From Lepidodermella squamata (taxonomy: Eukaryota; Animalia; Gastrotricha), in assembly GCA_047495785.1 (NCBI GenBank), contig JBLDXI010000011.1, positions 1,054,001 through 1,118,000 of the forward strand: a stretch of 64,000 nucleotides of DNA, written 5' to 3'. This document shows positions 1 through 64,000 of the stretch, one piece after another. The notes beneath the pieces are model-generated. The model worked only from the letters and a program-made list of their open reading frames with translations, did no database searches and had not been told where the DNA came from. Numbering within the stretch: position 1 is the first letter of the stretch; every line of letters begins with the position of its first letter. The translations under genes and the position numbers were made by a program.

Positions 1-626
1 CTCATTTAGAAAAATGAATGGGATTGGAATTCTCTTGCCGCAATGTTGTTACTCTATCAAAATGAAACAGGACAAGCATTCTGCGTGAGAAAAATGTTTT
101 TCAGGAATATTCTTGGAATGGTGACAAGTGAAAATATTCCAAAGTTGCGATTGAGACAACTAAACAGCGCTAATATAAACTAACTTATTTAATTCTCGAG
201 CACATCTCAATTTTATTGTCCTAAATTAAGAAAATTGATAGGTTTCTATTCGTTTTATTACGATCTATCAAAAACATTGGCCGATAGATTCACCAGTAAG
301 ACCAGCCAGTAATACGTGTCGTCACGAGGAACAGATGACGATTATTCATAGAAGAATGTTTCTTTTGAAATGTTGAGAGAGTAAAGAATGATAGAGCAAG
401 GAAATGAATGAAATTTACCTCTTCAAAGAATCACATTTAACGTAGTCTATGATAAAGTTTATTTTGCAAGAAAAAAAGGACGCGAGAAGTTTAAAAGCAA
501 AAGTACCATATTATCTTGTCAGCATTGGAAATGTAAAACTTATTGATCTTCTCATTCGTTCGTTTAAAAGACCAATCTTGCCATTGCGAAATAACGGCTT
601 TTTGGCAATATTTCGAGTTATTAGCA

Positions 627-1580
627 CTAGGAATTGTTCCCTGTGCATTTTTCGACTGTTAGTCCGTAGACACTGACAGTTGAGGTTGCCGGCACCGCGC
701 TCGCTGGAGTAGAACCGAGAGCCTGGCAACAGGCGCCGTAATTGGCAAAAGAATAGGTTGTGGGCGAAACCTTGATTGTCTGTTTAAAGTTTCACGGTCA
801 TACAGAGCTGTATTGTAAATTGCATATTATGATCTTACCACACCGCTTGTTAGAAGGACGTCAGATGAACCACTAGCTGTATGGGGAAAACGGACGCAGT
901 TGCCGGTCGTGGCCGTGGCAGATGTCCCAGTAACCAGATAGGGCGTCGAGGAAGCGGCACCGATGCAAACCGTTGCATAGGCTACCGGTGGGCCCGTGAT
1001 AACAGCTTGCTCGTACATAATGTTCGCGGTTGTTGGAGTTGTCGCGGCACAGCATAGGGCAAAGGTAGTGTACGTGTTCGGGGTTGGTGTTACTTGCTGG
1101 AAAATGCATTAATATGTCAAAGAGAATGCGATCTTGGTGTGTCCATACTGTTGCGCCAGTTAATTGGGTACAGGCTCCCGCGTTATCGATGCAGAATTTC
1201 AAATTCGTCTGGCTGGTACCTGAACCGCCTTGGGTCGTTATTTGACAAAGATTGTAGACGGGCTAGATAATACGATTGAAATTAGCGTTTCACAACAACG
1301 ACATCCAATTAGGGGAAGGAATAAATACATAATCCGCCATGGCACAAATAATGAATGCGAAATAAATTACAGTTGTTAAGCAGCTTTTAGTGCTATCGGT
1401 ACACGCCTGGGTTGAGGTAACGCATTGGTTCGGAGATGAGCAAGTCGAAGTTGAAGCTGCGCATGATTGACCGGAAGGGCAAGATGACGAGCCGGTTGGG
1501 CACGGAGTTGAAGTTGATGCAGGGCATGCGTTTGCTGCAGCAATAACAATCGCAAATATCACCCCTCCTGAGATAACCAT
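627..1580 (-). CDS. Secreted Cys/Thr/Ser-rich protein, 244 aa, solo copy; exons 1580-1371, 1262-1149, 1096-839, 779-627
   Basis: Manual splicing at three GT..AG introns (108, 52, 59 nt, all phase 0) gives one uninterrupted ORF: MVISGGVIFAIVIAAANA-CPASTSTPC...KSCLTT|PVYNLC...LTGAT|QVTPTPNTYTTFALCCAA...LLTSGV|TIKVSPTTYSFANYGACCQA...EKCTGNNS*. It has a hydrophobic signal peptide ending A-N-A, 18 Cys and about 45 Thr. The same splice sites are conserved in the array paralogs. Confidence 0.85.
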
Positions 1581-1647
1581 TTTATATTGAGAGCTGAAGT
1601 GATTGAAATGAAAATGAAATCGTGAGAATAAAGCTGCAAGGATCGCG

Positions 1648-1656
1648 ATTTATATA
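1648..1656 (-). promoter_or_regulatory. Possible TATA box of the solo secreted-protein gene
   Basis: The minus strand reads TATATAAAT about 70 nt upstream of the ATG at 1580. Confidence 0.35.
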
Positions 1657-3666
1657 CTATAACTGGGGTTGTCGGCCGTGTCGAACCGTCACTGCAGAAA
1701 CTGAAGTGAAGAATTATTGCTGAGATTTGAGGAGACGCTTTAATTCATAAAAATTAGCGTTGCTCTTAGTCAGGACAGAAAGAGACCACAGGACTGATAA
1801 ATCTTGGCGTGCATGTCAGAAGTAGATCTTGAAGAAACGCTCACGTCAGACTGCCGAAGAACAAAAGTGGGATGCATCTGGGTTGGATGTAGATCAGAAG
1901 TTTATGTCATGTAGCTGTGAAATAGACGCGTCAGACATGTAGTGAAGATGCATCTTTCCTATTCAATAGTTTCAAGTATTTTGGATGAAAGATGAATCCT
2001 ACACGTTTAGCTGGGTTCTCGGACTCTCGATGTCGCGCGTGTCGCCAGTGTCGCAACATTGTCGCATGTTGCGTCGCGAGGTTGTAAATCGTTGATGGTG
2101 ATATTATGCCTTTTACCCTTGCGGGTTTAGGGTACTGTGGACGACGAGGGATCAGCTTCGGCGTCCGACTGTTGCATTTTGAACAACAGTTGGAAATTAT
2201 TCATAATTCTTCATAATTTTGTTTCGTTTTTCTCGCACTTGCGCAGGTGATGATTGGGGGTCGGACAGAAATGACAAGGACATGGCAAGGAATTAAGCCA
2301 CAGAAACAGTTTCTCGCGCACGACAGAATTTCAATCTATCCGCAAAGTCATCTCAATAAACAACCAAAAGGGGACATATTTTCCATATCCTACCGCCGTC
2401 CTACTTCGCTCTCTGATATCGAGCCTTCCGCGCCAGAACAGTGTGACGGAAAACAAATGGCGTAATGCATTAAATGCGCAGAAAAACTGTACTGTTTTAA
2501 CAGTTGCACTGCTTACCTTTACAGCGAAATGTCTGTGTTGATCTGCAATGTGACCTGAGCGTGTTGTCTGGCATAATGATAGTGTGTATATTCCATGATA
2601 ATCGACATGACCGACCTACACGTTTGCGATGGATGACCCATATTGAAAATGTATGTTCTCCATGGCTAGTCTGTATAGAAAGGCCGAACGATCCACGCTC
2701 GCACATTTATCATCCAATTAAGTTTCTTCGTTTCTCGCGCTTTTGACAGCGCTCTTCGCCGTTCGCAGTTAGTAGTAGTTAGTAGTAGTTAGTAGTACAA
2801 CACCACAGCTTCAAATGTGTAGGGCGAATTTCGAATTTGATGGTGAGGACTGTTGAGCAATCATTCCTACGAAGTATCATCGCGCGAGAATGATGAAGTG
2901 CGATGCTGTCATTAGCATATTTTAAAAGATCTAGCAATTTTACAGAATATCTTTTAGCGGAACCAAATCGGCGCTTTGCGGTACTTAATTTTAGGTAAGC
3001 GAAAGGTCGTTTTTGAAATATTGCTGTGAAATTGAGGCAATGCATGAATTCTATAGTAAAGGATATTCCAAAATTTGGTTCTGTCAGGCTTGGCTGGGAA
3101 TCTCTATACGATTTATATACTCTTGAGGGAGCAAATTTACGCGTTATTTAACGCGACCGTTAGCGCGGATGTTAGAGCTGATTCAAAGCGTTCGAGAATC
3201 TACCATAAAATGGAAGTTGAAATTTTTGTTACATGGGTTCGATTGAAAGCTACTTTAATCCGCAGCAATTTCCTTATTTTCGCAACAAATTTGTTCTTTC
3301 CGCAGCAATTTCTTTTCTCGCAGTATCACTTTATTTCGCAGCAGATCAACGTTTTTTTCCGCAGTAAACGCTAAATGAATAACTATTTGAAATAATATAG
3401 CCACCGAACTAAATTAAGGCTATTCAATATTTAAAATCACGCCAGGTGATTGTAGTGAGCACGCGCCCAAAATTTGACGCGACCTGAGCGAGTGAAACGA
3501 CGGCTTTAGTTTGACAAATTATTTTTCACATTTTAAACATCGCGACTTGATCAACTGCCAAAAACCTCTAAGAAATAGCCTCGTTGCCTCGTTGGGCAAA
3601 AATCTTAATGCGGTACGAAATTTCATTTAATTCAATACCTAACCATTTTATTCGGTTATTTAACTG

Positions 3667-3741
3667 GTTAGGGTTAGGGTTAGGGTTAGGGGTTAGGGTT
3701 AGGGTTAGGGTTAGGGTTAGGGCTAGCGTTAGGTTAGGTTT
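3667..3741 (+). repeat. Interstitial (TTAGGG)n tract, about 9 near-perfect units, then degenerate
   Basis: Reads ggttagggttaggg..., decaying to ggctagcgttaggttaggttt. A CCTAACCA about 25 nt upstream can pair with the start of the tract. Confidence 0.9.
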
Positions 3742-4844
3742 AGAGGCTGGGTTTTAAAATTCGGGGACTTTGAACGGATTGGTAAATTTTGGGGTGATTA
3801 CCGTTTGCGCGACTTATTTTGCGCGACGCGATCTGCTGGATCTGACGGTGCGCATGCAAGGTGTGTGTCGCGCAAAATCTAAGAAAACCTCTAAGAAAGC
3901 AGTTCGCCAGCATTACGGCCTCGAGTCCGAATCTCGAGGAAGCGCTACGAGCTCATGCTCAATACATCATTGACTTCAGCCCAGATATGCCCAGACATGA
4001 CTCTGAGGAGCAAATGGTATGCTTTGACCCAATCTCAACAGTACTTTTACAATAAAACCGACTTTATCGATAGAGTCGACTTTATCATAAAGACAGCTTC
4101 CAAAATAACCCCCATTATCTATTCATGTCGACGTATAAATACCTAGAACAGAATAAAATAAATTGAGTCAGACACATTTCGGTCGTCTTGTTAACATCAG
4201 CAACGAGCCACCAGCATCAACATGAGACCACACTCATGGATAAAGCTGTTAACGCAAGCTGGAAAATGAATTTTTTTTGGCTGAGGTAAAAAATCAGCAG
4301 AAATGGTTATTTACAATTTATTGCTCACCCTTTTCCAGCCTCTCGCCATTACGGTCATAAAGAATGCCAGCGGCAGGTAGCCGGCACCAGTTTTCACCGG
4401 CTTGGAAGCATTTATTCCCCAATTGTTAGCAAATTTTTATAATCCTCAGCTCATTTCCAATCGAACAGACGGTACTTTTTTCCGCAGCAATTTATTTTTC
4501 TCGCAGTATCGCTTTATTTTCGCAGCAATTTATTTGTATTCAATTGCTCATAATTATTTATAAAACCTAAACAACAAACAACAGGAAAATTAGTAGTTGG
4601 GGTTATTTTGAAAGGGTTATTTTATTAAGGTTGTAACGCTTGATCAACGGAATAATGATTCATAGAATAATGAAGTCAGATAATCAGTACAGTTGTAGAC
4701 AAAATCACCGGCTGCAGAGCCGACCAGCTTGGCATGTGGACCTGAAAGATAAACGAACATTAGACGAACATTAGGCGAAGGTCAATTTGGCGAAAAAATG
4801 GGGGAGAAATTCGCTAAAAAACGCTGGAAAAAATATCTAACCTT

Positions 4845-5246
4845 TCAATTTTCCAACATTGGAAGGTCATCATCATCAGAGGGTTGACCCTGTGCTTGTT
4901 GAACGGCTGCTTGTTGAGCGGCTGCTTGTTGCGCGGCTAGTCGACGGCGGCGCTGCATTTCAGCGATCGACTCGGCGATGTCCGGCAATACCGGGTCGAT
5001 CGGGAGATCGTCGGCTTCCTCCGTCTCGGAGCCGGAGTCACTGACTTCCGACCCCAAGGTCGAGTCTTCGAGGTGATGCTCGATCTCCTCCACGTCGATG
5101 AGCACGTGGCCGGCAGCGTAGTAGCCTACGCGATTTTCGTCAGGCCGCCAATTGTTGCCGTTGCCCTGCCCGTTATTGTTGCCGCTGCCGGAGCCGCCGC
5201 TGCCGGAGCCGCCGTTGCCGAAGCCGCCGTTGCCGCTGCACGCCAT
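4845..5246 (-). CDS. Hypothetical 133-aa low-complexity protein (Gly/Asn-rich N-terminus, acidic middle, AQQA repeats)
   Basis: GC-rich, codon-like ORF from ATG 5246 (MACSGNGGFG...DDDDLPMLEN*). A splice-donor-like AAG|GTTAG follows the stop and a TTTCAG acceptor lies near 4742. Confidence 0.5.
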   Translation of the reverse strand: MACSGNGGFGNGGSGSGGSGSGNNNGQGNGNNWRPDENRVGYYAAGHVLIDVEEIEHHLEDSTLGSEVSDSGSETEEADDLPIDPVLPDIAESIAEMQRRRRLAAQQAAAQQAAVQQAQGQPSDDDDLPMLEN

Positions 5247-7433
5247 TGAACAGTAGTGAGTAGATAGTAGTGAGTTGGGAGTATTGAGTTTAGTTAGTTG
5301 AGTTGTTATCATAAATTGAAACTTCTCAAATGATGGTTACAAATTGAGCTTTCAGTTATCGGCTGTCAGTGGGTGGAGCTTAGTTTTACACGTGCGTGAT
5401 ATTGACAGGTATACCCGGGTGCCAGCGATGGTTGCGCGTGCACATTCAGCGCGCGTCTTATCGTGCCGCGTGTAATCTAAATAAATCACGCACACCATCA
5501 GATGCGCGTTACAGCGGCGATGTCAAACAGCGGCGTCTCTATGATCTTCTAAGATTGATTCATCAGTAACCTCATCATTAAAAAACACGTGTCGAGCTTC
5601 ATTCAATTGCGGCGACTTTTATTGTCAAACGAGAAGCCAAAAAAATGAAAAAGGTACAACGGGTTCCATGCTGGTTGTAGAACGGCCGCGCCCAGGCAAT
5701 AAACTTATGTCGTAAGACGGCGCTAGTCAGGCGGCCGAAGTCCAGCGGCCCGAGCCCGGCAGCCCGAGTGCGGCGCTGAACAATAGCGCTGGTTCCCTTT
5801 GTTCTCCGCCGTGCTCGGGCCAACACCTCGGCCAGCCCGGCCCGTGTGCAGTGAAGCGGAATTCGTTGAAATTCGTTAAATTTACAGTAAACGTCACCTA
5901 CGGGTAAATTTTAAACCGGCCCGAGCGCGGAGTGGTAAAGTGCTGTTACGGCTGACGGGCTGACCCGAACGCGTACGGGTAGAAATCGGGCTCGAGCCCC
6001 AACAGCACTACGGCGCGCTAAGAGGCCACTCTGCAATGCAGCAATCAACAGCAGTAAAGAATAAAACGAATTTTATATATTGTTCGACCTATGTTTTATT
6101 TTTATTCTAAATATGACAACAATAAACAAGCAAGCCGCGCGCGCAATATAACCACTTCCACACATAAATTTTTTAAATTGTCGCTCGCGCCTTTACCGCT
6201 CTATTATAATACCACATGACTTCGAATTATGATAATAATTCTTAATCAAATGACTGCGCGCGTTCGCGCTCGCTAATTAAAAATAATTAGCAATAACACC
6301 GCCCGCATTTCTATTATCGCTATGATAACCGTGGCGAAAAACACGATTAAAGGTATTGACTTGCGGTTTTCACGGTTTGATAGCCTGCAAAATGCGCCTA
6401 TAGTTCGCGCTAATACGCTTCAAACTTTTCCCAAAAAAAAGCACGAAAAATTCACAATTTTCAATTTTTAAGGTGGATATTTTTCCGGAAATTTTTCAAT
6501 TTTAGCTCGCGCTTTAACTCCGCAAACGTGATAGCTGGCATAACGTGTTTGGTCTCGTTCGATTCCTTGTAATTTTCTACACAGTTTTATTACAGAATAA
6601 TTTGCGCACAAAAGGCGGAAGGTGGTGTAAAATTGGAGTGAGAATGCGAAAATGTGCGTGTGTATGGCCGCACTAAAATTCAGTAACCAGTTTTACCGCG
6701 CGATTGATAACGCACAATATGGAGCCTGGATAGGCATGCCTGGGCTCAAAATGACCGATCGGCCACGTTCTAAACGATGAAACCAACTTATTCAGCGAAC
6801 GCATGCAAAACAATTTCGAAATTGAGTTAAGAGTTAAATCGCAGTCAGACATATTTCACCAAAATTTCGCCAAAAAATGAAAAAATTATTGAAATTGATT
6901 ATTGAAAAAATTATGAGGGCTACGAAGACGAGACGGGCATAGTCTCTTTTGATTCGTCTCGAAAATTTACGGTAGCCTGAGTAATGAGTAATTTACACAT
7001 GCGCACAAAACTGCTTCAAATGTTTACAAATTTGACAGAAATCACATCCGCTGGCGCACTAAAGATCAACTGAAAACCGTGATTAATCACGCCTCATATT
7101 AATCACGCAATTCAGCGCAAAAGTTGCTGCATTTAACGTGCATTCATTCATGAGCGCATGAGTAAAAAACAGTAGGGAGTAAAAAATCTGAAGTAATTCG
7201 GGAAATAATTTTTTTTCATTTTCATTAAAAAATCACGCGCCTAACTTTCTAGTTAAGGAGTTTAGCGGCAATAATGATAAAAAAAACCAAACAACATATC
7301 TCTACTCATAAAAAAATTATGAATTAGCGGCTAAATTTGTACCGATTTTTGCCATATTGGTCCAGCGTTAATGAAATAAACTCTAATCATCCTTTTTTTG
7401 TTTAAACTTAGCAGGGTTATAATATGGATAAAA

Positions 7434-8114
7434 TTAGGGTAACAGTGCTGCAAAAGAGAGGCAATGAGCAACAGAATCCAGAAATTCGAGTACGCCCAGC
7501 TCATTTCGATCCAATTCATCCCAGAACTTGTTTATGCGCTCAGTCAAACGAGAATAAAGCCGCAAGCTTGAGCTGGCCGGCTTGAAGCTGTTTACAGCGA
7601 TTTGGTCAAGGTTGACCCGGGAGTCATTTTCGAGCTCCATCATCGCATTTGAGAACCGCCATACATTTGGGTGACAGCCGCCGACTTTGGTGTTGATCTT
7701 ATGATTGTTGCCCTCAGCGAAATTGTTTGTTCGAAACTATTTCCGAAAGACGCACCATCTCTCCACTCCAACGACATTATACCAATAGGATTCGACATAT
7801 TCCATTAACTTTCGCAAATTTTCGGAATTCGTAATACAATCGCGGGCATGAAATCGAGTTAAATCAAAAGCAGGCCTCATTTTCTCTTTCGGTAGAAGGG
7901 GCAATGCCATTATGCGCCGTATGAGTCGATGAATTTCTCCCTCAATTTCCAGGTAATTGTTCCACATACCGTTGTTGTGTACCCATTTCAAAATCGCTTG
8001 GCAGTAATGGAAATGGCAGCCGGCGATCTCACACATGAATACCAAGAACAGCGCGTTCATCATAGCCAGCTCGTAGTCAGTAGTCACCACAGGTTGAGTA
8101 ATCGCAGGAACCAA
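7434..8114 (-). pseudogene. MULE/Mutator-type DDE transposase, C-terminal remnant
   Basis: Motifs TDYELAMMNAL, GCHFHYCQAI, MALPLLP, YVESYW, RTNNFAEGNNHKIN and HPNVWRF. In-frame TAG at 7737-7739; N-terminus missing. Confidence 0.85.
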
Positions 8115-9259
8115 CTTCAGTATTGGTACGAAATGATCACAATATTCAGTTTCATTTACAGGGTGTCCAAGAAATAATAGCTAGTTATAAATAGCATTGC
8201 TACTTTTGACACGCGCTTTAGCTTAACAAATACCTATTATTTCTGTATAATGATATTTGGACCGTATGAAAAAGTCACGATTTTCGATAATATTTTTGAA
8301 AAATCCCTTGTCTGAAACACCGTACGAAATGGTCACGATATGAAATAAAACTGGTTGAAATAGTAACTGTACGAAATGATCACGTATCAAATGCCATGTA
8401 TGAACTGACACTGAATCCAGGGCTTACCTGTTCAAAAAGATGGTCGATTTTTACATGTAAAAACATCAAAAATATGTACAAATTGATAGGGCATTCGCGA
8501 TAATCATAGGTTATAATTACCTGGTAAGTTTGAGTAGATAAAGTTCACACAAGACACAAGATAGTGAGCTCTTTCTCGTCTGATTTTCTTAGAAGCATGA
8601 GGTCCGCCGCCTCTCAGCGCCAGTCCCGCTCCTAATACTGCTAATCCTCCTCCTAATCCTACTCCTAATCCTGAGGCGCGGGAAACAACTTTGTGACCTT
8701 TCGCCTTAGTTTAACAGTTGCATGTTACCTTAAAATTTGAAAAATAATCTTTTAAATCTGGCACATCACTTAGATTTGGCTTGTTACGGCACTGTTACAG
8801 GCAGAGGTTTTTACAAGTTTTTACATATTTCATATTTTGATCGATTTTTACATACATGTTTTAACGTGATTTTACATGAGGTTTTTACAGCGATGTTTTA
8901 CATCGTCCATCCCAGCTGAGAACGCCACTTTTTGGCCTTTGGCCGACGGGCCGCCAGCGGTTGAGGGTGACATGTTATTAAAAATAGACGCTAGGTTACT
9001 TTCTAGCTCGGGCATGACATGCAAAACGCATAGTCTAGCGAGTTAGCTAAGTCCAACCGCGCCGCCTAATTTAGCTCGGTGGCTATCACTTATTAATACC
9101 TGGTAAAAGTACTGTTGAGATTGGGTCAATGCATACCATTTGCTCCTCAGACAAGCTTGGTGACATACACGCACATACACAAATACATACACACACAGTT
9201 GCATTCTCGTGTCTAGCTCACACTTTCTGCACACTTTTTAGCACACTTTTTTCTTTTTT

Positions 9260-10143
9260 TGCATGGGTACCAAAAGACAATCTTTGTCATTTCAGTGTCG
9301 AAGAAGCTGGAGATAAGGCCAAGGTCAAGCAATTTTGCATGTCTAACCTCAAGGAGCATACGAGAAGCATTCATAATCGGGATGATCTGGGGCCAACAGA
9401 GAATTGATTTCAAACGCAGTCATATTCCATCCAGTGAAGACGTGGCCAGTGATACGGCGAACAAGGAAGCTGACAGTGCGTTAGGCGTTAGGTGACCAAA
9501 TGACGCTCCCGGAAATTGGAAGTTATCCAGACGAAGAAGCCGTAACAGTTACTGACTGTGAAGTCCGAAACCCGACAATGGATCTATCGGTTCTTCTTCA
9601 AATGGCACCTGAGTTCGCGAAAATTTTTGCGGTTGAAATGTTGAAGCTCCAGAATAATTCCTCAGCATAAGTTACTAATACTGGCGATAATTGCAAAGAA
9701 AGTCTAGCTGAAAGAGCTGCCTCGGTTACAAAATCTTCCTTGAAGTTCTCAGCTGAGCTGAGCGACGCGAAATTTTGTTGAAATCCCTAGTATTTCCAGC
9801 TCTTTTGTCGTGAATTACGACGATCCAGGCATCGACTGTATTATTTGCGGCTCTCATTTCGGATAACATTTATCCACCGGATTTTTCAGATGGAAAATTA
9901 CAGCTGGACACATTTACTAACTTGAAAGGTTCTTTGGTTGAGCATTTTAAAACAGGGAAGCACACATCAGCCGTTGAAAGGCAGCTTGAACAGCAAGACC
10001 GGCAAAAGGAAGTGATGAATAAGCAGTTTTTACCCGGAATACACTTGGGGCGCCTGGCTTACAATGTTCTGCACTATGGCCGTGCTTACTCTTCATTTGA
10101 ACAAGATGCTGCTGTCGCTTTTGATAACGGTTCACTCCGATAG
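9260..10143 (+). pseudogene. Degraded N-terminal part of a ZNF862/KIAA1586-like hAT-type transposase
   Basis: LKGSLVEHFKTGKHTSAV...GRLAYNVLHYGRAYSSFE resembles the zinc-finger and following helical region of this hAT group. Multiple stops. Confidence 0.4.
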
Positions 10144-10551
10144 AGCTTCACTCCGGAGTCTTCAAGACTTGAAATTTTCAACATTGAATTCGTATGTCGA
10201 AAGGCTGGAGAAATATGGCCAGATCGAAGGTGTTACGTTGAGCGAATCAGTTCATGCAGCGCGAAGCACGAGAGGCGACAGTTTTGAGAAGATTCGTCGC
10301 TAAGTCCGCATGCAGGTTTGTAGTTTGCTTAGTTTTTTCCAGCCGCTATTGCTTGTTAATTTAGTGCTTAGATTACCGCGATACTCTGGTCGACTGCTTG
10401 TGCGATCGATTTGGCATTACATCTGAGGACTTCGATGTCTACCATTTGATTTCTAGCGGTCAAGCTGCTCGTAGCTCGTACTGAAGTCCAAGTCGTTCGA
10501 AGATTGTTGACGTGGAATAGTCAACCTGATGAAGATGTTGAGCTTTCACCC

Positions 10552-10618
10552 TGTAGTGCGGTGCAAACGTCACCTGTTTGTCGCGTGCCGCCTCGCGCCT
10601 CGCCCTTCAGTTGTAAAC
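10552..10618 (+). mobile_element. 5' part of a short LTR, split by the 10619-18481 transposon
   Basis: Begins TGTAG. Joined across the GTTGTAAAC duplication to 18491-18592 it forms a ~170-bp TGTAG...CTACA LTR. Confidence 0.5.
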
Positions 10619-11777
10619 GCACATTTACGGATCCGCGGTGGTTTCCTCCGGCCAGTAAAACGATGTGAAAGGCAATTTTTCCATAACAATTATTTGCTCG
10701 CACACTATTGGCCGGTTCAAAAATTAACGCGGTAACCGCACTAATGCCACTGTGAAACAAAACAACCGTTGACTTTGCAGATTTGTCACAGATTTGTGGC
10801 TAATAGTCAAGACCGATGCAAATATTAAGAAACACATTCTCACAAACTGTAAAAAAATGACTTTTAGCGAAAATTATCCCACTGAGAAATTCGTTCGACA
10901 CTAAGAAATTTGTAAATTTCGAACGAATTTCTCAAATTTAACAATCAGTTATTGGAGAAAATAAACTAAGGCTTCGATTTGCAAGCAATTTGAACTATTT
11001 ATATTCAAAAAATATCACGCCTTGGCATAATTCGAAATTATTATCAATTTTCTGCTTTTAAATCGATGGTCACAAATTTAGTTATAATTTTCCCTTGGAT
11101 GTTGGAAAGAATACTATCCTATTTTTTTAAATTTCCAGAGCTCAATTTTATCGCCCATTTTTGTTGAAATAACCGTAATGCCCATTCATAATTTTGTGTA
11201 GTAGTGACCTAATTAATTATTATGCGGAGTGTTTGCGTGGTGCAAAACAAAAAATAGTGAGAGCAAATTTTATTGCTATGTGATATTGCTACGGCAGAAA
11301 AAAAACGAATAAAGCCACGAAAGCAGCGCGAATGAACGTAAACTGCCATACTGTAATGACAGTAATGACAACCTCACCCTTGAATATCGAAAAAAATTAA
11401 TCTCGGTTTTATTAAACATTTTTTTTTATATTCCAAGTCCGCCTGAAAAAACCGGGTTCAGGATTGGAAATAGTGATAACAAGCAGCCTTTTGATTTCAT
11501 TATCGAGTGCAGCTGAATTTTGCGTCCAGTTTTCAGCGATCCCAATCGATAATTATTGTTGAATGTTTTGGCGATCGGGTTGGGTGATTTTTTCTAATTT
11601 TCAGCAAGGAGTCAAAGGCGTCAATAATGTTGAAATTTGAAATTAGGGTAAAATTCACAACCTCTGCTCATTTTTTCAATTATTGATTTCACTGGATTTG
11701 GGAATTTTTTAGGAAAAATGTTTCAATCATCCCGTTCGTGGCGCGGAAGAACCAGCACTTTGGGCAAAAAAACTCGT

Positions 11778-12042
11778 GTACACAAGAGTACAGTATATTT
11801 ATTCTGTACAAACTGGTACAGTTTTGATGGCCGTAAATGTCAGTACAGCTCATTCGACTGTAGATTGAGTACAGTTGACCAGGCTGTATATTAGATGTAC
11901 AGCGTTTCATTCCTGTATCATGGCGTACAGCTCATTGAGCTGTACGCCCAAGTACAGTCGAATGCAACGTACATGCTGAGTACAGGAGTGACAGCCGTAA
12001 TGACTGTGTACGGTTCGTCTAAACCGTACACGAGAGTACAGG
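11778..12042. repeat. Left subterminal GTAC-rich array of the transposon
   Basis: Dense GTACAG/CTGTAC/GTAC motifs at irregular spacing, mirroring 17805-18192. Confidence 0.65.
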
Positions 12043-12583
12043 AGATTCATTTTTATAACGTAGTCGATGGAAGTTACGGCCCGCAAACCCACTCACAATT
12101 AGATTGACGATTTTGGTGAAAGAGTGAGAATCGGACGAATGTGCAGGTAATTAATTATTCGACGCGACGATTGCGACGCGACGATAGACGCGACGATAGA
12201 CGCGACTTCCATGTTTCGTTGCTCACATAAGAAACTTGACAAATGATTTCAACCTCTACTCCACCTTCTCAGACAAATGAAAATTGGGCGTTGAGCAATA
12301 ACGATTATAAGTAAGTTGTTTCCTTTTCAAACTCCTGTGAATAAAAAGTAGGACCGAAGTCACTTGTCACGTCTAATATTCGATAAATAAGTCATCGTTT
12401 TTGATGGTAATAAAGCGCATTTTTAGCAGAAAGAGCAACTCGTGTCAAAATAAGGAATATAATCACACTTCATATTTCCTTCATGGTGACGATATATCCT
12501 ATTTTTTCTTCACAGCCCGTTGCCGATATTACCATTGCAAACGATTGTTCACATTTTTCGTGATTTTAGGTAAATTTTCTGAA

Positions 12584-13617
12584 ATGACTGACTCAATAGT
12601 AAAAGTGACTATCGGCGAGTCAAAGTGGGCACGTTGCGTTAGAATGAATAGTTCCGCGGAGAACCCTTTAGTATTTTTAAAAACGAAAATCTACCCCGTC
12701 TTCCGCAACATCTTTAAAGCTGACGACTATGGCCTTTTTTGGCATGATGGTGATCATTTCGTCATCATTGATGACGATGATGACCTCCTGCTAGCGTTTC
12801 ACTTGAATCCAGAGCGCCTTCATATATCAGTCTTTTTTGGACGCTATCTCGAGGACCTAATGACGCTACAGCCATCTTTGTCGCAAAAGGTCGAGGACTT
12901 GACGAGAATGATTTCAGGTATTTGTGAATATTTTTATCGAATATATCCTAGATGGAAGTTCCTCTGATTTTCAAATTTTATGCTCAAAAGGAGAAAGTTT
13001 TCAGGACAGATCTTCCTAGTTTAGGTTAAATGTAAGCTGAATTGCTGGAAAAATCGCAAATTTATCCCAGTTTTTCGCAGCGCTAGGGTTCAGATTGTTT
13101 ATGCATATTTCTTTAATTAAATGTCTCTAATTTTGCATAAGAATTACAAACCGAACCTAAGCCGTCGCCGGCCCAGACGCCTTTCAATGCGCCACCTCTG
13201 AGTTTAGGTGCGTCACAGTCTCACCTACCCATTGTCACCGGTACCAGTGGCTCCAGAGCGGCACCGCAGACAGTTGTTGATCGGACTGGGTCACTTTACG
13301 ACAAAGTCAAGGAAGTCCCGCTCCTAAAGGCGGTTGCTAGGACAATGGATGAGCGCCGGGACCTTGGGGAGCCAGGCTACGTCAGGTCAACAACTGAGCA
13401 CTTCCACCAAATACTCAAGGAGATGGGTACTTGCTTCGAAGAGTCCTTTGGGGGACGTACCGTCACTAATGTGATGAGCAAAATGAACCAATACAGGGTA
13501 AGGCAGTCCTAGTCTTGCTGAAGGCGTGGTTGCGAGTTTTTGTGAGGTTTTAAAATGGAATGAGGTGGAAATTACTTTAAATCTTCTTTTATATAACCAA
13601 TTTCTTAGAGGTTTTAA
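12584..13617 (+). CDS. Transposon-borne PB1-domain + short coiled-coil + Myb/SANT-like protein (exons 12584-12917, 13142-13497, 13609-13617)
   Basis: Exon 1 has IVKVT (PB1 beta-1 Lys) and YGLFWHDGDHFVIIDDDDDLLLAF (OPCA-like acidic motif). Exon 2 is open in the expected phase and ends YDKVKEVPLLK...FHQILKEM...GRTVTNVMSKMNQYR (Myb/SANT-like helices). The exon-2 acceptor (AAG) is weak. Confidence 0.55.
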
Positions 13618-14283
13618 AATATCGAGATGGCCGCCATGGAACTTGATGAAACTACTGCTGAGTCTGAGTTGCGCCTAACGCGAAGCGAATGGCTTGAGTT
13701 GGAAAAATCTAAGAAAAAAACATCTAGAAGCTTGAGAGTCAAAGGCCAACGACGAGTTATGGGTAAATTTGTTGGGAAAAAACCTCATCGAATCGGTTTT
13801 CGCCGAAAGTGCCGCTTGTGCGATAAAACATTTTTCGATTCATCCGGTTTGAAAAAACATTTACAATTGTATTGCAAAAAAACAGGCAGCTTAGCTCTTA
13901 CTGAGAAGGAAATTGAAGAATTGATTTATTGGTCAAAAAAAATTATTTTGTCAAACAAAATGAGGCACCCAAGAGGCGATCTAGTATGAAAAATTAGTCG
14001 ATGAGAACTAAAAATGATGCATATTGAACTTGATTATTGTTTATCTTTAGGACTTTATTTTGTCTACCTTAATAATGTCGAGCAATTCTCATTCTGATGT
14101 TAGCGCGACTTGCTCGTCGTGCTTGGGCTCTGCTGTTGGCAATGTATTGAGCAGAATGCTGGACAACCTCTCAGTTGTTTCCGCAACGTCAACGCCTTCT
14201 CAAATGTCGAATATTTCAGAAATTTCGAATGCTGACTATTTGCCTTCATTCATTTGGCCGAAAACTGAAGAAAGTGACGCGAC

Positions 14284-15340
14284 CAGTGTTCCGAGTGCGG
14301 GGGGTACGGGGGTGGCGCGTACCCCCTTGGAGAAGACCCAAAAAGTGGAAGGGGTGCCGCGTACCCCCTAGCAGATTTGTAAAAGGAAATTTTTATGAAA
14401 AAATCTGGCTTCACCATGGGTCAAAATTTGAAATTTTTCATTCTAAATGACAATATTATCAGCTTTCCAAGCGTTCTACGTATAATAATTGGTGTGGCTT
14501 TCGATGACTAAGCGTACAGCGAGAATCCCAAACAACTTGGAGTACCCCAATAAATGTCCGATAATGAGCGTAAAAAGTTAAAAACCAAAATTTGAACGCT
14601 GCGGAATTTTCAAAAACAAATTAGATATTCTGAATCAGCATGAAAAGTTAGGCTAGAGTGCAAATTTGCGCGCGATAACATTGAAAATTGAGGAAGAAAT
14701 GAGACGTTGAAAAAGCGCGCTTATATGTGCGTGACTAGCACGCGCACGTCAACTGCGAGCGCGAGCGAGCGCTTAATGCGTGTACAACCTCGCGCGCGTT
14801 TGCGTGGAAGCTGATTTCGTAGTGCGCGCGCTCACTAAAATGCAAATTTACTTTCCACTATTTCTCCCTCAATTTTGAATGTAATCGCGCGCAAATTTGC
14901 ACCCTAGCCTAACTTTTCATGCTGATTCAGAATATCTAATTTGTTTTTGAAAATTCCGCAGCGTTCAAATTTTGATTTTTAACTTTTTACGTGCCACATT
15001 TTTTACACGATATCTAATGCAAATTTGACGTAATTTCAACAGTTTGTTAGCGATTTATATCAATTTAAACGCAAACTTGGGAAAAATTGCTTTGAAAATC
15101 TAAAATTTTCTTGCTCGCTTCGCTCGCAAACAAGGAGGATGACCTGTGTAATTCCACGTTTCAGTTCAACTAAACACCTGTAAAATTTTTGCACGTTGCC
15201 GATTTCTAATGAAAAATGCGAACTATCTAAATAGTAAGTATAGATGTTAGATGGAAATGCGAGCGAACGAAGTTCGCGAGCGAAATTTTTTTATCACTTT
15301 TTTGCGTACCCCCTAGCACTCAGACCTAGTCGGATCACTG
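14284..15340. mobile_element. hAT-type non-autonomous element (MITE), 1057 bp
   Basis: TIRs CAGTGTTCCG / CGGATCACTG and a perfect 8-bp TSD GACGCGAC (14276-14283, 15341-15348). Removing it restores the transposase frame (ESDAT-LDSSSD). Confidence 0.9.
14569..14991. mobile_element. Palindromic MITE-like segment nested in the hAT MITE
   Basis: About 130-bp near-perfect inverted arms (14569-14700 / 14860-14991) around a CGCG-rich spacer. Confidence 0.7.
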
Positions 15341-17854
15341 GACGCGACCCTAGACTCTTCCTCCGATATAGCTAGAAACTTGAAACCCGGTGAGCCAGAT
15401 CGAAACGTCCTGTTTCCACCGCTTCGGCCATTTTTATTTTATCATTGCAAGTGCCCAAATCGTTGTAAAGACTATTTTCCTCAGCAAAATGTCCGCCGGC
15501 TATATGACGCTTTTCAAAACAGCAATTTAGATGACCGGCGCAGCTTCATAATTCGCCAAGTAATACCTCGACGTGGTCCTTCGAAACACCACACTTTTCA
15601 ATTCGATGGCGCGTTTTCGAACAAGGCTTCGGCCGGCAACATTCGCGTGTGTTCGAAGTTTTTCCACAGCGCCCTTGGCCTTTCCCCGCGCAACTTCGTC
15701 GAGTGGACTTTAAAGAATAAAATTGGCGATCTAGGTTTCGCCAAGCCGGATGAACGAGGTTGTCAGCCCAATCCTAACGCAATCTCAAACGAACAGTTTG
15801 ATCACTGCTGCAGGTAATTCCTTCCGGTCGATTTATGAAAACATTTATTTGCAAATTATTACAGATTCATTGATAGCTATGAGCGTGCACCCGGTCATTA
15901 TGTCCGAAAAAATTCCAGAAAAGTTTATATCCAAGGAGACATAACGCAGCGAGAAATGTTCGATGCATATTTGAGGCACTTTTCAACTCTCTCAGCGGGC
16001 CTATACCCACTTGGCTTCTCTTCCTTCAAACGGGTTTTACGCGAAGCCTACCCCGAACTGTCTTTGAAATTAACCAAGAAAGACAAGTGTTGCAAATGCA
16101 GAAAATTTAGATTGCGGCTACGCGAAAACAGAGTTGACGAGAGGCGCAAATCTATCTTCCAGGTGCATTTATACATGAAGAACGCTGCTAGGCGAGCTTG
16201 CAAGGCCGATACGAAAATGGCCCAAGAGAAATCGGAGGTTGTCGTGATACAGCTAGACTATGAAAAAGCATTGTTAAGCCCGGCTATTTCCGATGCAAAC
16301 TATCACTACAGGAAAATGAAAACTTGGAATTGCGGTATTTTTGCGATGTTTATATATATTTTAAATATATATTATATCTGTTGCAGTGATTTATGAAATG
16401 GTGTCTAAGAATGCGTTTTGCTTCATGTCCGATGACATTGACCTTGAACACCCTGACGGTAGCTCCGCTGGATCTGCGTTATATGCCTATATAACCAAGT
16501 ATTTACCGGTTCACCATCCGAACTGCCGTACGCTGATCATATATAGTGACAACGGCACAGGGAACCACAGCAGCTACTTCGCAAACGCCATCATGTTCGC
16601 ATTGGAAAACACAACGTCACAGCTCCAATCGGTCCATCACAAATTTTTCCAAGCTAATCATACAATGATGGTCGTTGACCATTGTCATTCGTAATTTATG
16701 AATAGAAAATTGGCCGTTTTTCAACTTTTCAATTTTGTCAGATTGATTGAGCGAAGAGGCAGCCGGCATTCCATCAATTTCCCTACAGACTGGCGAGAAG
16801 TCGCCCGAATTTGTCGCCCTGAACAACCATTTTTCATTCACGATTTGTCTTGGGATGAGCTCCTGGATTTCCACGGCGAGCCAAGCTTCACATCAAAGCT
16901 TCGGAAGCCAAAAAACTGGAGAATGAGCAACAACCTCAACTGTGACCTTTTCGGGATTGGAACCAAGCCTAGCACAAAAAGCGATTATTTACCATGGTCG
17001 GAAGGCGTTTGGTTCAGATATCGAAAGGGGACGAAAGCTGTCTTTGTTCGAGACGGCTACGAAGCGAAATGGCCTTGGAAGATGTACAGTCTATCGAAAA
17101 ATTCGCTCAAAAAAGTACCAGTAGGAATTCCCCCGAAACTGAGAAAGTCCCCTCTTCCACTCCCTTACCCTTTGATGGCTGACATGCTTGAGATGCTGAA
17201 GAACGAAATTATACCGAGGTCATATACCGAGAAGATTCTTGATCTTCCTTATCAGCCGTGGAATGGCAAACAATCCGACAAGCGTGCAATATTTGAGAGC
17301 TTCAATGTTAGAAAAAATTCAGTGCCTTATGATTCAGATTTTGATGATTGAATAAAAGATACCTAATTTCTATATTTGTATGATATAACATGAGTAGGAA
17401 TCTATATTTGAGTGAAGCACGAAATATAGATCGAGTAAAGCGAATGAAACGAGTGAAATCGAGGCGGAGCGAGCCGGTAGGCGAGCGGAGACGAGATTTC
17501 ACGAGGTGAATTAGTCGAACCTAATCACTAATCAGTCAATCAAATTACGTAATAGATAAAACCGCCGAATAACCACTATACTTTGCGTTCACTTGCTGAC
17601 GAAATATCGCGAAAAATGGGAATTAAAATTTGAGTAAACATTTGGATCGAAAATAATTGGTGGCATCCGCTAAGCTATAAGTCTAAGGTCTTCGCATCTG
17701 CAACTGCAGGGATCTGAAGCTGAACTGAAGGGATCTGAAGCTGAAAACTGCTATCCCGATCAAGATAAATAAACTTTACCAAAGAATACGGCACAGACCA
17801 TATACCGTACTTGAAGTGCGACATCGTCTTCTGTATTTCGCATGTACACTATCT

Positions 17855-18006
17855 TCTCTCCTGTACTTGAAGTACAGTATCTCTCCTGTACTTGAAGTAC
17901 AGTATCTCTCCTGTACTTGAAGTACAGTATCTCTCCTGTACTTGAAGTACAGTATCTCTCCTGTACTTGAAGTACAGTATCTCTCCTGTACTTGAAGTAC
18001 AGTATT
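17855..18006. repeat. 25-bp minisatellite, about 6 copies (CTGTACTTGAAGTACAGTATCTCTC)
   Basis: Perfect tandem copies at 17861, 17886, 17911, 17936, 17961 and 17986 (last partial). Each contains the palindrome CTGTAC-n5-GTACAG. Confidence 0.95.
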
Positions 18007-18490
18007 TGAGCCGTATGCATGAGTACTGCCCGATCACTACAGTACTAAGCAGTACGGTCAGGCGTGCCGTACTGGGGTGTACAGCTAATTTCAGCTGTAC
18101 AGCGAGTACAGCGCGCCGACTGTACTTTATTTTACAGTCGGTTTGAGCAGTACTGCTGTTTTACAGAGCCATGGACTGTACATTTCGGTACTGCTGAACA
18201 AAAAAAATAAGCAAAGTGCTGGTTCTTCCGCGACACGAACGATCCGAAGAAATTCACTTTCAGCAGCCTCTGAAAATGAGTCTCTTATATTTGCGCCGGT
18301 CTGCATTTTAGCCATGAATTAGCCAAGTCGACGGTTATTTTGTTTCGCAGCGGCATGAATGCGACTCCCTCGTTTATTTCTGAATCGACCAATAGCGTGC
18401 GAGCAAATAATTGTTAGAGAAAACTAGCCTTTCACAGTGGTTTAGTTGCCGGAGGAAACCACCGCGGATCCGTAAATGTGCGTTGTAAAC

Positions 18491-18611
18491 AAGAGCTGTT
18501 TATAAACCCCCAGAAATTCCCCTTCTGGGAGGCACGTTAGATAGTTAATAAAAGTAATTAGTTTGCTAAGTTAGTCTTTTTCAACCGCTACATTTTGGTG
18601 GCCACTGGGGG
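18491..18611 (+). mobile_element. 3' part of the short LTR plus primer-binding site
   Basis: TATAAA (~18501), AATAAA (~18547), terminal CTACA at 18592, then TTT-TGGTGGCCACTGGGGG (tRNA 3'-complementary TGG start). Confidence 0.55.
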
Positions 18612-18650
18612 CCCGGCCTTCGTTCGACTGCACTATGGAATCGTGTCGGT

Positions 18651-19196
18651 ATGGACTACGGTTATGCTAGCCAACCAAGCGGGCCCGTGTACTGCTACGG
18701 CTCTATCGACGCTCCCGTCGAGCCCTGTCTATCCCGTGTCGACGACAGTCAACGTTGGAGGAAGAGGCGTCGCCCTGATTGGTGGAAACCAGATATCCTG
18801 GCTCAGCTACAAGAAGAAGACCCTGCTTACCGCTTAGTTCTTTCACTTTTGAAAATTAACAACTTTGAACACATCGATTATTTAGCAGCTCACTCCACTC
18901 ACTGGGCCGAAGTCGTTGTCGCGCAATCAGCTGATGACATGTTCCAAGCCGACGATGGCATCTCGTTTATCACGGTTCATGACCGATTGATACCCCGAGC
19001 CTGCCTGCTGGTTCCTGATCGACTCAAATTCGAGGTCTGGTCTCGACACCACGTCACTTCGAACGGTCGACATCTCGACGCACGCAAAGCGACAAGCCGC
19101 GTTCGCACTCGCTATAGGTACCCGCTAATGTACAGTGACATCCGTCGCCGTTGTCAAGCATGTCAGAAATGCTGCGAAAGTTTCGTTTCGTTTTAA
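18651..19196 (+). pseudogene. Gypsy-type integrase zinc-binding (H2C2) domain fragment
   Basis: LAQLQEEDP...LLVPDRLKFEVWSRHH...GRHLDARKAT.R.R.RYRYPLMYSDIRRRCQACQKC. The 3' end runs into the tandem array at ~19187. Confidence 0.7.
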
Positions 19197-19249
19197 AGAC
19201 TATTCTTAGCATTAACGGCTGTTTTAGGTCACATTTTGAATGATTAGCA

Positions 19250-20048
19250 CTAGGAATTGTTTCCTGTGCATTTTTCGACTGTTAGTCCGTAGACACTGAC
19301 AGTTGAGGTTGCCGGCACCGCGCTCGCTGGAGTAGAGCCGAGAGCCTGGCAACAGGCGCCGTAATTGGCAAAAGAATAGGTTGTGGGCGAAACCTTGATT
19401 GTCTGTTCAAAGTTTCCCGGTCATACAGAGCTGTATTGTAAATTGCATATTATGATCTTACCACACCGCTTGTTAGAAGGACGTCAGATGAACCACCAGC
19501 TGTATGCGGAAAACGGACGCAGTTGCCGGTCGTGGCCGTGGCAGATGTCCTAGTAACCAGATAGGGCGTCGAGGAAGCGGCACCGATGCAAACCGTTGCA
19601 TAGGCTACCGGCGGGCCCGTGATAACAACTTGCTCGTATTTAATGTTAGCTGTAGTTGGAGTTGTCGCGGCACAGCATAGGGCAAAGGTAGTGTACGTGT
19701 TCGGGGTTGGTGTTACTTGCTGAAAAGCAATTGATAAGTCAAAGAGATGTCGCTATCAGGTTTTCCATACTGTTGCGCCAGTTAATTGGGTACAGGCTCC
19801 CGCGTTATCGATGCAGAATTTCAAATTCGTCTGGCTGGTACCCGACCCGCCTTGGGTCGTTATTTGGCAAAGATTGTAGACGGGCTAGATAATACGATTG
19901 AAATTAATGTTTCACAACAACGACATCCTGTTGGGGTAAGAGCTAGAACTAGACATCTAATCCGCCATGGCACAAATAATGAATGCGAAATAAATTACAG
20001 TTGTTAAGCAGCTTTTAGTGCTATCGGTACACGCCTGGGTTGAGGTAA
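19250..20048 (-). pseudogene. 5'-truncated copy of the secreted-protein gene (lacks start codon and signal peptide)
   Basis: Exons 2-4 are intact. Exon 1 is cut at ...TGAGGTAA|ATTATTAATTGG, a deletion junction with AA microhomology. Confidence 0.85.
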
Positions 20049-20239
20049 ATTATTAATTGGATCCTGCTCCTCCCTTCAGTCGTAGTAGGAGCGCCGGGTG
20101 AAACCCAGAACTAGAAATAACGTACATGTAAACGTTACCCCATTTATATCTGAAAAATTGTAAAATGATGTGTAGAATACGAACAAAATCGGGGGAAGTT
20201 GAAATAACATTGTGTGACCACTTAAAAGTCCGATCCAAT

Positions 20240-20473
20240 GCGCACGCTGATTGGTCAATCGATCGTTGCTATGACTCCCGGATGAAACGTTCTGCTGTGC
20301 GATGCTTAAGATTTTTTGCAACAAGTGTTTTTTGCCGCAGCAATTTGCCACGATTAATATGGAGTTTAAGGTCATTTTTTCATAAATATAAAATAATTTA
20401 TTAGTGGATCGCACGACGGAAATGTTTCATTCCGGAGTCATTAGCAACGATAAATTGACCAATCAGCGTGCGC
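20240..20473. mobile_element. MITE with ~50-bp imperfect TIRs, repeated in every array unit
   Basis: GCGCACGCTGATTGGTCAAT..CGTTGCTATGACTCC / GGAGTCATTAGCAACG..ATTGACCAATCAGCGTGCGC. Same core as the MITE at 43708-44010. Confidence 0.7.
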
Positions 20474-21039
20474 GCCAAGGTTCAACTTACCAGTGGTTCC
20501 ACAATGTAAGGAAAAGGATGTAGTTGTTTGTTCTGAAGATTTAACCGTGATATCGGATCAATTTTCCATTGCATCCAAAGCGTTTGTGCAGAGTGCGCAC
20601 TGTGGCAGGTTTTGCTTCCGCAATAATCATGCTAGTACCGTCAATAAAAGTAGCTTGAACCGGTTCGAAGTATATCATTTGAAACAGCATACAAGTACTG
20701 CCAAGAATGCTCATTACGCCGCAACTCGATATTTTGCGATATTTTAGCCTACGACGCTATGAAGCTATTAACCTGCAAAGCCGAAGTTTCCAAAATGTTT
20801 AAATTTATCCGGCGTTACATTATTCAAAATATTTTTATTTGCAATCGTTGCTTTCAACAAATCAATGTAACATATTTCCTGTTCAACAACGGAATGCGAC
20901 AATTTTTGTAATCAAATGATAAGATGGGCAAAGGCTTCGTCACAAAAAGCATATTTGCATTCGATCTTATCATTTGTTCGTTTTAAAGACTATTCTTAGC
21001 ATTAACGGCTGTTTTAGGTCACATTTTGAATGATTAGCA

Positions 21040-21998
21040 CTAGGAATTGTTTCCTGTGCATTTTTCGACTGTTAGTCCGTAGACACTGACAGTTGAGGTT
21101 GCCGGCACCGCGCTCGCTGGAGTAGAGCCGAGAGCCTGGCAACAGGCGCCGTAATTGGCAAAAGAATAGGTTGTGGGCGAAACCTTGATTGTCTGTTCAA
21201 AGTTTCCCGGTCATACAGAGCTGTATTGTAAATTGCATATTATGATCTTACCACACCGCTTGTTAGAAGGACGTCAGATGAACCACCAGCTGTATGCGGA
21301 AAACGGACGCAGTTGCCGGTCGTGGCCGTGGCAGATGTCCCAGTAACCAGATAGGGCGTCGAGGAAGCGGCACCGATGCAAACCGTTGCATAGGCTACCG
21401 GCGGGCCCGTGATAACAACTTGCTCGTATTTAATGTTAGCTGTAGTTGGAGTTGTCGCGGCACAGCATAGGGCAAAGGTAGTGTACGTGTTCGGGGTTGG
21501 TGTTACTTGCTGAAAAGCAATTGATAAGTCAAAGAGATGTCGCTATCAGGTTTTCCATACTGTTGCGCCAGTTAATTGGGTACAGGCTCCCGCGTTATCG
21601 ATGCAGAATTTCAAATTCGTCTGGCTGGTACCCGACCCGCCTTGGGTCGTTATTTGGCAAAGATTGTAGACGGGCTAGATAATACGATTGAAATTAATGT
21701 TTCACAACAACGACATCCTGTTGGGGTAAGAGCTAGAACTAGACATCTAATCCGCCATGGCACAAATAATGAATGCGAAATAAATTACAGTTGTTAAGCA
21801 GCTTTTAGTGCTATCGGTACACGCCTGGGTTGAGGTAACGCATTGATTCGGTGATGAACAGCTTGAACTTGACGACGAACAGGACTGACCAGACGGGCAA
21901 GACGACGAGCCGGTCGGGCAAGGTGTCGAAGTCGATGCTGGGCATGCGTTTGCGGCTGCAATAACAGCTAAGAGAGCTGTGAATCGCGAGAGGATCAT
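21040..21998 (-). CDS. Secreted Cys/Thr-rich protein, array copy 1 (intact, 244 aa)
   Basis: Same 4-exon structure as 627-1580; signal peptide MILSRFTALLAVIAAANA; TAG at 21042-21040. Confidence 0.85.
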
Positions 21999-22877
21999 TT
22001 TATATTGAGAGCTACGTCAATTCCAATAACGATAGATTGAAGTTTAGAGGGTATACACTAGCGCTTTGAATAATATGGTGGTTTTAACAGCTAACACATC
22101 CCGGCTGCGACTGATATATTCCAACCGGTATTGGACAGGACACGATGCATACTGCAAAGAAACCGAGCGATGCCTTATTTTATCCAAAGCAAATAGCTGT
22201 AAAGCGTCTTTCCTATTCTGAAATGAATATCCCCTGATTTGTAGCTGATAAATAGCCGCGGACTTTCCAGCTAGCAGTATCACGTTGTGACGATGCGAGT
22301 AGTGTTGACAGGATGGAATGTCCGCACGTTACTCAAGCGTCGCACTTTGTCCACCTCTTTGATAAATTTCGGTAAGAATTTCCTTTTTCTATGCAACTTT
22401 TCTCGATTGGCGAAAAACTTGCAACGTTAATGATGGCTTCGGTTACTGCTATGTGGGGGAAACGCTATGCTGATGATACTGTACCCAGTACGTCATTAGC
22501 GAAATCACCCAAGGTACTGGTGAAAGCTTTGGTCATATTCTTTCATCAATATAAAACTTTATTGATGGAACATGAAATGCGATTGATTCTATGATTGAAC
22601 ATAAATATAAATTATCGCACTTTCGCTATATCGGGATTTCAGGAAATCGTAAAATTAAACTAAACTACGACATCGGGATAACCCTAGCCGAATCTTGATT
22701 AAGGATCGCACATGATCGCGCATTATCTCAAATTGCATCGATGTGCGATTGACGAGACTATAAAAAAGATAGATACGCATGCAAGCAGAATGAATTAATT
22801 TCTGCTGCAGAAATCGATGCTCATTCGCATCGAAATCTCTCCGCTTAAAAGCGTACAAAGCATACACTCTTTCACGG

Positions 22878-23412
22878 TTAGATTTTTGCCCTTCGGTCTA
22901 TTCACCGTACTACTTCACAGATATTAACAAGCTGGAGGCGGTTCAAGCCCGGTTCACTAAACGCCTTTTGTATAGAAGTGACTACTATTCATCGATTGAC
23001 GGTGCCTCGTATTATGAAAGATGTAAAAAACTAGGACTGTGTCCTCTTGAAATCAGACGCTTTCAACATGACCTTGCGCTATGCCATAAAATGTACCTAG
23101 GCTGTGTGGATGCTAGCTTTTCTACATTCTTCAAAATATCTTCAAATCCCCGTTCACCAGCTCATGCTGTTGTCATGAAACGATTTGAACATCCGAGCTC
23201 TCAGTTCAGCTTTACAAGGCGTGTGCGCGCAGCGTGGAACCGGCTGCCCTCAACTATTGTCAATAATTCTCATACTGTGTTTCTGCGATATCTTAAATCT
23301 AAGTCAGATGAACTAGTGGATTTTACGAACTCTGAGGTGAGGCGCCGAGAACTAACCTATTGCTAACTGCTGTGAAACAAAATGCATAATAAAATCAGAA
23401 TCAGAATCGGAA
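22878..23412 (+). mobile_element. CR1-type LINE 3' fragment (end of ORF2 plus tail), repeated in each full array unit (ORFs at 26344, 29727, 33110, 36493, 39869)
   Basis: VYSPY..DINKLEAVQARFTKR...SYYERCKKLGLCPLEIRRFQHDL...FTRRVRAAWNRLP, followed by AATAAA and an (ATCAGA)n tail. Confidence 0.85.
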
Positions 23413-24422
23413 TTATGACGTTTTAGCAGCAATTATTAATTGGATCCTGCTCCTCCCTTCAGTCGTAGTAGGAGCGCCGGGTGAAACCCAGAACTAGAAA
23501 TAACGTACATGTAAACGTTACCCCATTTATATCTGAAAAATTGTAAAATGATGTGTAGAATACGAACAAAATCGGGGGAAGTTGAAATAACATTGTGTGA
23601 CCACTTAAAAGTCCGATCCAATGCGCACGCTGATTGGTCAATCGATCGTTGCTATGACTCCCGGATGAAACGTTCTGCTGTGCGATGCTTAAGATTTTTT
23701 GCAACAAGTGTTTTTTGCCGCAGCAATTTGCCACGATTAATATGGAGTTTAAGGTCATTTTTTCATAAATATAAAATAATTTATTAGTGGATCGCACGAC
23801 GGAAATGTTTCATTCCGGAGTCATTAGCAACGATAAATTGACCAATCAGCGTGCGCGCCAAGGTTCAACTTACCAGTGGTTCCACAATGTAAGGAAAAGG
23901 ATGTAGTTGTTTGTTCTGAAGATTTAACCGTGATATCGGATCAATTTTCCATTGCATCCAAAGCGTTTGTGCAGAGTGCGCACTGTGGCAGGTTTTGCTT
24001 CCGCAATAATCATGCTAGTACCGTCAATAAAAGTAGCTTGAACCGGTTCGAAGTATATCATTTGAAACAGCATACAAGTACTGCCAAGAATGCTCATTAC
24101 GCCGCAACTCGATATTTTGCGATATTTTAGCCTACGACGCTATGAAGCTATTAACCTGCAAAGCCGAAGTTTCCAAAATGTTTAAATTTATCCGGCGTTA
24201 CATTATTCAAAATATTTTTATTTGCAATCGTTGCTTTCAACAAATCAATGTAACATATTTCCTGTTCAACAACGGAATGCGACAATTTTTGTAATCAAAT
24301 GATAAGATGGGCAAAGGCTTCGTCACAAAAAGCATATTTGCATTCGATCTTATCATTTGTTCGTTTTAAAGACTATTCTTAGCATTAACGGCTGTTTTAG
24401 GTCACATTTTGAATGATTAGCA

Positions 24423-25374
24423 CTAGGAATTGTTTCCTGTGCATTTTTCGACTGTTAGTCCGTAGACACTGACAGTTGAGGTTGCCGGCACCGCGCTCGC
24501 TGGAGTAGAGCCGAGAGCCTGGCAACAGGCGCCGTAATTGGCAAAAGAATAGGTTGTGGGCGAAACCTTGATTGTCTGTTCAAAGTTTCCCGGTCATACA
24601 GAGCTGTATTGTAAATTGCATATTATGATCTTACCACACCGCTTGTTAGAAGGACGAACCACCAGCTGTATGCGGAGAACGGGCGCAGTTGCCGGTCGTG
24701 GCCGTGGCAGATGTCCCAGTAACCAGATAGGGCGTCGAGGAAGCGGCACCGATGCAAACCGTTGCATAGGCTACCGGCGGGCCCGTGATAACAACTTGCT
24801 CGTATTTAATGTTAGCTGTAGTTGGAGTTGTCGCGGCACAGCATAGGGCAAAGGTAGTGTACGTGTTCGGGGTTGGTGTTACTTGCTGAAAAGCAATTGA
24901 TAAGTCAAAGAGATGTCGCTATCAGGTTTTCCATACTGTTGCGCCAGTTAATTGGGTACAGGCTCCCGCGTTATCGATGCAGAATTTCAAATTCGTCTGG
25001 CTGGTACCCGACCCGCCTTGGGTCGTTATTTGGCAAAGATTGTAGACGGGCTAGATAATACGATTGAAATTAATGTTTCACAACAACGACATCCTGTTGG
25101 GGTAAGAGCTAGAACTAGACATCTAATCCGCCATGGCACAAATAATGAATGCGAAATAAATTACAGTTGTTAAGCAGCTTTTAGTGCTATCGGTACACGC
25201 CTGGGTTGAGGTAACGCATTGATTCGGTGATGAACAGCTTGAACTTGACGACGAACAGGACTGACCAGACGGGCAAGACGACGAGCCGGTCGGGCAAGGT
25301 GTCGAAGTCGATGCTGGGCATGCGTTTGCGGCTGCAATAACAGCTAAGAGAGCTGTGAATCGCGAGAGGATCAT
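24423..25374 (-). pseudogene. Array copy 2: 7-bp deletion in exon 3, premature stop (~187 aa)
   Basis: AGGACGAACC at ~24651-24660 instead of AGGACGTCAGATGAACC. The minus strand reads ...GGT GGT TCG TCC TTC TAA. Confidence 0.8.
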
Positions 25375-27798
25375 TTTATATTGAGAGCTACGTCAATTCC
25401 AATAACGATAGATTGAAGTTTAGAGGGTATACACTAGCGCTTTGAATAATATGGTGGTTTTAACAGCTAACACATCCCGGCTGCGACTGATATATTCCAA
25501 CCGGTATTGGACAGGACACGATGCATACTGCAAAGAAACCGAGCGATGCCTTATTTTATCCAAAGCAAATAGCTGTAAAGCGTCTTTCCTATTCTGAAAT
25601 GAATATCCCCTGATTTGTAGCTGATAAATAGCCGCGGACTTTCCAGCTAGCAGTATCACGTTGTGACGATGCGAGTAGTGTTGACAGGATGGAATGTCCG
25701 CACGTTACTCAAGCGTCGCACTTTGTCCACCTCTTTGATAAATTTCGGTAAGAATTTCCTTTTTCTATGCAACTTTTCTCGATTGGCGAAAAACTTGCAA
25801 CGTTAATGATGGCTTCGGTTACTGCTATGTGGGGGAAACGCTATGCTGATGATACTGTACCCAGTACGTCATTAGCGAAATCACCCAAGGTACTGGTGAA
25901 AGCTTTGGTCATATTCTTTCATCAATATAAAACTTTATTGATGGAACATGAAATGCGATTGATTCTATGATTGAACATAAATATAAATTATCGCACTTTC
26001 GCTATATCGGGATTTCAGGAAATCGTAAAATTAAACTAAACTACGACATCGGGATAACCCTAGCCGAATCTTGATTAAGGATCGCACATGATCGCGCATT
26101 ATCTCAAATTGCATCGATGTGCGATTGACGAGACTATAAAAAAGATAGATACGCATGCAAGCAGAATGAATTAATTTCTGCTGCAGAAATCGATGCTCAT
26201 TCGCATCGAAATCTCTCCGCTTAAAAGCGTACAAAGCATACACTCTTTCACGGTTAGATTTTTGCCCTTCGGTCTATTCACCGTACTACTTCACAGACAT
26301 TAACAAGCTGGAGGCGGTTCAAGCCCGGTTCACTAAACGCCTTTTGTATAGAAGTGACTACTATTCATCGATTGACGGTGCCTCGTATTATGAAAGATGT
26401 AAAAAACTAGGACTGTGTCCTCTTGAAATCAGACGCTTTCAACATGACCTTGCGCTATGCCATAAAATGTACCTAGGCTGTGTGGATGCTAGCTTTTCTA
26501 CATTCTTCAAAATATCTTCAAATCCCCGTTCACCAGCTCATGCTGTTGTCATGAAACGATTTGAACATCCGAGCTCTCAGTTCAGCTTTACAAGGCGTGT
26601 GCGCGCAGCGTGGAACCGGCTGCCCTCAACTATTGTCAATAATTCTCATACTGTGTTTCTGCGATATCTTAAATCTAAGTCAGATGAACTAGTGGATTTT
26701 ACGAACTCTGAGGTGAGGCGCCGAGAACTAACCTATTGCTAACTGCTGTGAAACAAAATGCATAATAAAATCAGAATCAGAATCGGAATTATGACGTTTT
26801 AGCAGCAATTATTAATTGGATCCTGCTCCTCCCTTCAGTCGTAGTAGGAGCGCCGGGTGAAACCCAGAACTAGAAATAACGTACATGTAAACGTTACCTC
26901 ATTTATATCTGAAAAATTGTAAAATGATGTGTAGAATACGAACAAAATCGGGGGAAGTTGAAATAACATTGTGTGACCACTTAAAAGTCCGATCCAATGC
27001 GCACGCTGATTGGTCAATCGATCGTTGCTATGACTCCCGGATGAAACGTTCTGCTGTGCGATGCTTAAGATTTTTTGCAACAAGTGTTTTTTGCCGCAGC
27101 AATTTGCCACGATTAATATGGAGTTTAAGGTCATTTTTTCATAAATATAAAATAATTTATTAGTGGATCGCACGACGGAAATGTTTCATTCCGGAGTCAT
27201 TAGCAACGATAAATTGACCAATCAGCGTGCGCGCCAAGGTTCAACTTACCAGTGGTTCCACAATGTAAGGAAAAGGATGTAGTTGTTTGTTCTGAAGATT
27301 TAACCGTGATATCGGATCGATTTTCCATTGCATCCAAAGCGTTTGTGCAGAGTGCGCACTGTGGCAGGTTTTGCTTCCGCAATAATCATGCTAGTACCGT
27401 CAATAAAAGTAGCTTGAACCGGTTCGAAGTATATCATTTGAAACAGCATACAAGTACTGCCAAGAATGTTCATTACGCCGCAACTCGATATTTTGCGATA
27501 TTTTAGCCTACGACGCTATGAAGCTATTAACCTGCAAAGCCGAAGTTTCCAAAATGTTTAAATTTATCCGGCGTTACATTATTCAAAATATTTTTATTTG
27601 CAATCGTTGCTTTCAACAAATCAATGTAACATATTTCCTGTTCAACAACGGAATGCGACAATTTTTGTAATCAAATGATAAGATGGGCAAAGGCTTCGTC
27701 ACAAAAAGCATATTTGCATTCGATCTTATCATTTGTTCGTTTTAAAGACTATTCTTAGCATTAACGGCTGTTTTAGGTCACATTTTGAATGATTAGCA

Positions 27799-28757
27799 CT
27801 AGGAATTGTTTCCTGTGCATTTTTCGACTGTTAGTCCGTAGACACTGACAGTTGAGGTTGCCGGCACCGCGCTCGCTGGAGTAGAGCCGAGAGCCTGGCA
27901 ACAGGCGCCGTAATTGGCAAAAGAATAGGTTGTGGGCGAAACCTTGATTGTCTGTTCAAAGTTTCCCGGTCATACAGAGCTGTATTGTAAATTGCATATT
28001 ATGATCTTACCACACCGCTTGTTAGAAGGACGTCAGATGAACCACCAGCTGTATGCGGAAAACGGACGCAGTTGCCGGTCGTGGCCGTGGCAGATGTCCC
28101 AGTAACCAGATAGGGCGTCGAGGAAGCGGCACCGATGCAAACCGTTGCATAGGCTACCGGCGGGCCCGTGATAACAACTTGCTCGTATTTAATGTTAGCT
28201 GTAGTTGGAGTTGTCGCGGCACAGCATAGGGCAAAGGTAGTGTACGTGTTCGGGGTTGGTGTTACTTGCTGAAAAGCAATTGATAAGTCAAAGAGATGTC
28301 GCTATCAGGTTTTCCATACTGTTGCGCCAGTTAATTGGGTACAGGCTCCCGCGTTATCGATGCAGAATTTCAAATTCGTCTGGCTGGTACCCGACCCGCC
28401 TTGGGTCGTTATTTGGCAAAGATTGTAGACGGGCTAGATAATACGATTGAAATTAATGTTTCACAACAACGACATCCTGTTGGGGTAAGAGCTAGAACTA
28501 GACATCTAATCCGCCATGGCACAAATAATGAATGCGAAATAAATTACAGTTGTTAAGCAGCTTTTAGTGCTATCGGTACACGCCTGGGTTGAGGTAACGC
28601 ATTGATTCGGTGATGAACAGCTTGAACTTGACGACGAACAGGACTGACCAGACGGGCAAGACGACGAGCCGGTCGGGCAAGGTGTCGAAGTCGATGCTGG
28701 GCATGCGTTTGCGGCTGCAATAACAGCTAAGAGAGCTGTGAATCGCGAGAGGATCAT
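27799..28757 (-). CDS. Secreted Cys/Thr-rich protein, array copy 3 (intact)
   Basis: 959-bp span with the same structure as copy 1. Confidence 0.85.
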
Positions 28758-31181
28758 TTTATATTGAGAGCTACGTCAATTCCAATAACGATAGATTGAA
28801 GTTTAGAGGGTATACACTAGCGCTTTGAATAATATGGTGGTTTTAACAGCTAACACATCCCGGCTGCGACTGATATATTCCAACCGGTATTGGACAGGAC
28901 ACGATGCATACTGCAAAGAAACCGAGCGATGCCTTATTTTATCCAAAGCAAATAGCTGTAAAGCGTCTTTCCTATTCTGAAATGAATATCCCCTGATTTG
29001 TAGCTGATAAATAGCCGCGGACTTTCCAGCTAGCAGTATCACGTTGTGACGATGCGAGTAGTGTTGACAGGATGGAATGTCCGCACGTTACTCAAGCGTC
29101 GCACTTTGTCCACCTCTTTGATAAATTTCGGTAAGAATTTCCTTTTTCTATGCAACTTTTCTCGATTGGCCAAAAACTTGCAACGTTAATGATGGCTTCG
29201 GTTACTGCTATGTGGGGGAAACGCTATGCTGATGATACTGTACCCAGTACGTCATTAGCGAAATCACCCAAGGTACTGGTGAAAGCTTTGGTCATATTCT
29301 TTCATCAATATAAAACTTTATTGATGGAACATGAAATGCGATTGATTCTATGATTGAACATAAATATAAATTATCGCACTTTCGCTATATCGGGATTTCA
29401 GGAAATCGTAAAATTAAACTAAACTACGACATCGGGATAACCCTAGCCGAATCTTGATTAAGGATCGCACATGATCGCGCATTATCTCAAATTGCATCGA
29501 TGTGCGATTGACGAGACTATAAAAAAGATAGATACGCATGCAAGCAGAATGAATTAATTTCTGCTGCAGAAATCGATGCTCATTCGCATCGAAATCTCTC
29601 CGCTTAAAAGCGTACAAAGCATACACTCTTTCACGGTTAGATTTTTGCCCTTCGGTCTATTCACCGTACTACTTCACAGATATTAACAAGCTGGAGGCGG
29701 TTCAAGCCCGGTTCACTAAACGCCTTTTGTATAGAAGTGACTACTATTCATCGATTGACGGTGCCTCGTATTATGAAAGATGTAAAAAACTAGGACTGTG
29801 TCCTCTTGAAATCAGACGCTTTCAACATGACCTTGCGCTATGCCATAAAATGTACCTAGGCTGTGTGGATGCTAGCTTTTCTACATTCTTCAAAATATCT
29901 TCAAATCCCCGTTCACCAGCTCATGCTGTTGTCATGAAACGATTTGAACATCCGAGCTCTCAGTTCAGCTTTACAAGGCGTGTGCGCGCAGCGTGGAACC
30001 GGCTGCCCTCAACTATTGTCAATAATTCTCATACTGTGTTTCTGCGATATCTTAAATCTAAGTCAGATGAACTAGTGGATTTTACGAACTCTGAGGTGAG
30101 GCGCCGAGAACTAACCTATTGCTAACTGCTGTGAAACAAAATGCATAATAAAATCAGAATCAGAATCGGAATTATGACGTTTTAGCAGCAATTATTAATT
30201 GGATCCTGCTCCTCCCTTCAGTCGTAGTAGGAGCGCCGGGTGAAACCCAGAACTAGAAATAACGTACATGTAAACGTTACCCCATTTATATCTGAAAAAT
30301 TGTAAAATGATGTGTAGAATACGAACAAAATCGGGGGAAGTTGAAATAACATTGTGTGACCACTTAAAAGTCCGATCCAATGCGCACGCTGATTGGTCAA
30401 TCGATCGTTGCTATGACTCCCGGATGAAACGTTCTGCTGTGCGATGCTTAAGATTTTTTGCAACAAGTGTTTTTTGCCGCAGCAATTTGCCACGATTAAT
30501 ATGGAGTTTAAGGTCATTTTTTCATAAATATAAAATAATTTATTAGTGGATCGCACGACGGAAATGTTTCATTCCGGAGTCATTAGCAACGATAAATTGA
30601 CCAATCAGCGTGCGCGCCAAGGTTCAACTTACCAGTGGTTCCACAATGTAAGGAAAAGGATGTAGTTGTTTGTTCTGAAGATTTAACCGTGATATCGGAT
30701 CGATTTTCCATTGCATCCAAAGCGTTTGTGCAGAGTGCACACTGTGGCAGGTTTTGCTTCCGCAATAATCATGCTAGTACCGTCAATAAAAGTAGCTTGA
30801 ACCGGTTCGAAGTATATCATTTGAAACAGCATACAAGTACTGCCAAGAATGTTCATTACGCCGCAACTCGATATTTTGCGATATTTTAGCCTACGACGCT
30901 ATGAAGCTATTAACCTGCAAAGCCGAAGTTTCCAAAATGTTTAAATTTATCCGGCGTTACATTATTCAAAATATTTTTATTTGCAATCGTTGCTTTCAAC
31001 AAATCAATGTAACATATTTCCTGTTCAACAACGGAATGCGACAATTTTTGTAATCAAATGATAAGATGGGCAAAGGCTTCGTCACAAAAAGCATATTTGC
31101 ATTCGATCTTATCATTTGTTCGTTTTAAAGACTATTCTTAGCATTAACGGCTGTTTTAGGTCACATTTTGAATGATTAGCA

Positions 31182-32140
31182 CTAGGAATTGTTTCCTGTG
31201 CATTTTTCGACTGTTAGTCCGTAGACACTGACAGTTGAGGTTGCCGGCACCGCGCTCGCTGGAGTAGAGCCGAGAGCCTGGCAACAGGCGCCGTAATTGG
31301 CAAAAGAATAGGTTGTGGGCGAAACCTTGATTGTCTGTTCAAAGTTTCCCGGTCATACAGAGCTGTATTGTAAATTGCATATCATGATCTTACCACACCG
31401 CTTGTTAGAAGGACGTCAGATGAACCACCAGCTGTATGCGGAAAACGGACGCAGTTGCCGGTCGTGGCCGTGGCAGATGTCCCAGTAACCAGATAGGGCG
31501 TCGAGGAAGCGGCACCGATGCAAAGCGTTGCATAGGCTACCGGCGGGCCCGTGATAACAACTTGCTCGTATTTAATGTTAGCTGTAGTTGGAGTTGTCGC
31601 GGCACAGCATAGGGCAAAGGTAGTGTACGTGTTCGGGGTTGGTGTTACTTGCTGAAAAGCAATTGATAAGTCAAAGAGATGTCGCTATCAGGTTTTCCAT
31701 ACTGTTGCGCCAGTTAATTGGGTACAGGCTCCCGCGTTATCGATGCAGAATTTCAAATTCGTCTGGCTGGTACCCGACCCGCCTTGGGTCGTTATTTGGC
31801 AAAGATTGTAGACGGGCTAGATAATACGATTGAAATTAATGTTTCACAACAACGACATCCTGTTGGGGTAAGAGCTAGAACTAGACATCTAATCCGCCAT
31901 GGCACAAATAATGAATGCGAAATAAATTACAGTTGTTAAGCAGCTTTTAGTGCTATCGGTACACGCCTGGGTTGAGGTAACGCATTGATTCGGTGATGAA
32001 CAGCTTGAACTTGACGACGAACAGGACTGACCAGACGGGCAAGACGACGAGCCGGTCGGGCAAGGTGTCGAAGTCGATGCTGGGCATGCGTTTGCGGCTG
32101 CAATAACAGCTAAGAGAGCTGTGAATCGCGAGAGGATCAT
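31182..32140 (-). CDS. Secreted Cys/Thr-rich protein, array copy 4 (intact; V>L variant in exon 3)
   Basis: 959-bp span; CAAAGCGTTG at ~31525 versus CAAACCGTTG in the other copies. Confidence 0.85.
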
Positions 32141-34564
32141 TTTATATTGAGAGCTACGTCAATTCCAATAACGATAGATTGAAGTTTAGAGGGTATACAC
32201 TAGCGCTTTGAATAATATGGTGGTTTTAACAGCTAACACATCCCGGCTGCGACTGATATATTCCAACCGGTATTGGACAGGACACGATGCATACTGCAAA
32301 GAAACCGAGCGATGCCTTATTTTATCCAAAGCAAATAGCTGTAAAGCGTCTTTCCTATTCTGAAATGAATATCCCCTGATTTGTAGCTGATAAATAGCCG
32401 CGGACTTTCCAGCTAGCAGTATCACGTTGTGACGATGCGAGTAGTGTTGACAGGATGGAATGTCCGCACGTTACTCAAGCGTCGCACTTTGTCCACCTCT
32501 TTGATAAATTTCGGTAAGAATTTCCTTTTTCTATGCAACTTTTCTCGATTGGCCAAAAACTTGCAACGTTAATGATGGCTTCGGTTACTGCTATGTGGGG
32601 GAAACGCTATGCTGATGATACTGTACCCAGTACGTCATTAGCGAAATCACCCAAGGTACTGGTGAAAGCTTTGGTCATATTCTTTCATCAATATAAAACT
32701 TTATTGATGGAACATGAAATGCGATTGATTCTATGATTGAACATAAATATAAATTATCGCACTTTCGCTATATCGGGATTTCAGGAAATCGTAAAATTAA
32801 ACTAAACTACGACATCGGGATAACCCTAGCCGAATCTTGATTAAGGATCGCACATGATCGCGCATTATCTCAAATTGCATCGATGTGCGATTGACGAGAC
32901 TATAAAAAAGATAGATACGCATGCAAGCAGAATGAATTAATTTCTGCTGCAGAAATCGATGCTCATTCGCATCGAAATCTCTCCGCTTAAAAGCGTACAA
33001 AGCATACACTCTTTCACGGTTAGATTTTTGCCCTTCGGTCTATTCACCGTACTACTTCACAGATATTAACAAGCTGGAGGCGGTTCAAGCCCGGTTCACT
33101 AAACGCCTTTTGTATAGAAGTGACTACTATTCATCGATTGACGGTGCCTCGTATTATGAAAGATGTAAAAAACTAGGACTGTGTCCTCTTGAAATCAGAC
33201 GCTTTCAACATGACCTTGCGCTATGCCATAAAATGTACCTAGGCTGTGTGGATGCTAGCTTTTCTACATTCTTCAAAATATCTTCAAATCCCCGTTCACC
33301 AGCTCATGCTGTTGTCATGAAACGATTTGAACATCCGAGCTCTCAGTTCAGCTTTACAAGGCGTGTGCGCGCAGCGTGGAACCGGCTGCCCTCAACTATT
33401 GTCAATAATTCTCATACTGTGTTTCTGCGATATCTTAAATCTAAGTCAGATGAACTAGTGGATTTTACGAACTCTGAGGTGAGGCGCCGAGAACTAACCT
33501 ATTGCTAACTGCTGTGAAACAAAATGCATAATAAAATCAGAATCAGAATCGGAATTATGACGTTTTAGCAGCAATTATTAATTGGATCCTGCTCCTCCCT
33601 TCAGTCGTAGTAGGAGCGCCGGGTGAAACCCAGAACTAGAAATAACGTACATGTAAACGTTACCCCATTTATATCTGAAAAATTGTAAAATGATGTGTAG
33701 AATACGAACAAAATCGGGGGAAGTTGAAATAACATTGTGTGACCACTTAAAAGTCCGATCCAATGCGCACGCTGATTGGTCAATCGATCGTTGCTATGAC
33801 TCCCGGATGAAACGTTCTGCTGTGCGATGCTTAAGATTTTTTGCAACAAGTGTTTTTTGCCGCAGCAATTTGCCACGATTAATATGGAGTTTAAGGTCAT
33901 TTTTTCATAAATATAAAATAATTTATTAGTGGATCGCACGACGGAAATGTTTCATTCCGGAGTCATTAGCAACGATAAATTGACCAATCAGCGTGCGCGC
34001 CAAGGTTCAACTTACCAGTGGTTCCACAATGTAAGGAAAAGGATGTAGTTGTTTGTTCTGAAGATTTAACCGTGATATCGGATCGATTTTCCATTGCATC
34101 CAAAGCGTTTGTGCAGAGTGCACACTGTGGCAGGTTTTGCTTCCGCAATAATCATGCTAGTACCGTCAATAAAAGTAGCTTGAACCGGTTCGAAGTATAT
34201 CATTTGAAACAGCATACAAGTACTGCCAAGAATGTTCATTACGCCGCAACTCGATATTTTGCGATATTTTAGCCTACGACGCTATGAAGCTATTAACCTG
34301 CAAAGCCGAAGTTTCCAAAATGTTTAAATTTATCCGGCGTTACATTATTCAAAATATTTTTATTTGCAATCGTTGCTTTCAACAAATCAATGTAACATAT
34401 TTCCTGTTCAACAACGGAATGCGACAATTTTTGTAATCAAATGATAAGATGGGCAAAGGCTTCGTCACAAAAAGCATATTTGCATTCGATCTTATCATTT
34501 GTTCGTTTTAAAGACTATTCTTAGCATTAACGGCTGTTTTAGGTCACATTTTGAATGATTAGCA

Positions 34565-35523
34565 CTAGGAATTGTTTCCTGTGCATTTTTCGACTGTTAG
34601 TCCGTAGACACTGACAGTTGAGGTTGCCGGCACCGCGCTCGCTGGAGTAGAGCCGAGAGCCTGGCAACAGGCGCCGTAATTGGCAAAAGAATAGGTTGTG
34701 GGCGAAACCTTGATTGTCTGTTCAAAGTTTCCCGGTCATACAGAGCTGTATTGTAAATTGCATATTATGATCTTACCACACCGCTTGTTAGAAGGACGTC
34801 AGATGAACCACCAGCTGTATGCGGAAAACGGACGCAGTTGCCGGTCGTGGCCGTGGCAGATGTCCCAGTAACCAGATAGGGCGTCGAGGAAGCGGCACCG
34901 ATGCAAACCGTTGCATAGGCTACCGGCGGGCCCGTGATAACAACTTGCTCGTATTTAATGTTAGCTGTAGTTGGAGTTGTCGCGGCACAGCATAGGGCAA
35001 AGGTAGTGTACGTGTTCGGGGTTGGTGTTACTTGCTGAAAAGCAATTGATAAGTCAAAGAGATGTCGCTATCAGGTTTTCCATACTGTTGCGCCAGTTAA
35101 TTGGGTACAGGCTCCCGCGTTATCGATGCAGAATTTCAAATTCGTCTGGCTGGTACCCGACCCGCCTTGGGTCGTTATTTGGCAAAGATTGTAGACGGGC
35201 TAGATAATACGATTGAAATTAATGTTTCACAACAACGACATCCTGTTGGGGTAAGAGCTAGAACTAGACATCTAATCCGCCATGGCACAAATAATGAATG
35301 CGAAATAAATTACAGTTGTTAAGCAGCTTTTAGTGCTATCGGTACACGCCTGGGTTGAGGTAACGCATTGATTCGGTGATGAACAGCTTGAACTTGACGA
35401 CGAACAGGACTGACCAGACGGGCAAGACGACGAGCCGGTCGGGCAAGGTGTCGAAGTCGATGCTGGGCATGCGTTTGCGGCTGCAATAACAGCTAAGAGA
35501 GCTGTGAATCGCGAGAGGATCAT
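34565..35523 (-). CDS. Secreted Cys/Thr-rich protein, array copy 5 (intact)
   Basis: 959-bp span with the same structure as copy 1. Confidence 0.85.
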
Positions 35524-37947
35524 TTTATATTGAGAGCTACGTCAATTCCAATAACGATAGATTGAAGTTTAGAGGGTATACACTAGCGCTTTGAATAATA
35601 TGGTGGTTTTAACAGCTAACACATCCCGGCTGCGACTGATATATTCCAACCGGTATTGGACAGGACACGATGCATACTGCAAAGAAACCGAGCGATGCCT
35701 TATTTTATCCAAAGCAAATAGCTGTAAAGCGTCTTTCCTATTCTGAAATGAATATCCCCTGATTTGTAGCTGATAAATAGCCGCGGACTTTCCAGCTAGC
35801 AGTATCACGTTGTGACGATGCGAGTAGTGTTGACAGGATGGAATGTCCGCACGTTACTCAAGCGTCGCACTTTGTCCACCTCTTTGATAAATTTCGGTAA
35901 GAATTTCCTTTTTCTATGCAACTTTTCTCGATTGGCCAAAAACTTGCAACGTTAATGATGGCTTCGGTTACTGCTATGTGGGGGAAACGCTATGCTGATG
36001 ATACTGTACCCAGTACGTCATTAGCGAAATCACCCAAGGTACTGGTGAAAGCTTTGGTCATATTCTTTCATCAATATAAAACTTTATTGATGGAACATGA
36101 AATGCGATTGATTCTATGATTGAACATAAATATAAATTATCGCACTTTCGCTATATCGGGATTTCAGGAAATCGTAAAATTAAACTAAACTACGACATCG
36201 GGATAACCCTAGCCGAATCTTGATTAAGGATCGCACATGATCGCGCATTATCTCAAATTGCATCGATGTGCGATTGACGAGACTATAAAAAAGATAGATA
36301 CGCATGCAAGCAGAATGAATTAATTTCTGCTGCAGAAATCGATGCTCATTCGCATCGAAATCTCTCCGCTTAAAAGCGTACAAAGCATACACTCTTTCAC
36401 GGTTAGATTTTTGCCCTTCGGTCTATTCACCGTACTACTTCACAGATATTAACAAGCTGGAGGCGGTTCAAGCCCGGTTCACTAAACGCCTTTTGTATAG
36501 AAGTGACTACTATTCATCGATTGACGGTGCCTCGTATTATGAAAGATGTAAAAAACTAGGACTGTGTCCTCTTGAAATCAGACGCTTTCAACATGACCTT
36601 GCGCTATGCCATAAAATGTACCTAGGCTGTGTGGATGCTAGCTTTTCTACATTCTTCAAAATATCTTCAAATCCCCGTTCACCAGCTCATGCTGTTGTCA
36701 TGAAACGATTTGAACATCCGAGCTCTCAGTTCAGCTTTACAAGGCGTGTGCGCGCAGCGTGGAACCGGCTGCCCTCAACTATTGTCAATAATTCTCATAC
36801 TGTGTTTCTGCGATATCTTAAATCTAAGTCAGATGAACTAGTGGATTTTACGAACTCTGAGGTGAGGCGCCGAGAACTAACCTATTGCTAACTGCTGTGA
36901 AACAAAATGCATAATAAAATCAGAATCAGAATCGGAATTATGACGTTTTAGCAGCAATTATTAATTGGATCCTGCTCCTCCCTTCAGTCGTAGTAGGAGC
37001 GCCGGGTGAAACCCAGAACTAGAAATAACGTACATGTAAACGTTACCTCATTTATATCTGAAAAATTGTAAAATGATGTGTAGAATACGAACAAAATCGG
37101 GGGAAGTTGAAATAACATTGTGTGACCACTTAAAAGTCCGATCCAATGCGCACGCTGATTGGTCAATCGATCGTTGCTATGACTCCCGGATGAAACGTTC
37201 TGCTGTGCGATGCTTAAGATTTTTTGCAACAAGTGTTTTTTGCCGCAGCAATTTGCCACGATTAATATGGAGTTTAAGGTCATTTTTTCATAAATATAAA
37301 ATAATTTATTAGTGGATCGCACGACGGAAATGTTTCATTCCGGAGTCATTAGCAACGATAAATTGACCAATCAGCGTGCGCGCCAAGGTTCAACTTACCA
37401 GTCGTTCCACAATGTAAGGAAAAGGATGTAGTTGTTTGTTCTGAAGATTTAACCGTGATATCGGATCGATTTTCCATTGCATCCAAAGCGTTTGTGCAGA
37501 GTGCGCACTGTGGCAGGTTTTGCTTCCGCAATAATCATGCTAGTACCGTCAATAAAAGTAGCTTGAACCGGTTCGAAGTATATCATTTGAAACAGCATAC
37601 AAGTACTGCCAAGAATGCTCATTACGCCGCAACTCGATATTTTGCGATATTTTAGCCTACGACGCTATGAAGCTATTAACCTGCAAAGCCGAAGTTTCCA
37701 AAATGTTTAAATTTATCCGGCGTTACATTATTCAAAATATTTTTATTTGCAATCGTTGCTTTCAACAAATCAATGTAACATATTTCCTGTTCAACAACGG
37801 AATGCGACAATTTTTGTAATCAAATGATAAGATGGGCAAAGGCTTCGTCACAAAAAGCATATTTGCATTCGATCTTATCATTTGTTCGTTTTAAAGACTA
37901 TTCTTAGCATTAACGGCTGTTTTAGGTCACATTTTGAATGATTAGCA

Positions 37948-38899
37948 CTAGGAATTGTTTCCTGTGCATTTTTCGACTGTTAGTCCGTAGACACTGACAG
38001 TTGAGGTTGCCGGCACTGCGCTCGCTGGAGTAGAGCCGAGAGCCTGGCAACAGGCGCCGTAATTGGCAAAAGAATAGGTTGTGGGCGAAACCTTGATTGT
38101 CTGTTCAAAGTTTCCCGGTCATACAGAGCTGTATTGTAAATTGCATATTATGATCTTACCACACCGCTTGTTAGAAGGACGAACCACCAGCTGTATGCGG
38201 AGAACGGACGCAGTTGCCGGTCGTGGCCGTGGCAGATGTCCCAGTAACCAGATAGGGCGTCGAGGAAGCGGCACCGATGCAAACCGTTGCATAGGCTACC
38301 GGCGGGCCCGTGATAACAACTTGCTCGTATTTAATGTTAGCTGTAGTTGGAGTTGTCGCGGCACAGCATAGGGCAAAGGTAGTGTACGTGTTCGGGGTTG
38401 GTGTTACTTGCTGAAAAGCAATTGATAAGTCAAAGAGATGTCGCTATCAGGTTTTCCATACTGTTGCGCCAGTTAATTGGGTACAGGCTCCCGCGTTATC
38501 GATGCAGAATTTCAAATTCGTCTGGCTGGTACCCGACCCGCCTTGGGTCGTTATTTGGCAAAGATTGTAGACGGGCTAGATAATACGATTGAAATTAATG
38601 TTTCACAACAACGACATCCTGTTGGGGTAAGAGCTAGAACTAGACATCTAATCCGCCATGGCACAAATAATGAATGCGAAATAAATTACAGTTGTTAAGC
38701 AGCTTTTAGTGCTATCGGTACACGCCTGGGTTGAGGTAACGCATTGATTCGGTGATGAACAGCTTGAACTTGACGACGAACAGGACTGACCAGACGGGCA
38801 AGACGACGAGCCGGTCGGGCAAGGTGTCGAAGTCGATGCTGGGCATGCGTTTGCGGCTGCAATAACAGCTAAGAGAGCTGTGAATCGCGAGAGGATCAT
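37948..38899 (-). pseudogene. Array copy 6: same 7-bp exon-3 deletion as copy 2
   Basis: AAGGACGAACCACC at ~38175-38188, with the same linked GCGGAGAACGG variant as copy 2. Confidence 0.8.
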
Positions 38900-41333
38900 T
38901 TTATATTGAGAGCTACGTCAATTCCAATAACGATAGATTGAAGTTTAGAGGGTATACACTAGCGCTTTGAATAATATGGTGGTTTTAACAGCTAACACAT
39001 CCCGGCTGCGACTGATATATTCCAACCGGTATTGGACAGGACACGATGCATACTGCAAAGAAACCGAGCGATGCCTTATTTTATCCAAAGCAAATAGCTG
39101 TAAAGCGTCTTTCCTATTCTGAAATGAATATCCCCTGATTTGTAGCTGATAAATAGCCGCGGACTTTCCAGCTAGCAGTATCACGTTGTGACGATGCGAG
39201 TAGTGTTGACAGGATGGAATGTCCGCACGTTACTCAAGCGTCGCACTTTGTCCACCTCTTTGATAAATTTCGGTAAGAATTTCCTTTTTCTATGCAACTT
39301 TTCTCGATTGGCCAAAAACTTGCAACGTTAATGATGGCTTCGGTTACTGCTATGTGGGGGAAACGCTATGCTGATGATACTGTACCCAGTACGTCATTAG
39401 CGAAATCACCCAAGGTACTGGTGAAAGCTTTGGTCATATTCTTTCATCAATATAAAACTTTATTGATGGAACATGAAATGCGATTGATTCTATGATTGAA
39501 CATAAATATAAATTATCGCACTTTCGCTATATCGGGATTTCAGGAAATCGTAAAATTAAACTAAACTACGACATCGGGATAACCCTAGCCGAATCTTGAT
39601 TAAGGATCGCACATGATCGCGCATTATCTCAAATTGCATCGATGTGCGATTGACGAGACTATAAAAAAGATAGATACGCATGCAAGCAGAATGAATTAAT
39701 TTCTGCTGCAGAAATCGATGCTCATTCGCATCGAAATCTCTCCGCTTAAAAGCGTACAAAGCATACACTCTTTCACGGTTAGATTTTTGCCCTTCGGTCT
39801 ATTCACCGTACTACTTCACAGATATTAACAAGCTGGAGGCGGTTCAAGCCCGGTTCACTAAACGCCTTTTGTATAGAAGTGACTACTATTCATCGATTGA
39901 CGGTGCCTCGTATTATGAAAGATGTAAAAAACTAGGACTGTGTCCTCTTGAAATCAGACGCTTTCAACATGACCTTGCGCTATGCCATAAAATGTACCTA
40001 GGCTGTGTGGATGCTAGCTTTTCTACATTCTTCAAAATATCTTCAAATCCCCGTTCACCAGCTCATGCTGTTGTCATGAAACGATTTGAACATCCGAGCT
40101 CTCAGTTCAGCTTTACAAGGCGTGTGCGCGCAGCGTGGAACCGGCTGCCCTCAACTATTGTCAATAATTCTCATACTGTGTTTCTGCGATATCTTAAATC
40201 TAAGTCAGATGAACTAGTGGATTTTACGAACTCTGAGGTGAGGCGCCGAGAACTAACCTATTGCTAACTGTTGTGAAACAAAATGCATAATAAAATCAGA
40301 ATCAGAATCGGAATTATGACGTTTTAGCAGCAATTATTAATTGGATCCTGCTCCTCCCTTCAGTCGTAGTAGGAGCGCCGGGTGAAACCCAGAACTAGAA
40401 ATAACGTACATGTAAACGTTACCTCATTTATATCTGAAAAATTGTAAAATGATGTGTAGAATACGAACAAAATCGGGGGAAGTTGAAATAACATTGTGTG
40501 ACCACTTAAAAGTCCGATCCAATGCGCACGCTGATTGGTCAATCGATCGTTGCTATGACTCCCGGATGAAACGTTCTGCTGTGCGATGCTTAAGATTTTT
40601 TGCAACAAGTGTTTTTTGCCGCAGCAATTTGCCACGATTAATATGGAGTTTAAGGTCATTTTTTCATAAATATAAAATAATTTATTAGTGGATCGCACGA
40701 CGGAAATGTTTCATTCCGGAGTCATTAGCAACGATAAATTGACCAATCAGCGTGCGCGCCAAGGTTCAACTTACCAGTCGTTCCACAATGTAAGGAAAAG
40801 GATGTAGTTGTTTGTTCTGAAGATTTAACCGTGATATCGGATCAATTTTCCATTGCATCCAAAGCGTTTGTGCAGAGTGCGCACTGTGGCAGGTTTTGCT
40901 TCCGCAATAATCATGCTAGTACCGTCAATAAAAGTAGCTTGAACCGGTTCGAAGTATATCATTTGAAACAGCATACAAGTACTGCCAAGAATGTTCATTA
41001 CGCCGCAACTCGATATTTTGCGATATTTTAACCTACGACGCTATGAAGCTATTAACCTGCAAAGCCGAAGTTTCCAAAATGTTTAAATTTATCCGGCGTT
41101 ACATTATTCAAAATATTTTTATTTAGCAATAGAAACTAGAAACTGTCAAAATAGCTTTAATTTTATTGAGTCGGACTGCACGTTCAGGCTCACAGCAATC
41201 TTTGTCTGCTTGATGAGTAGACTTTCGTGGACCAAGCAGTCCAACCTGTTGCGGCACTTGCGTAATACTTTGAAGTGAGCATTGATGTCAAAGCTATCAG
41301 GCAGTTTGTGTGTGGCCAGATGTTTGCCAATTG

Positions 41334-42819
41334 GTGACATTCTTCCAAAGGCCTTGGCAGAACAAGTAAGGAGCAAAGGTGCTAGGCTAGCTCACCTCCG
41401 CGGGCTCCCGAAGATTCACAAGAATCCAACTGCTATGAGACCGATCTTGTCGGCGACTGGCACCTACAACTTCAAATTGGCTACATGGCTGGATCAACTT
41501 CTCAAGCCACTCGCTTCGAATGACAGGATGATACCAGATATCCTGAATTTCATCGAGAAAGAAGTGAACGGTTTGAAACTGAATCCTGGAGAAATTCTGG
41601 TCTCGTACGACGTGACTTCACTCTTCACGAACGTTCCGGTTGCCGAAACCATCGATTATCTCGTGGACAAAGCCTTCAGAGGCGGATGGCTCAACCGAAA
41701 ATATAAACTCAAGCTGACTAAGGACAACCTGCGAACGTTGCTAAATCTAGCAGTCAAGTACCAGCTGTTCATTTACAATGGTTCTTTATACATCCAAGTC
41801 GAAGGCGTCGCGATGGGCTCGCCACTTGGACCACTAATGGCCAATGCCTTCATGAGCATGCTGGAAGAACGCCTGAGCAAGAGCAAACAACTGCCCGCTT
41901 TCTATCGTCGGTTTGTTGACGATACTCTGACTATCATGAAAGGCGTAACTGCAGCGAATCATTTCCTTGAAGTACTCAACGGTCTTCATCCGTCGGTGAA
42001 ATTCACCATGGAAATTGAACAGAACAACCAGATCGCTTTCTGCGGTGCCCTCGTGAAGACAATTGGGTCGGTTCTGAAGACTGAGGTGTACCACAAACTA
42101 ACGGACACCGGGCTGTTGATGCACTTTCAGAGTCACACAGACACCAAGTATAAGACGTGCCTCATCAAGACCATGCTGTATCGCGCCTACCGGCTTACAG
42201 TGAATGGCTCGGATTCAGCAGGGAAGTTGATCATCTGCGTAAAACATTTTTGAATCTTCAATACCCTTTAGCCATGTTTGAGAAGCTGTTGGCATCATTT
42301 GTTGACAAAGTCTACCCCAATGGTATAAAAACTGAGGAAACGAAGATCGAACCTGTACGCTTTGTATTACCCTACAAAGACGGGAAAAGTGCTCGACAAG
42401 TCAAGATGAGGCTCAACGATCTTTCTGGAAAACTCCGAGTGGCTGTTCAGGCCATGTTCACAAGCCGGAAAATCAACGAAAATTTCGGAGCGAAGGAGAT
42501 CAAGCCCGAACTCGTAAGCCGCCAGTGCGTCGTATATCGTTTTTCATGTGGCCAGTGTGACGCTGGCTATGTCGGGATGACCACGCGGCACCTACATCAA
42601 CGAGTCGAGGAACACAAGCTCGCTTCGAGTTCAATTGGCAAACATCTGGCCACACACAAACTGCCTGATAGCTTTGACATCAATGCTCACTTCAAAGTAT
42701 TACGCAAGTGCCGCAACAGGTGGGACTGCTTGGTCCACGAAAGTCTACTCATCAAGCAGACAAAGATTGCTGTGAGCCTGAACGTGCAGTCCGACTCAAT
42801 AAAATTAAAGCTATTTTGA
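41334..42819 (+). pseudogene. PLE reverse transcriptase-GIY-YIG polyprotein, 5'-truncated, with one frameshift near 42190-42200
   Basis: ORFs 41282-42253 and 42157-42819 overlap; the homology switches frame after MLYRAYRL. Confidence 0.9.
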
Positions 42820-42908
42820 CAGTTTCTAGTTTCTATTTTCATCCTGATACCTTGTTGTGCTTTCGTCTTTTACTGTAATAATTTCTTGTTGTGTTTTCTT
42901 TTGTTGTA

Positions 42909-42946
42909 GGCCTGATGATGGTCCACGCAAGGACCGAAACGTTGCC
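42909..42946 (+). ncRNA. Minimal type I hammerhead ribozyme motif in the PLE 3' repeat (pLTR)
   Basis: GGC-CUGAUGA-U-GGUCC(acgcaa)GGACC-GAAA-CGUU-GCC: conserved core, 5-bp stem II, palindromic ACGU in place of stem III and a 3-bp stem I. AATAAA follows within 10 nt. Confidence 0.8.
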
Positions 42947-43222
42947 CGTTATAAATAAAGTTGTAATCAGAAGCAACTAGGTGTCGCTTTCTTTTTTGGT
43001 TAATCTGTACCCGACTCGGGTTTTCATTTCCTCACTTCAACAAATCAATGTAACATATTTCCTGTTTAACAACGGAATGCGACAATTTTTGTAATCAAAT
43101 GATAAGATGGGCAAAGGCTTCGTCACAAAAAGCATATTTGCATTCGATCTTATCATTTGTTCGTTTTAAAGACTATTCTTAGCATTAACGGCTGTTTTAG
43201 GTCACATTTTGAATGATTAGCA

Positions 43223-43486
43223 CTAGGAATTGTTTCCTGTGCATTTTTCGACTGTTAGTCCGTAGACACTGACAGTTGAGGTTGCCGGCACCGCGCTCGC
43301 TGGAGTAGAGCCGAGAGCCTGGCAACAGGCGCCGTAATTGGCAAAAGAATAGGTTGTGGGCGAAACCTTGATTGTCTGTTCAAAGTTTCCCGGTCATACA
43401 GAGCTGTATTGTAAATTGCATATTATGATCTTACCACACCGCTTGTTAGAAGGACGTCAGATGAACCACCAGCTGTATGCGGAAAA
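43223..43486 (-). pseudogene. 3' fragment of the secreted-protein gene (exon 4 and end of exon 3); right edge of the array
   Basis: Homology stops abruptly at CTGTATGCGGAAAA|GAGTGAAG. Confidence 0.85.
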
Positions 43487-43707
43487 GAGTGAAGCAGTGA
43501 AGCCAGAAATTTCAACGCAGATTACTGATCTATAGAGTAATCACGCGTTATCTTATGCTTTAAAGTGCGTTTAAATTCACAGAAAGCGTTCACACTACAC
43601 TGTTTCAATTCACTTCAACGAGCACGCGACCATTTTTTGCTCATTTCACTTCACTTTCCCGTAGTGTGAAAAAGCCTAAATTGTTTCAAATTTCAATTTA
43701 ACAACTG

Positions 43708-44010
43708 CCATTGTGTTTGAGGTTTTAAGTTGAAAAAAATCTGCACGCTGATTGGTCAGTTGGCTCGTATCCATGACTCCGCCTTGCTACTTGATCGTGC
43801 GATCTATATAATTTGTGGCTTTTATTATTTTTATGAAGGCCTTATCGTAGCACGCGTTTCCAACAAATGCGTAAAACCATTAATAAAAAGATATTTTTTG
43901 CAAACATTTTATGAATCACACGATCAAGTAGCAAGGCGGAGTCATGGATACGAGCCAACTGACCAATCAGCGTGCAGATTTTTTTTAACTTAAAACCTCA
44001 AACACAATGG
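43708..44010. mobile_element. MITE with ~92-bp near-perfect TIRs
   Basis: CCATTGTGTTTGAGG...CTACTTGATCGTG (43708-43799) and its reverse complement (43919-44010). Confidence 0.85.
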
Positions 44011-44048
44011 CGCAGCTTGATAAACCTTGATCAACCTTAATAAACCTT

Positions 44049-44925
44049 GGGTGCGTTTCTTTATCTCCAACCCTGGCGAAAAAAACATCTAAAAAGGCTA
44101 TTATTGAGAGAATTTCAGGGATTTTTAACTGACAAATAATAGCTCATAAAGCTATTGCTTATTGCACCTCTATAATGAGCCTCAATTGGCCATCGCGGAA
44201 AACTAAAGTTTTGAGCTCTATTATAGCATATTTTAATGTAATGGAAGGCGCGCTATGCACTCTGCGTAATTGAGTTAAGGTAATTATTTCTTAATTGCAA
44301 GTGCCAGGCACCACCGTCACCGTGGCCTGGCCGACTGGTCGGGGCCCGCCAGGGTGCCCTTGGGGCAGCCGACCAGCAGCGGCTAATGCGACTCGTGGCA
44401 AATGTGACTTTTTAATAAATAGCAATAAATTACACAAGTCAGTTTTGAAACTTGATCGGGTCAAGAAGTGAAATTTATGCATTCGTGTTTTCTCATTTGC
44501 ATATGCACAGCGTCCTCGCGGCCACAAAATCATGAAATTTCAACATGTCTGTAATAATCAATTTTGGAGACTCGTGTAGAAGACGGTCTTCGAACCTATT
44601 ATTGACTTCTGAACAAACTCTTCTATATGATTTTTCACGGTATCTATTATTGATATAATATGAGAGTTAGCCTCTAACGCTCGCCGTCACGGTCTAATTT
44701 AAAGAAGAAATTTTCACTAGGGAGCAGTGATGACATTATTAACAAAACAAGCCATAAACAGACCATTTCTTTATTTTTATTGAAATGATCAGTTCAACAA
44801 AATTTTATTTCTTCATTATGATTATTGTTGGAGCTACTATAATAATCAGCTAGCGTTTCATTCATTAAACATGCTCAAAATTATCAATAACTCGTCGAGT
44901 CGTTTTTGGAGCGATTCTTTCTAAT
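44049..44925. mobile_element. Partial copy of the Harbinger-like MITE seen at 60356-61691, with a nested CCCTGG..CTAGGG-bounded insertion (44071-44722)
   Basis: GGGTGCGTTTCTTTATCTCCAAC and 44735-44925 are the reverse complement of ~61463-61691. Confidence 0.55.
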
Positions 44926-45352
44926 GGTGCTTTCACAAATGCGTCCGACGGGGAAAACTTCGGCTAGCAACTCACAAACTTCGGTAGAGTGAAGCGAAAC
45001 GCCGGAGAGCGTTATCAGTGGCACTTCGGACACGCGCGCGCGGTCGGGCGGCCGAAGTCTCTATTGTTTAGTCGCCGAAATGAAAATTTTCACGATTTTC
45101 ACAATTTTCGATTGAAATTGAGCTGACACATTTTCAATTTTTTTCTTCTAGAAGCCGGCGTTTACTTGTCGGTTTTCGACCGAAAGTCGTCATTTTCTGA
45201 CGAAAACCAAGGACTCAAAACAGCAACGGCGCACTAGCGGACACGTGTAATAAAATGAAAATGAGGCTCAAACCTCACGCTTACACACCAACGTCTCATT
45301 CACACACAGTCAGGCACGCACACACAAACGCTTTTTTGTTTTAAAATTCGCT

Positions 45353-47900
45353 ATGCCGAAAAAGGATAAGCCGGATTCTGATAACCGGAAATCTATTAGA
45401 GCCGCTATTTCTGTGCACCAGGAATCAAGGAAAAAGAGTTCAAATCCTACTGATCTTCCGAAATTTGTAATACCGAGTCAAAGGCATCTCGATAATTTCT
45501 TCAAAAAATCTGACACATCTACCAGTATGCTTTTGTATTATTTTATTATTTTTCAATTTTCTGATGCATTATTTTTTTGATTTTTTTATTTTTTCAGAAA
45601 AATTTGAGGCAGTCGCTCAAGGCGATACTGCATCTTCGGCTCTACCGATAAATGACGACATTCACGACGGGCCCACGCCTCAATTTCTTTTAATTTTTAA
45701 TATTTTCTCATTTTGTATTTTTAGTTTTTGACGAACAGGAAACAGCAGATCACGGGAACTCTGAAGTCACGGTGTCGATTCTGACTCAGGTGAATTTCCA
45801 CCGTGTTTTATATTGAATCTAGTTCATTTTTTCTTACAATTTTGCAGAATTGGGAATGGACGAGGTGATGGAGCTACTTGCTGGGATGGATGATGATTTG
45901 CCGGACGACGAACTCCTAGGTACAAAACCTGTTATTATTAGCAATCAAAATAATGTCGGAATTAATTTTTAATTTAATGTAATTAATTTTAGTTTATTTT
46001 CCCATCTGAATTATTATATCAAATTTAAAAATTTTGCATTTAAATAATCATTTAAAAAATTTAATTCTATTTACACATTAAATTATAATAATCTGTCAGT
46101 TAAATCATTAGTTTATTTCCGCCTCAAATTTCCAAGAAAGGGAATAAAATATTCTGCAAAATTCTTTAAAAATGAGTGGAATCGCTAGAATAATTTGATA
46201 TTTTTAAAAATCTAATAAAGAAAAATCTAATTTTAGCACAGATTGTGCACAGATTGAGCACAGATTGAGCACGGATTGAGCACGGATTGAGCACTTTAAG
46301 CACAAGTTGTGCAATTGAGCAAAAATGCTCAACGGAGAGATATTATTATTTCTGGCTTCGATAGCAACTCAGGTACCCGTTTGGACCCAGCATGGTCAGT
46401 GAATGGCTTACTTGCTTCGCGTAAAAAATTGTGGGAGAAAGTTAAAGATCACTGTGCTTCGAATTGCCACAAGAACTCAGTTGAGGTTCGTTCGCTTCAT
46501 CAACAAGGTCGCCATGTGAGTATCCTAATTCACGGATTTATTCAAGCTCGAAAAACTAAATAGCTGTAACTTTTATTCGTATAACTTTTATTATATTCAG
46601 GCGCGACTCTGAAGGAGACTTATCGTCGTCTAATTTTGCTTCATTGCTTGGCTCATCGGCTGGAGCTGGTAGTTGGTAGCGCCGTTAAGAATAGCAAAGC
46701 TATGTCGTTTTTCAAATCCGCCGTTTCAGATTTGTACAATCTGTATTCGAACTCGCCAAAATTGATCGCTGAGCTTGAGAAAAAAGCCGAATCGATTGCC
46801 CTGAGTCGATAAAGACGGTATTCGACGTTAGGTGGGCGTTTTCGTCACTGAAAGCGGTCGAGGCGTTGATTAACAATTTGCCAGTCTTGGTGTTGCATCT
46901 TGAAGAAATGAAGAAACGCGCATAATCTGCTGTAAAGCACTCGAAATCGTCTTCCAAAAGTGGACAGGCGAAACGTAAATCCCTTGATCTGATCAAAAGT
47001 TTGCTGAAAAACCTAACCGATTATCGTTTTTTGGCTGAACTGTGTCTGCTTTTCGACTGTTTGCTCGAAATAACTGAGCTTTCCCTCTATTTCCAATCCG
47101 AGAGCGCAATACCTTCTGATACTTGGCATACGAGCGAAGTCCTTGAGCTTTATAAGGATGAAGACGGTTCATATTTGTCGCAATTTCACAAAGCCATAGA
47201 CGCCGACGGTGAGTACAAAGGTGTTTTGGTTGGAAATTCAAGCGAAGATGATCGCACGGCCTTCGAGCTTACGAGGAAAGCTTTCCTTTCGAGTTTGGTG
47301 GAAGGCTTCATGAGCCGATTTTCGCCTTCAAAAGATGTACTGTATGCTTCAAGTCTTTTGCGAGTCCAAGCGTGGCCCAAAGAAGATTTACCTCGACTTC
47401 GTATTTTCGGCGACACGGAGGTTCGCGATCTTGCCAACAAATTTGAACTGAACGAAGTCCTGACAGTGCGTGACTTCCGAGCTTATAAGTTGTCTTTTTG
47501 GGATGAAGCAATGGGCGGCTTCAACAAAGATTCGAAACCTGTTATCGGCCCGCATTTGGCCCTTCTATTTCAGAAGCTATCTGTGGTACCTATATCAAGT
47601 GCGGAGTGTGAACGAGGGTTCAGCTGCATGAACCTCGTATGGAATGACGGCCGAAGCCGCCTTAAGATGAAGACTGTTGAAGGTACTTTTGCTGCCGCTA
47701 ATCTTACACACCTTTCACGTTTGCTATTTCCAGCGTTGCTGTTTATTAAAATAAACGGTCCGGCGCCTGAAAACTTCAACGCCTCTAAATACTTAGCTTC
47801 TTGGCTCAAATCGCACCAAAGCGCCAGGAAGAAAAATCGGAAAAGCAATGGCGCGAATAAAACGGACAAAGAGATGGCCAAAATGGCAGTTTTTGGCTGA
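45353..47900 (+). pseudogene. Degraded, spliced hAT transposase (ZNF862/KIAA1586-like)
   Basis: KDHCASNCH, HCLAHRLELVV (~46642-46675), DVRWAFSSLKAV, ITELSLYFQ and the hATC motif VPISSAECERGFSCMN. Stops and frameshifts present. Confidence 0.85.
46235..46294. repeat. 11-bp minisatellite (GCACAGATTGA) x ~5
   Basis: agcacagattgtgcacagattgagcacagattgagcacggattgagcacggattgagcac. Confidence 0.85.
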
Positions 47901-48828
47901 CTAACTCCTTTGATGATCTGATTTGCAAGTTGTGAAGTATTGCCGTTTTGATGCCTCAGAGAGGAGTTTAATTGTTCGGCATATAGGATTGCAGTAAAAC
48001 CCAATGAAACGAAACGAAAAACTTGGTTGTTTTGTCCTTCCCTTAATCAGAACATTAGGTCGAATTGTAAGCGTTCGCGAGCGAAATTTTTTTGCCCATT
48101 TTCCCATCCCTGGCAGCTCCGGGATCGAAGATCGCACACTGTGCGCAAATATTTAAATGTTAATCTGGGAGCTCCAAACGCGCTGCACGAAACTAAGCGG
48201 GCTTCGGAATTGAGCCACAGGAACACTTTACCACAGGAATTCTTTCGAAAGAACATTCACGCTTGAATACTTTGAGCCATCACCTAATTGCATTAAAGGT
48301 TGAGAAGTAGCAGCTCGAAATGAGATTCTTAGGGTTGACTAAGACCACAATTTTCAAATCATTCGGTTGCTCAAAATGCCGTACTCAGACAGTAAATATT
48401 TGTAAAATCAGGGTTCCGACTAGGTCCAGCTCTGAGGGGGGTAAATCGAGCATTTTGAGGCCAAAATTTGCAAATTGACCTACGGGACCGTTACGTTTTT
48501 CAAGTAATTCACTTTTGTTTACCATCAACGTCAAGCAATATTAAGTATAACAATAGCTACGTTGAGACGGGTATCTATTGTACTGTTAAAAAGGCTCTCT
48601 ATTAGACAAAACACGCATTTGTGCTGTTTCTCAATTCTCTGAGTGGTTCTACATGTGTACTTGGAAATAATTTCTCTTTAATCTCCAAGTTGCAACACAA
48701 TAGAACAAACGGTATTTTCGAAATATAAAACTTGATAAAGTTAGGTCTCAAATAATTAATCAAGTAATTAACTTCGATGAAACACGTGTGTCCTATAGAA
48801 CACGGTTTGGGAAAAGCTGGTTTAACAG

Positions 48829-49278
48829 CATTCTCATTCTCATTCTTATTCTCATTTTTATTGCAAATTGTTTTTCAACAGTTAGCAAATAGTTAAGTTT
48901 AGTTTAGCAGAAAGTTGTTTCTTGGCGCCTCACCACAGAAGTCACGTAGTTCACCAATGAAGGCGAATTAAATTTTATATGTTTGCAAAAAGCACTGTGA
49001 GAGTTGTTAACCACGCAAGACGGCAGACGGTTCCACGCAGCACGCACGCGCCTGGAAAAGCTGAATTTATAGTTCAGGTTATTTCTAACCGCTTTCATCG
49101 TCACAGAACGAGGAGGAAGGCGAGAGTTTCGGGAGATTATAAAAAAGTCAGAGAAATTTATATCAATACAACCCTGATACATTTTATGCATTAGAATGTG
49201 GTCATGTTGGAAGCGGCGAACCTCAAGCGTCGTTAAGCCCAATTTCTGTAGACGTTCCTCATAAGATGCACCCTCGAC
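48829..49278 (-). mobile_element. CR1-type LINE 3' fragment with (GAATGA)n tail
   Basis: GASYEERLQKLGLTTLEVRRFQHD...FSFSRRVRAAWNRLP...VRRQETTFC*, followed by AATAAA and a microsatellite tail. Visibly homologous to the array CR1 fragment. Confidence 0.85.
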
Positions 49279-49488
49279 CGTTTCGTTTCGTTTACCTCCT
49301 CTCTTACCGACTTGTTGAGGTCTTGACGAGCTGGATGCAAACTTGCGGCAACCGGTTGCCGTTGGCTGAACTCTTATTCTACCGGCCACTCGATTTTCAT
49401 GGTGTTTTGACGCACACTTTGCAAAGGAAGATTCTAGGACCTGCAATAGGAGGCAAGCAGAGTTTTGGTCTGGTCTTTCTAAAGTATA

Positions 49489-49530
49489 CCAAACCTATAC
49501 CTATACCTATACCTATACCAATACCAATAC
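49489..49530. repeat. (CTATAC/CAATAC)n microsatellite
   Basis: cctatacctatacctatacctataccaataccaatac. Confidence 0.85.
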
Positions 49531-50560
49531 CGGTCCGAAACCGGTTTGGCCGTAATAACGGTGATGGTATGGTTTTCCGATGTCGGTATTTGCAAAAAAT
49601 TCGAAAAGCGCTTCAGCAAGCAATATATTCCTATCGACCTGTTCAATTACAATCGGGCAAACCTGGTCTACCAAGTCGTTCATGTTCAGTTCTCCTTTGA
49701 TCTTGGGTTGACCTCGAGACCATTGGTTGAATTTCGGCGGCGGTGCTTGACGAGTCGGTTGGTGAGTGTGAGTGATCTCAGCAATATGTTGGCGAATTTG
49801 TTCGCGAAGCGCATCTCTGGCGGCGACGTAAGCCGGGCATTTGCGATAAGCCGCCGTGTGACCTCCTTCTTTACAGTTCGAGCAGAAGCGTGTTGATTCG
49901 TCGTTTTTTGTTTGACAGTCCGAGTACTCGTGATTACCAGCGCAGTGTGCACAACGTGGCGAAGCAGCTTTGCACGATCGGTCGAGGTGGTCGTAGGCCT
50001 GGCACTTGCCGCAGCGGGGAACGTGCGGGTCGGGCCGCAGAAGACGGCCTTTCAGAGCCCGTGAGCCTAACTCGAGTTTTCCGTCAACAAAGTCCTTCGC
50101 ATCCTTGGCTTGTTTGAAAATCAAAATTACTTTTAGCTTCGGGTCCTTGAGGTCCTTTCGAGTTGGAATAGCATCGTCCAATTTTTCAGCCCAGCTTCTC
50201 TTCGTTTATATCAATCCATTTTCCGTGAAGAGCTCGTAGTAGCGGCAGGATCGATGAACTCGGATGGCTTCCCCAAGAGCGCCCTCCGGCCAAGACTCAC
50301 GATTGAGAAGATCACGATTCCGCATCACGTTCCGATCGGCAGACTACTCGAACACCTCCACGGTCCAGACCTTGAGCGATTTCAATCTTGATTCGAGGGG
50401 AAATTGTAGCGAATTCCTTCTCTGTGCGTTCTGCCGAGTAATCTCGAGGTAGATTGTCAATGTGAACTTCTCTTGCTTCGCGGGCTTTCTGAATATTAAT
50501 TTCGTTTTCGCTTAAAATCTTACCAACCGGTTTTACCGGTAATGAGGCACCACTGCACCA
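49513..50560 (-). pseudogene. LINE ORF1 (gag-like) remnant with three zinc knuckles
   Basis: RCGKCQAYDHLDRSC, CAHCAGNHEYSDC and CSNCKEGGHTAAYRKCP are typical of Jockey/I/R1-type ORF1. The upstream part is disrupted and its boundary is approximate. Confidence 0.8.
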
Positions 50561-50944
50561 CTTAGCTGGCGTAACGGAATGCGATCCATACAGCTGCCTG
50601 TTCGGTGGACCCTGTTGCTTGGAAGATAGACGTCATTACAAAGAAAAACGATTCCTTGAGGTTTCGACACTCGTCGGGTATCTCTAATTCTTCTCCTGAG
50701 GTAAGATCATCAATGATTTCGATCATTTCGTCCTCATCTTGGAACAATAAAGCGTCCGAGTCGGATGAATCGCCATCCTCTTCCGACATTTTCAGGTTAG
50801 GCCCTAGCTTGTTAATTTAGAAGATAGGGGTTAGAAATTAAGAGAAGAAAAAATTAATGAATAACAAATTTGAAGCGGATTTTTTGATGGTTTAGCGATA
50901 TCATAGTACATAATACTTCAAAAAGTAGGGCCAAGGAACCATAC

Positions 50945-50981
50945 ACCGACGCGTTTCGGCTTTTTTTGCCATCTTCAGGGT
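50945..50981 (-). ncRNA. Minimal type I hammerhead ribozyme motif (orphan)
   Basis: Minus strand: ACC-CUGAAGA-U-GGC(aaaaaaa)GCC-GAAA-CGCG-UC-GGU. Canonical core, GUC cleavage triplet, palindromic CGCG stem III, and ACC/GGU stem I. Confidence 0.8.
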
Positions 50982-51029
50982 CTAACAAAGAAATTTACAA
51001 AATCAATTAAGCTAATTTCAGATGTCAAC

Positions 51030-54000
51030 TGTTGGAAATAATCGCCCACGATTTGCGTCATATGGATTTGACTTAACTTTTATTGCTTTGTCGTGTATAA
51101 AAGATTAGTGGCTAATGGCCACTAAGGTATTAGGCCAATGGCTTTGAATCCTATATAAGGCGAATTAAATTAAATAAATGTTTATCCTTCTCCAGAATCT
51201 GAGTGGACTTTTTACCTTATTTTCTATAGGTTATGGGCGTATAGCTGCGCTATTTGTCTTCATTTCTTTTCGCTTTTACTCTAAATGACTTCCACCCGTA
51301 ATTTAGAGTTTACCATTAAGCTCACCAGCGCGGAAGAATTTCCGCACTGGAAGCGTCGTTTGCGCGCGATTGCTCTTAAAGCGAATTGCTGGGAGGTAAT
51401 GATAGATGAGACTAAGTCTAAAAATCCAGCCAACGCGGAGCTATGTAAAACGGCTTTTGCGATGATCATGACGTCTGTCTCTGACGATCTATTGCATTTA
51501 ATACCTGAAGATATTGATAATCCTCAGGTCGCCTCAAAGCGCTTACAGACCACTTTCAGCCCTCTACTAATGTAACCAAAAGTACGTTGAAACACCGCTT
51601 AACTGTTACGCGAATGCGAGCGAGCGATCGCATTGATGAGCACGTTTCTCGCTTAAACATTTTATTCTCGCGACTTGGCGCAATAAATTCTCCTGTTTCT
51701 GAAGATGATAAATTGCTTGCTCTCACGTCTAGCGTGCACCCAAAATATTGGCACGCCCTGACCGCCATCGAGATGGCCAAAGGGGAGTCGCTAACGTTTG
51801 ATGGGTTGTATCAAGCGCTAGTGGCAGAGGAACTTCGCCTCAATCTCCGGGCTGGATCGAAGACGGTCGGGGAAGGCTCTCCGCTTTCCGACGCAGCCAC
51901 AGCATTCCGTGCAACTTATGCACGAAAATTTCAAGGCACTTGTCATTTCTGTGGTATCTATGGTCATAAGGAAAGGGATTGTTTCAAAAAGAGATCCACT
52001 CAAAATTCAAAAAATCGGAACCATCAAAACCGATACCAAAATTCGTCCCAATCCCGTTCTCCTTCTCAAGGCAACAGACGGAATAATGGCAGAAAGCATT
52101 TCAAATCTCGAAAGAATGCACACTTTGCGCAAAACCAAAACGTCGGTTTAATGATGATTTCGGGATTAATCGGATCAACATATGGTGGGGATTTCAAGCA
52201 CTTGTGGGTGGTTGATAGTGGGGCTTCCGACCACATGACAAACAATCGAGAAAATTTGCTCGATTATCACTCATTTTCTTCACCAAAATTGATCACCATT
52301 GGGGACGGAAATTCTGTTGAAGCACTCGGTGAGGGCAAAATTCAATTTCAAGCTGGCAAGAAAGAAATTACCCCGAATCGTGTTTTGTACATTCCTAACA
52401 TTGCAGCCAATCTGATGAGTGTCCCATCGGTTATGCGTTCCGGGGGCTCTGTTAAATTCAAGGGGTCAACTTGCCATGTGAAGGGACCCAGTGGGGCCTT
52501 ATTGGTGGTAGCTAAACTGGATGGGGGTTTGATGGTTCTCCCATGGTTACCCAAGACGAATTTTTCTTTTGTGGCAAATGATAATTCTCATAATTTGTTG
52601 TGGCATCGTCGTCTTGGCCATACTAACCACGCTACTGCTCGTTTTATGTGTGATCACGAATGTGTGGAGGGACTTGAATACAAGAAACAAGAACTTGGTT
52701 TCTGTGAAAGTTGTGTGAAAGCTAAAATTCACCGTTTGCCGCATCCTCCACGTGAAATACTTGCTGCGCGAAAGTTTGAACGCGTTCATTCCGATATCTG
52801 TGGACCCATGCCGGTCGAATCTTTTGGTAGAAAACGCTATTTATTGATTTTCATCGATGATTATTCGCGCTATGCATTCCCATATTTTATTCGTTCGCGT
52901 TCCGAAGTTTTTGCTAAATACAAGGAATTCGAAGCGATGGTACTGCGTCAGTTTGGTTGCCAAATAGGCATTTTTCGCTGCGACGGCGCAAAAGAGTATC
53001 TTTCCGAAGAATTCTCGGCGCATCTTAGAGCTCAAGGCACGCTTAGAGAATACACTGTTGCCCATACTCCGCAGCATAACTCTGTCGCCGAACGCTATTT
53101 TCGCACTGTTACTGAAATGACGCGCGCTATGCTTATTCACGCCTATATGCCAAAACGTTTTTGGGCTGATGGCTATGCTGTTGCTGTGTATTTGCGGAAT
53201 CGCATTTTGACGCGCGCTACGGGTAAAACGCCCTATGAACTGCTTTATGATGCTGTTCCCAGTTTGAAGCATCTTAAGGTTTTTGGCTGCAAAGCATTCG
53301 CGCATGTTGTTGAACGTTTTCGTGATCGTTTTGATGCTAAAGCTCGCGAGATGATTTTTGTTGGATATGCCACCGAACAATTCGGCTACAGATTGTTCGA
53401 TCCGACTAATTCGAAATTTTATGTGCGGCGAGACGTTACATTCAATGAAGATGATTTCTATTACAAGCCTGATGAGCCTACTGTTGTTGTAACTCCGAAT
53501 TATCTCGATGATTTTGATGATTTCCCACCCGCCGGTGCGGCTTCCGGGGGTGATACTAACGATTTGAATGCCACCGAGGCAACCACTCCTGCTGAACTTG
53601 ATGCTTCAGATCTAACATCTCGTGATTCTGCTTCAGGGGATGATTTTGATTTCGTTCCTACTTCTCATTTGTCGAATTCAACCGACAATATTGCTGAACT
53701 TGAGCGCGGTGTAGCCAATAACACTGTGATTGTGTCTGCGCAACCCGAGGGGCTTCCTGATCCTCCTCGGCGTAAACCAGGTCGTCCGCGCAAAATTCCT
53801 CCTGGCCAGAGGTCTGTGCATGACGTTTCTGTGAGAAAGAAGGCGGCAGCTAAGCCTTCCCTGCGCGTACAGCCTGCTCGTACTTGCAAGAAATCTTCCT
53901 CGGTGTCCCCTGCCGAGGCTACTAACCATTCATTTAACCATGTTAACGAGGATGACGATTTACCTTCGGCTCATGCTTTTCTTACCGTTGCTTGCCCTGT

Positions 54001-55167
54001 AGAGCCGCGTACTTACTCTGAAGCGATTGCTAGCCCTGATTCTGATAAATGGCTTGCGGCTATGCAAGAAGAAATGCACTCTCACGCTGAGCATGGTACC
54101 TGGGTTTTGATTCCGCGCCCTTCTGGCGAATCTACCGTGGGGTGTAGGTGGGTACTGCGTGTTAAGCGCAAAGCTGATGGCACTGTTGAGCGTTATAAGG
54201 CTCGGCTCGTTGCGCAAGGATTCACGCAGCGCTACGGCGGAAATTATCTGGATACTTTCTCTCCCGTTGTGCGTTACGCTTCCATTCGTGCTGTTGTTAG
54301 TTTTGCGATTTCCCAGAATATGATTCTGTGGCAATGCGATGTTAAGACTGCGTATTTAAACAGCGATGCCGATTTTCGCATTTTAATGGAGCAGCCACCC
54401 GGTTTTATTGATGGTGATCTTCTTCCTAATGGCAAAACTGCTCTTTGTTGCCTGATCCGTCGCGGAATTTACGGGTTACGCCAAAGTGGTCGCCTATGGC
54501 ACCTCAAATTTTCTTCTGTCTTGTTATCTCTTGGTTTTACTCGTTCTATGGCTGACCCATCCGTTTTTATTTATCGCGTGGATGGTCTTTGCACTTTAAC
54601 TGTGTTTGTGGATGATATTTTGGCTGCTTGTTCTTCTCAAGAGGTTCTTGATAAGCTGAAATCCATGCTTACCGCGCATTTTCCCATTTCTGATCTTGGT
54701 CCGCTCTCCTTTTTACTTGGCGTGCATTTTACTCGCTCGAAAGATTGCATTTACCTTAATCAACGCCAATATCTCCTCAAGATTCTGGAGCTTTTTGGTC
54801 TTGCGGATGCTAACCCTGTTTCTACTCCTTGCGATACTAACCATTTGTTATCGAGCGATGCTTACGCTTGTTCCGTCGACAAAAAGCTTTTCCAGCAGAT
54901 GGTTGGAAGTTTGCTTTATGCGTCGACATCTACGCGGCCTGACATACGCTCGATTTTTCGCTGTGCTATTCCGCTACTCAGCCTGCACAACTCACTGGCT
55001 TCTGCGATGCGAGTTGGGGGGTGAGGTTGACCGCCGTTCGACCACCGGTTACGTCTTTACTTTTAGCGGTGGACCGGTCGCTTGGTGCTCCAAGAAACAG
55101 CGCTCTGTTGCCCTCTCATCTGCAGAAGCAGAGTACATAGCTTTTGCATCTGCGTGTCAAGAAGCGT
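51030..55167 (+). mobile_element. Ty1/copia LTR retrotransposon, 3'-truncated (putative LTR 51030-51228, PBS 51229-51238)
   Basis: TGTTGG start and GGTTATGGGC copia-type PBS. Gag CCHC (CHFCGIYGHKERDC), protease WVVDSGASDHM, GAG-pre-integrase LWHRRLGH, integrase HSDICGP..CDGAKEY..AER, RT YKARLVAQGF..FVDDI, and RNase H RRSTTGY..SSAEAEY. Confidence 0.95.
51285..55167 (+). pseudogene. Copia gag-pol polyprotein with a frameshift near 51560 and deletions/frameshifts after ~54950
   Basis: ORFs 51285-51575, 51587-55024 and part of 54696-55232 give the domain order PR-IN-RT-RH. Confidence 0.9.
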
Positions 55168-56330
55168 CGAGCGCGTCGAGCCACTCAGGCCGAAAGCAGG
55201 TGACCCCGTTAGCTCGATCGACAAATACGTAGCAGAGTTCACCGACACAGTCCTCCAGGTCACCGATGAGATCGCGCCGAAACGTCAAGCCAGCAAGTTG
55301 CCCACGTTTAACATGAACGCAGAAATCGGAACTCTGCTGGACCAGCGCAACCAACTCCAGCGGCTACACTCTAGTACCAATTCGCCCAGGGTAAAATCAG
55401 AAGTTAATCGCCTCAGTCGGGACATGAAACGCCCGATTGGCCTCGAGCAGGCCAAGAAATGTGAGAGGAATTTGCGTCTTATGGCGAAACGTTTCAGAGA
55501 GCAGCAACAGCAAAGTCAGGCAGCCTGGCGCTTGCTCGCGGCACAGCTCAACCGCGGCATAGGAAGCTAGGAGCGCTTGCAGATAAGAGATCTGGAGCCA
55601 CAGTTATCGAGGACAAGGCGAAAGCCGAGCTTCTAGCTGCTTCTTTCGGGAAAGTCGTCTGTGGCGCCCCTCGCACGTCCAAGCGCCCGGAAGCATTGCA
55701 TTCTGGCAAAAAACCGAAAGTATGTGGCGGCTGATCCACTGATGAAGCCGCTCGACAAGGTTCCCAATGCTCTCCCCATCTCGATATCACGTCTCCAGAT
55801 GCGAGCCTTGCTGCGTCGGCTTAAAAACAAAGCTCCCGGTCACGATAATGTCCTGAATGTCCTAATCAAAAACGGTGACCCCACTTTCCGGAGTCATCTG
55901 AAGTTCATCTTTGAGCTATGCACTGGCTTCATGCCCGCAGGTTGGAAAATCGCGATCGTCGTACCCGTACTAAAGGAAGGATTCATACCGCCCAATCTCT
56001 TCACTACCGGCCTTCAGCAAGTTACTGGAGCTACTCGTCACCCTGTTGCTGCTGGAATACCTCGACCAAAAGCGTCTGCTTCCCGATCATCAATATGGTT
56101 TTCGCCGCCTACGTGGTGCAGTAGACCCGCTGTTTCGCCTAATTAGCGACGCGGCCCTGGCTATGACCAACCATAGCAAGCTGATAGCCGTGTTTCTAGA
56201 TTTCCGTGCCGATTTCGATACAGTTTGGCACGCCGCCTTATTGCAGAAAATTAAGGATTCTGGAGCCCCCGAGCCAATTGTGCGCTGGCTGGCGAACTTT
56301 CTAAGTGTTCAAGTTCGCGTCGGTGAAGCT
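55168..56330 (+). pseudogene. Degraded non-LTR (Jockey/I-like) ORF2 reverse-transcriptase fragment
   Basis: KAPGHDNVLNVLIK, WKIAIVVPVLKEG, LLPDHQYGFRR and AVFLDFRADFDTVWH across frameshifted ORFs. Confidence 0.85.
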
Positions 56331-57966
56331 AAGCCCTTAGAGCCCGCTTCTATTCTATTCATCAGTGCATTAAGCTGTTCTTGTAGCTTTGAAGTGGCTG
56401 TGATTATGCAACAGAGTGTGTGGATTAGCTGCCACTCACGTCGCGCTGCGAGTCATCTTGCTTTTTTGTTAAACTTTTCCATCAGAAATTACGCCAGTTT
56501 ATCAGACAAAATCAGCAATTCGTTTCACTAACTATAAAAATGCCCGTCAATCTTCCATCTCCTTGATTTGCAGATTTTTCCTCAGGTCTATTGCTGATCA
56601 ACTAAAAGAATCATCTGAATTGCCCTGATATTTCATTTTTTAGCTTATTCCCGGCCAGAAAATCTCTTGAAATTTACCAGCATTATTAGCATGATCAAAT
56701 TAGGATATAAAATATGAATCGTCTTTTATAGGGAAACTGAAACTTCAGTTTTTCCCAATTTTCTTCCCGGCTGCGTTGCGTAATCATGAAGAATCCCGTC
56801 CTTGTTTTAAGATTTAATTTCGATACACGGATTATTCTCATAAAATTAGACGGATTTCATTCGTTCCAGTTGTCCTGAGTTATTGGAATTATTAGCCGAT
56901 TCTCGATAGACCATTAATTCGATGAATTGATTCGGAGAATCCGAAAAAAATTATCTCGAGGTCATGGGACGCACCCTACCTGCTCAGGTAAGCCACCTTA
57001 CCTGGTTTTTTCGATCCACACCTGTCCAGGGTTGTGTTTTTTAAGTTTGGTTTGTTTGGTCTAATTTGTTCGTTTAGTATTTTCGAACAGGTACGAAGCA
57101 TCACATGTGGCTTGTGGCGTGTGAAGAGCGGGAATACGATGTAAGAAATTAGGTTGAAGTTGATCAACATTAATATTAGATTTTCGTTTTTATGCAAGAG
57201 GACGATTTTTCTCCAAGTCCAAGGTTAACGCGCAGTGGCATTAAAAGCTTGCCTTCGAATCAGAAATCTGACCGTACCAAGCGAATCAGAGCCAGAGTTT
57301 CAGCCATTTCCAACATAAATCGTAGACAGAAGCGTTATAATATATTAAATTTCGTCAGAAAAATGTCGGAAAACATTCCCTCAATGGAATTTGTCGATAA
57401 GGTAATCGCAGCTTGACTTCGTAAGTTTATTCAGCGTGATATTCGTCAAAAAAATAATTCATCCACTTCCAGCGACTCGGCAACACCACGGCTGCACTCA
57501 ACGACCTTAGCACGAAAGTGCAAGCCGACGCCGATGCGGCTTATATAATGCCAGATGTCATTCAATCAAATTCTTCAATTTTTTCCCTGTTATCCATTGC
57601 GTTCGCTATTTTAGCACTAGGATTACAGTACGCAAAATTCTTAGCATGTTTCTTGTGTTTCAGTCGCCTAATTGGATGCATGAAACCCAAAAATAGCACG
57701 TCTGACATTAAGGACGTTGAGTGCAGCCGTGGTGTTGCCGAGTCGTTTCGTTTCAGATACCAGATCGTCGATTAGTCGTTCGAGTTGGATAGTCAATTGG
57801 CTATTTTTTCCAGCATCCAGTATCTTCAAGAAGGCGACGACGAGTCGTTGTATTTTCACTTCAATGTGTAGTTCGCGTTCAACAGCGCTCAAGGTCGAGT
57901 TGACAATTTCCAGTGTTTTCTCTTCGTCGATTGCCAAGTTTTGTATCTCCTTGACGGCGCATTTTC

Positions 57967-59248
57967 TCAGCACAGCTTGTGACGGAGCCGGACGCTGCCT
58001 ACGCCTTGGACATTCAAAGTAGTCCCATTGCCAACTGTGACTTTAATACTGTCGTCGCATGGCTCCAGCGTAGTGAAGTTCGCAAGGTCGGGTGACATAT
58101 GAACAGAAGCGCCGGTATCCAGGAACCACCTGTCGTCATGGGGTGCACCATGGGTTCTCACCATGAATCCGAGTACGAATTCCTCAGACTTGGCCGAGTC
58201 CGAGTCGTTTCTCGTAGCAACTTTCGCGGAGAAAGACTTTCTGCCGCCCGGACGCCCCTTGCCATCATAAGGCTTGGCGCCGCGTGTGTTGGTATTTGGA
58301 GTGCGATTTCTGCAGTCACTTCGCTTGTGGCCGGTTTTGCCGCAATTGTGACACTTTCCTTTGAAACCGGAGGCGGCAACGAAAGCCATCTCCGTTGGGG
58401 CGTTATCCCGTCCTCGTGTCAACGTCCATTCTTCTGCCATAAGAGCCTCCTGGCATTGACCGGAAGATAGTTTCTCCTTGTGCCGTAAGACGGTTGCGAT
58501 GGTGCTGTATCTCGCCGGTAGGCTTTGTAGAAGGTACTCGATCTTTTGTTGGTCGTCAATGGCCTTTTCAATTACGTTGAGTTGGGCGACAAGGCTGTAA
58601 AGCCTTCGAACAAGATCAGTAATCGTTTCGGAAGACCGCATCTTAAGTTCCGACAATTGTTGTTTCAGGTGCGTGGCCCGAGAAGCGGATTTGGCCTCGA
58701 AATGAGCCGTTAGGGCCTCCCAGGTCGTCTTCGGAGTGGCGCATTCGGCAACCAAGTAGAGACATTCCGGGGCCACCGCTTGGATGATATAATTTTTTGC
58801 TTGGTGAACGTTGAGCTGTATCGCAGCCTTCTGGTCCGTAGAACCTTCGATGGTAGGCTCGGATTTTAGATAGTCACGCATGCCCTTGCCATCCAGGTGG
58901 GCCAGCATGTATGTCTTCCATGGGATCCAGTCTTCTAACGCCGAGAGACGGAAGACCGGCTTAGAGGTGGAAACCGTGAACATAACCGGGGAAAATAAAA
59001 TGCCGAAATGAAGAAAAATGAATGAAGACTACTGAAAAGCAGGGCCCAAAACCTGACAGAGTTGCAGTGAGCAGTTTATGAAAAACACAACGAGTGGTAT
59101 TATAACGCCTTATTTTATTGTGTATAATACCGTGTTTATATAGTGGAGTCTGGGCATGCGTATGATTCGGGACTCGTAGGTGACATAAGTAATTAGTAAC
59201 GCGCACGGGGGCTCTTATTATTATGAGAGGATTATATTATTTCTGACA
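57967..59248 (-). mobile_element. Second Ty1/copia element, 5' portion only (LTR 59248-59054, PBS 59053-59040, gag-protease 58983-57967)
   Basis: Minus-strand LTR TGTCAG...TGTCA (195 bp), followed by GGTTTTGGGCCCTG. ORF has LLQSLPARY, CHNCGKTGHKRSDC and WFLDTGASVHM, and is truncated within the protease. Confidence 0.92.
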
Positions 59249-60355
59249 CGTTTCAATCAACTCGTTTTCGCGCACAGTACTAAACCTTGTCTCCAGTCTT
59301 TTGAATTACGGTTTGAAAAAGTGGCGGTTATTCCACGTTCAAGGGTAAAGAGTTGAGGTTGATGCAGACAGGTGACCGTAATCAGGAATAAAAAGATCTA
59401 AAATTATCATGATTGCAAATGAGAATAAAAAGCTGCGGCGCATGATAGCGAGTGCGATAGTAAGAACATGCCACGTGCGCGATGATGATGAGAATCGCGC
59501 GCACGTGCGTTTATGGGTTGCAAATTTCGCATGTGCGCGCATTAGCGATTGCAATTTCAAATTTCTCAGTGAGAATCATCAAGAATTTCTACCCGGGTGG
59601 ATTACGATTCATTGACCCTGTAACAAAAATAATCTTAGCATCACCATATCGTTAACGACGCGCCAAAACAACCACTTAGATGACTCATTCGATCGTACTT
59701 TTAGTCGCCTAACGTAATGGTGAAGTACGTCGGGCCTTTTGAGCACCGATTTTATCCTAATTTCGAACGTACTTTCCTCATTAAAATATCTATAATTAGT
59801 AAAGTGGTTGTTTTGGCGCGGTGCTAACGATATAGCGACAGTGTCGAAATTCGAGTTTTTTGGGGGATCTGATTTCATCTGATCCACCTATACGTAACGA
59901 AATGACCAAAAAATAACCGCGGTAAAATACGGTAAAACATTTTGATGCTGGATCTATCGAGCTACCAACCGAGCACGAAGAGACAATATACAGAGACAAT
60001 AGATTATTATAGATTATTAACTAATTAATTTATTGAGTAATAATAAAGCGCGGTGTTTTCTATAGCCTATGCTGTTTATTTAATAGCAACAGCTGTTTTC
60101 GTCCTTGCACCATTTTTTAAGCAGCGGCCCGTTACAAAGCCAAAAACAGGACACCTTTCACGAGAGTACCGTATTGGCAAGCCATTCCGATTCTTTATTT
60201 TTGTTGAAATTATTAGTTCAACAAGAATGCATTTCTTTACACGGTTTATTGTTAAAGCTACTAACAAAATCAAGTGGCGTTTCATTGATTAAACATGTTT
60301 TTTGCCCGAAATTACCAACCGCTTGTTGAGTCGTTTTTGGAGCGATTTTTTCTAA

Positions 60356-61691
60356 GGGTACGTTTCTTTATTCTCAACAGATTTTGTTGAAAACAAGGCA
60401 AAAAACAGAGACCATTTCTTTATCCATTTATGTTAAAAACGATCAACAGTGCGTATTTCTTTATTCTGATTTTGTTAGTAGCAAAAACAATAATCAGAGG
60501 CATTTCTTTATTCGATTTTTTGCATTAACAAAATCTCGTTTATCAAATGAAGCACTCTGATTTTGTTATTATATTAAATCAATAAAGAAATAGTTAGCTA
60601 TGTAACTGCTATGGCGACCTGAGAAGTCAATAGAATCGGTAATATTTTGACAGGTTGAATAATTTGGCCTTTGGCCAACTGAAATTTCAGTCGGTATTGA
60701 GAGTCATAATGTTGCGATCGATTAACTTTTCAATTGTTCAAATAGGAAATCAACAGGAAATATTGCAAATCAGCGCGTTTAGGCTATGATATTAAGTGTC
60801 GACATTTCAGCCGCGTCAAATCAGCCCGATGTGAAGCGCTCGGCCAAATCAAGACAAAAATGTCAGTTTTTCAGACTCGAAGGTGGAGAAAGCTCTCTCG
60901 CAATAAAAAGTTTCTCTTTTTGGCGACATTTTCGCAGGTGACAAATAAGCAATCAAGCCTAACTTATTATAATATATCACTATGATCCGAATTGTTACCG
61001 ACGGCCACGCTCGTATTACTCGCATTTTAGGCCTTAAAAATAGTTAATCTTTTGCAAAATATTTCGTTCATTTGACGACGTTTCAGCTAGCGACAATAAG
61101 GCATATTAGCCGAAATTTTATCAGAATTTGATCAATTTCATCCGAACTTGAATAAAACTTAGCTCGTAATTCGTCTGTCAATTAAGACTGATATTTCCCT
61201 ATTGCTGGACTGTCGCCAGCGCAAATGTCGCCCAATAGCAATTTCGCATTATTTTGCACCTGCAATATCCTCAAATTGGCACATAATTAATTCATATTAA
61301 AAAAATTGTCTGCGGTTTTGTCGCCAGCTGAAATGTCGCACACCCATATATTAATAGGTATGTTGGCTGGCCTAATGAATCATCATAACTTGGAAAAAAT
61401 TAGCAGAAAATCAGTTATTTTCTCATTATGCCTTCGTTGGGCGGGTCGTTGATGCGTGCGACTTAGAAAAAATCGCTCCAAAAACGACTCGGTAAGTTGT
61501 TGATAATTTTGGGCAAAAAACATGTTTAATGAATGAAACGCTAGCTGATTATTATAGTAGCTGCAACAATAATCAGAATAAAGAAATAATTTCTGGTTGA
61601 ACTAATAATTTCAACAGAAATAAAGAAATGGCCTGTTTATGGCTTGTTTTGTTAATAATTTCATCTCTGTTGGAGATAAAGAAACGCACCC
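60356..61691. mobile_element. PIF/Harbinger (Tourist)-like non-autonomous element
   Basis: TIRs GGGTACGTTTCTTTAT / ATAAAGAAACGCACCC with TAA on both flanks (3-bp TSD); repeated internal ATTTCTTTAT motifs. Confidence 0.7.
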
Positions 61692-62287
61692 TAAGTCCTA
61701 CGCATTAAGACCCAGCCCAGCGAAGGCAAAAAAAGAAAATGACCTAAAAAATGAATGTGACAATTTGAGAATATTACGAATGTAAAATAGTGCGAAATCG
61801 GTATTCGGCGATATTTGCGCTGGCGACAGTCCAGCAAGGGACAGGTCAGCTTTAATTGACTGTCGAAATCTCAGTTTTAATACAAGTTCGGATCAAATTC
61901 TGATAAAGTTTCCGCTAAATTCCTTCATTGTCGCCATCTGAAATGTTGTCAAATACTTAAACGAACACTTTTGCAAAAGATCTATTAATTTTAGCGTCCG
62001 AAATTATTTCCTCCTTTCCATCGTGGACTGATTTGACGGGGCTGAAATAACGGGGAATTAGGTGGAATTAATTCAAGCGATGCCGTAAAGATTCGTACCA
62101 TGGTGATAACATTTTAATTTTAATAAGTGGGGATGCATTGCTTATTTGTCACCTCCGAAAATGTCGCCAAAAAGAAAAACTTTATATTGCGTGAAAGTTT
62201 ACTCCACATTATATAGTCTGAAAAAGGATATTTTTGTTCTGATTTGACTAAGCGCTTCACATCGGGCTGATTTGACCCGGCTGAAAC
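60805..62287. repeat. Diverged ~430-bp inverted repeat pair (60805-61230 / 61810-62287)
   Basis: For example TCAAATCAGCCCGATGTGAAGCGCT vs AGCGCTTCACATCGGGCTGATTTGA, and TTGCTGGACTGTCGCCAGCGCAAAT vs ATTTGCGCTGGCGACAGTCCAGCAA. Confidence 0.75.
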
Positions 62288-63259
62288 CCAGTCGGAAATC
62301 AGTAGACCGAGAAATAGCGGAATGATCGAATTAGGATCGAATAAAGACCTATCAACTATGATCGTGGAAATTAGGTCACAGCTAGACCGAGGCGACCATT
62401 CAAACAGCCCGAATCGTGTAAATTGCGTCTATACCCATAGATCGAGACTCCTCAATCGCCAATAGGTCAGATTTTTTTCAGATTCGGACAAGCCATCGCC
62501 ATTATTCAGCACATGTAATTATTCCACGCAGGCCTAGCCACTTGGAGCAGGCCAGGGTCGTTTTAACAGGATCTAACCAGATCGATCTAGCCAAGGTCGA
62601 CCCACAAGCAGCGATGCTCTGATTTGACCAATAACCGAGCCACGTTCTAGCTCATCAATTTCACACACATGGATCTAAGGCGATAGATCTAGAGATGACC
62701 TACGGCAATATTCAGGTCATAAATTGTCTTGCTCGATTCAAAATTGGTTTGAGTCCAGCACGTGTCGTTATGACGCAGCATTGTTACAGCATCGGATTTC
62801 TGAACTACTTTGAGAATGAAATAAATCTCTCATTTCGCAATTCTTCAACCTAATGTTCAACCGAACTTGTTATTTTTCATCATAATTTTGGTTTGGTTTT
62901 GTTGAGGCTGACTTGCTTTTTTCACTGCTATGCTAAGGGCTAAGGCTATGCTGCTACCTCATCACTCTTAGTTGATAGTATTAGTAAACTTATTATGAAA
63001 CCACATAACCGCTAAACCACATGTAGTTTCTAGTTTTCGAACCCCAATTTAACCGACTGGGCTAAATAAACTTCAGTCACACATTTCATATTTTTAGAAT
63101 GTTATCAATTTCTATGCCGATGTCACGGGCGAGATATGGATAATCGTAATTATCGCGGACTTCCTGCGCGGAAGCGTGGAAATTCGGCCGTAGTACAGGC
63201 TTGAAATGACCGTCTATTTTTTCATGAATTTTGTTAATAATTATTTTTACTTATGCAAA

Positions 63260-63572
63260 TTTCGCGAAATTAAAAAAATCTTATTCGCTCAAGTTTTATA
63301 TCTATGATCTTATTTGATTTTTGCTCTGTCCAAAGATATAAAACTTGAGCGAATCCGAATTTTTTTTGAATTTCGCGAAATTTGCATTCGCTTGATAATA
63401 CTTTGAGCGAGCTAAAAATAGCTACAAAAAACCTAATAGCTATTTTTAGATTTAGCAGTATCACGCAAAATCCCAATATTACAAGTCAGAAAATTTCGCG
63501 AAATTCGAAAAAAATTCTGATTCGCTCAAGTTTTATATCTTTGGACAGAGCAAAAATCGAATAAGATCATAG
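63260..63572. repeat. Nested inverted repeats / small MITE
   Basis: 63303-63381 is the reverse complement of ~63493-63571, and 63260-63302 is also inverted relative to 63335-63381. Confidence 0.7.
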
Positions 63573-64000
63573 TATTTTTCTCGGAATTTTTCGGCTTAAA
63601 ATGAAAAATTTTACCGTCCTGAAAGACTCTTGAAATGGCGATTTTTCGTAAGCCTGAATCTTCAGCAATTTTCGCCAAATACTAATCGTTTGTCGAATTC
63701 AACCACCGTGAAATCTTGTTGGTAAGAAAAATGCATTTAAACAATATTTTGTTTTATGGTATCAGCAATAATAAAAAATTGAAGTTATTGAATTTTGTTT
63801 CTTGATGCAAACGATGGTTCAAAACTTTGGGCGAATTTCAACGCGAATCTCGATCGAAGTGAAAATGGCAAGTCAATTTTGCAGCTAATTTTTATTTATT
63901 TTTTTAGAAAAATGTTTAGGTTCACCGTGCCAAGATAACGTGCTCAATTTCCTTGTCGCCGAGTCAATTCGAGCTCCCATTTCAGGTAAGACCCAGTGAT

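Follow-up and report, generated by a model that had tools for sequence, protein, structure and literature searches.

Positions 11733-18241 of the window (the whole 64,000-nucleotide stretch of Lepidodermella squamata DNA that was analyzed) are probably a broken copy of a cut-and-paste transposon that was active recently, is likely of the Sola1 type, and has three cistrons, the first of which (ORF1) encodes a PB1-like protein with a proposed role in pairing the element ends.

Element boundaries and nesting

Long inverted repeats were present at 10616-10783 and 18317-18484 (168 nt, 84% complementary), and the original prediction had taken them for the ends of the transposase element. Other copies share the segment 11733-18241 alone, and the ends were therefore reassigned to 11733 and 18241. 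The transposase element is nested in an outer element at these positions and has its own 30-nt TIRs and 4-bp TSD (ATCC, at 11729-11732 and 18242-18245). The outer element (~1.36 kb) is Mutator-like and non-autonomous, and is older than, and was invaded by, the transposase element. It is flanked by a 9-bp TSD (GTTGTAAAC; 10610-10618 and 18482-18490) and has at least 7 other distinct copies of 1.29-1.47 kb, each with a 9-bp TSD and all beginning GCACATTTACGG.

10619..11732, no strand: outer element, left part; TIR 10619-10783; unrelated to the transposase element
18242..18481, no strand: outer element, right part; TIR 18317-18481
11733..11762, + strand: Sola-like element, left TIR (30 nt); begins CGTTCGTGGCGCGGAAGAAC; 97% complementary to the right TIR
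18212..18241, - strand: Sola-like element, right TIR (30 nt); placed by inverted-repeat comparison and copy ends

Copies in the genome

Five full copies besides that of the window were found, 98.1-99.9% identical and ending exactly as the window copy does at 11733-18241; a truncated sixth copy (L060) has its left part in common with the window element. A sister subfamily (subfamily 2; L061/L062) was also recovered. Matching 4-bp flanks were present in nine copies: ATCC at the window copy; ATAC, AGAT, ATAT, ATAT, and AAAT at the five other full copies, whose TIRs are identical; and ATAT, ATTT, and ACCT at subfamily 2 and L064, whose TIRs are related. Element termini were counted 151 times in the genome (vs 0 for a control pattern), 165-bp MITEs being among them. 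Besides full copies that are nearly identical, the family still has deletion derivatives and MITEs.

Defects of the window copy

The window copy is dead: its transposase is split by a hAT-like insertion and its ORF2 tail is frameshifted. This defectiveness was overlooked by the original prediction.

14284..15340, no strand: nested insertion, ~1.06 kb; ends CAGTG...CACTG

The insertion is hAT-like and non-autonomous, with a target duplication of 8 bp (GACGCGAC) or 9 bp and an internal 132-nt inverted repeat at 14569-14991. It is specific to the window copy, being missing from 5/5 other full copies and from truncated L060. In clean copies 14284 joins 15341/15349 directly to give a single 230-codon open frame, and the intact element is about 5.45 kb long. 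The loss of one A from the run at 13935-13942 (8 A vs 9) shifts the final ~18 codons of the window ORF2 out of frame.

Cistron organization

The element carries three separate cistrons on the same strand: ORF1, ORF2, and the transposase.

12584..12917, + strand: ORF1 exon A, predicted PB1-like beta-grasp; 111 codons plus 1 base; GT donor 12918
13142..13512, + strand: ORF1 exon B, disordered Pro/Ser-rich linker, then predicted beta-hairpin and 4-helix domain (13264-13497); stop TAG 13510-13512
13627..13989, + strand: ORF2, basic protein, pI about 10, single C-x2-C-x12-H-x4-C zinc finger
14075..14283, + strand: transposase exon 1, piece 1; ATG 14075; interrupted by the nested insertion
15349..15813, + strand: transposase exon 1, piece 2; Cys-rich N-terminal region; donor 15814; same 51-nt-class intron in subfamily 2
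15865..16334, + strand: transposase exon 2; candidate catalytic Asp 1 at its end (VVVIQLDYEK)
16387..16690, + strand: transposase exon 3; candidate catalytic Asp 2 (YSDNG) and 3 (VVDHCHS)
16742..17351, + strand: transposase exon 4; stop 17349-17351

In both subfamilies ORF1 and ORF2 each end at a stop codon. A donor/acceptor pair in phase and common to both was not found, and each cistron has its ATG 13-26 nt downstream of a pyrimidine-tract/AG acceptor in both. The alternative of a single long PB1/zinc-finger/DDD fusion like plant PB1-MULEs, made from ORF1, ORF2, and transposase exons, would fit their common strand and gaps of just 50-160 nt, the donor 13984 and acceptor 14050 that are in phase in the window copy alone, and a subfamily 1 AG directly before the ORF2 ATG that would join exon B in frame. 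However, the apparent in-phase 13984/14050 join of the window is caused by its own 1-nt deletion, and the junctions are unconserved, subfamily 2 lacking both a GT where exon B ends and an AG ahead of the ORF2 ATG. An ORF2-to-transposase splice meets a stop in intact copies, and stops and ATGs are conserved at the three cistron borders; a fusion is considered highly improbable. The three cistrons would instead share one pre-mRNA, which the sequence suggests may be resolved by spliced-leader trans-splicing or alternative splicing. If a spliced leader is used, a mobile element would have adapted its gene layout to host operon machinery.

ORF1

ORF1 encodes 234 aa in two exons, and the exon A-B intron has the same position and phase in the sister subfamily. 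Three peptides quoted in the original prediction were verified as + strand coding sequence of exons A and B. Exon A contains the VKVT and FWHDGDHFVIIDDDDDLLLAF stretches and ends in MIS; exon B coding ends in MNQYR (13497).

A PB1-like fold is supported for the predicted first domain. The low-confidence AF2 model of exon A (5-sequence alignment, pLDDT 59.6) has the topology bbabbab. PB1 domains filled rows 1-11 and most of the top 20 in a Foldseek search with this model (best E 4e-4) and were the best 7 matches in VIA-align against 48,161 representatives (Z 8.3-7.1), with other ubiquitin-like folds (DIX, UBX, TBCE-UBL) 1-2 Z units lower. The top structural matches were NBR1, MAP2K5, Par6, MEKK3, PKC-zeta/p62, p40phox, and AtNBR1. 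In PDB profile searches the sole match was the AtNBR1 PB1 domain, over the acidic motif (E 0.41). Pfam PB1 (PF00564) gave no match for the window protein and a best E of 0.09, below the gathering threshold, for two subfamily-2 members; among 1.84 billion representatives no true relatives of the PB1-like region were found. The beta-1 Lys (K7 in IVKVT) is retained by both subfamilies with a complete N-terminus. An OPCA-like cluster spanning beta-3 to alpha-2 is acidic in every aligned copy, aligns with the AtNBR1 motif, and reads WHDGDH..IIDDDDDL and WSDEEH..IIEDEDDL in the two subfamilies. The prediction of a PB1 beta-grasp is supported by two independent structure searches and by the conserved Lys and acidic cluster, at a model pLDDT of 59.6 and with no significant result from any sequence comparison.

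A Myb/SANT fold, predicted for the helical domain, was not recovered. The model was of higher pLDDT (87.8), yet Foldseek gave no match below E=1. The best Z was 4.9, to mixed HTH folds (LOTUS/TetR/winged-helix), with a GT-1 trihelix at rank 32 (Z 3.8). All TM-scores in an Atlas structure comparison were <=0.5, and Pfam was blank at E<=10. The domain is mildly basic (pI 9.0) with charged residues near balance, and matches no DNA-binding family specifically.

ORF2

ORF2 encodes a very basic protein with one C2HC/BED-like zinc finger, as read from its sequence. Its intact form is 123 aa (L056), with a tail conserved in subfamily 2, and the C-x2-C-x12-H-x4-C pattern is retained in both subfamilies. 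Pfam gave zf-C2H2 at E 9e-4 (20 bits vs a cut-off of 25.2) and zf-BED at E 0.1, both under cut-off. This third cistron was overlooked by the original prediction.

Transposase

The spliced downstream transposase of the original prediction was confirmed as multi-exon, an in-frame stop lying inside the 51-nt GT..AG intron 16691-16741. The intact protein is 685 aa from 4 exons, with candidate DDD residues. The GT..AG joint skipping 16691-16741 was seen in RNA of public run X1 and not in the DNA-like run X2, and the 16334-to-16387 splice is backed by an RNA-contig loose end, again in X1 only. Three Asp (QLDYEK, YSDNG, and VVDHCHS) are invariant across subfamilies and follow one another in an order that fits a DDD enzyme; exon 3, at 76% identity between subfamilies, has both the YSDNG and VVDHCHS motifs invariant. 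Exon 4 occurs in six identical copies and in diverged relatives in the genome. PDB profile searches with the transposase were blank, and in Pfam it matched no family of any superfamily.

Conservation between subfamilies

Subfamily 2 has exons A and B, ORF2, and all four transposase exons in colinear arrangement at 48-76% aa identity; all three cistrons are kept at ~50% protein identity with the same introns, whose positions and phases match. Between subfamilies pN was 0.17-0.38 vs pS 0.78-1.03, with synonymous sites saturated (pN/pS 0.17-0.45). All three cistrons are conserved under purifying selection. The PB1-like module is a selected part of the family: both subfamilies carry it, undamaged and in colinear position, with pN far below saturated pS. 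Such ratios at saturated synonymous sites mean that the module is selected and is not a decaying capture. That the module is a captured, neutrally decaying host gene fragment could be argued from the failure to find relatives outside the L. squamata genome, which would fit lineage-specific capture too. The module nevertheless persists, undamaged and colinear, in two subfamilies that can no longer be aligned there at the DNA level, has a pN/pS of about 0.38 with pS saturated, and is 100% identical in 7 copies; colinearity and pN/pS rule this origin out, and we give it next to no chance.

Superfamily assignment

The transposase element is likely of the Sola1 type, as judged by its TSD and blank Pfam result against published descriptions of Sola1. 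In this small sample AWWT was matched by 5/9 TSDs, with A initial in 9/9 and T final in 6/9. TSDs of 4 bp with AWWT preference are described as a hallmark of Sola1 (PMC3845634), a member of the Sola superfamily (Bao et al., 2009, as cited in PMC3845634 and PMC4455052), for which there is no Pfam model (PMC5751038). The Sola1 call of the original prediction is plausible from the 4-bp, A-initial TSDs and the Pfam blank; membership is putative.

An enzyme of another superfamily, or of an undescribed one related to eukaryotic DUF7869 proteins, with a coincidental 4-bp TSD, was weighed and appears somewhat unlikely. Comparison with Sola1 was by published description, and word searches returned two unnamed fragments only; the AWWT fit extends to just 5/9 TSDs, the TIR sequence is unlike the published Sola1 MITE TIR, and a protein language model placed exon 3 beside clusters of DUF7869 (score 0.94), for which a literature search found no transposon class. 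A DUF7869 HMM, however, gave no match to the element. Against this alternative also stand the three invariant Asp in DDD-like order, the absence of a match to any other superfamily's Pfam family, as expected for Sola (PMC5751038), and the non-TTAA 4-bp TSDs with A-start/T-end bias reported for Sola1 (PMC3845634).

PIF/Harbinger membership was rejected, as the TSD is 4 bp and a DDE_Tnp_4/Plant_tran Pfam match is absent. Harbinger elements make 3-bp TWA target duplications, and PIF/Harbinger transposases carry Pfam DDE_Tnp_4 and have a Myb/SANT-like partner.

Subterminal arrays and proposed mechanism

The repeated subterminal motifs of the original prediction were present: 810 bp of subterminal DNA contain 29 GTACAG motifs, vs 0.38 per kb elsewhere in the window (~100-fold enrichment, period ~27.5 bp).

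11776..12053, + strand: left subterminal array; nine (A)GTACAG motifs ~27.5 bp apart, with a YGTA(C) half-motif before each
17830..18181, + strand: right subterminal region; 25-bp tandem repeat with GTACAG (17830-18029), scattered motifs to 18181

Spacings in the left array are 28, 27, 26, 28, 28, 27, 28, and 56 bp, and the sister subfamily has AGTACTG-type motifs at corresponding places. In the mechanism proposed here, the zinc-finger protein and/or the ORF1 helical domain would bind the subterminal arrays, head-to-tail PB1 contacts would polymerize the bound proteins, and the polymer may bring together or compact the element ends on which the transposase acts, by analogy with TnpA in En/Spm and the Myb-like protein in Harbinger. 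The interference with host PB1 signaling or autophagy considered in the original prediction found no support. The fullest version, in which a PB1 protein polymer on ~27.5-bp arrays, tethered by a one-finger zinc protein, forms a filament-like end-pairing scaffold encoded by a trans-spliced operon with a Sola-type DDD enzyme, is speculative and quite unlikely as a whole. If true, a transpososome based on a PB1 polymer would be a first, as would an accessory system encoded by an operon in a eukaryotic cut-and-paste element.

The accessory proteins may instead be selected for a role outside transpososome assembly, the beta-grasp being a generic ubiquitin-like/PB1-like adaptor. The 165-bp MITEs carry the same TIRs and multiplied while too short for full arrays, and the arrays are therefore not strictly needed for mobilization; the ORF1 helical domain is just mildly basic with no specific DNA-binding match, and DIX, UBX, and TBCE-UBL follow PB1 by only 1-2 Z units. 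These observations favor an adaptor. On the other side, PB1 ranked consistently above other beta-grasp families in two independent searches, and both subfamilies retain the Lys and the acidic residues specific to PB1. Periodic arrays beside both TIRs are likewise conserved in both subfamilies and call for a sequence-specific multimeric binder. A generic adaptor is judged rather unlikely. Uses of such an adaptor could include nuclear import, control of transposition dosage, recruitment or inhibition of a host factor, or escape from silencing, and DNA contact, if any, would be by the zinc-finger protein alone.

Comparison with known systems

Plant PB1-MULEs and MUSTANG-B genes are a published precedent for PB1 domains in transposons, overlooked by the original prediction, and resemble the present family in having PB1 in a DNA transposon lineage, retained in several clades (PMC4948706). 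The plant PB1 is tied to the Mutator-type transposase gene itself and is recognizable by sequence (PMC4948706), whereas the PB1-like domain here stands at the start of a small protein of its own, in a Sola-like element of an animal, and can be recognized only from its fold and motif. The precedent, until now in plant-only Mutator-like elements, would be extended to an animal and a different superfamily, which suggests repeated recruitment of an oligomerization module by transposons. With type-AB PB1 domains (p62/SQSTM1, plant NBR1, ARF/Aux-IAA) the predicted domain shares beta-grasp topology, the beta-1 Lys, and acidic residues clustered across beta-3/beta-4/alpha-2; unlike in these, similarity is below every curated threshold and oligomerization is putative.

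Likeness to Sola1 comprises cut-and-paste transposition, TIRs, 4-bp TSDs with an A...T bias (AWWT in 5/9 here), short MITE derivatives, and a candidate DDD transposase that Pfam does not recognize. Published Sola1 descriptions have one transposase ORF, e.g., of 630 aa (PMC3845634), whereas the family here adds two conserved cistrons and, next to its ends, long arrays of periodic motifs. Two extra proteins were kept under selection through the subfamily split, in a family with full copies, deletion derivatives, and MITEs, and the combination of selected accessory proteins with near-identical copies and MITEs makes a tractable system for how accessory proteins and arrays aid a DDD transposase. 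To our knowledge, Sola biochemistry is essentially unstudied.

PIF/Harbinger elements similarly keep a separate small non-catalytic protein beside a DDE transposase; here, in contrast, the superfamily differs, there are two partners and not one, and no Myb/SANT fold was recovered. In En/Spm (CACTA) elements, TnpA and TnpD exemplify several proteins from one transcription unit, and the non-catalytic one probably binds repeated motifs near the ends and draws the ends together. Unlike the element here, En/Spm belongs to an unrelated superfamily, has a 3-bp TSD, uses alternative splicing of one gene, and has no PB1.

Limits of the element and of its host

The region was set against six further loci in this 121-Mb genome at which the transposase, the upstream module or both are present; five are full copies and one (L060) is truncated. 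Similarity of 98.1–99.9% to these loci runs from window position 11733 to 18241–18246, and outside these limits nothing is held in common. The limits at 11733 and 18241 match a 30-nt inverted repeat (97% complementary). The five other full copies have the same termini, all flanked by 4-bp duplications (ATAC, AGAT, ATAT, ATAT and AAAT); the window copy is flanked by ATCC. Features of the region are as follows.

10610–10618 and 18482–18490: 9-bp target duplication of the outer element
10619–11732 and 18242–18481: left and right parts of the outer element
11733–18241: Sola-like element
12584–12917, + strand: ORF1 exon A, donor CAG/GT
13142 to stop at 13510–13512, + strand: ORF1 exon B, preceded by a phase-1 intron
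from 13627, + strand: ORF2, 123 aa in intact copies
14075 (start) to 17349–17351 (stop), + strand: transposase, exon limits 15813, 15865, 16334, 16387, 16690 and 16742
14284–15340: nested insertion with ends CAGTG...CACTG and a duplication of 8 or 9 bp (GACGCGAC, with or without a further C)

The original prediction had bounded the transposase element by long TIRs at 10619–18481. The inverted repeat pair is real (168 nt, 10616–10783 and 18317–18484, 84% complementary), but these repeats were ruled out as the ends of the transposase element by the limits shared among copies and by independent copies of the outer element. Positions 10619–18481 are instead the exact coordinates of an older, non-autonomous Mutator-like element, into which the transposase element inserted. 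The outer element was classed as Mutator-like because of its TIRs of 165–168 nt and its 9-bp target duplications. In its family the TIRs start GCACATTTACGG and every copy carries a 9-bp duplication (GTTGTAAAC at the window); at least seven other distinct copies of 1.29–1.47 kb were read, and at least 40 TIR matches were found. Elements of the outer type at two loci, L009 (contig C121) and L011 (contig C4), have identical flanks and the same 9-bp duplication (AACCGGAAT) in opposite orientations, which suggests either duplication of a segment or an uncollapsed haplotype.

Gene structure and transcription

The peptides quoted in the original prediction are encoded on the + strand. The ORF1 product is 234 aa long, and the transposase has 685 codons in intact copies. 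An in-frame stop behind VVDHCHS falls within a 51-nt GT..AG intron, across which a contig of X1, an RNA-like public sequencing run, joins exactly; the 16334-to-16387 splice was confirmed by a loose end in X1. Neither joint was seen in the DNA-like run X2. Since the splice joints are present in X1 and absent from X2, in at least one sample the element yields a spliced transcript. Along an intact copy (L056, 2375–6110) many low-depth X1 contigs join opposite strands ~100–150 nt apart, which could be an artefact of assembling short RNA contigs or could reflect sense and antisense transcripts.

Conservation of three cistrons

In a sister subfamily (subfamily 2; L061, L062 and L063) the TIR is related (CGTTCACGTCGCGGAAGAAC) and the duplications are 4 bp long; exons A and B, ORF2 and the four transposase exons are present in unchanged order, with identical intron positions and phases. 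Amino acid identity between the subfamilies is 53% for exon A, 54% for exon B, 48% for ORF2 and 50, 67, 76 and 61% for transposase exons 1–4; alignable DNA similarity is left only in the transposase core. By the Nei-Gojobori method, pN was 0.30 for exon A, 0.32 for exon B and 0.38 for ORF2 against a saturated pS of 0.78–0.89, and pN of the transposase exons was 0.17–0.38. The low pN relative to saturated pS indicates purifying selection on all three cistrons since the subfamilies split. On the same grounds a neutrally decaying capture was rejected as the origin of the upstream module, which the original prediction had weighed as a fragment confined to this copy; the module is retained and under purifying selection in other copies. 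An additional relative of exon B is present on contig C15.

A single fusion ORF was considered and rejected, because no splice pair able to link the cistrons is conserved and the join from ORF2 to the transposase meets a stop in intact copies. In both subfamilies ORF1 stops 2–5 codons past a conserved ...R, ORF2 begins Met-Ala with an in-frame stop just before it and ends in a conserved tail followed by a stop, the transposase ATG lies 50–77 nt past the ORF2 stop, and each of the three ATGs lies 13–26 nt downstream of a pyrimidine tract and AG, the acceptors of the window copy being at 12569, 13608 and 14050. From this arrangement we infer that three separate cistrons would be carried on one pre-mRNA.

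Accessory proteins

All searches and folds were performed exon by exon, with the exons unjoined. An AlphaFold2 model of exon A, with five family sequences as the only input, was of low confidence (pLDDT 59.6), its elements running strand-strand-helix-strand-strand-helix-strand. When this model was searched against the PDB with Foldseek, rows 1–11 and most of the top 20 were PB1 domains (NBR1, Cdc24p, PKC-zeta/p62, AtNBR1, MAP2K5, MEKK2/3, Par6 and p40phox; best E 4e-4). In an independent alignment against 48,161 PDB representatives PB1 domains took ranks 1–7 (Z 8.3–7.1), with other ubiquitin-like folds below them. Both subfamilies retain the strand-1 Lys wherever the N-terminus is complete, and an acidic stretch over strands 3–4 and helix 2 is acidic in every aligned copy. 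Sequence searches with exon A returned little: the sole PDB profile match was the AtNBR1 PB1 domain (E 0.41, over the acidic motif), the best Pfam PB1 score was only E 0.09, in the sister subfamily, a word search and PDB phmmer gave no match, and HMMER, run in full on 1.84 billion representative proteins, gave low-complexity Asp-rich matches and no true relative. The PB1 beta-grasp predicted for the upstream module was thus supported by two structure searches, the conserved Lys and the acidic stretch, and exon A is accepted, from its modeled structure, as a PB1-like fold of the kind bearing both interaction surfaces. Such a domain would be expected to oligomerise.

The Myb/SANT fold predicted alongside it was not recovered. 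The C-terminal 78 residues of exon B were modeled as a beta-hairpin and four helices (pLDDT 87.8), for which Foldseek gave no match with E<1, Pfam (E≤10) gave none, and Atlas TM-scores were ≤0.5. The top Z was 4.9, among LOTUS, TetR-HTH and winged-helix domains, and a plant GT-1 trihelix domain ranked 32nd (Z 3.8). On the predicted structure, the domain can be called at most 'helix-turn-helix-like'. Its charged residues are nearly balanced (pI 9.0); of the two accessory proteins it is ORF2 that is strongly basic (pI ~10). The ORF2 product has one conserved C-x2-C-x12-H-x4-C finger, which scores slightly below the Pfam C2H2 and BED cut-offs.

Accessory proteins are known from Harbinger, En/Spm and MuDR elements. 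In plants, PB1 domains are on record for Mutator-like elements and for MUSTANG-B genes, which derive from such elements (PMC4948706); the present element shares a PB1-like domain with these but is from an animal. What appears to be new is an animal Sola-like element in which two accessory cistrons are conserved, one encoding a protein that starts with a PB1-like domain.

Transposase and superfamily

Pfam searches of all ORFs and exons (E≤10) matched no transposase family and returned only weak zinc-finger matches, DUF7506 (E 0.04) and an RFX-like stretch. The lack of a Pfam transposase match agrees with what has been reported for Sola (PMC5751038), and duplications of 4 bp that favour AWWT have been named as the Sola1 hallmark (PMC3845634). 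The duplications of the Sola-like copies begin with A in 9/9 cases and fit AWWT in 5/9, and three Asp residues are invariant between the subfamilies. The element is probably a member of Sola1, an assignment made from the duplications, the invariant Asp residues and the lack of a Pfam match.

Profile searches of the PDB with the transposase found no relative beyond a weak RFX5 similarity of exon 2 (E 0.003). This winged-helix similarity covers approximately residues 30–75 of the searched stretch (15865–16334; Pfam RFX_DNA_binding E 0.017) and may, judged from sequence, mark the transposase's own DNA-binding domain. A profile search with exon 3 found no relative; in a protein-language-model search exon 3 fell beside eukaryotic DUF7869 clusters. 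In a scan of the genome the HMM of DUF7869 gave no match to the Sola-like element, and a literature search found no paper mentioning DUF7869. The search with exon 4 gave only two fragments, on ~1-kb contigs, and an Atlas search with this exon gave no match. A distant exon 4 relative (44% identity) lies at G000:C34:1209958-1210554, directly behind a weak DUF7869 match (E 0.86), a hint of a possible remote kinship of DUF7869 proteins with this family.

Subterminal arrays and family activity

The repeated subterminal motifs of the original prediction are present: 29 occurrences of GTACAG, counting its complement, fall within 11733–12100 and 17800–18241 (a density of 35.8 per kb; remainder of the window, 0.38 per kb). 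The left array has nine copies spaced 26–28 bp apart, and the right array carries the motif on a 25-bp tandem repeat; subfamily 2 has AGTACTG-type motifs in the matching zones. Genome-wide, 151 TIR termini were found (control pattern, 0), many of them paired only ~165 bp apart as MITEs. Because the 165-bp MITEs are too short to hold them, full arrays are not indispensable. MITE spacing is ~165 bp in subfamily 1 and ~160 bp in subfamily 2; examples of such pairs are C3:1277754-1277918, C6:109670-109834 and C21:2543865-2544024. With six near-identical full copies and internally deleted copies also in the genome, the family looks recently active.

Relative to its sisters, the window copy alone has an extra ~1.06-kb insertion (14284/5–15340), which splits the first transposase exon, and its A-run at 13935–13942 is one A shorter, which shifts the frame in the final ORF2 codons; ORF1 is intact. 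The split exon and the frameshift make this copy now non-autonomous. The insertion holds a 132-nt internal inverted repeat (96%, at 14569–14991) and looks like a non-autonomous hAT-like element; sequence weakly similar to it is present at another locus, L066.

In all six full copies a ~148-bp repeat (window ~17368–17515) lies directly past the transposase stop. It is found alone at dozens of further places (92–97% identity), shows in X2 a word depth ~20x that seen elsewhere in the element and is the deepest part in X1 too; a MITE or SINE inserted in the founder copy is one possible origin. Unlike other copies, which have clean 4-bp duplications, the subfamily 2 copy at L061 (2243–7309) has unmatched flanks (AATA left, CAGT/AGTT right) and one altered terminal base, and may be a recombinant of two insertions or a rearrangement close to the contig start.

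Follow-up and report, generated by a model that had tools for sequence, protein, structure and literature searches.

The arrays of antifreeze-protein genes in fish are the classic case of gene amplification for dose: near-identical repeats of a few kilobases lie head-to-tail, each with one gene for a small secreted protein. Here we describe an array of similar layout in a 64,000-nt stretch of the genome of the gastrotrich Lepidodermella squamata (hereafter the window; all positions refer to it), whose predicted protein differs from antifreeze proteins in showing no visible ice-binding repeat pattern. At the protein level there is also a likeness to fungal hydrophobins, which rests on the order of cysteines: from Cys101 onward the array protein reads C, CC, C, C, CC, C, and both are small, secreted, low in charge and disulfide-rich. 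However, the spacings of the array protein are far larger (21, 27, 22, 35 and 26 residues), ten cysteines lie further upstream, and its source is an animal. Hydrophobin (PF01185 or PF06766) was rejected as its identity: full-length homologues gave no Pfam match even at E ≤ 10, no fold matched, and the spacing is far outside the usual range.

Invertebrates have lineage-specific families of secreted, Cys-rich proteins, such as MgCRP-I of mussels (PMC4558851). Like the family of the array gene, these combine a signal peptide with a conserved Cys framework and variable loops, and their genes are clustered or in tandem, confined to one lineage and undescribed in function. The two differ in that there is no sequence, profile or fold relationship between them, that the array protein is larger (226 aa when mature, with 18 Cys) and that its family is very large, with arrays of at least 99.6% identity. 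The mate-recognition protein MMR-B of Brachionus rotifers is a secreted surface glycoprotein with in-protein repeats of ∼87–92 aa, predicted to be helical; it is encoded by several near-identical gene copies that undergo concerted evolution, and its description mentions no cysteines (PMC3495898). It shares with the array protein a secreted nature, near-identical gene copies and a microscopic invertebrate as its source. Compared by description, the repeated thing in our array is instead the whole gene, and its protein is Cys-rich and predicted to be mainly β-strand. Identity with MMR-B was rejected on the 18 cysteines and the β-rich models, set against the published description (PMC3495898).

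Results

Blastn of one unit (27736–31118) against the window, together with a repeat search that returned spacings of 3383 and 3376, revealed a 3,383-bp unit repeated head-to-tail between 19187 and 43486 (no strand assigned). The array comprises seven units and a stub. Five units are uninterrupted: U1 (20977–24359), U2 (24360–27735), U3 (27736–31118, the blastn query and our reference), U4 (31119–34501) and U5 (34502–37884). U6 (37885–41130 and 43036–43159) is split by a 1.9-kb retroelement, and U0 (19187–20976) joins unit positions 1–862 to 2455–3383 across a 1,593-bp internal deletion (unit 863–2454). The stub, U7 (43160–43486, minus strand), consists of the first 327 bp of the unit only, which cover exon 4 plus the final 52 nt of exon 3 of the gene described below; the array's end falls within exon 3. 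The units are in-register direct repeats, each full unit spanning the gene from start codon to stop codon. The unit copy number is that of a single assembly, in which a 1.95-Mb contig encloses the array with unique flanks on both sides. Tandem Repeats Finder (TRF) overlooked the array solely because its longest period is 500.

All array units are 99.5–100% identical to U3 by blastn. Pairwise divergence is 0.06–0.42%, or 1–10 substitutions per pair, and the seven long units are all mutually distinct; they vary at ∼15 sites and, in addition, by a shared 7-bp deletion and a single 1-bp insertion. U2 and U6, which lie four units apart, have in common the 7-bp deletion and an A-to-G change at unit position 325; other sites are common to U1 and U2, to U5 and U6, to U3 and U4, and to U0, U1 and U6. 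This mosaic of variants among non-adjacent units is a sign of exchange between them, as looked for in a cluster shaped by unequal crossing-over.

Each unit carries a gene, or part of one, on the minus strand. In U3 the reference gene (27799–28757) has four exons (E1, 28757–28548; E2, 28433–28320; E3, 28268–28011; E4, 27951–27799) that encode 244 codons and are separated by three GT-AG phase-0 introns of 114, 51 and 59 nt. The six-frame list of open reading frames shows it only as an 83-aa read-through of exon 1, an illustration of how ORF-based scans are blind to entire families of short-intron genes. The copy in U1 (21040–21998; E1, 21789–21998; E2, 21561–21674; E3, 21252–21509; E4, 21040–21192) is intact and encodes the same 244-aa protein, as does the intact copy in U5 (34565–35523); that in U4 (31182–32140), also intact, has the single change V151L. 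Four array copies are thus intact, three of them with identical proteins.

The other four of the eight array entries are broken. The U2 gene (24423–25374, minus strand) is frameshifted by the loss of 7 bp from exon 3 (unit 297–303), directly after which comes a stop, and F-to-S and V-to-A changes affect the conserved CVRFPHT motif; U6 (37948–38899, minus strand) has the same deletion and the F-to-S change. The gene in U0 (minus strand, within 19187–20976) is truncated: it keeps exons 4, 3 and 2 but only the final 50 nt of exon 1, without a start codon. U7 is the stub. Outside the array, a solo paralog (627–1580, minus strand; E1, 1371–1580; E2, 1149–1262; E3, 839–1096; E4, 627–779) is intact at 244 aa and identical to the array protein at 228 of 244 residues. 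A sequence-only reading of the window had proposed a near-identical 3.38-kb repeat, a four-exon gene that the ORF track misses, and a census of five intact, two frameshifted and two truncated copies. Our analysis reproduces all three, with 3,383-bp units that diverge by 0.06–0.42%, a 244-codon model with three GT-AG phase-0 introns, and copies that are intact (U1, U3, U4, U5 and the solo paralog), frameshifted (U2 and U6) or truncated (U0 and U7).

Several lines of evidence indicate that the predicted four-exon gene is real. We compared the array gene with the three paralogs closest to it, each ∼10% diverged from it. All four genes keep 244 codons and GT-AG introns, and dN/dS across the six pairs is 0.03–0.19, values that point to maintenance of the family by purifying selection. 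The array gene differs from each of the three paralogs by ∼38–40 synonymous and 21–22 non-synonymous changes; the nearest paralogs are separated from it by a dS of 0.07–0.08 in exons 2–4 and by 12–15% in introns. The layout of E1 to E4 is found again in paralogs of 36–59% identity, and 149 of the 150 listed exon-3 matches in the genome are free of internal stops. Finally, one homologue from another organism (P0002; 227 aa, intron-less, on a 929-bp public contig) is colinear with the four exons.

Between the array gene and the solo paralogs, exon 1 has diverged far more than exons 2–4, and homology ends ∼15 bp ahead of the ATG. For this reason the promoter of the array gene may differ from that of the solo copies. 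A search for a donor of exon 1 returned nothing nearer than the three solo copies, at 81%.

Read by eye, the N-terminus of the predicted protein has one basic residue, an 11-residue hydrophobic core and A-N-A ahead of the first cysteine, a signal-peptide layout common to the array protein, P0002 and the paralogs. The C-terminus is polar, without a hydrophobic tail or membrane anchor, and an extracellular location of the putative product follows from the sequence. The protein contains 18 Cys and 34% Ser+Thr, and its 226-aa mature form has 11 charged residues. The signal peptide is followed by a Ser/Thr-rich stretch of ∼50 residues with one Cys per 6–8 residues and then by a C-terminal part of ∼170 residues, predicted to be mainly β-strand, in which another ten Cys are arranged as C, C, C, CC, C, C, CC, C. 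These features are most consistent with a secreted, disulfide-locked and probably O-glycosylated extracellular protein. We left its fold unassigned because the AlphaFold models are only moderately confident (mean pLDDT 62–63), a deeper alignment of 103 rows changing the value from 61.7 to 62.6 only.

Family alignments outline an exon-3 domain of ∼80 aa with the motifs F-x2-CC, N-I-x-Y-E, C-x-G, T-P-Y and C-V-R-F-P-H-T, in which CC, C, C and P are invariant. A shorter module, F-x2-CC ... Y-G ... C, comes after it, and exons 3 and 4 in the window contain all of these motifs. An internal duplication that would relate exon 3 to exon 4 was left as unproven, the overlap found by hhalign being limited to a common motif of 19 columns (probability 70%).

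We queried sequence and structure collections with single exons, a paralog ORF, P0002 and full-length homologues; the joined exons served for length, identity and dN/dS. Neither the individual exons nor the full-length homologues matched Pfam above threshold. Granulin (PF00396) was rejected for exon 1, which scored 16.4 bits (E = 0.01) against a cut-off of 20.9 and has only single Cys, with no CC doublets. A word-indexed search of 5.8 billion proteins with the 234-aa paralog ORF and P0002 returned nothing or P0002 itself. In a profile search of 1.84 billion representatives, P0002 was the only true match, four others being spurious repeat proteins. Searches of the ESM Atlas gave no usable match, and a profile search of the PDB gave none. 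For two AlphaFold models, Foldseek and VIA-align reached best Z scores of 3.9 and 3.7, which is noise level, and a metagenome scan with the CVRFPHTA motif produced 38 chance matches and zero relatives.

P0002 is the single relative among 15 billion public proteins, with zero in Pfam and the PDB, and the family to which the gene belongs resembles no described one. Judged by these searches, it would be restricted to the lineage of the array gene. The silence of the public collection on this point is nevertheless uninformative, because control genes of the same genome are missing there too: neither of two HSP70 ORFs is present, and for HSC70 the best match is 79% identical.

Within the genome, the exon-3 core matches at least 150 places on many contigs. 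On the contig of the array, two other subfamilies, one lying 200 kb upstream of it and one 90 kb downstream, each have an array of their own with 99.6–100% identity and units of 2,514 bp and roughly 2.5 kb.

The unit also contains mobile DNA. Every full unit carries the 5′-truncated 3′ end of a young LINE-type retrotransposon (29580–30172 in U3, plus strand; unit 1845–2437). This fragment is 98–99% identical to other genomic copies, and the dispersed copies, up to 99% identical, vary at their 5′ ends and have a common 3′ end; its 132-aa tail ORF is similar to an ORF at 48904–49446. Every full unit further contains a ∼300-bp dispersed repeat with an internal inverted repeat (30338–30654 in U3, no strand assigned; unit 2603–2919), of which more than 15 copies at 80–86% identity occur on many contigs, both strands being matched in part.

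The retroelement fragment that interrupts U6 at unit position 3252/3260 (41131–43035, plus strand; 1.9 kb) matches PF00078 (E = 9.7e-9) and has ORFs at 41282–42253 (reverse transcriptase) and 42157–42819. The left flank of the array is a retroelement integrase fragment (18651–19196, plus strand; PF17921 Integrase_H2C2, E = 4.3e-9), cut off exactly at the array start. Around the array, the integrase fragment and the insertion bearing a reverse transcriptase are accompanied by hAT, LINE and Copia elements.

Discussion

We consider it likely that the array arose by recent head-to-tail amplification of a real secreted-protein gene, now in birth-and-death turnover, from a lineage family under purifying selection. 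The sequence-only reading had called the gene an unrecognised secreted-protein gene, and dN/dS, the layout of the paralogs, the colinear P0002 and the signal-peptide features all agree with it. Its view that the amplification is recent is upheld by unit differences of 0.06–0.42% set against a paralog dS of 0.07–0.08, and by the 98–99% identity between the unit's LINE fragment and its other genomic copies; the region proved to be as rich in transposable elements as it had stated, with integrase, reverse transcriptase, hAT, LINE and Copia sequences. As a whole, that reading is partly supported; what is left of it, the interpretation of the array as amplification for dosage of an abundantly needed product, is no more than a plausible candidate.

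The data show a very recent head-to-tail amplification of a 3.38-kb stretch of chromosome, which took along a working four-exon gene, its upstream DNA, a 5′-truncated LINE copy and a small dispersed repeat. In the mechanism that we propose, unequal crossing-over and gene conversion among units would have given rise to the array and would continue to reshuffle it. The state of the copies suggests birth-and-death turnover: four are good, two have a frameshift in common, two are truncated, and one unit was struck by a retroelement. Four intact copies would raise the dose of the product, a benefit at which we can only guess. Given the arrays in other subfamilies and a family of at least 150 members, recurrent unequal crossing-over with birth-and-death turnover explains the array no less well than selection for dose. 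Likewise, that four of the eight array entries are non-functional is as compatible with relaxed or neutral turnover as with dose selection.

It is possible, though on balance rather unlikely, that the array is a neutral by-product of unequal crossing-over in a repeat-rich, family-dense region, with a copy number that drifts and extra copies that are useless and decaying. In its favor, two of the six full-length genes have the same frameshift and a change in an almost invariant residue, two more entries are truncated, and the surroundings are rich in transposable elements. Moreover, two nearby subfamilies have similar young arrays, and the tendency to form them therefore lies in the locus or the family, not in the array gene. 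However, three intact copies encode an identical protein and the fourth has one conservative difference, the family as a whole is under strong constraint, and coding differences within the array are too few for any selection test.

That the array is an artefact, either a one- or two-copy locus over-expanded in assembly or a phi29 concatemer of a small circle assembled as an array, is improbable. Near-identical units of 3.4 kb are difficult to assemble, and the assembly derives from a single animal whose DNA underwent multiple-displacement amplification and was sequenced as 13.4-kb HiFi reads; its authors note that highly repetitive blocks show 2.25x excess coverage (PMC11660948). Nevertheless, all seven long units are separated by clean substitutions rather than homopolymer errors, variants are common to subsets of units, and two units stand out, one by a 1.6-kb deletion and the other by an inserted 1.9-kb retroelement. 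A rolling-circle product would be expected as identical copies on a separate contig, whereas this array is embedded between unique flanks in a 1.95-Mb contig. A diploid has at most two alleles, and seven distinct units therefore mean at least four per haplotype.

We give very little credence to the unit being a mobile or captured-gene element that formed the array by a transposition-type mechanism instead of recombination: although it holds two transposable-element fragments and its left end adjoins a truncated integrase, the arrangement is strictly head-to-tail and in register, the unit has no terminal repeats or transposase of its own, only the 1-kb gene part recurs outside the array (three nearby sites, ∼90% identical), the fragments of transposable elements recur separately, and the complete 3.38-kb unit was absent elsewhere among the 39 of 341 candidates scored.

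As an event, a recent head-to-tail amplification of this gene is of an ordinary type in genome biology, the tandem duplication of a lineage-specific secreted-protein gene. The product of the gene may, at a guess, be part of a surface coat, a matrix, the cuticle, the egg envelope or an adhesive secretion. Going further, we put forward as a speculation, and a doubtful one, that the family could represent a novel extracellular domain rich in disulfides, one that originated and multiplied enormously in gastrotrichs. Its members would then serve as chief components of a phylum-typical structure, for instance cuticular scales, epicuticle, egg envelope or adhesive-tube glue, with young arrays tuning the output of single variants. 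The young arrays form a natural copy-number series for work on gene dosage. The molecular make-up of the gastrotrich surface and secretions is essentially undescribed, and a secreted family of at least 150 members, under selection and poor in relatives, is an obvious candidate for a lineage-defining extracellular material.

A tandem array of a four-exon gene for a predicted secreted protein

The array spans window positions 19187-43486 and consists of head-to-tail units of 3,383 bp, as established by blastn of one unit (U3, 27736-31118, our reference) against the window and by repeat finding. This bears out the near-identical 3.38-kb tandem repeat proposed in the sequence-only reading; Tandem Repeats Finder is silent on it because its maximum period is 500. 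The full units are U1 (20977-24359), U2 (24360-27735), U3, U4 (31119-34501) and U5 (34502-37884), with U2 measuring 3,376 bp owing to a 7-bp deletion that is also present in the interrupted U6. U0 (19187-20976) fuses unit positions 1-862 to 2455-3383 through a 1,593-bp deletion, U6 (37885-41130 and 43036-43159) is interrupted by a 1.9-kb insertion, and U7 (43160-43486) comprises only the initial 327 bp. The left end of the array interrupts a retroelement integrase ORF (PF17921), and the right end falls within exon 3. A multiple alignment of the units contains ~15 substitution sites and two indels, namely the 7-bp deletion of U2 and U6 and an insertion of 1 bp in U6. Pairwise divergence between units is 0.06-0.42%, and the seven long units are all mutually distinct. 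A perfect 25-bp tandem repeat of 6 copies lies at 17855-18005.

The minus strand of each unit carries a gene whose frame is opened by an ATG. Three-frame reading and the location of splice signals gave the same four-exon, 244-aa gene as had been read from the sequence alone, which the six-frame track indeed displays only as an 83-aa ORF, and copy-by-copy reading matched the earlier census exactly, with five intact, two frameshifted and two truncated copies including a solo copy outside the array. The exons comprise 70, 38, 86 and 50 codons (E1-E4; in U3, 28757-28548, 28433-28320, 28268-28011 and 27951-27799), separated by phase-0 GT-AG introns of 114, 51 and 59 nt; alternative splice acceptors lead to stops. 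U1, U3 and U5 are identical at the protein level and U4 is a V151L variant. The U2 and U6 genes have in common the 7-bp deletion, which lies in exon 3 and brings a stop immediately downstream, and a Phe-to-Ser change within the nearly invariant CVRFPHT motif. In U0 the gene has lost its start codon together with the greater part of exon 1, and of the U7 gene only exon 4 and 52 nt of exon 3 are left. The intact solo copy (627-1580, minus strand; exons 1371-1580, 1149-1262, 839-1096 and 627-779) is identical to the array protein at 228 of 244 residues, and its region (592-1548) aligns to the array unit with 92% DNA identity in blastn.

Selection, architecture and an outside homologue support a real gene

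Three independent lines of evidence indicate that the array gene is real. The gene part of the unit (unit positions 1-1037) has three paralogs at 89-90% DNA identity, namely the solo copy and two others on the same contig (C11:966808-967844 and C11:987069-988101), all of which keep the 244 codons and every GT-AG site. Each differs from the array gene by ~38-40 synonymous and 21-22 non-synonymous changes, giving a dN/dS of 0.17-0.19, against 0.00-0.05 among the three paralogs themselves; introns differ by 12-15%. We compared architecture by tblastn of the four exons: the E1-E2-E3-E4 order recurs in 18 more distant paralogous loci, some of which have lost introns, so that their exons are fused into open frames as long as 271 aa. 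The spliced model was searched exon by exon, the joined protein being used only for length, identity and dN/dS. Finally, a search of 1.84 billion representative proteins with a profile built from 37 exon-3 domains returned a sole true match (P0002, E = 1.3e-11). P0002 is 227 aa long, carries a signal peptide and is colinear with the four exons without interruption; the 929-bp contig that encodes it was assembled from public sequencing data of a single run. Its best match in this genome is only 43% identical; it is thus not encoded here and comes from another organism.

History of the array

Among the 39 of 341 candidate matches that were scored, the whole 3,383-bp unit occurs at a single genomic location, the array. 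Unit positions 1845-2437 (29580-30172 in U3) derive from the 3' part of a dispersed element whose genomic copies have a common 3' end and differing start points, as is characteristic of 5'-truncated LINE insertions; their identity of up to 99% marks the insertion as young. Copies of this LINE family occur on many contigs at 97-99% identity and show a gradation of 5' truncations, and the family was probably active recently. Unit positions 2603-2919 hold a ~300-bp repeat that recurs across many contigs with 80-86% identity.

The window contains further transposable elements. The fragment within U6 (41131-43035) is a 1.9-kb retroelement piece with a reverse-transcriptase ORF (PF00078) and a second, overlapping 220-aa ORF that has no Pfam match and could encode the endonuclease of a Penelope-like element. 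An apparently near-intact Copia-type polyprotein ORF of 1,145 aa (gag, integrase, RT) lies at 51587-55024, with a second gag/protease fragment on the opposite strand at 57967-58983. At 47001-47900 an ORF encodes a hAT dimerisation domain; it adjoins a LINE-type element (48904-50181) that carries a zinc-knuckle ORF and, at its tail, an ORF related to the LINE fragment in every array unit.

The likely order of events would begin with duplications that placed the gene at four loci in a 130-kb span (dS ~0.08), followed by insertion of transposable elements beside one gene copy and then by tandem amplification, with divergence of at most 0.4%. The 7-bp deletion would have arisen later and reached a second, non-adjacent unit, while U0 would have lost 1.6 kb and the reverse-transcriptase-bearing element would have entered U6. 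The variants are distributed as a mosaic among units, a pattern suggesting that unequal exchange or gene conversion is still going on. Exon 1 stands apart: comparing the array gene (28548-28757) with the solo copy (1371-1580), dS between array and solo copies is 0.8-1.0 and dN 0.13, against a dS of 0.08 in exons 2-4. Homology to the solo copies ends ~15 bp 5' of the ATG (unit position 1037), and a genome search found no exon-1 donor closer than the solo copies. Together, these observations suggest either that the array gene is a mosaic or that exon 1 diverges through slippage in its Ser-rich codons, and the array-gene promoter may differ from that of the solo copies.

One reading is that the amplification serves dosage; neutral birth-and-death turnover, which would explain the array instead, is a serious rival. 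We also asked whether the array could be an assembly or amplification artefact. The published L. squamata assembly (122 Mb, 157 contigs, 43% GC; GC in the window is mostly 0.39-0.48) was built with hifiasm from 13.4-kb HiFi reads of phi29-amplified DNA from one animal (PMC11660948). Read depth would be a poor copy-number test for that assembly, because coverage of highly repetitive blocks is reported to be in 2.25x excess; its gene models were deposited solely on figshare, and RNA-seq comprises one adult run (PMC11660948). A rolling-circle concatemer would be expected to have identical units and no chromosomal flanks, whereas the seven units are mutually distinct by clean substitutions, with variants common to subsets of units, two structural variants each private to one unit, and unique flanks within a 1.95-Mb contig. 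Altogether, it is very probable that the gene is real and was recently amplified in tandem.

A cysteine-rich product without a recognised fold

The signal peptide of the array protein reads as typical, with one Arg, an 11-residue hydrophobic core and A-N-A. The mature protein has 226 aa, 18 Cys, 34% Ser+Thr, 11 charged residues, one N-glycosylation sequon and a polar C-terminus; with its signal peptide, this C-terminus implies that it should be secreted and not anchored. Exon 1 encodes eight Cys at 6-8 residue spacing in a Ser/Thr/Pro-rich stretch, and exons 2-4 encode ten in the order C, C, C, CC, C, C, CC, C. Within the exon-3 domain, the core used for family searches, CC, C, C and P are invariant, and the motifs are F-x2-CC-A-A-T, N-I-x-Y-E, C-x-G, T-P-Y and C-V-R-F-P-H-T. 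The opening motif recurs in exon 4 (Y-x-F-x2-F-x2-CC), which terminates in Y-G-x4-5-C; hhalign links the two exons over 19 columns only (probability 70%).

Pfam gave no match for the family, the nearest being Granulin on exon 1 under the cut-off (E = 0.01), and neither a PDB profile search nor the ESM Atlas returned a relative. AlphaFold2 models of P0002 built from 43 and 103 aligned family rows reached mean pLDDT of 61.7 and 62.6, with 80-91 in the exon-3 core, and contain about ten strands, with short helices at the two CC motifs. Foldseek found no PDB match at E ≤ 0.001, and the best Z scores in exhaustive structural comparison (3.9 and 3.7) are noise. The models thus resemble no known fold that we could recognise, and their quality is too low to claim a new one.

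The Cys order resembles that of hydrophobins (C, CC, C, C, CC, C), but Cys spacing, profile search and fold search do not support membership. We likewise rejected a relation to the rotifer mate-recognition protein MMR-B, which is described as helical, with repeats within the protein and no cysteines mentioned (PMC3495898). The product is best described as a predicted secreted protein, rich in disulfides and in Ser/Thr, from a very large and lineage-restricted family that had not been described before; an extracellular structural or surface component is our tentative best guess.

A large family prone to recent amplification

Across the 121.2 Mb and 151 contigs searched, exon 3 has at least 150 matches, which are spread over more than 15 contigs and share 36-59% identity (150 scored of 277 candidates); 149 of the 150 are free of internal stops. 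A tree of 103 exon-3 domains shows deep diversification. The window gene belongs to a supported clade of 22 members, its nearest neighbours being the copies at C11:1.55-1.56 Mb, and P0002 sits on a long branch inside this genome's diversity. Matches are often paired with identical scores on different contigs, linking C11:1.75-1.95 Mb, C40 and C46 to C29:2.62-3.29 Mb (e.g., C11:1850620/C29:2676570, C40:368270/C29:2847619 and C46:82768/C29:3275838); such pairs may represent haplotigs left in the assembly, or else segmental duplications on a large scale in family-rich regions.

Beyond P0002, the family was not found in the public protein collection. Two intron-less HSP70 ORFs of this genome were likewise missing, and an HSC70-type ORF had a best match only 79% identical, so the collection includes neither L. 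squamata nor any close relative. The absence of the family therefore carries no weight for or against its expression, and its orphan status partly reflects poor sampling of its phylum.

Two other subfamilies on the same contig (loci L062-L071) also form young arrays. One, at C11:~858.6-874.1 kb, has a 2,514-bp unit in ~5.6 contiguous copies plus three partial sets (99.8-100% identity); the other, at C11:1.148-1.172 Mb, has ~2.5-kb units in both orientations (99.6-100% identity). Recent amplification is thus a habit of the family or the region and not a peculiarity of the array gene. The family is new; the amplification event is of a well-known kind.
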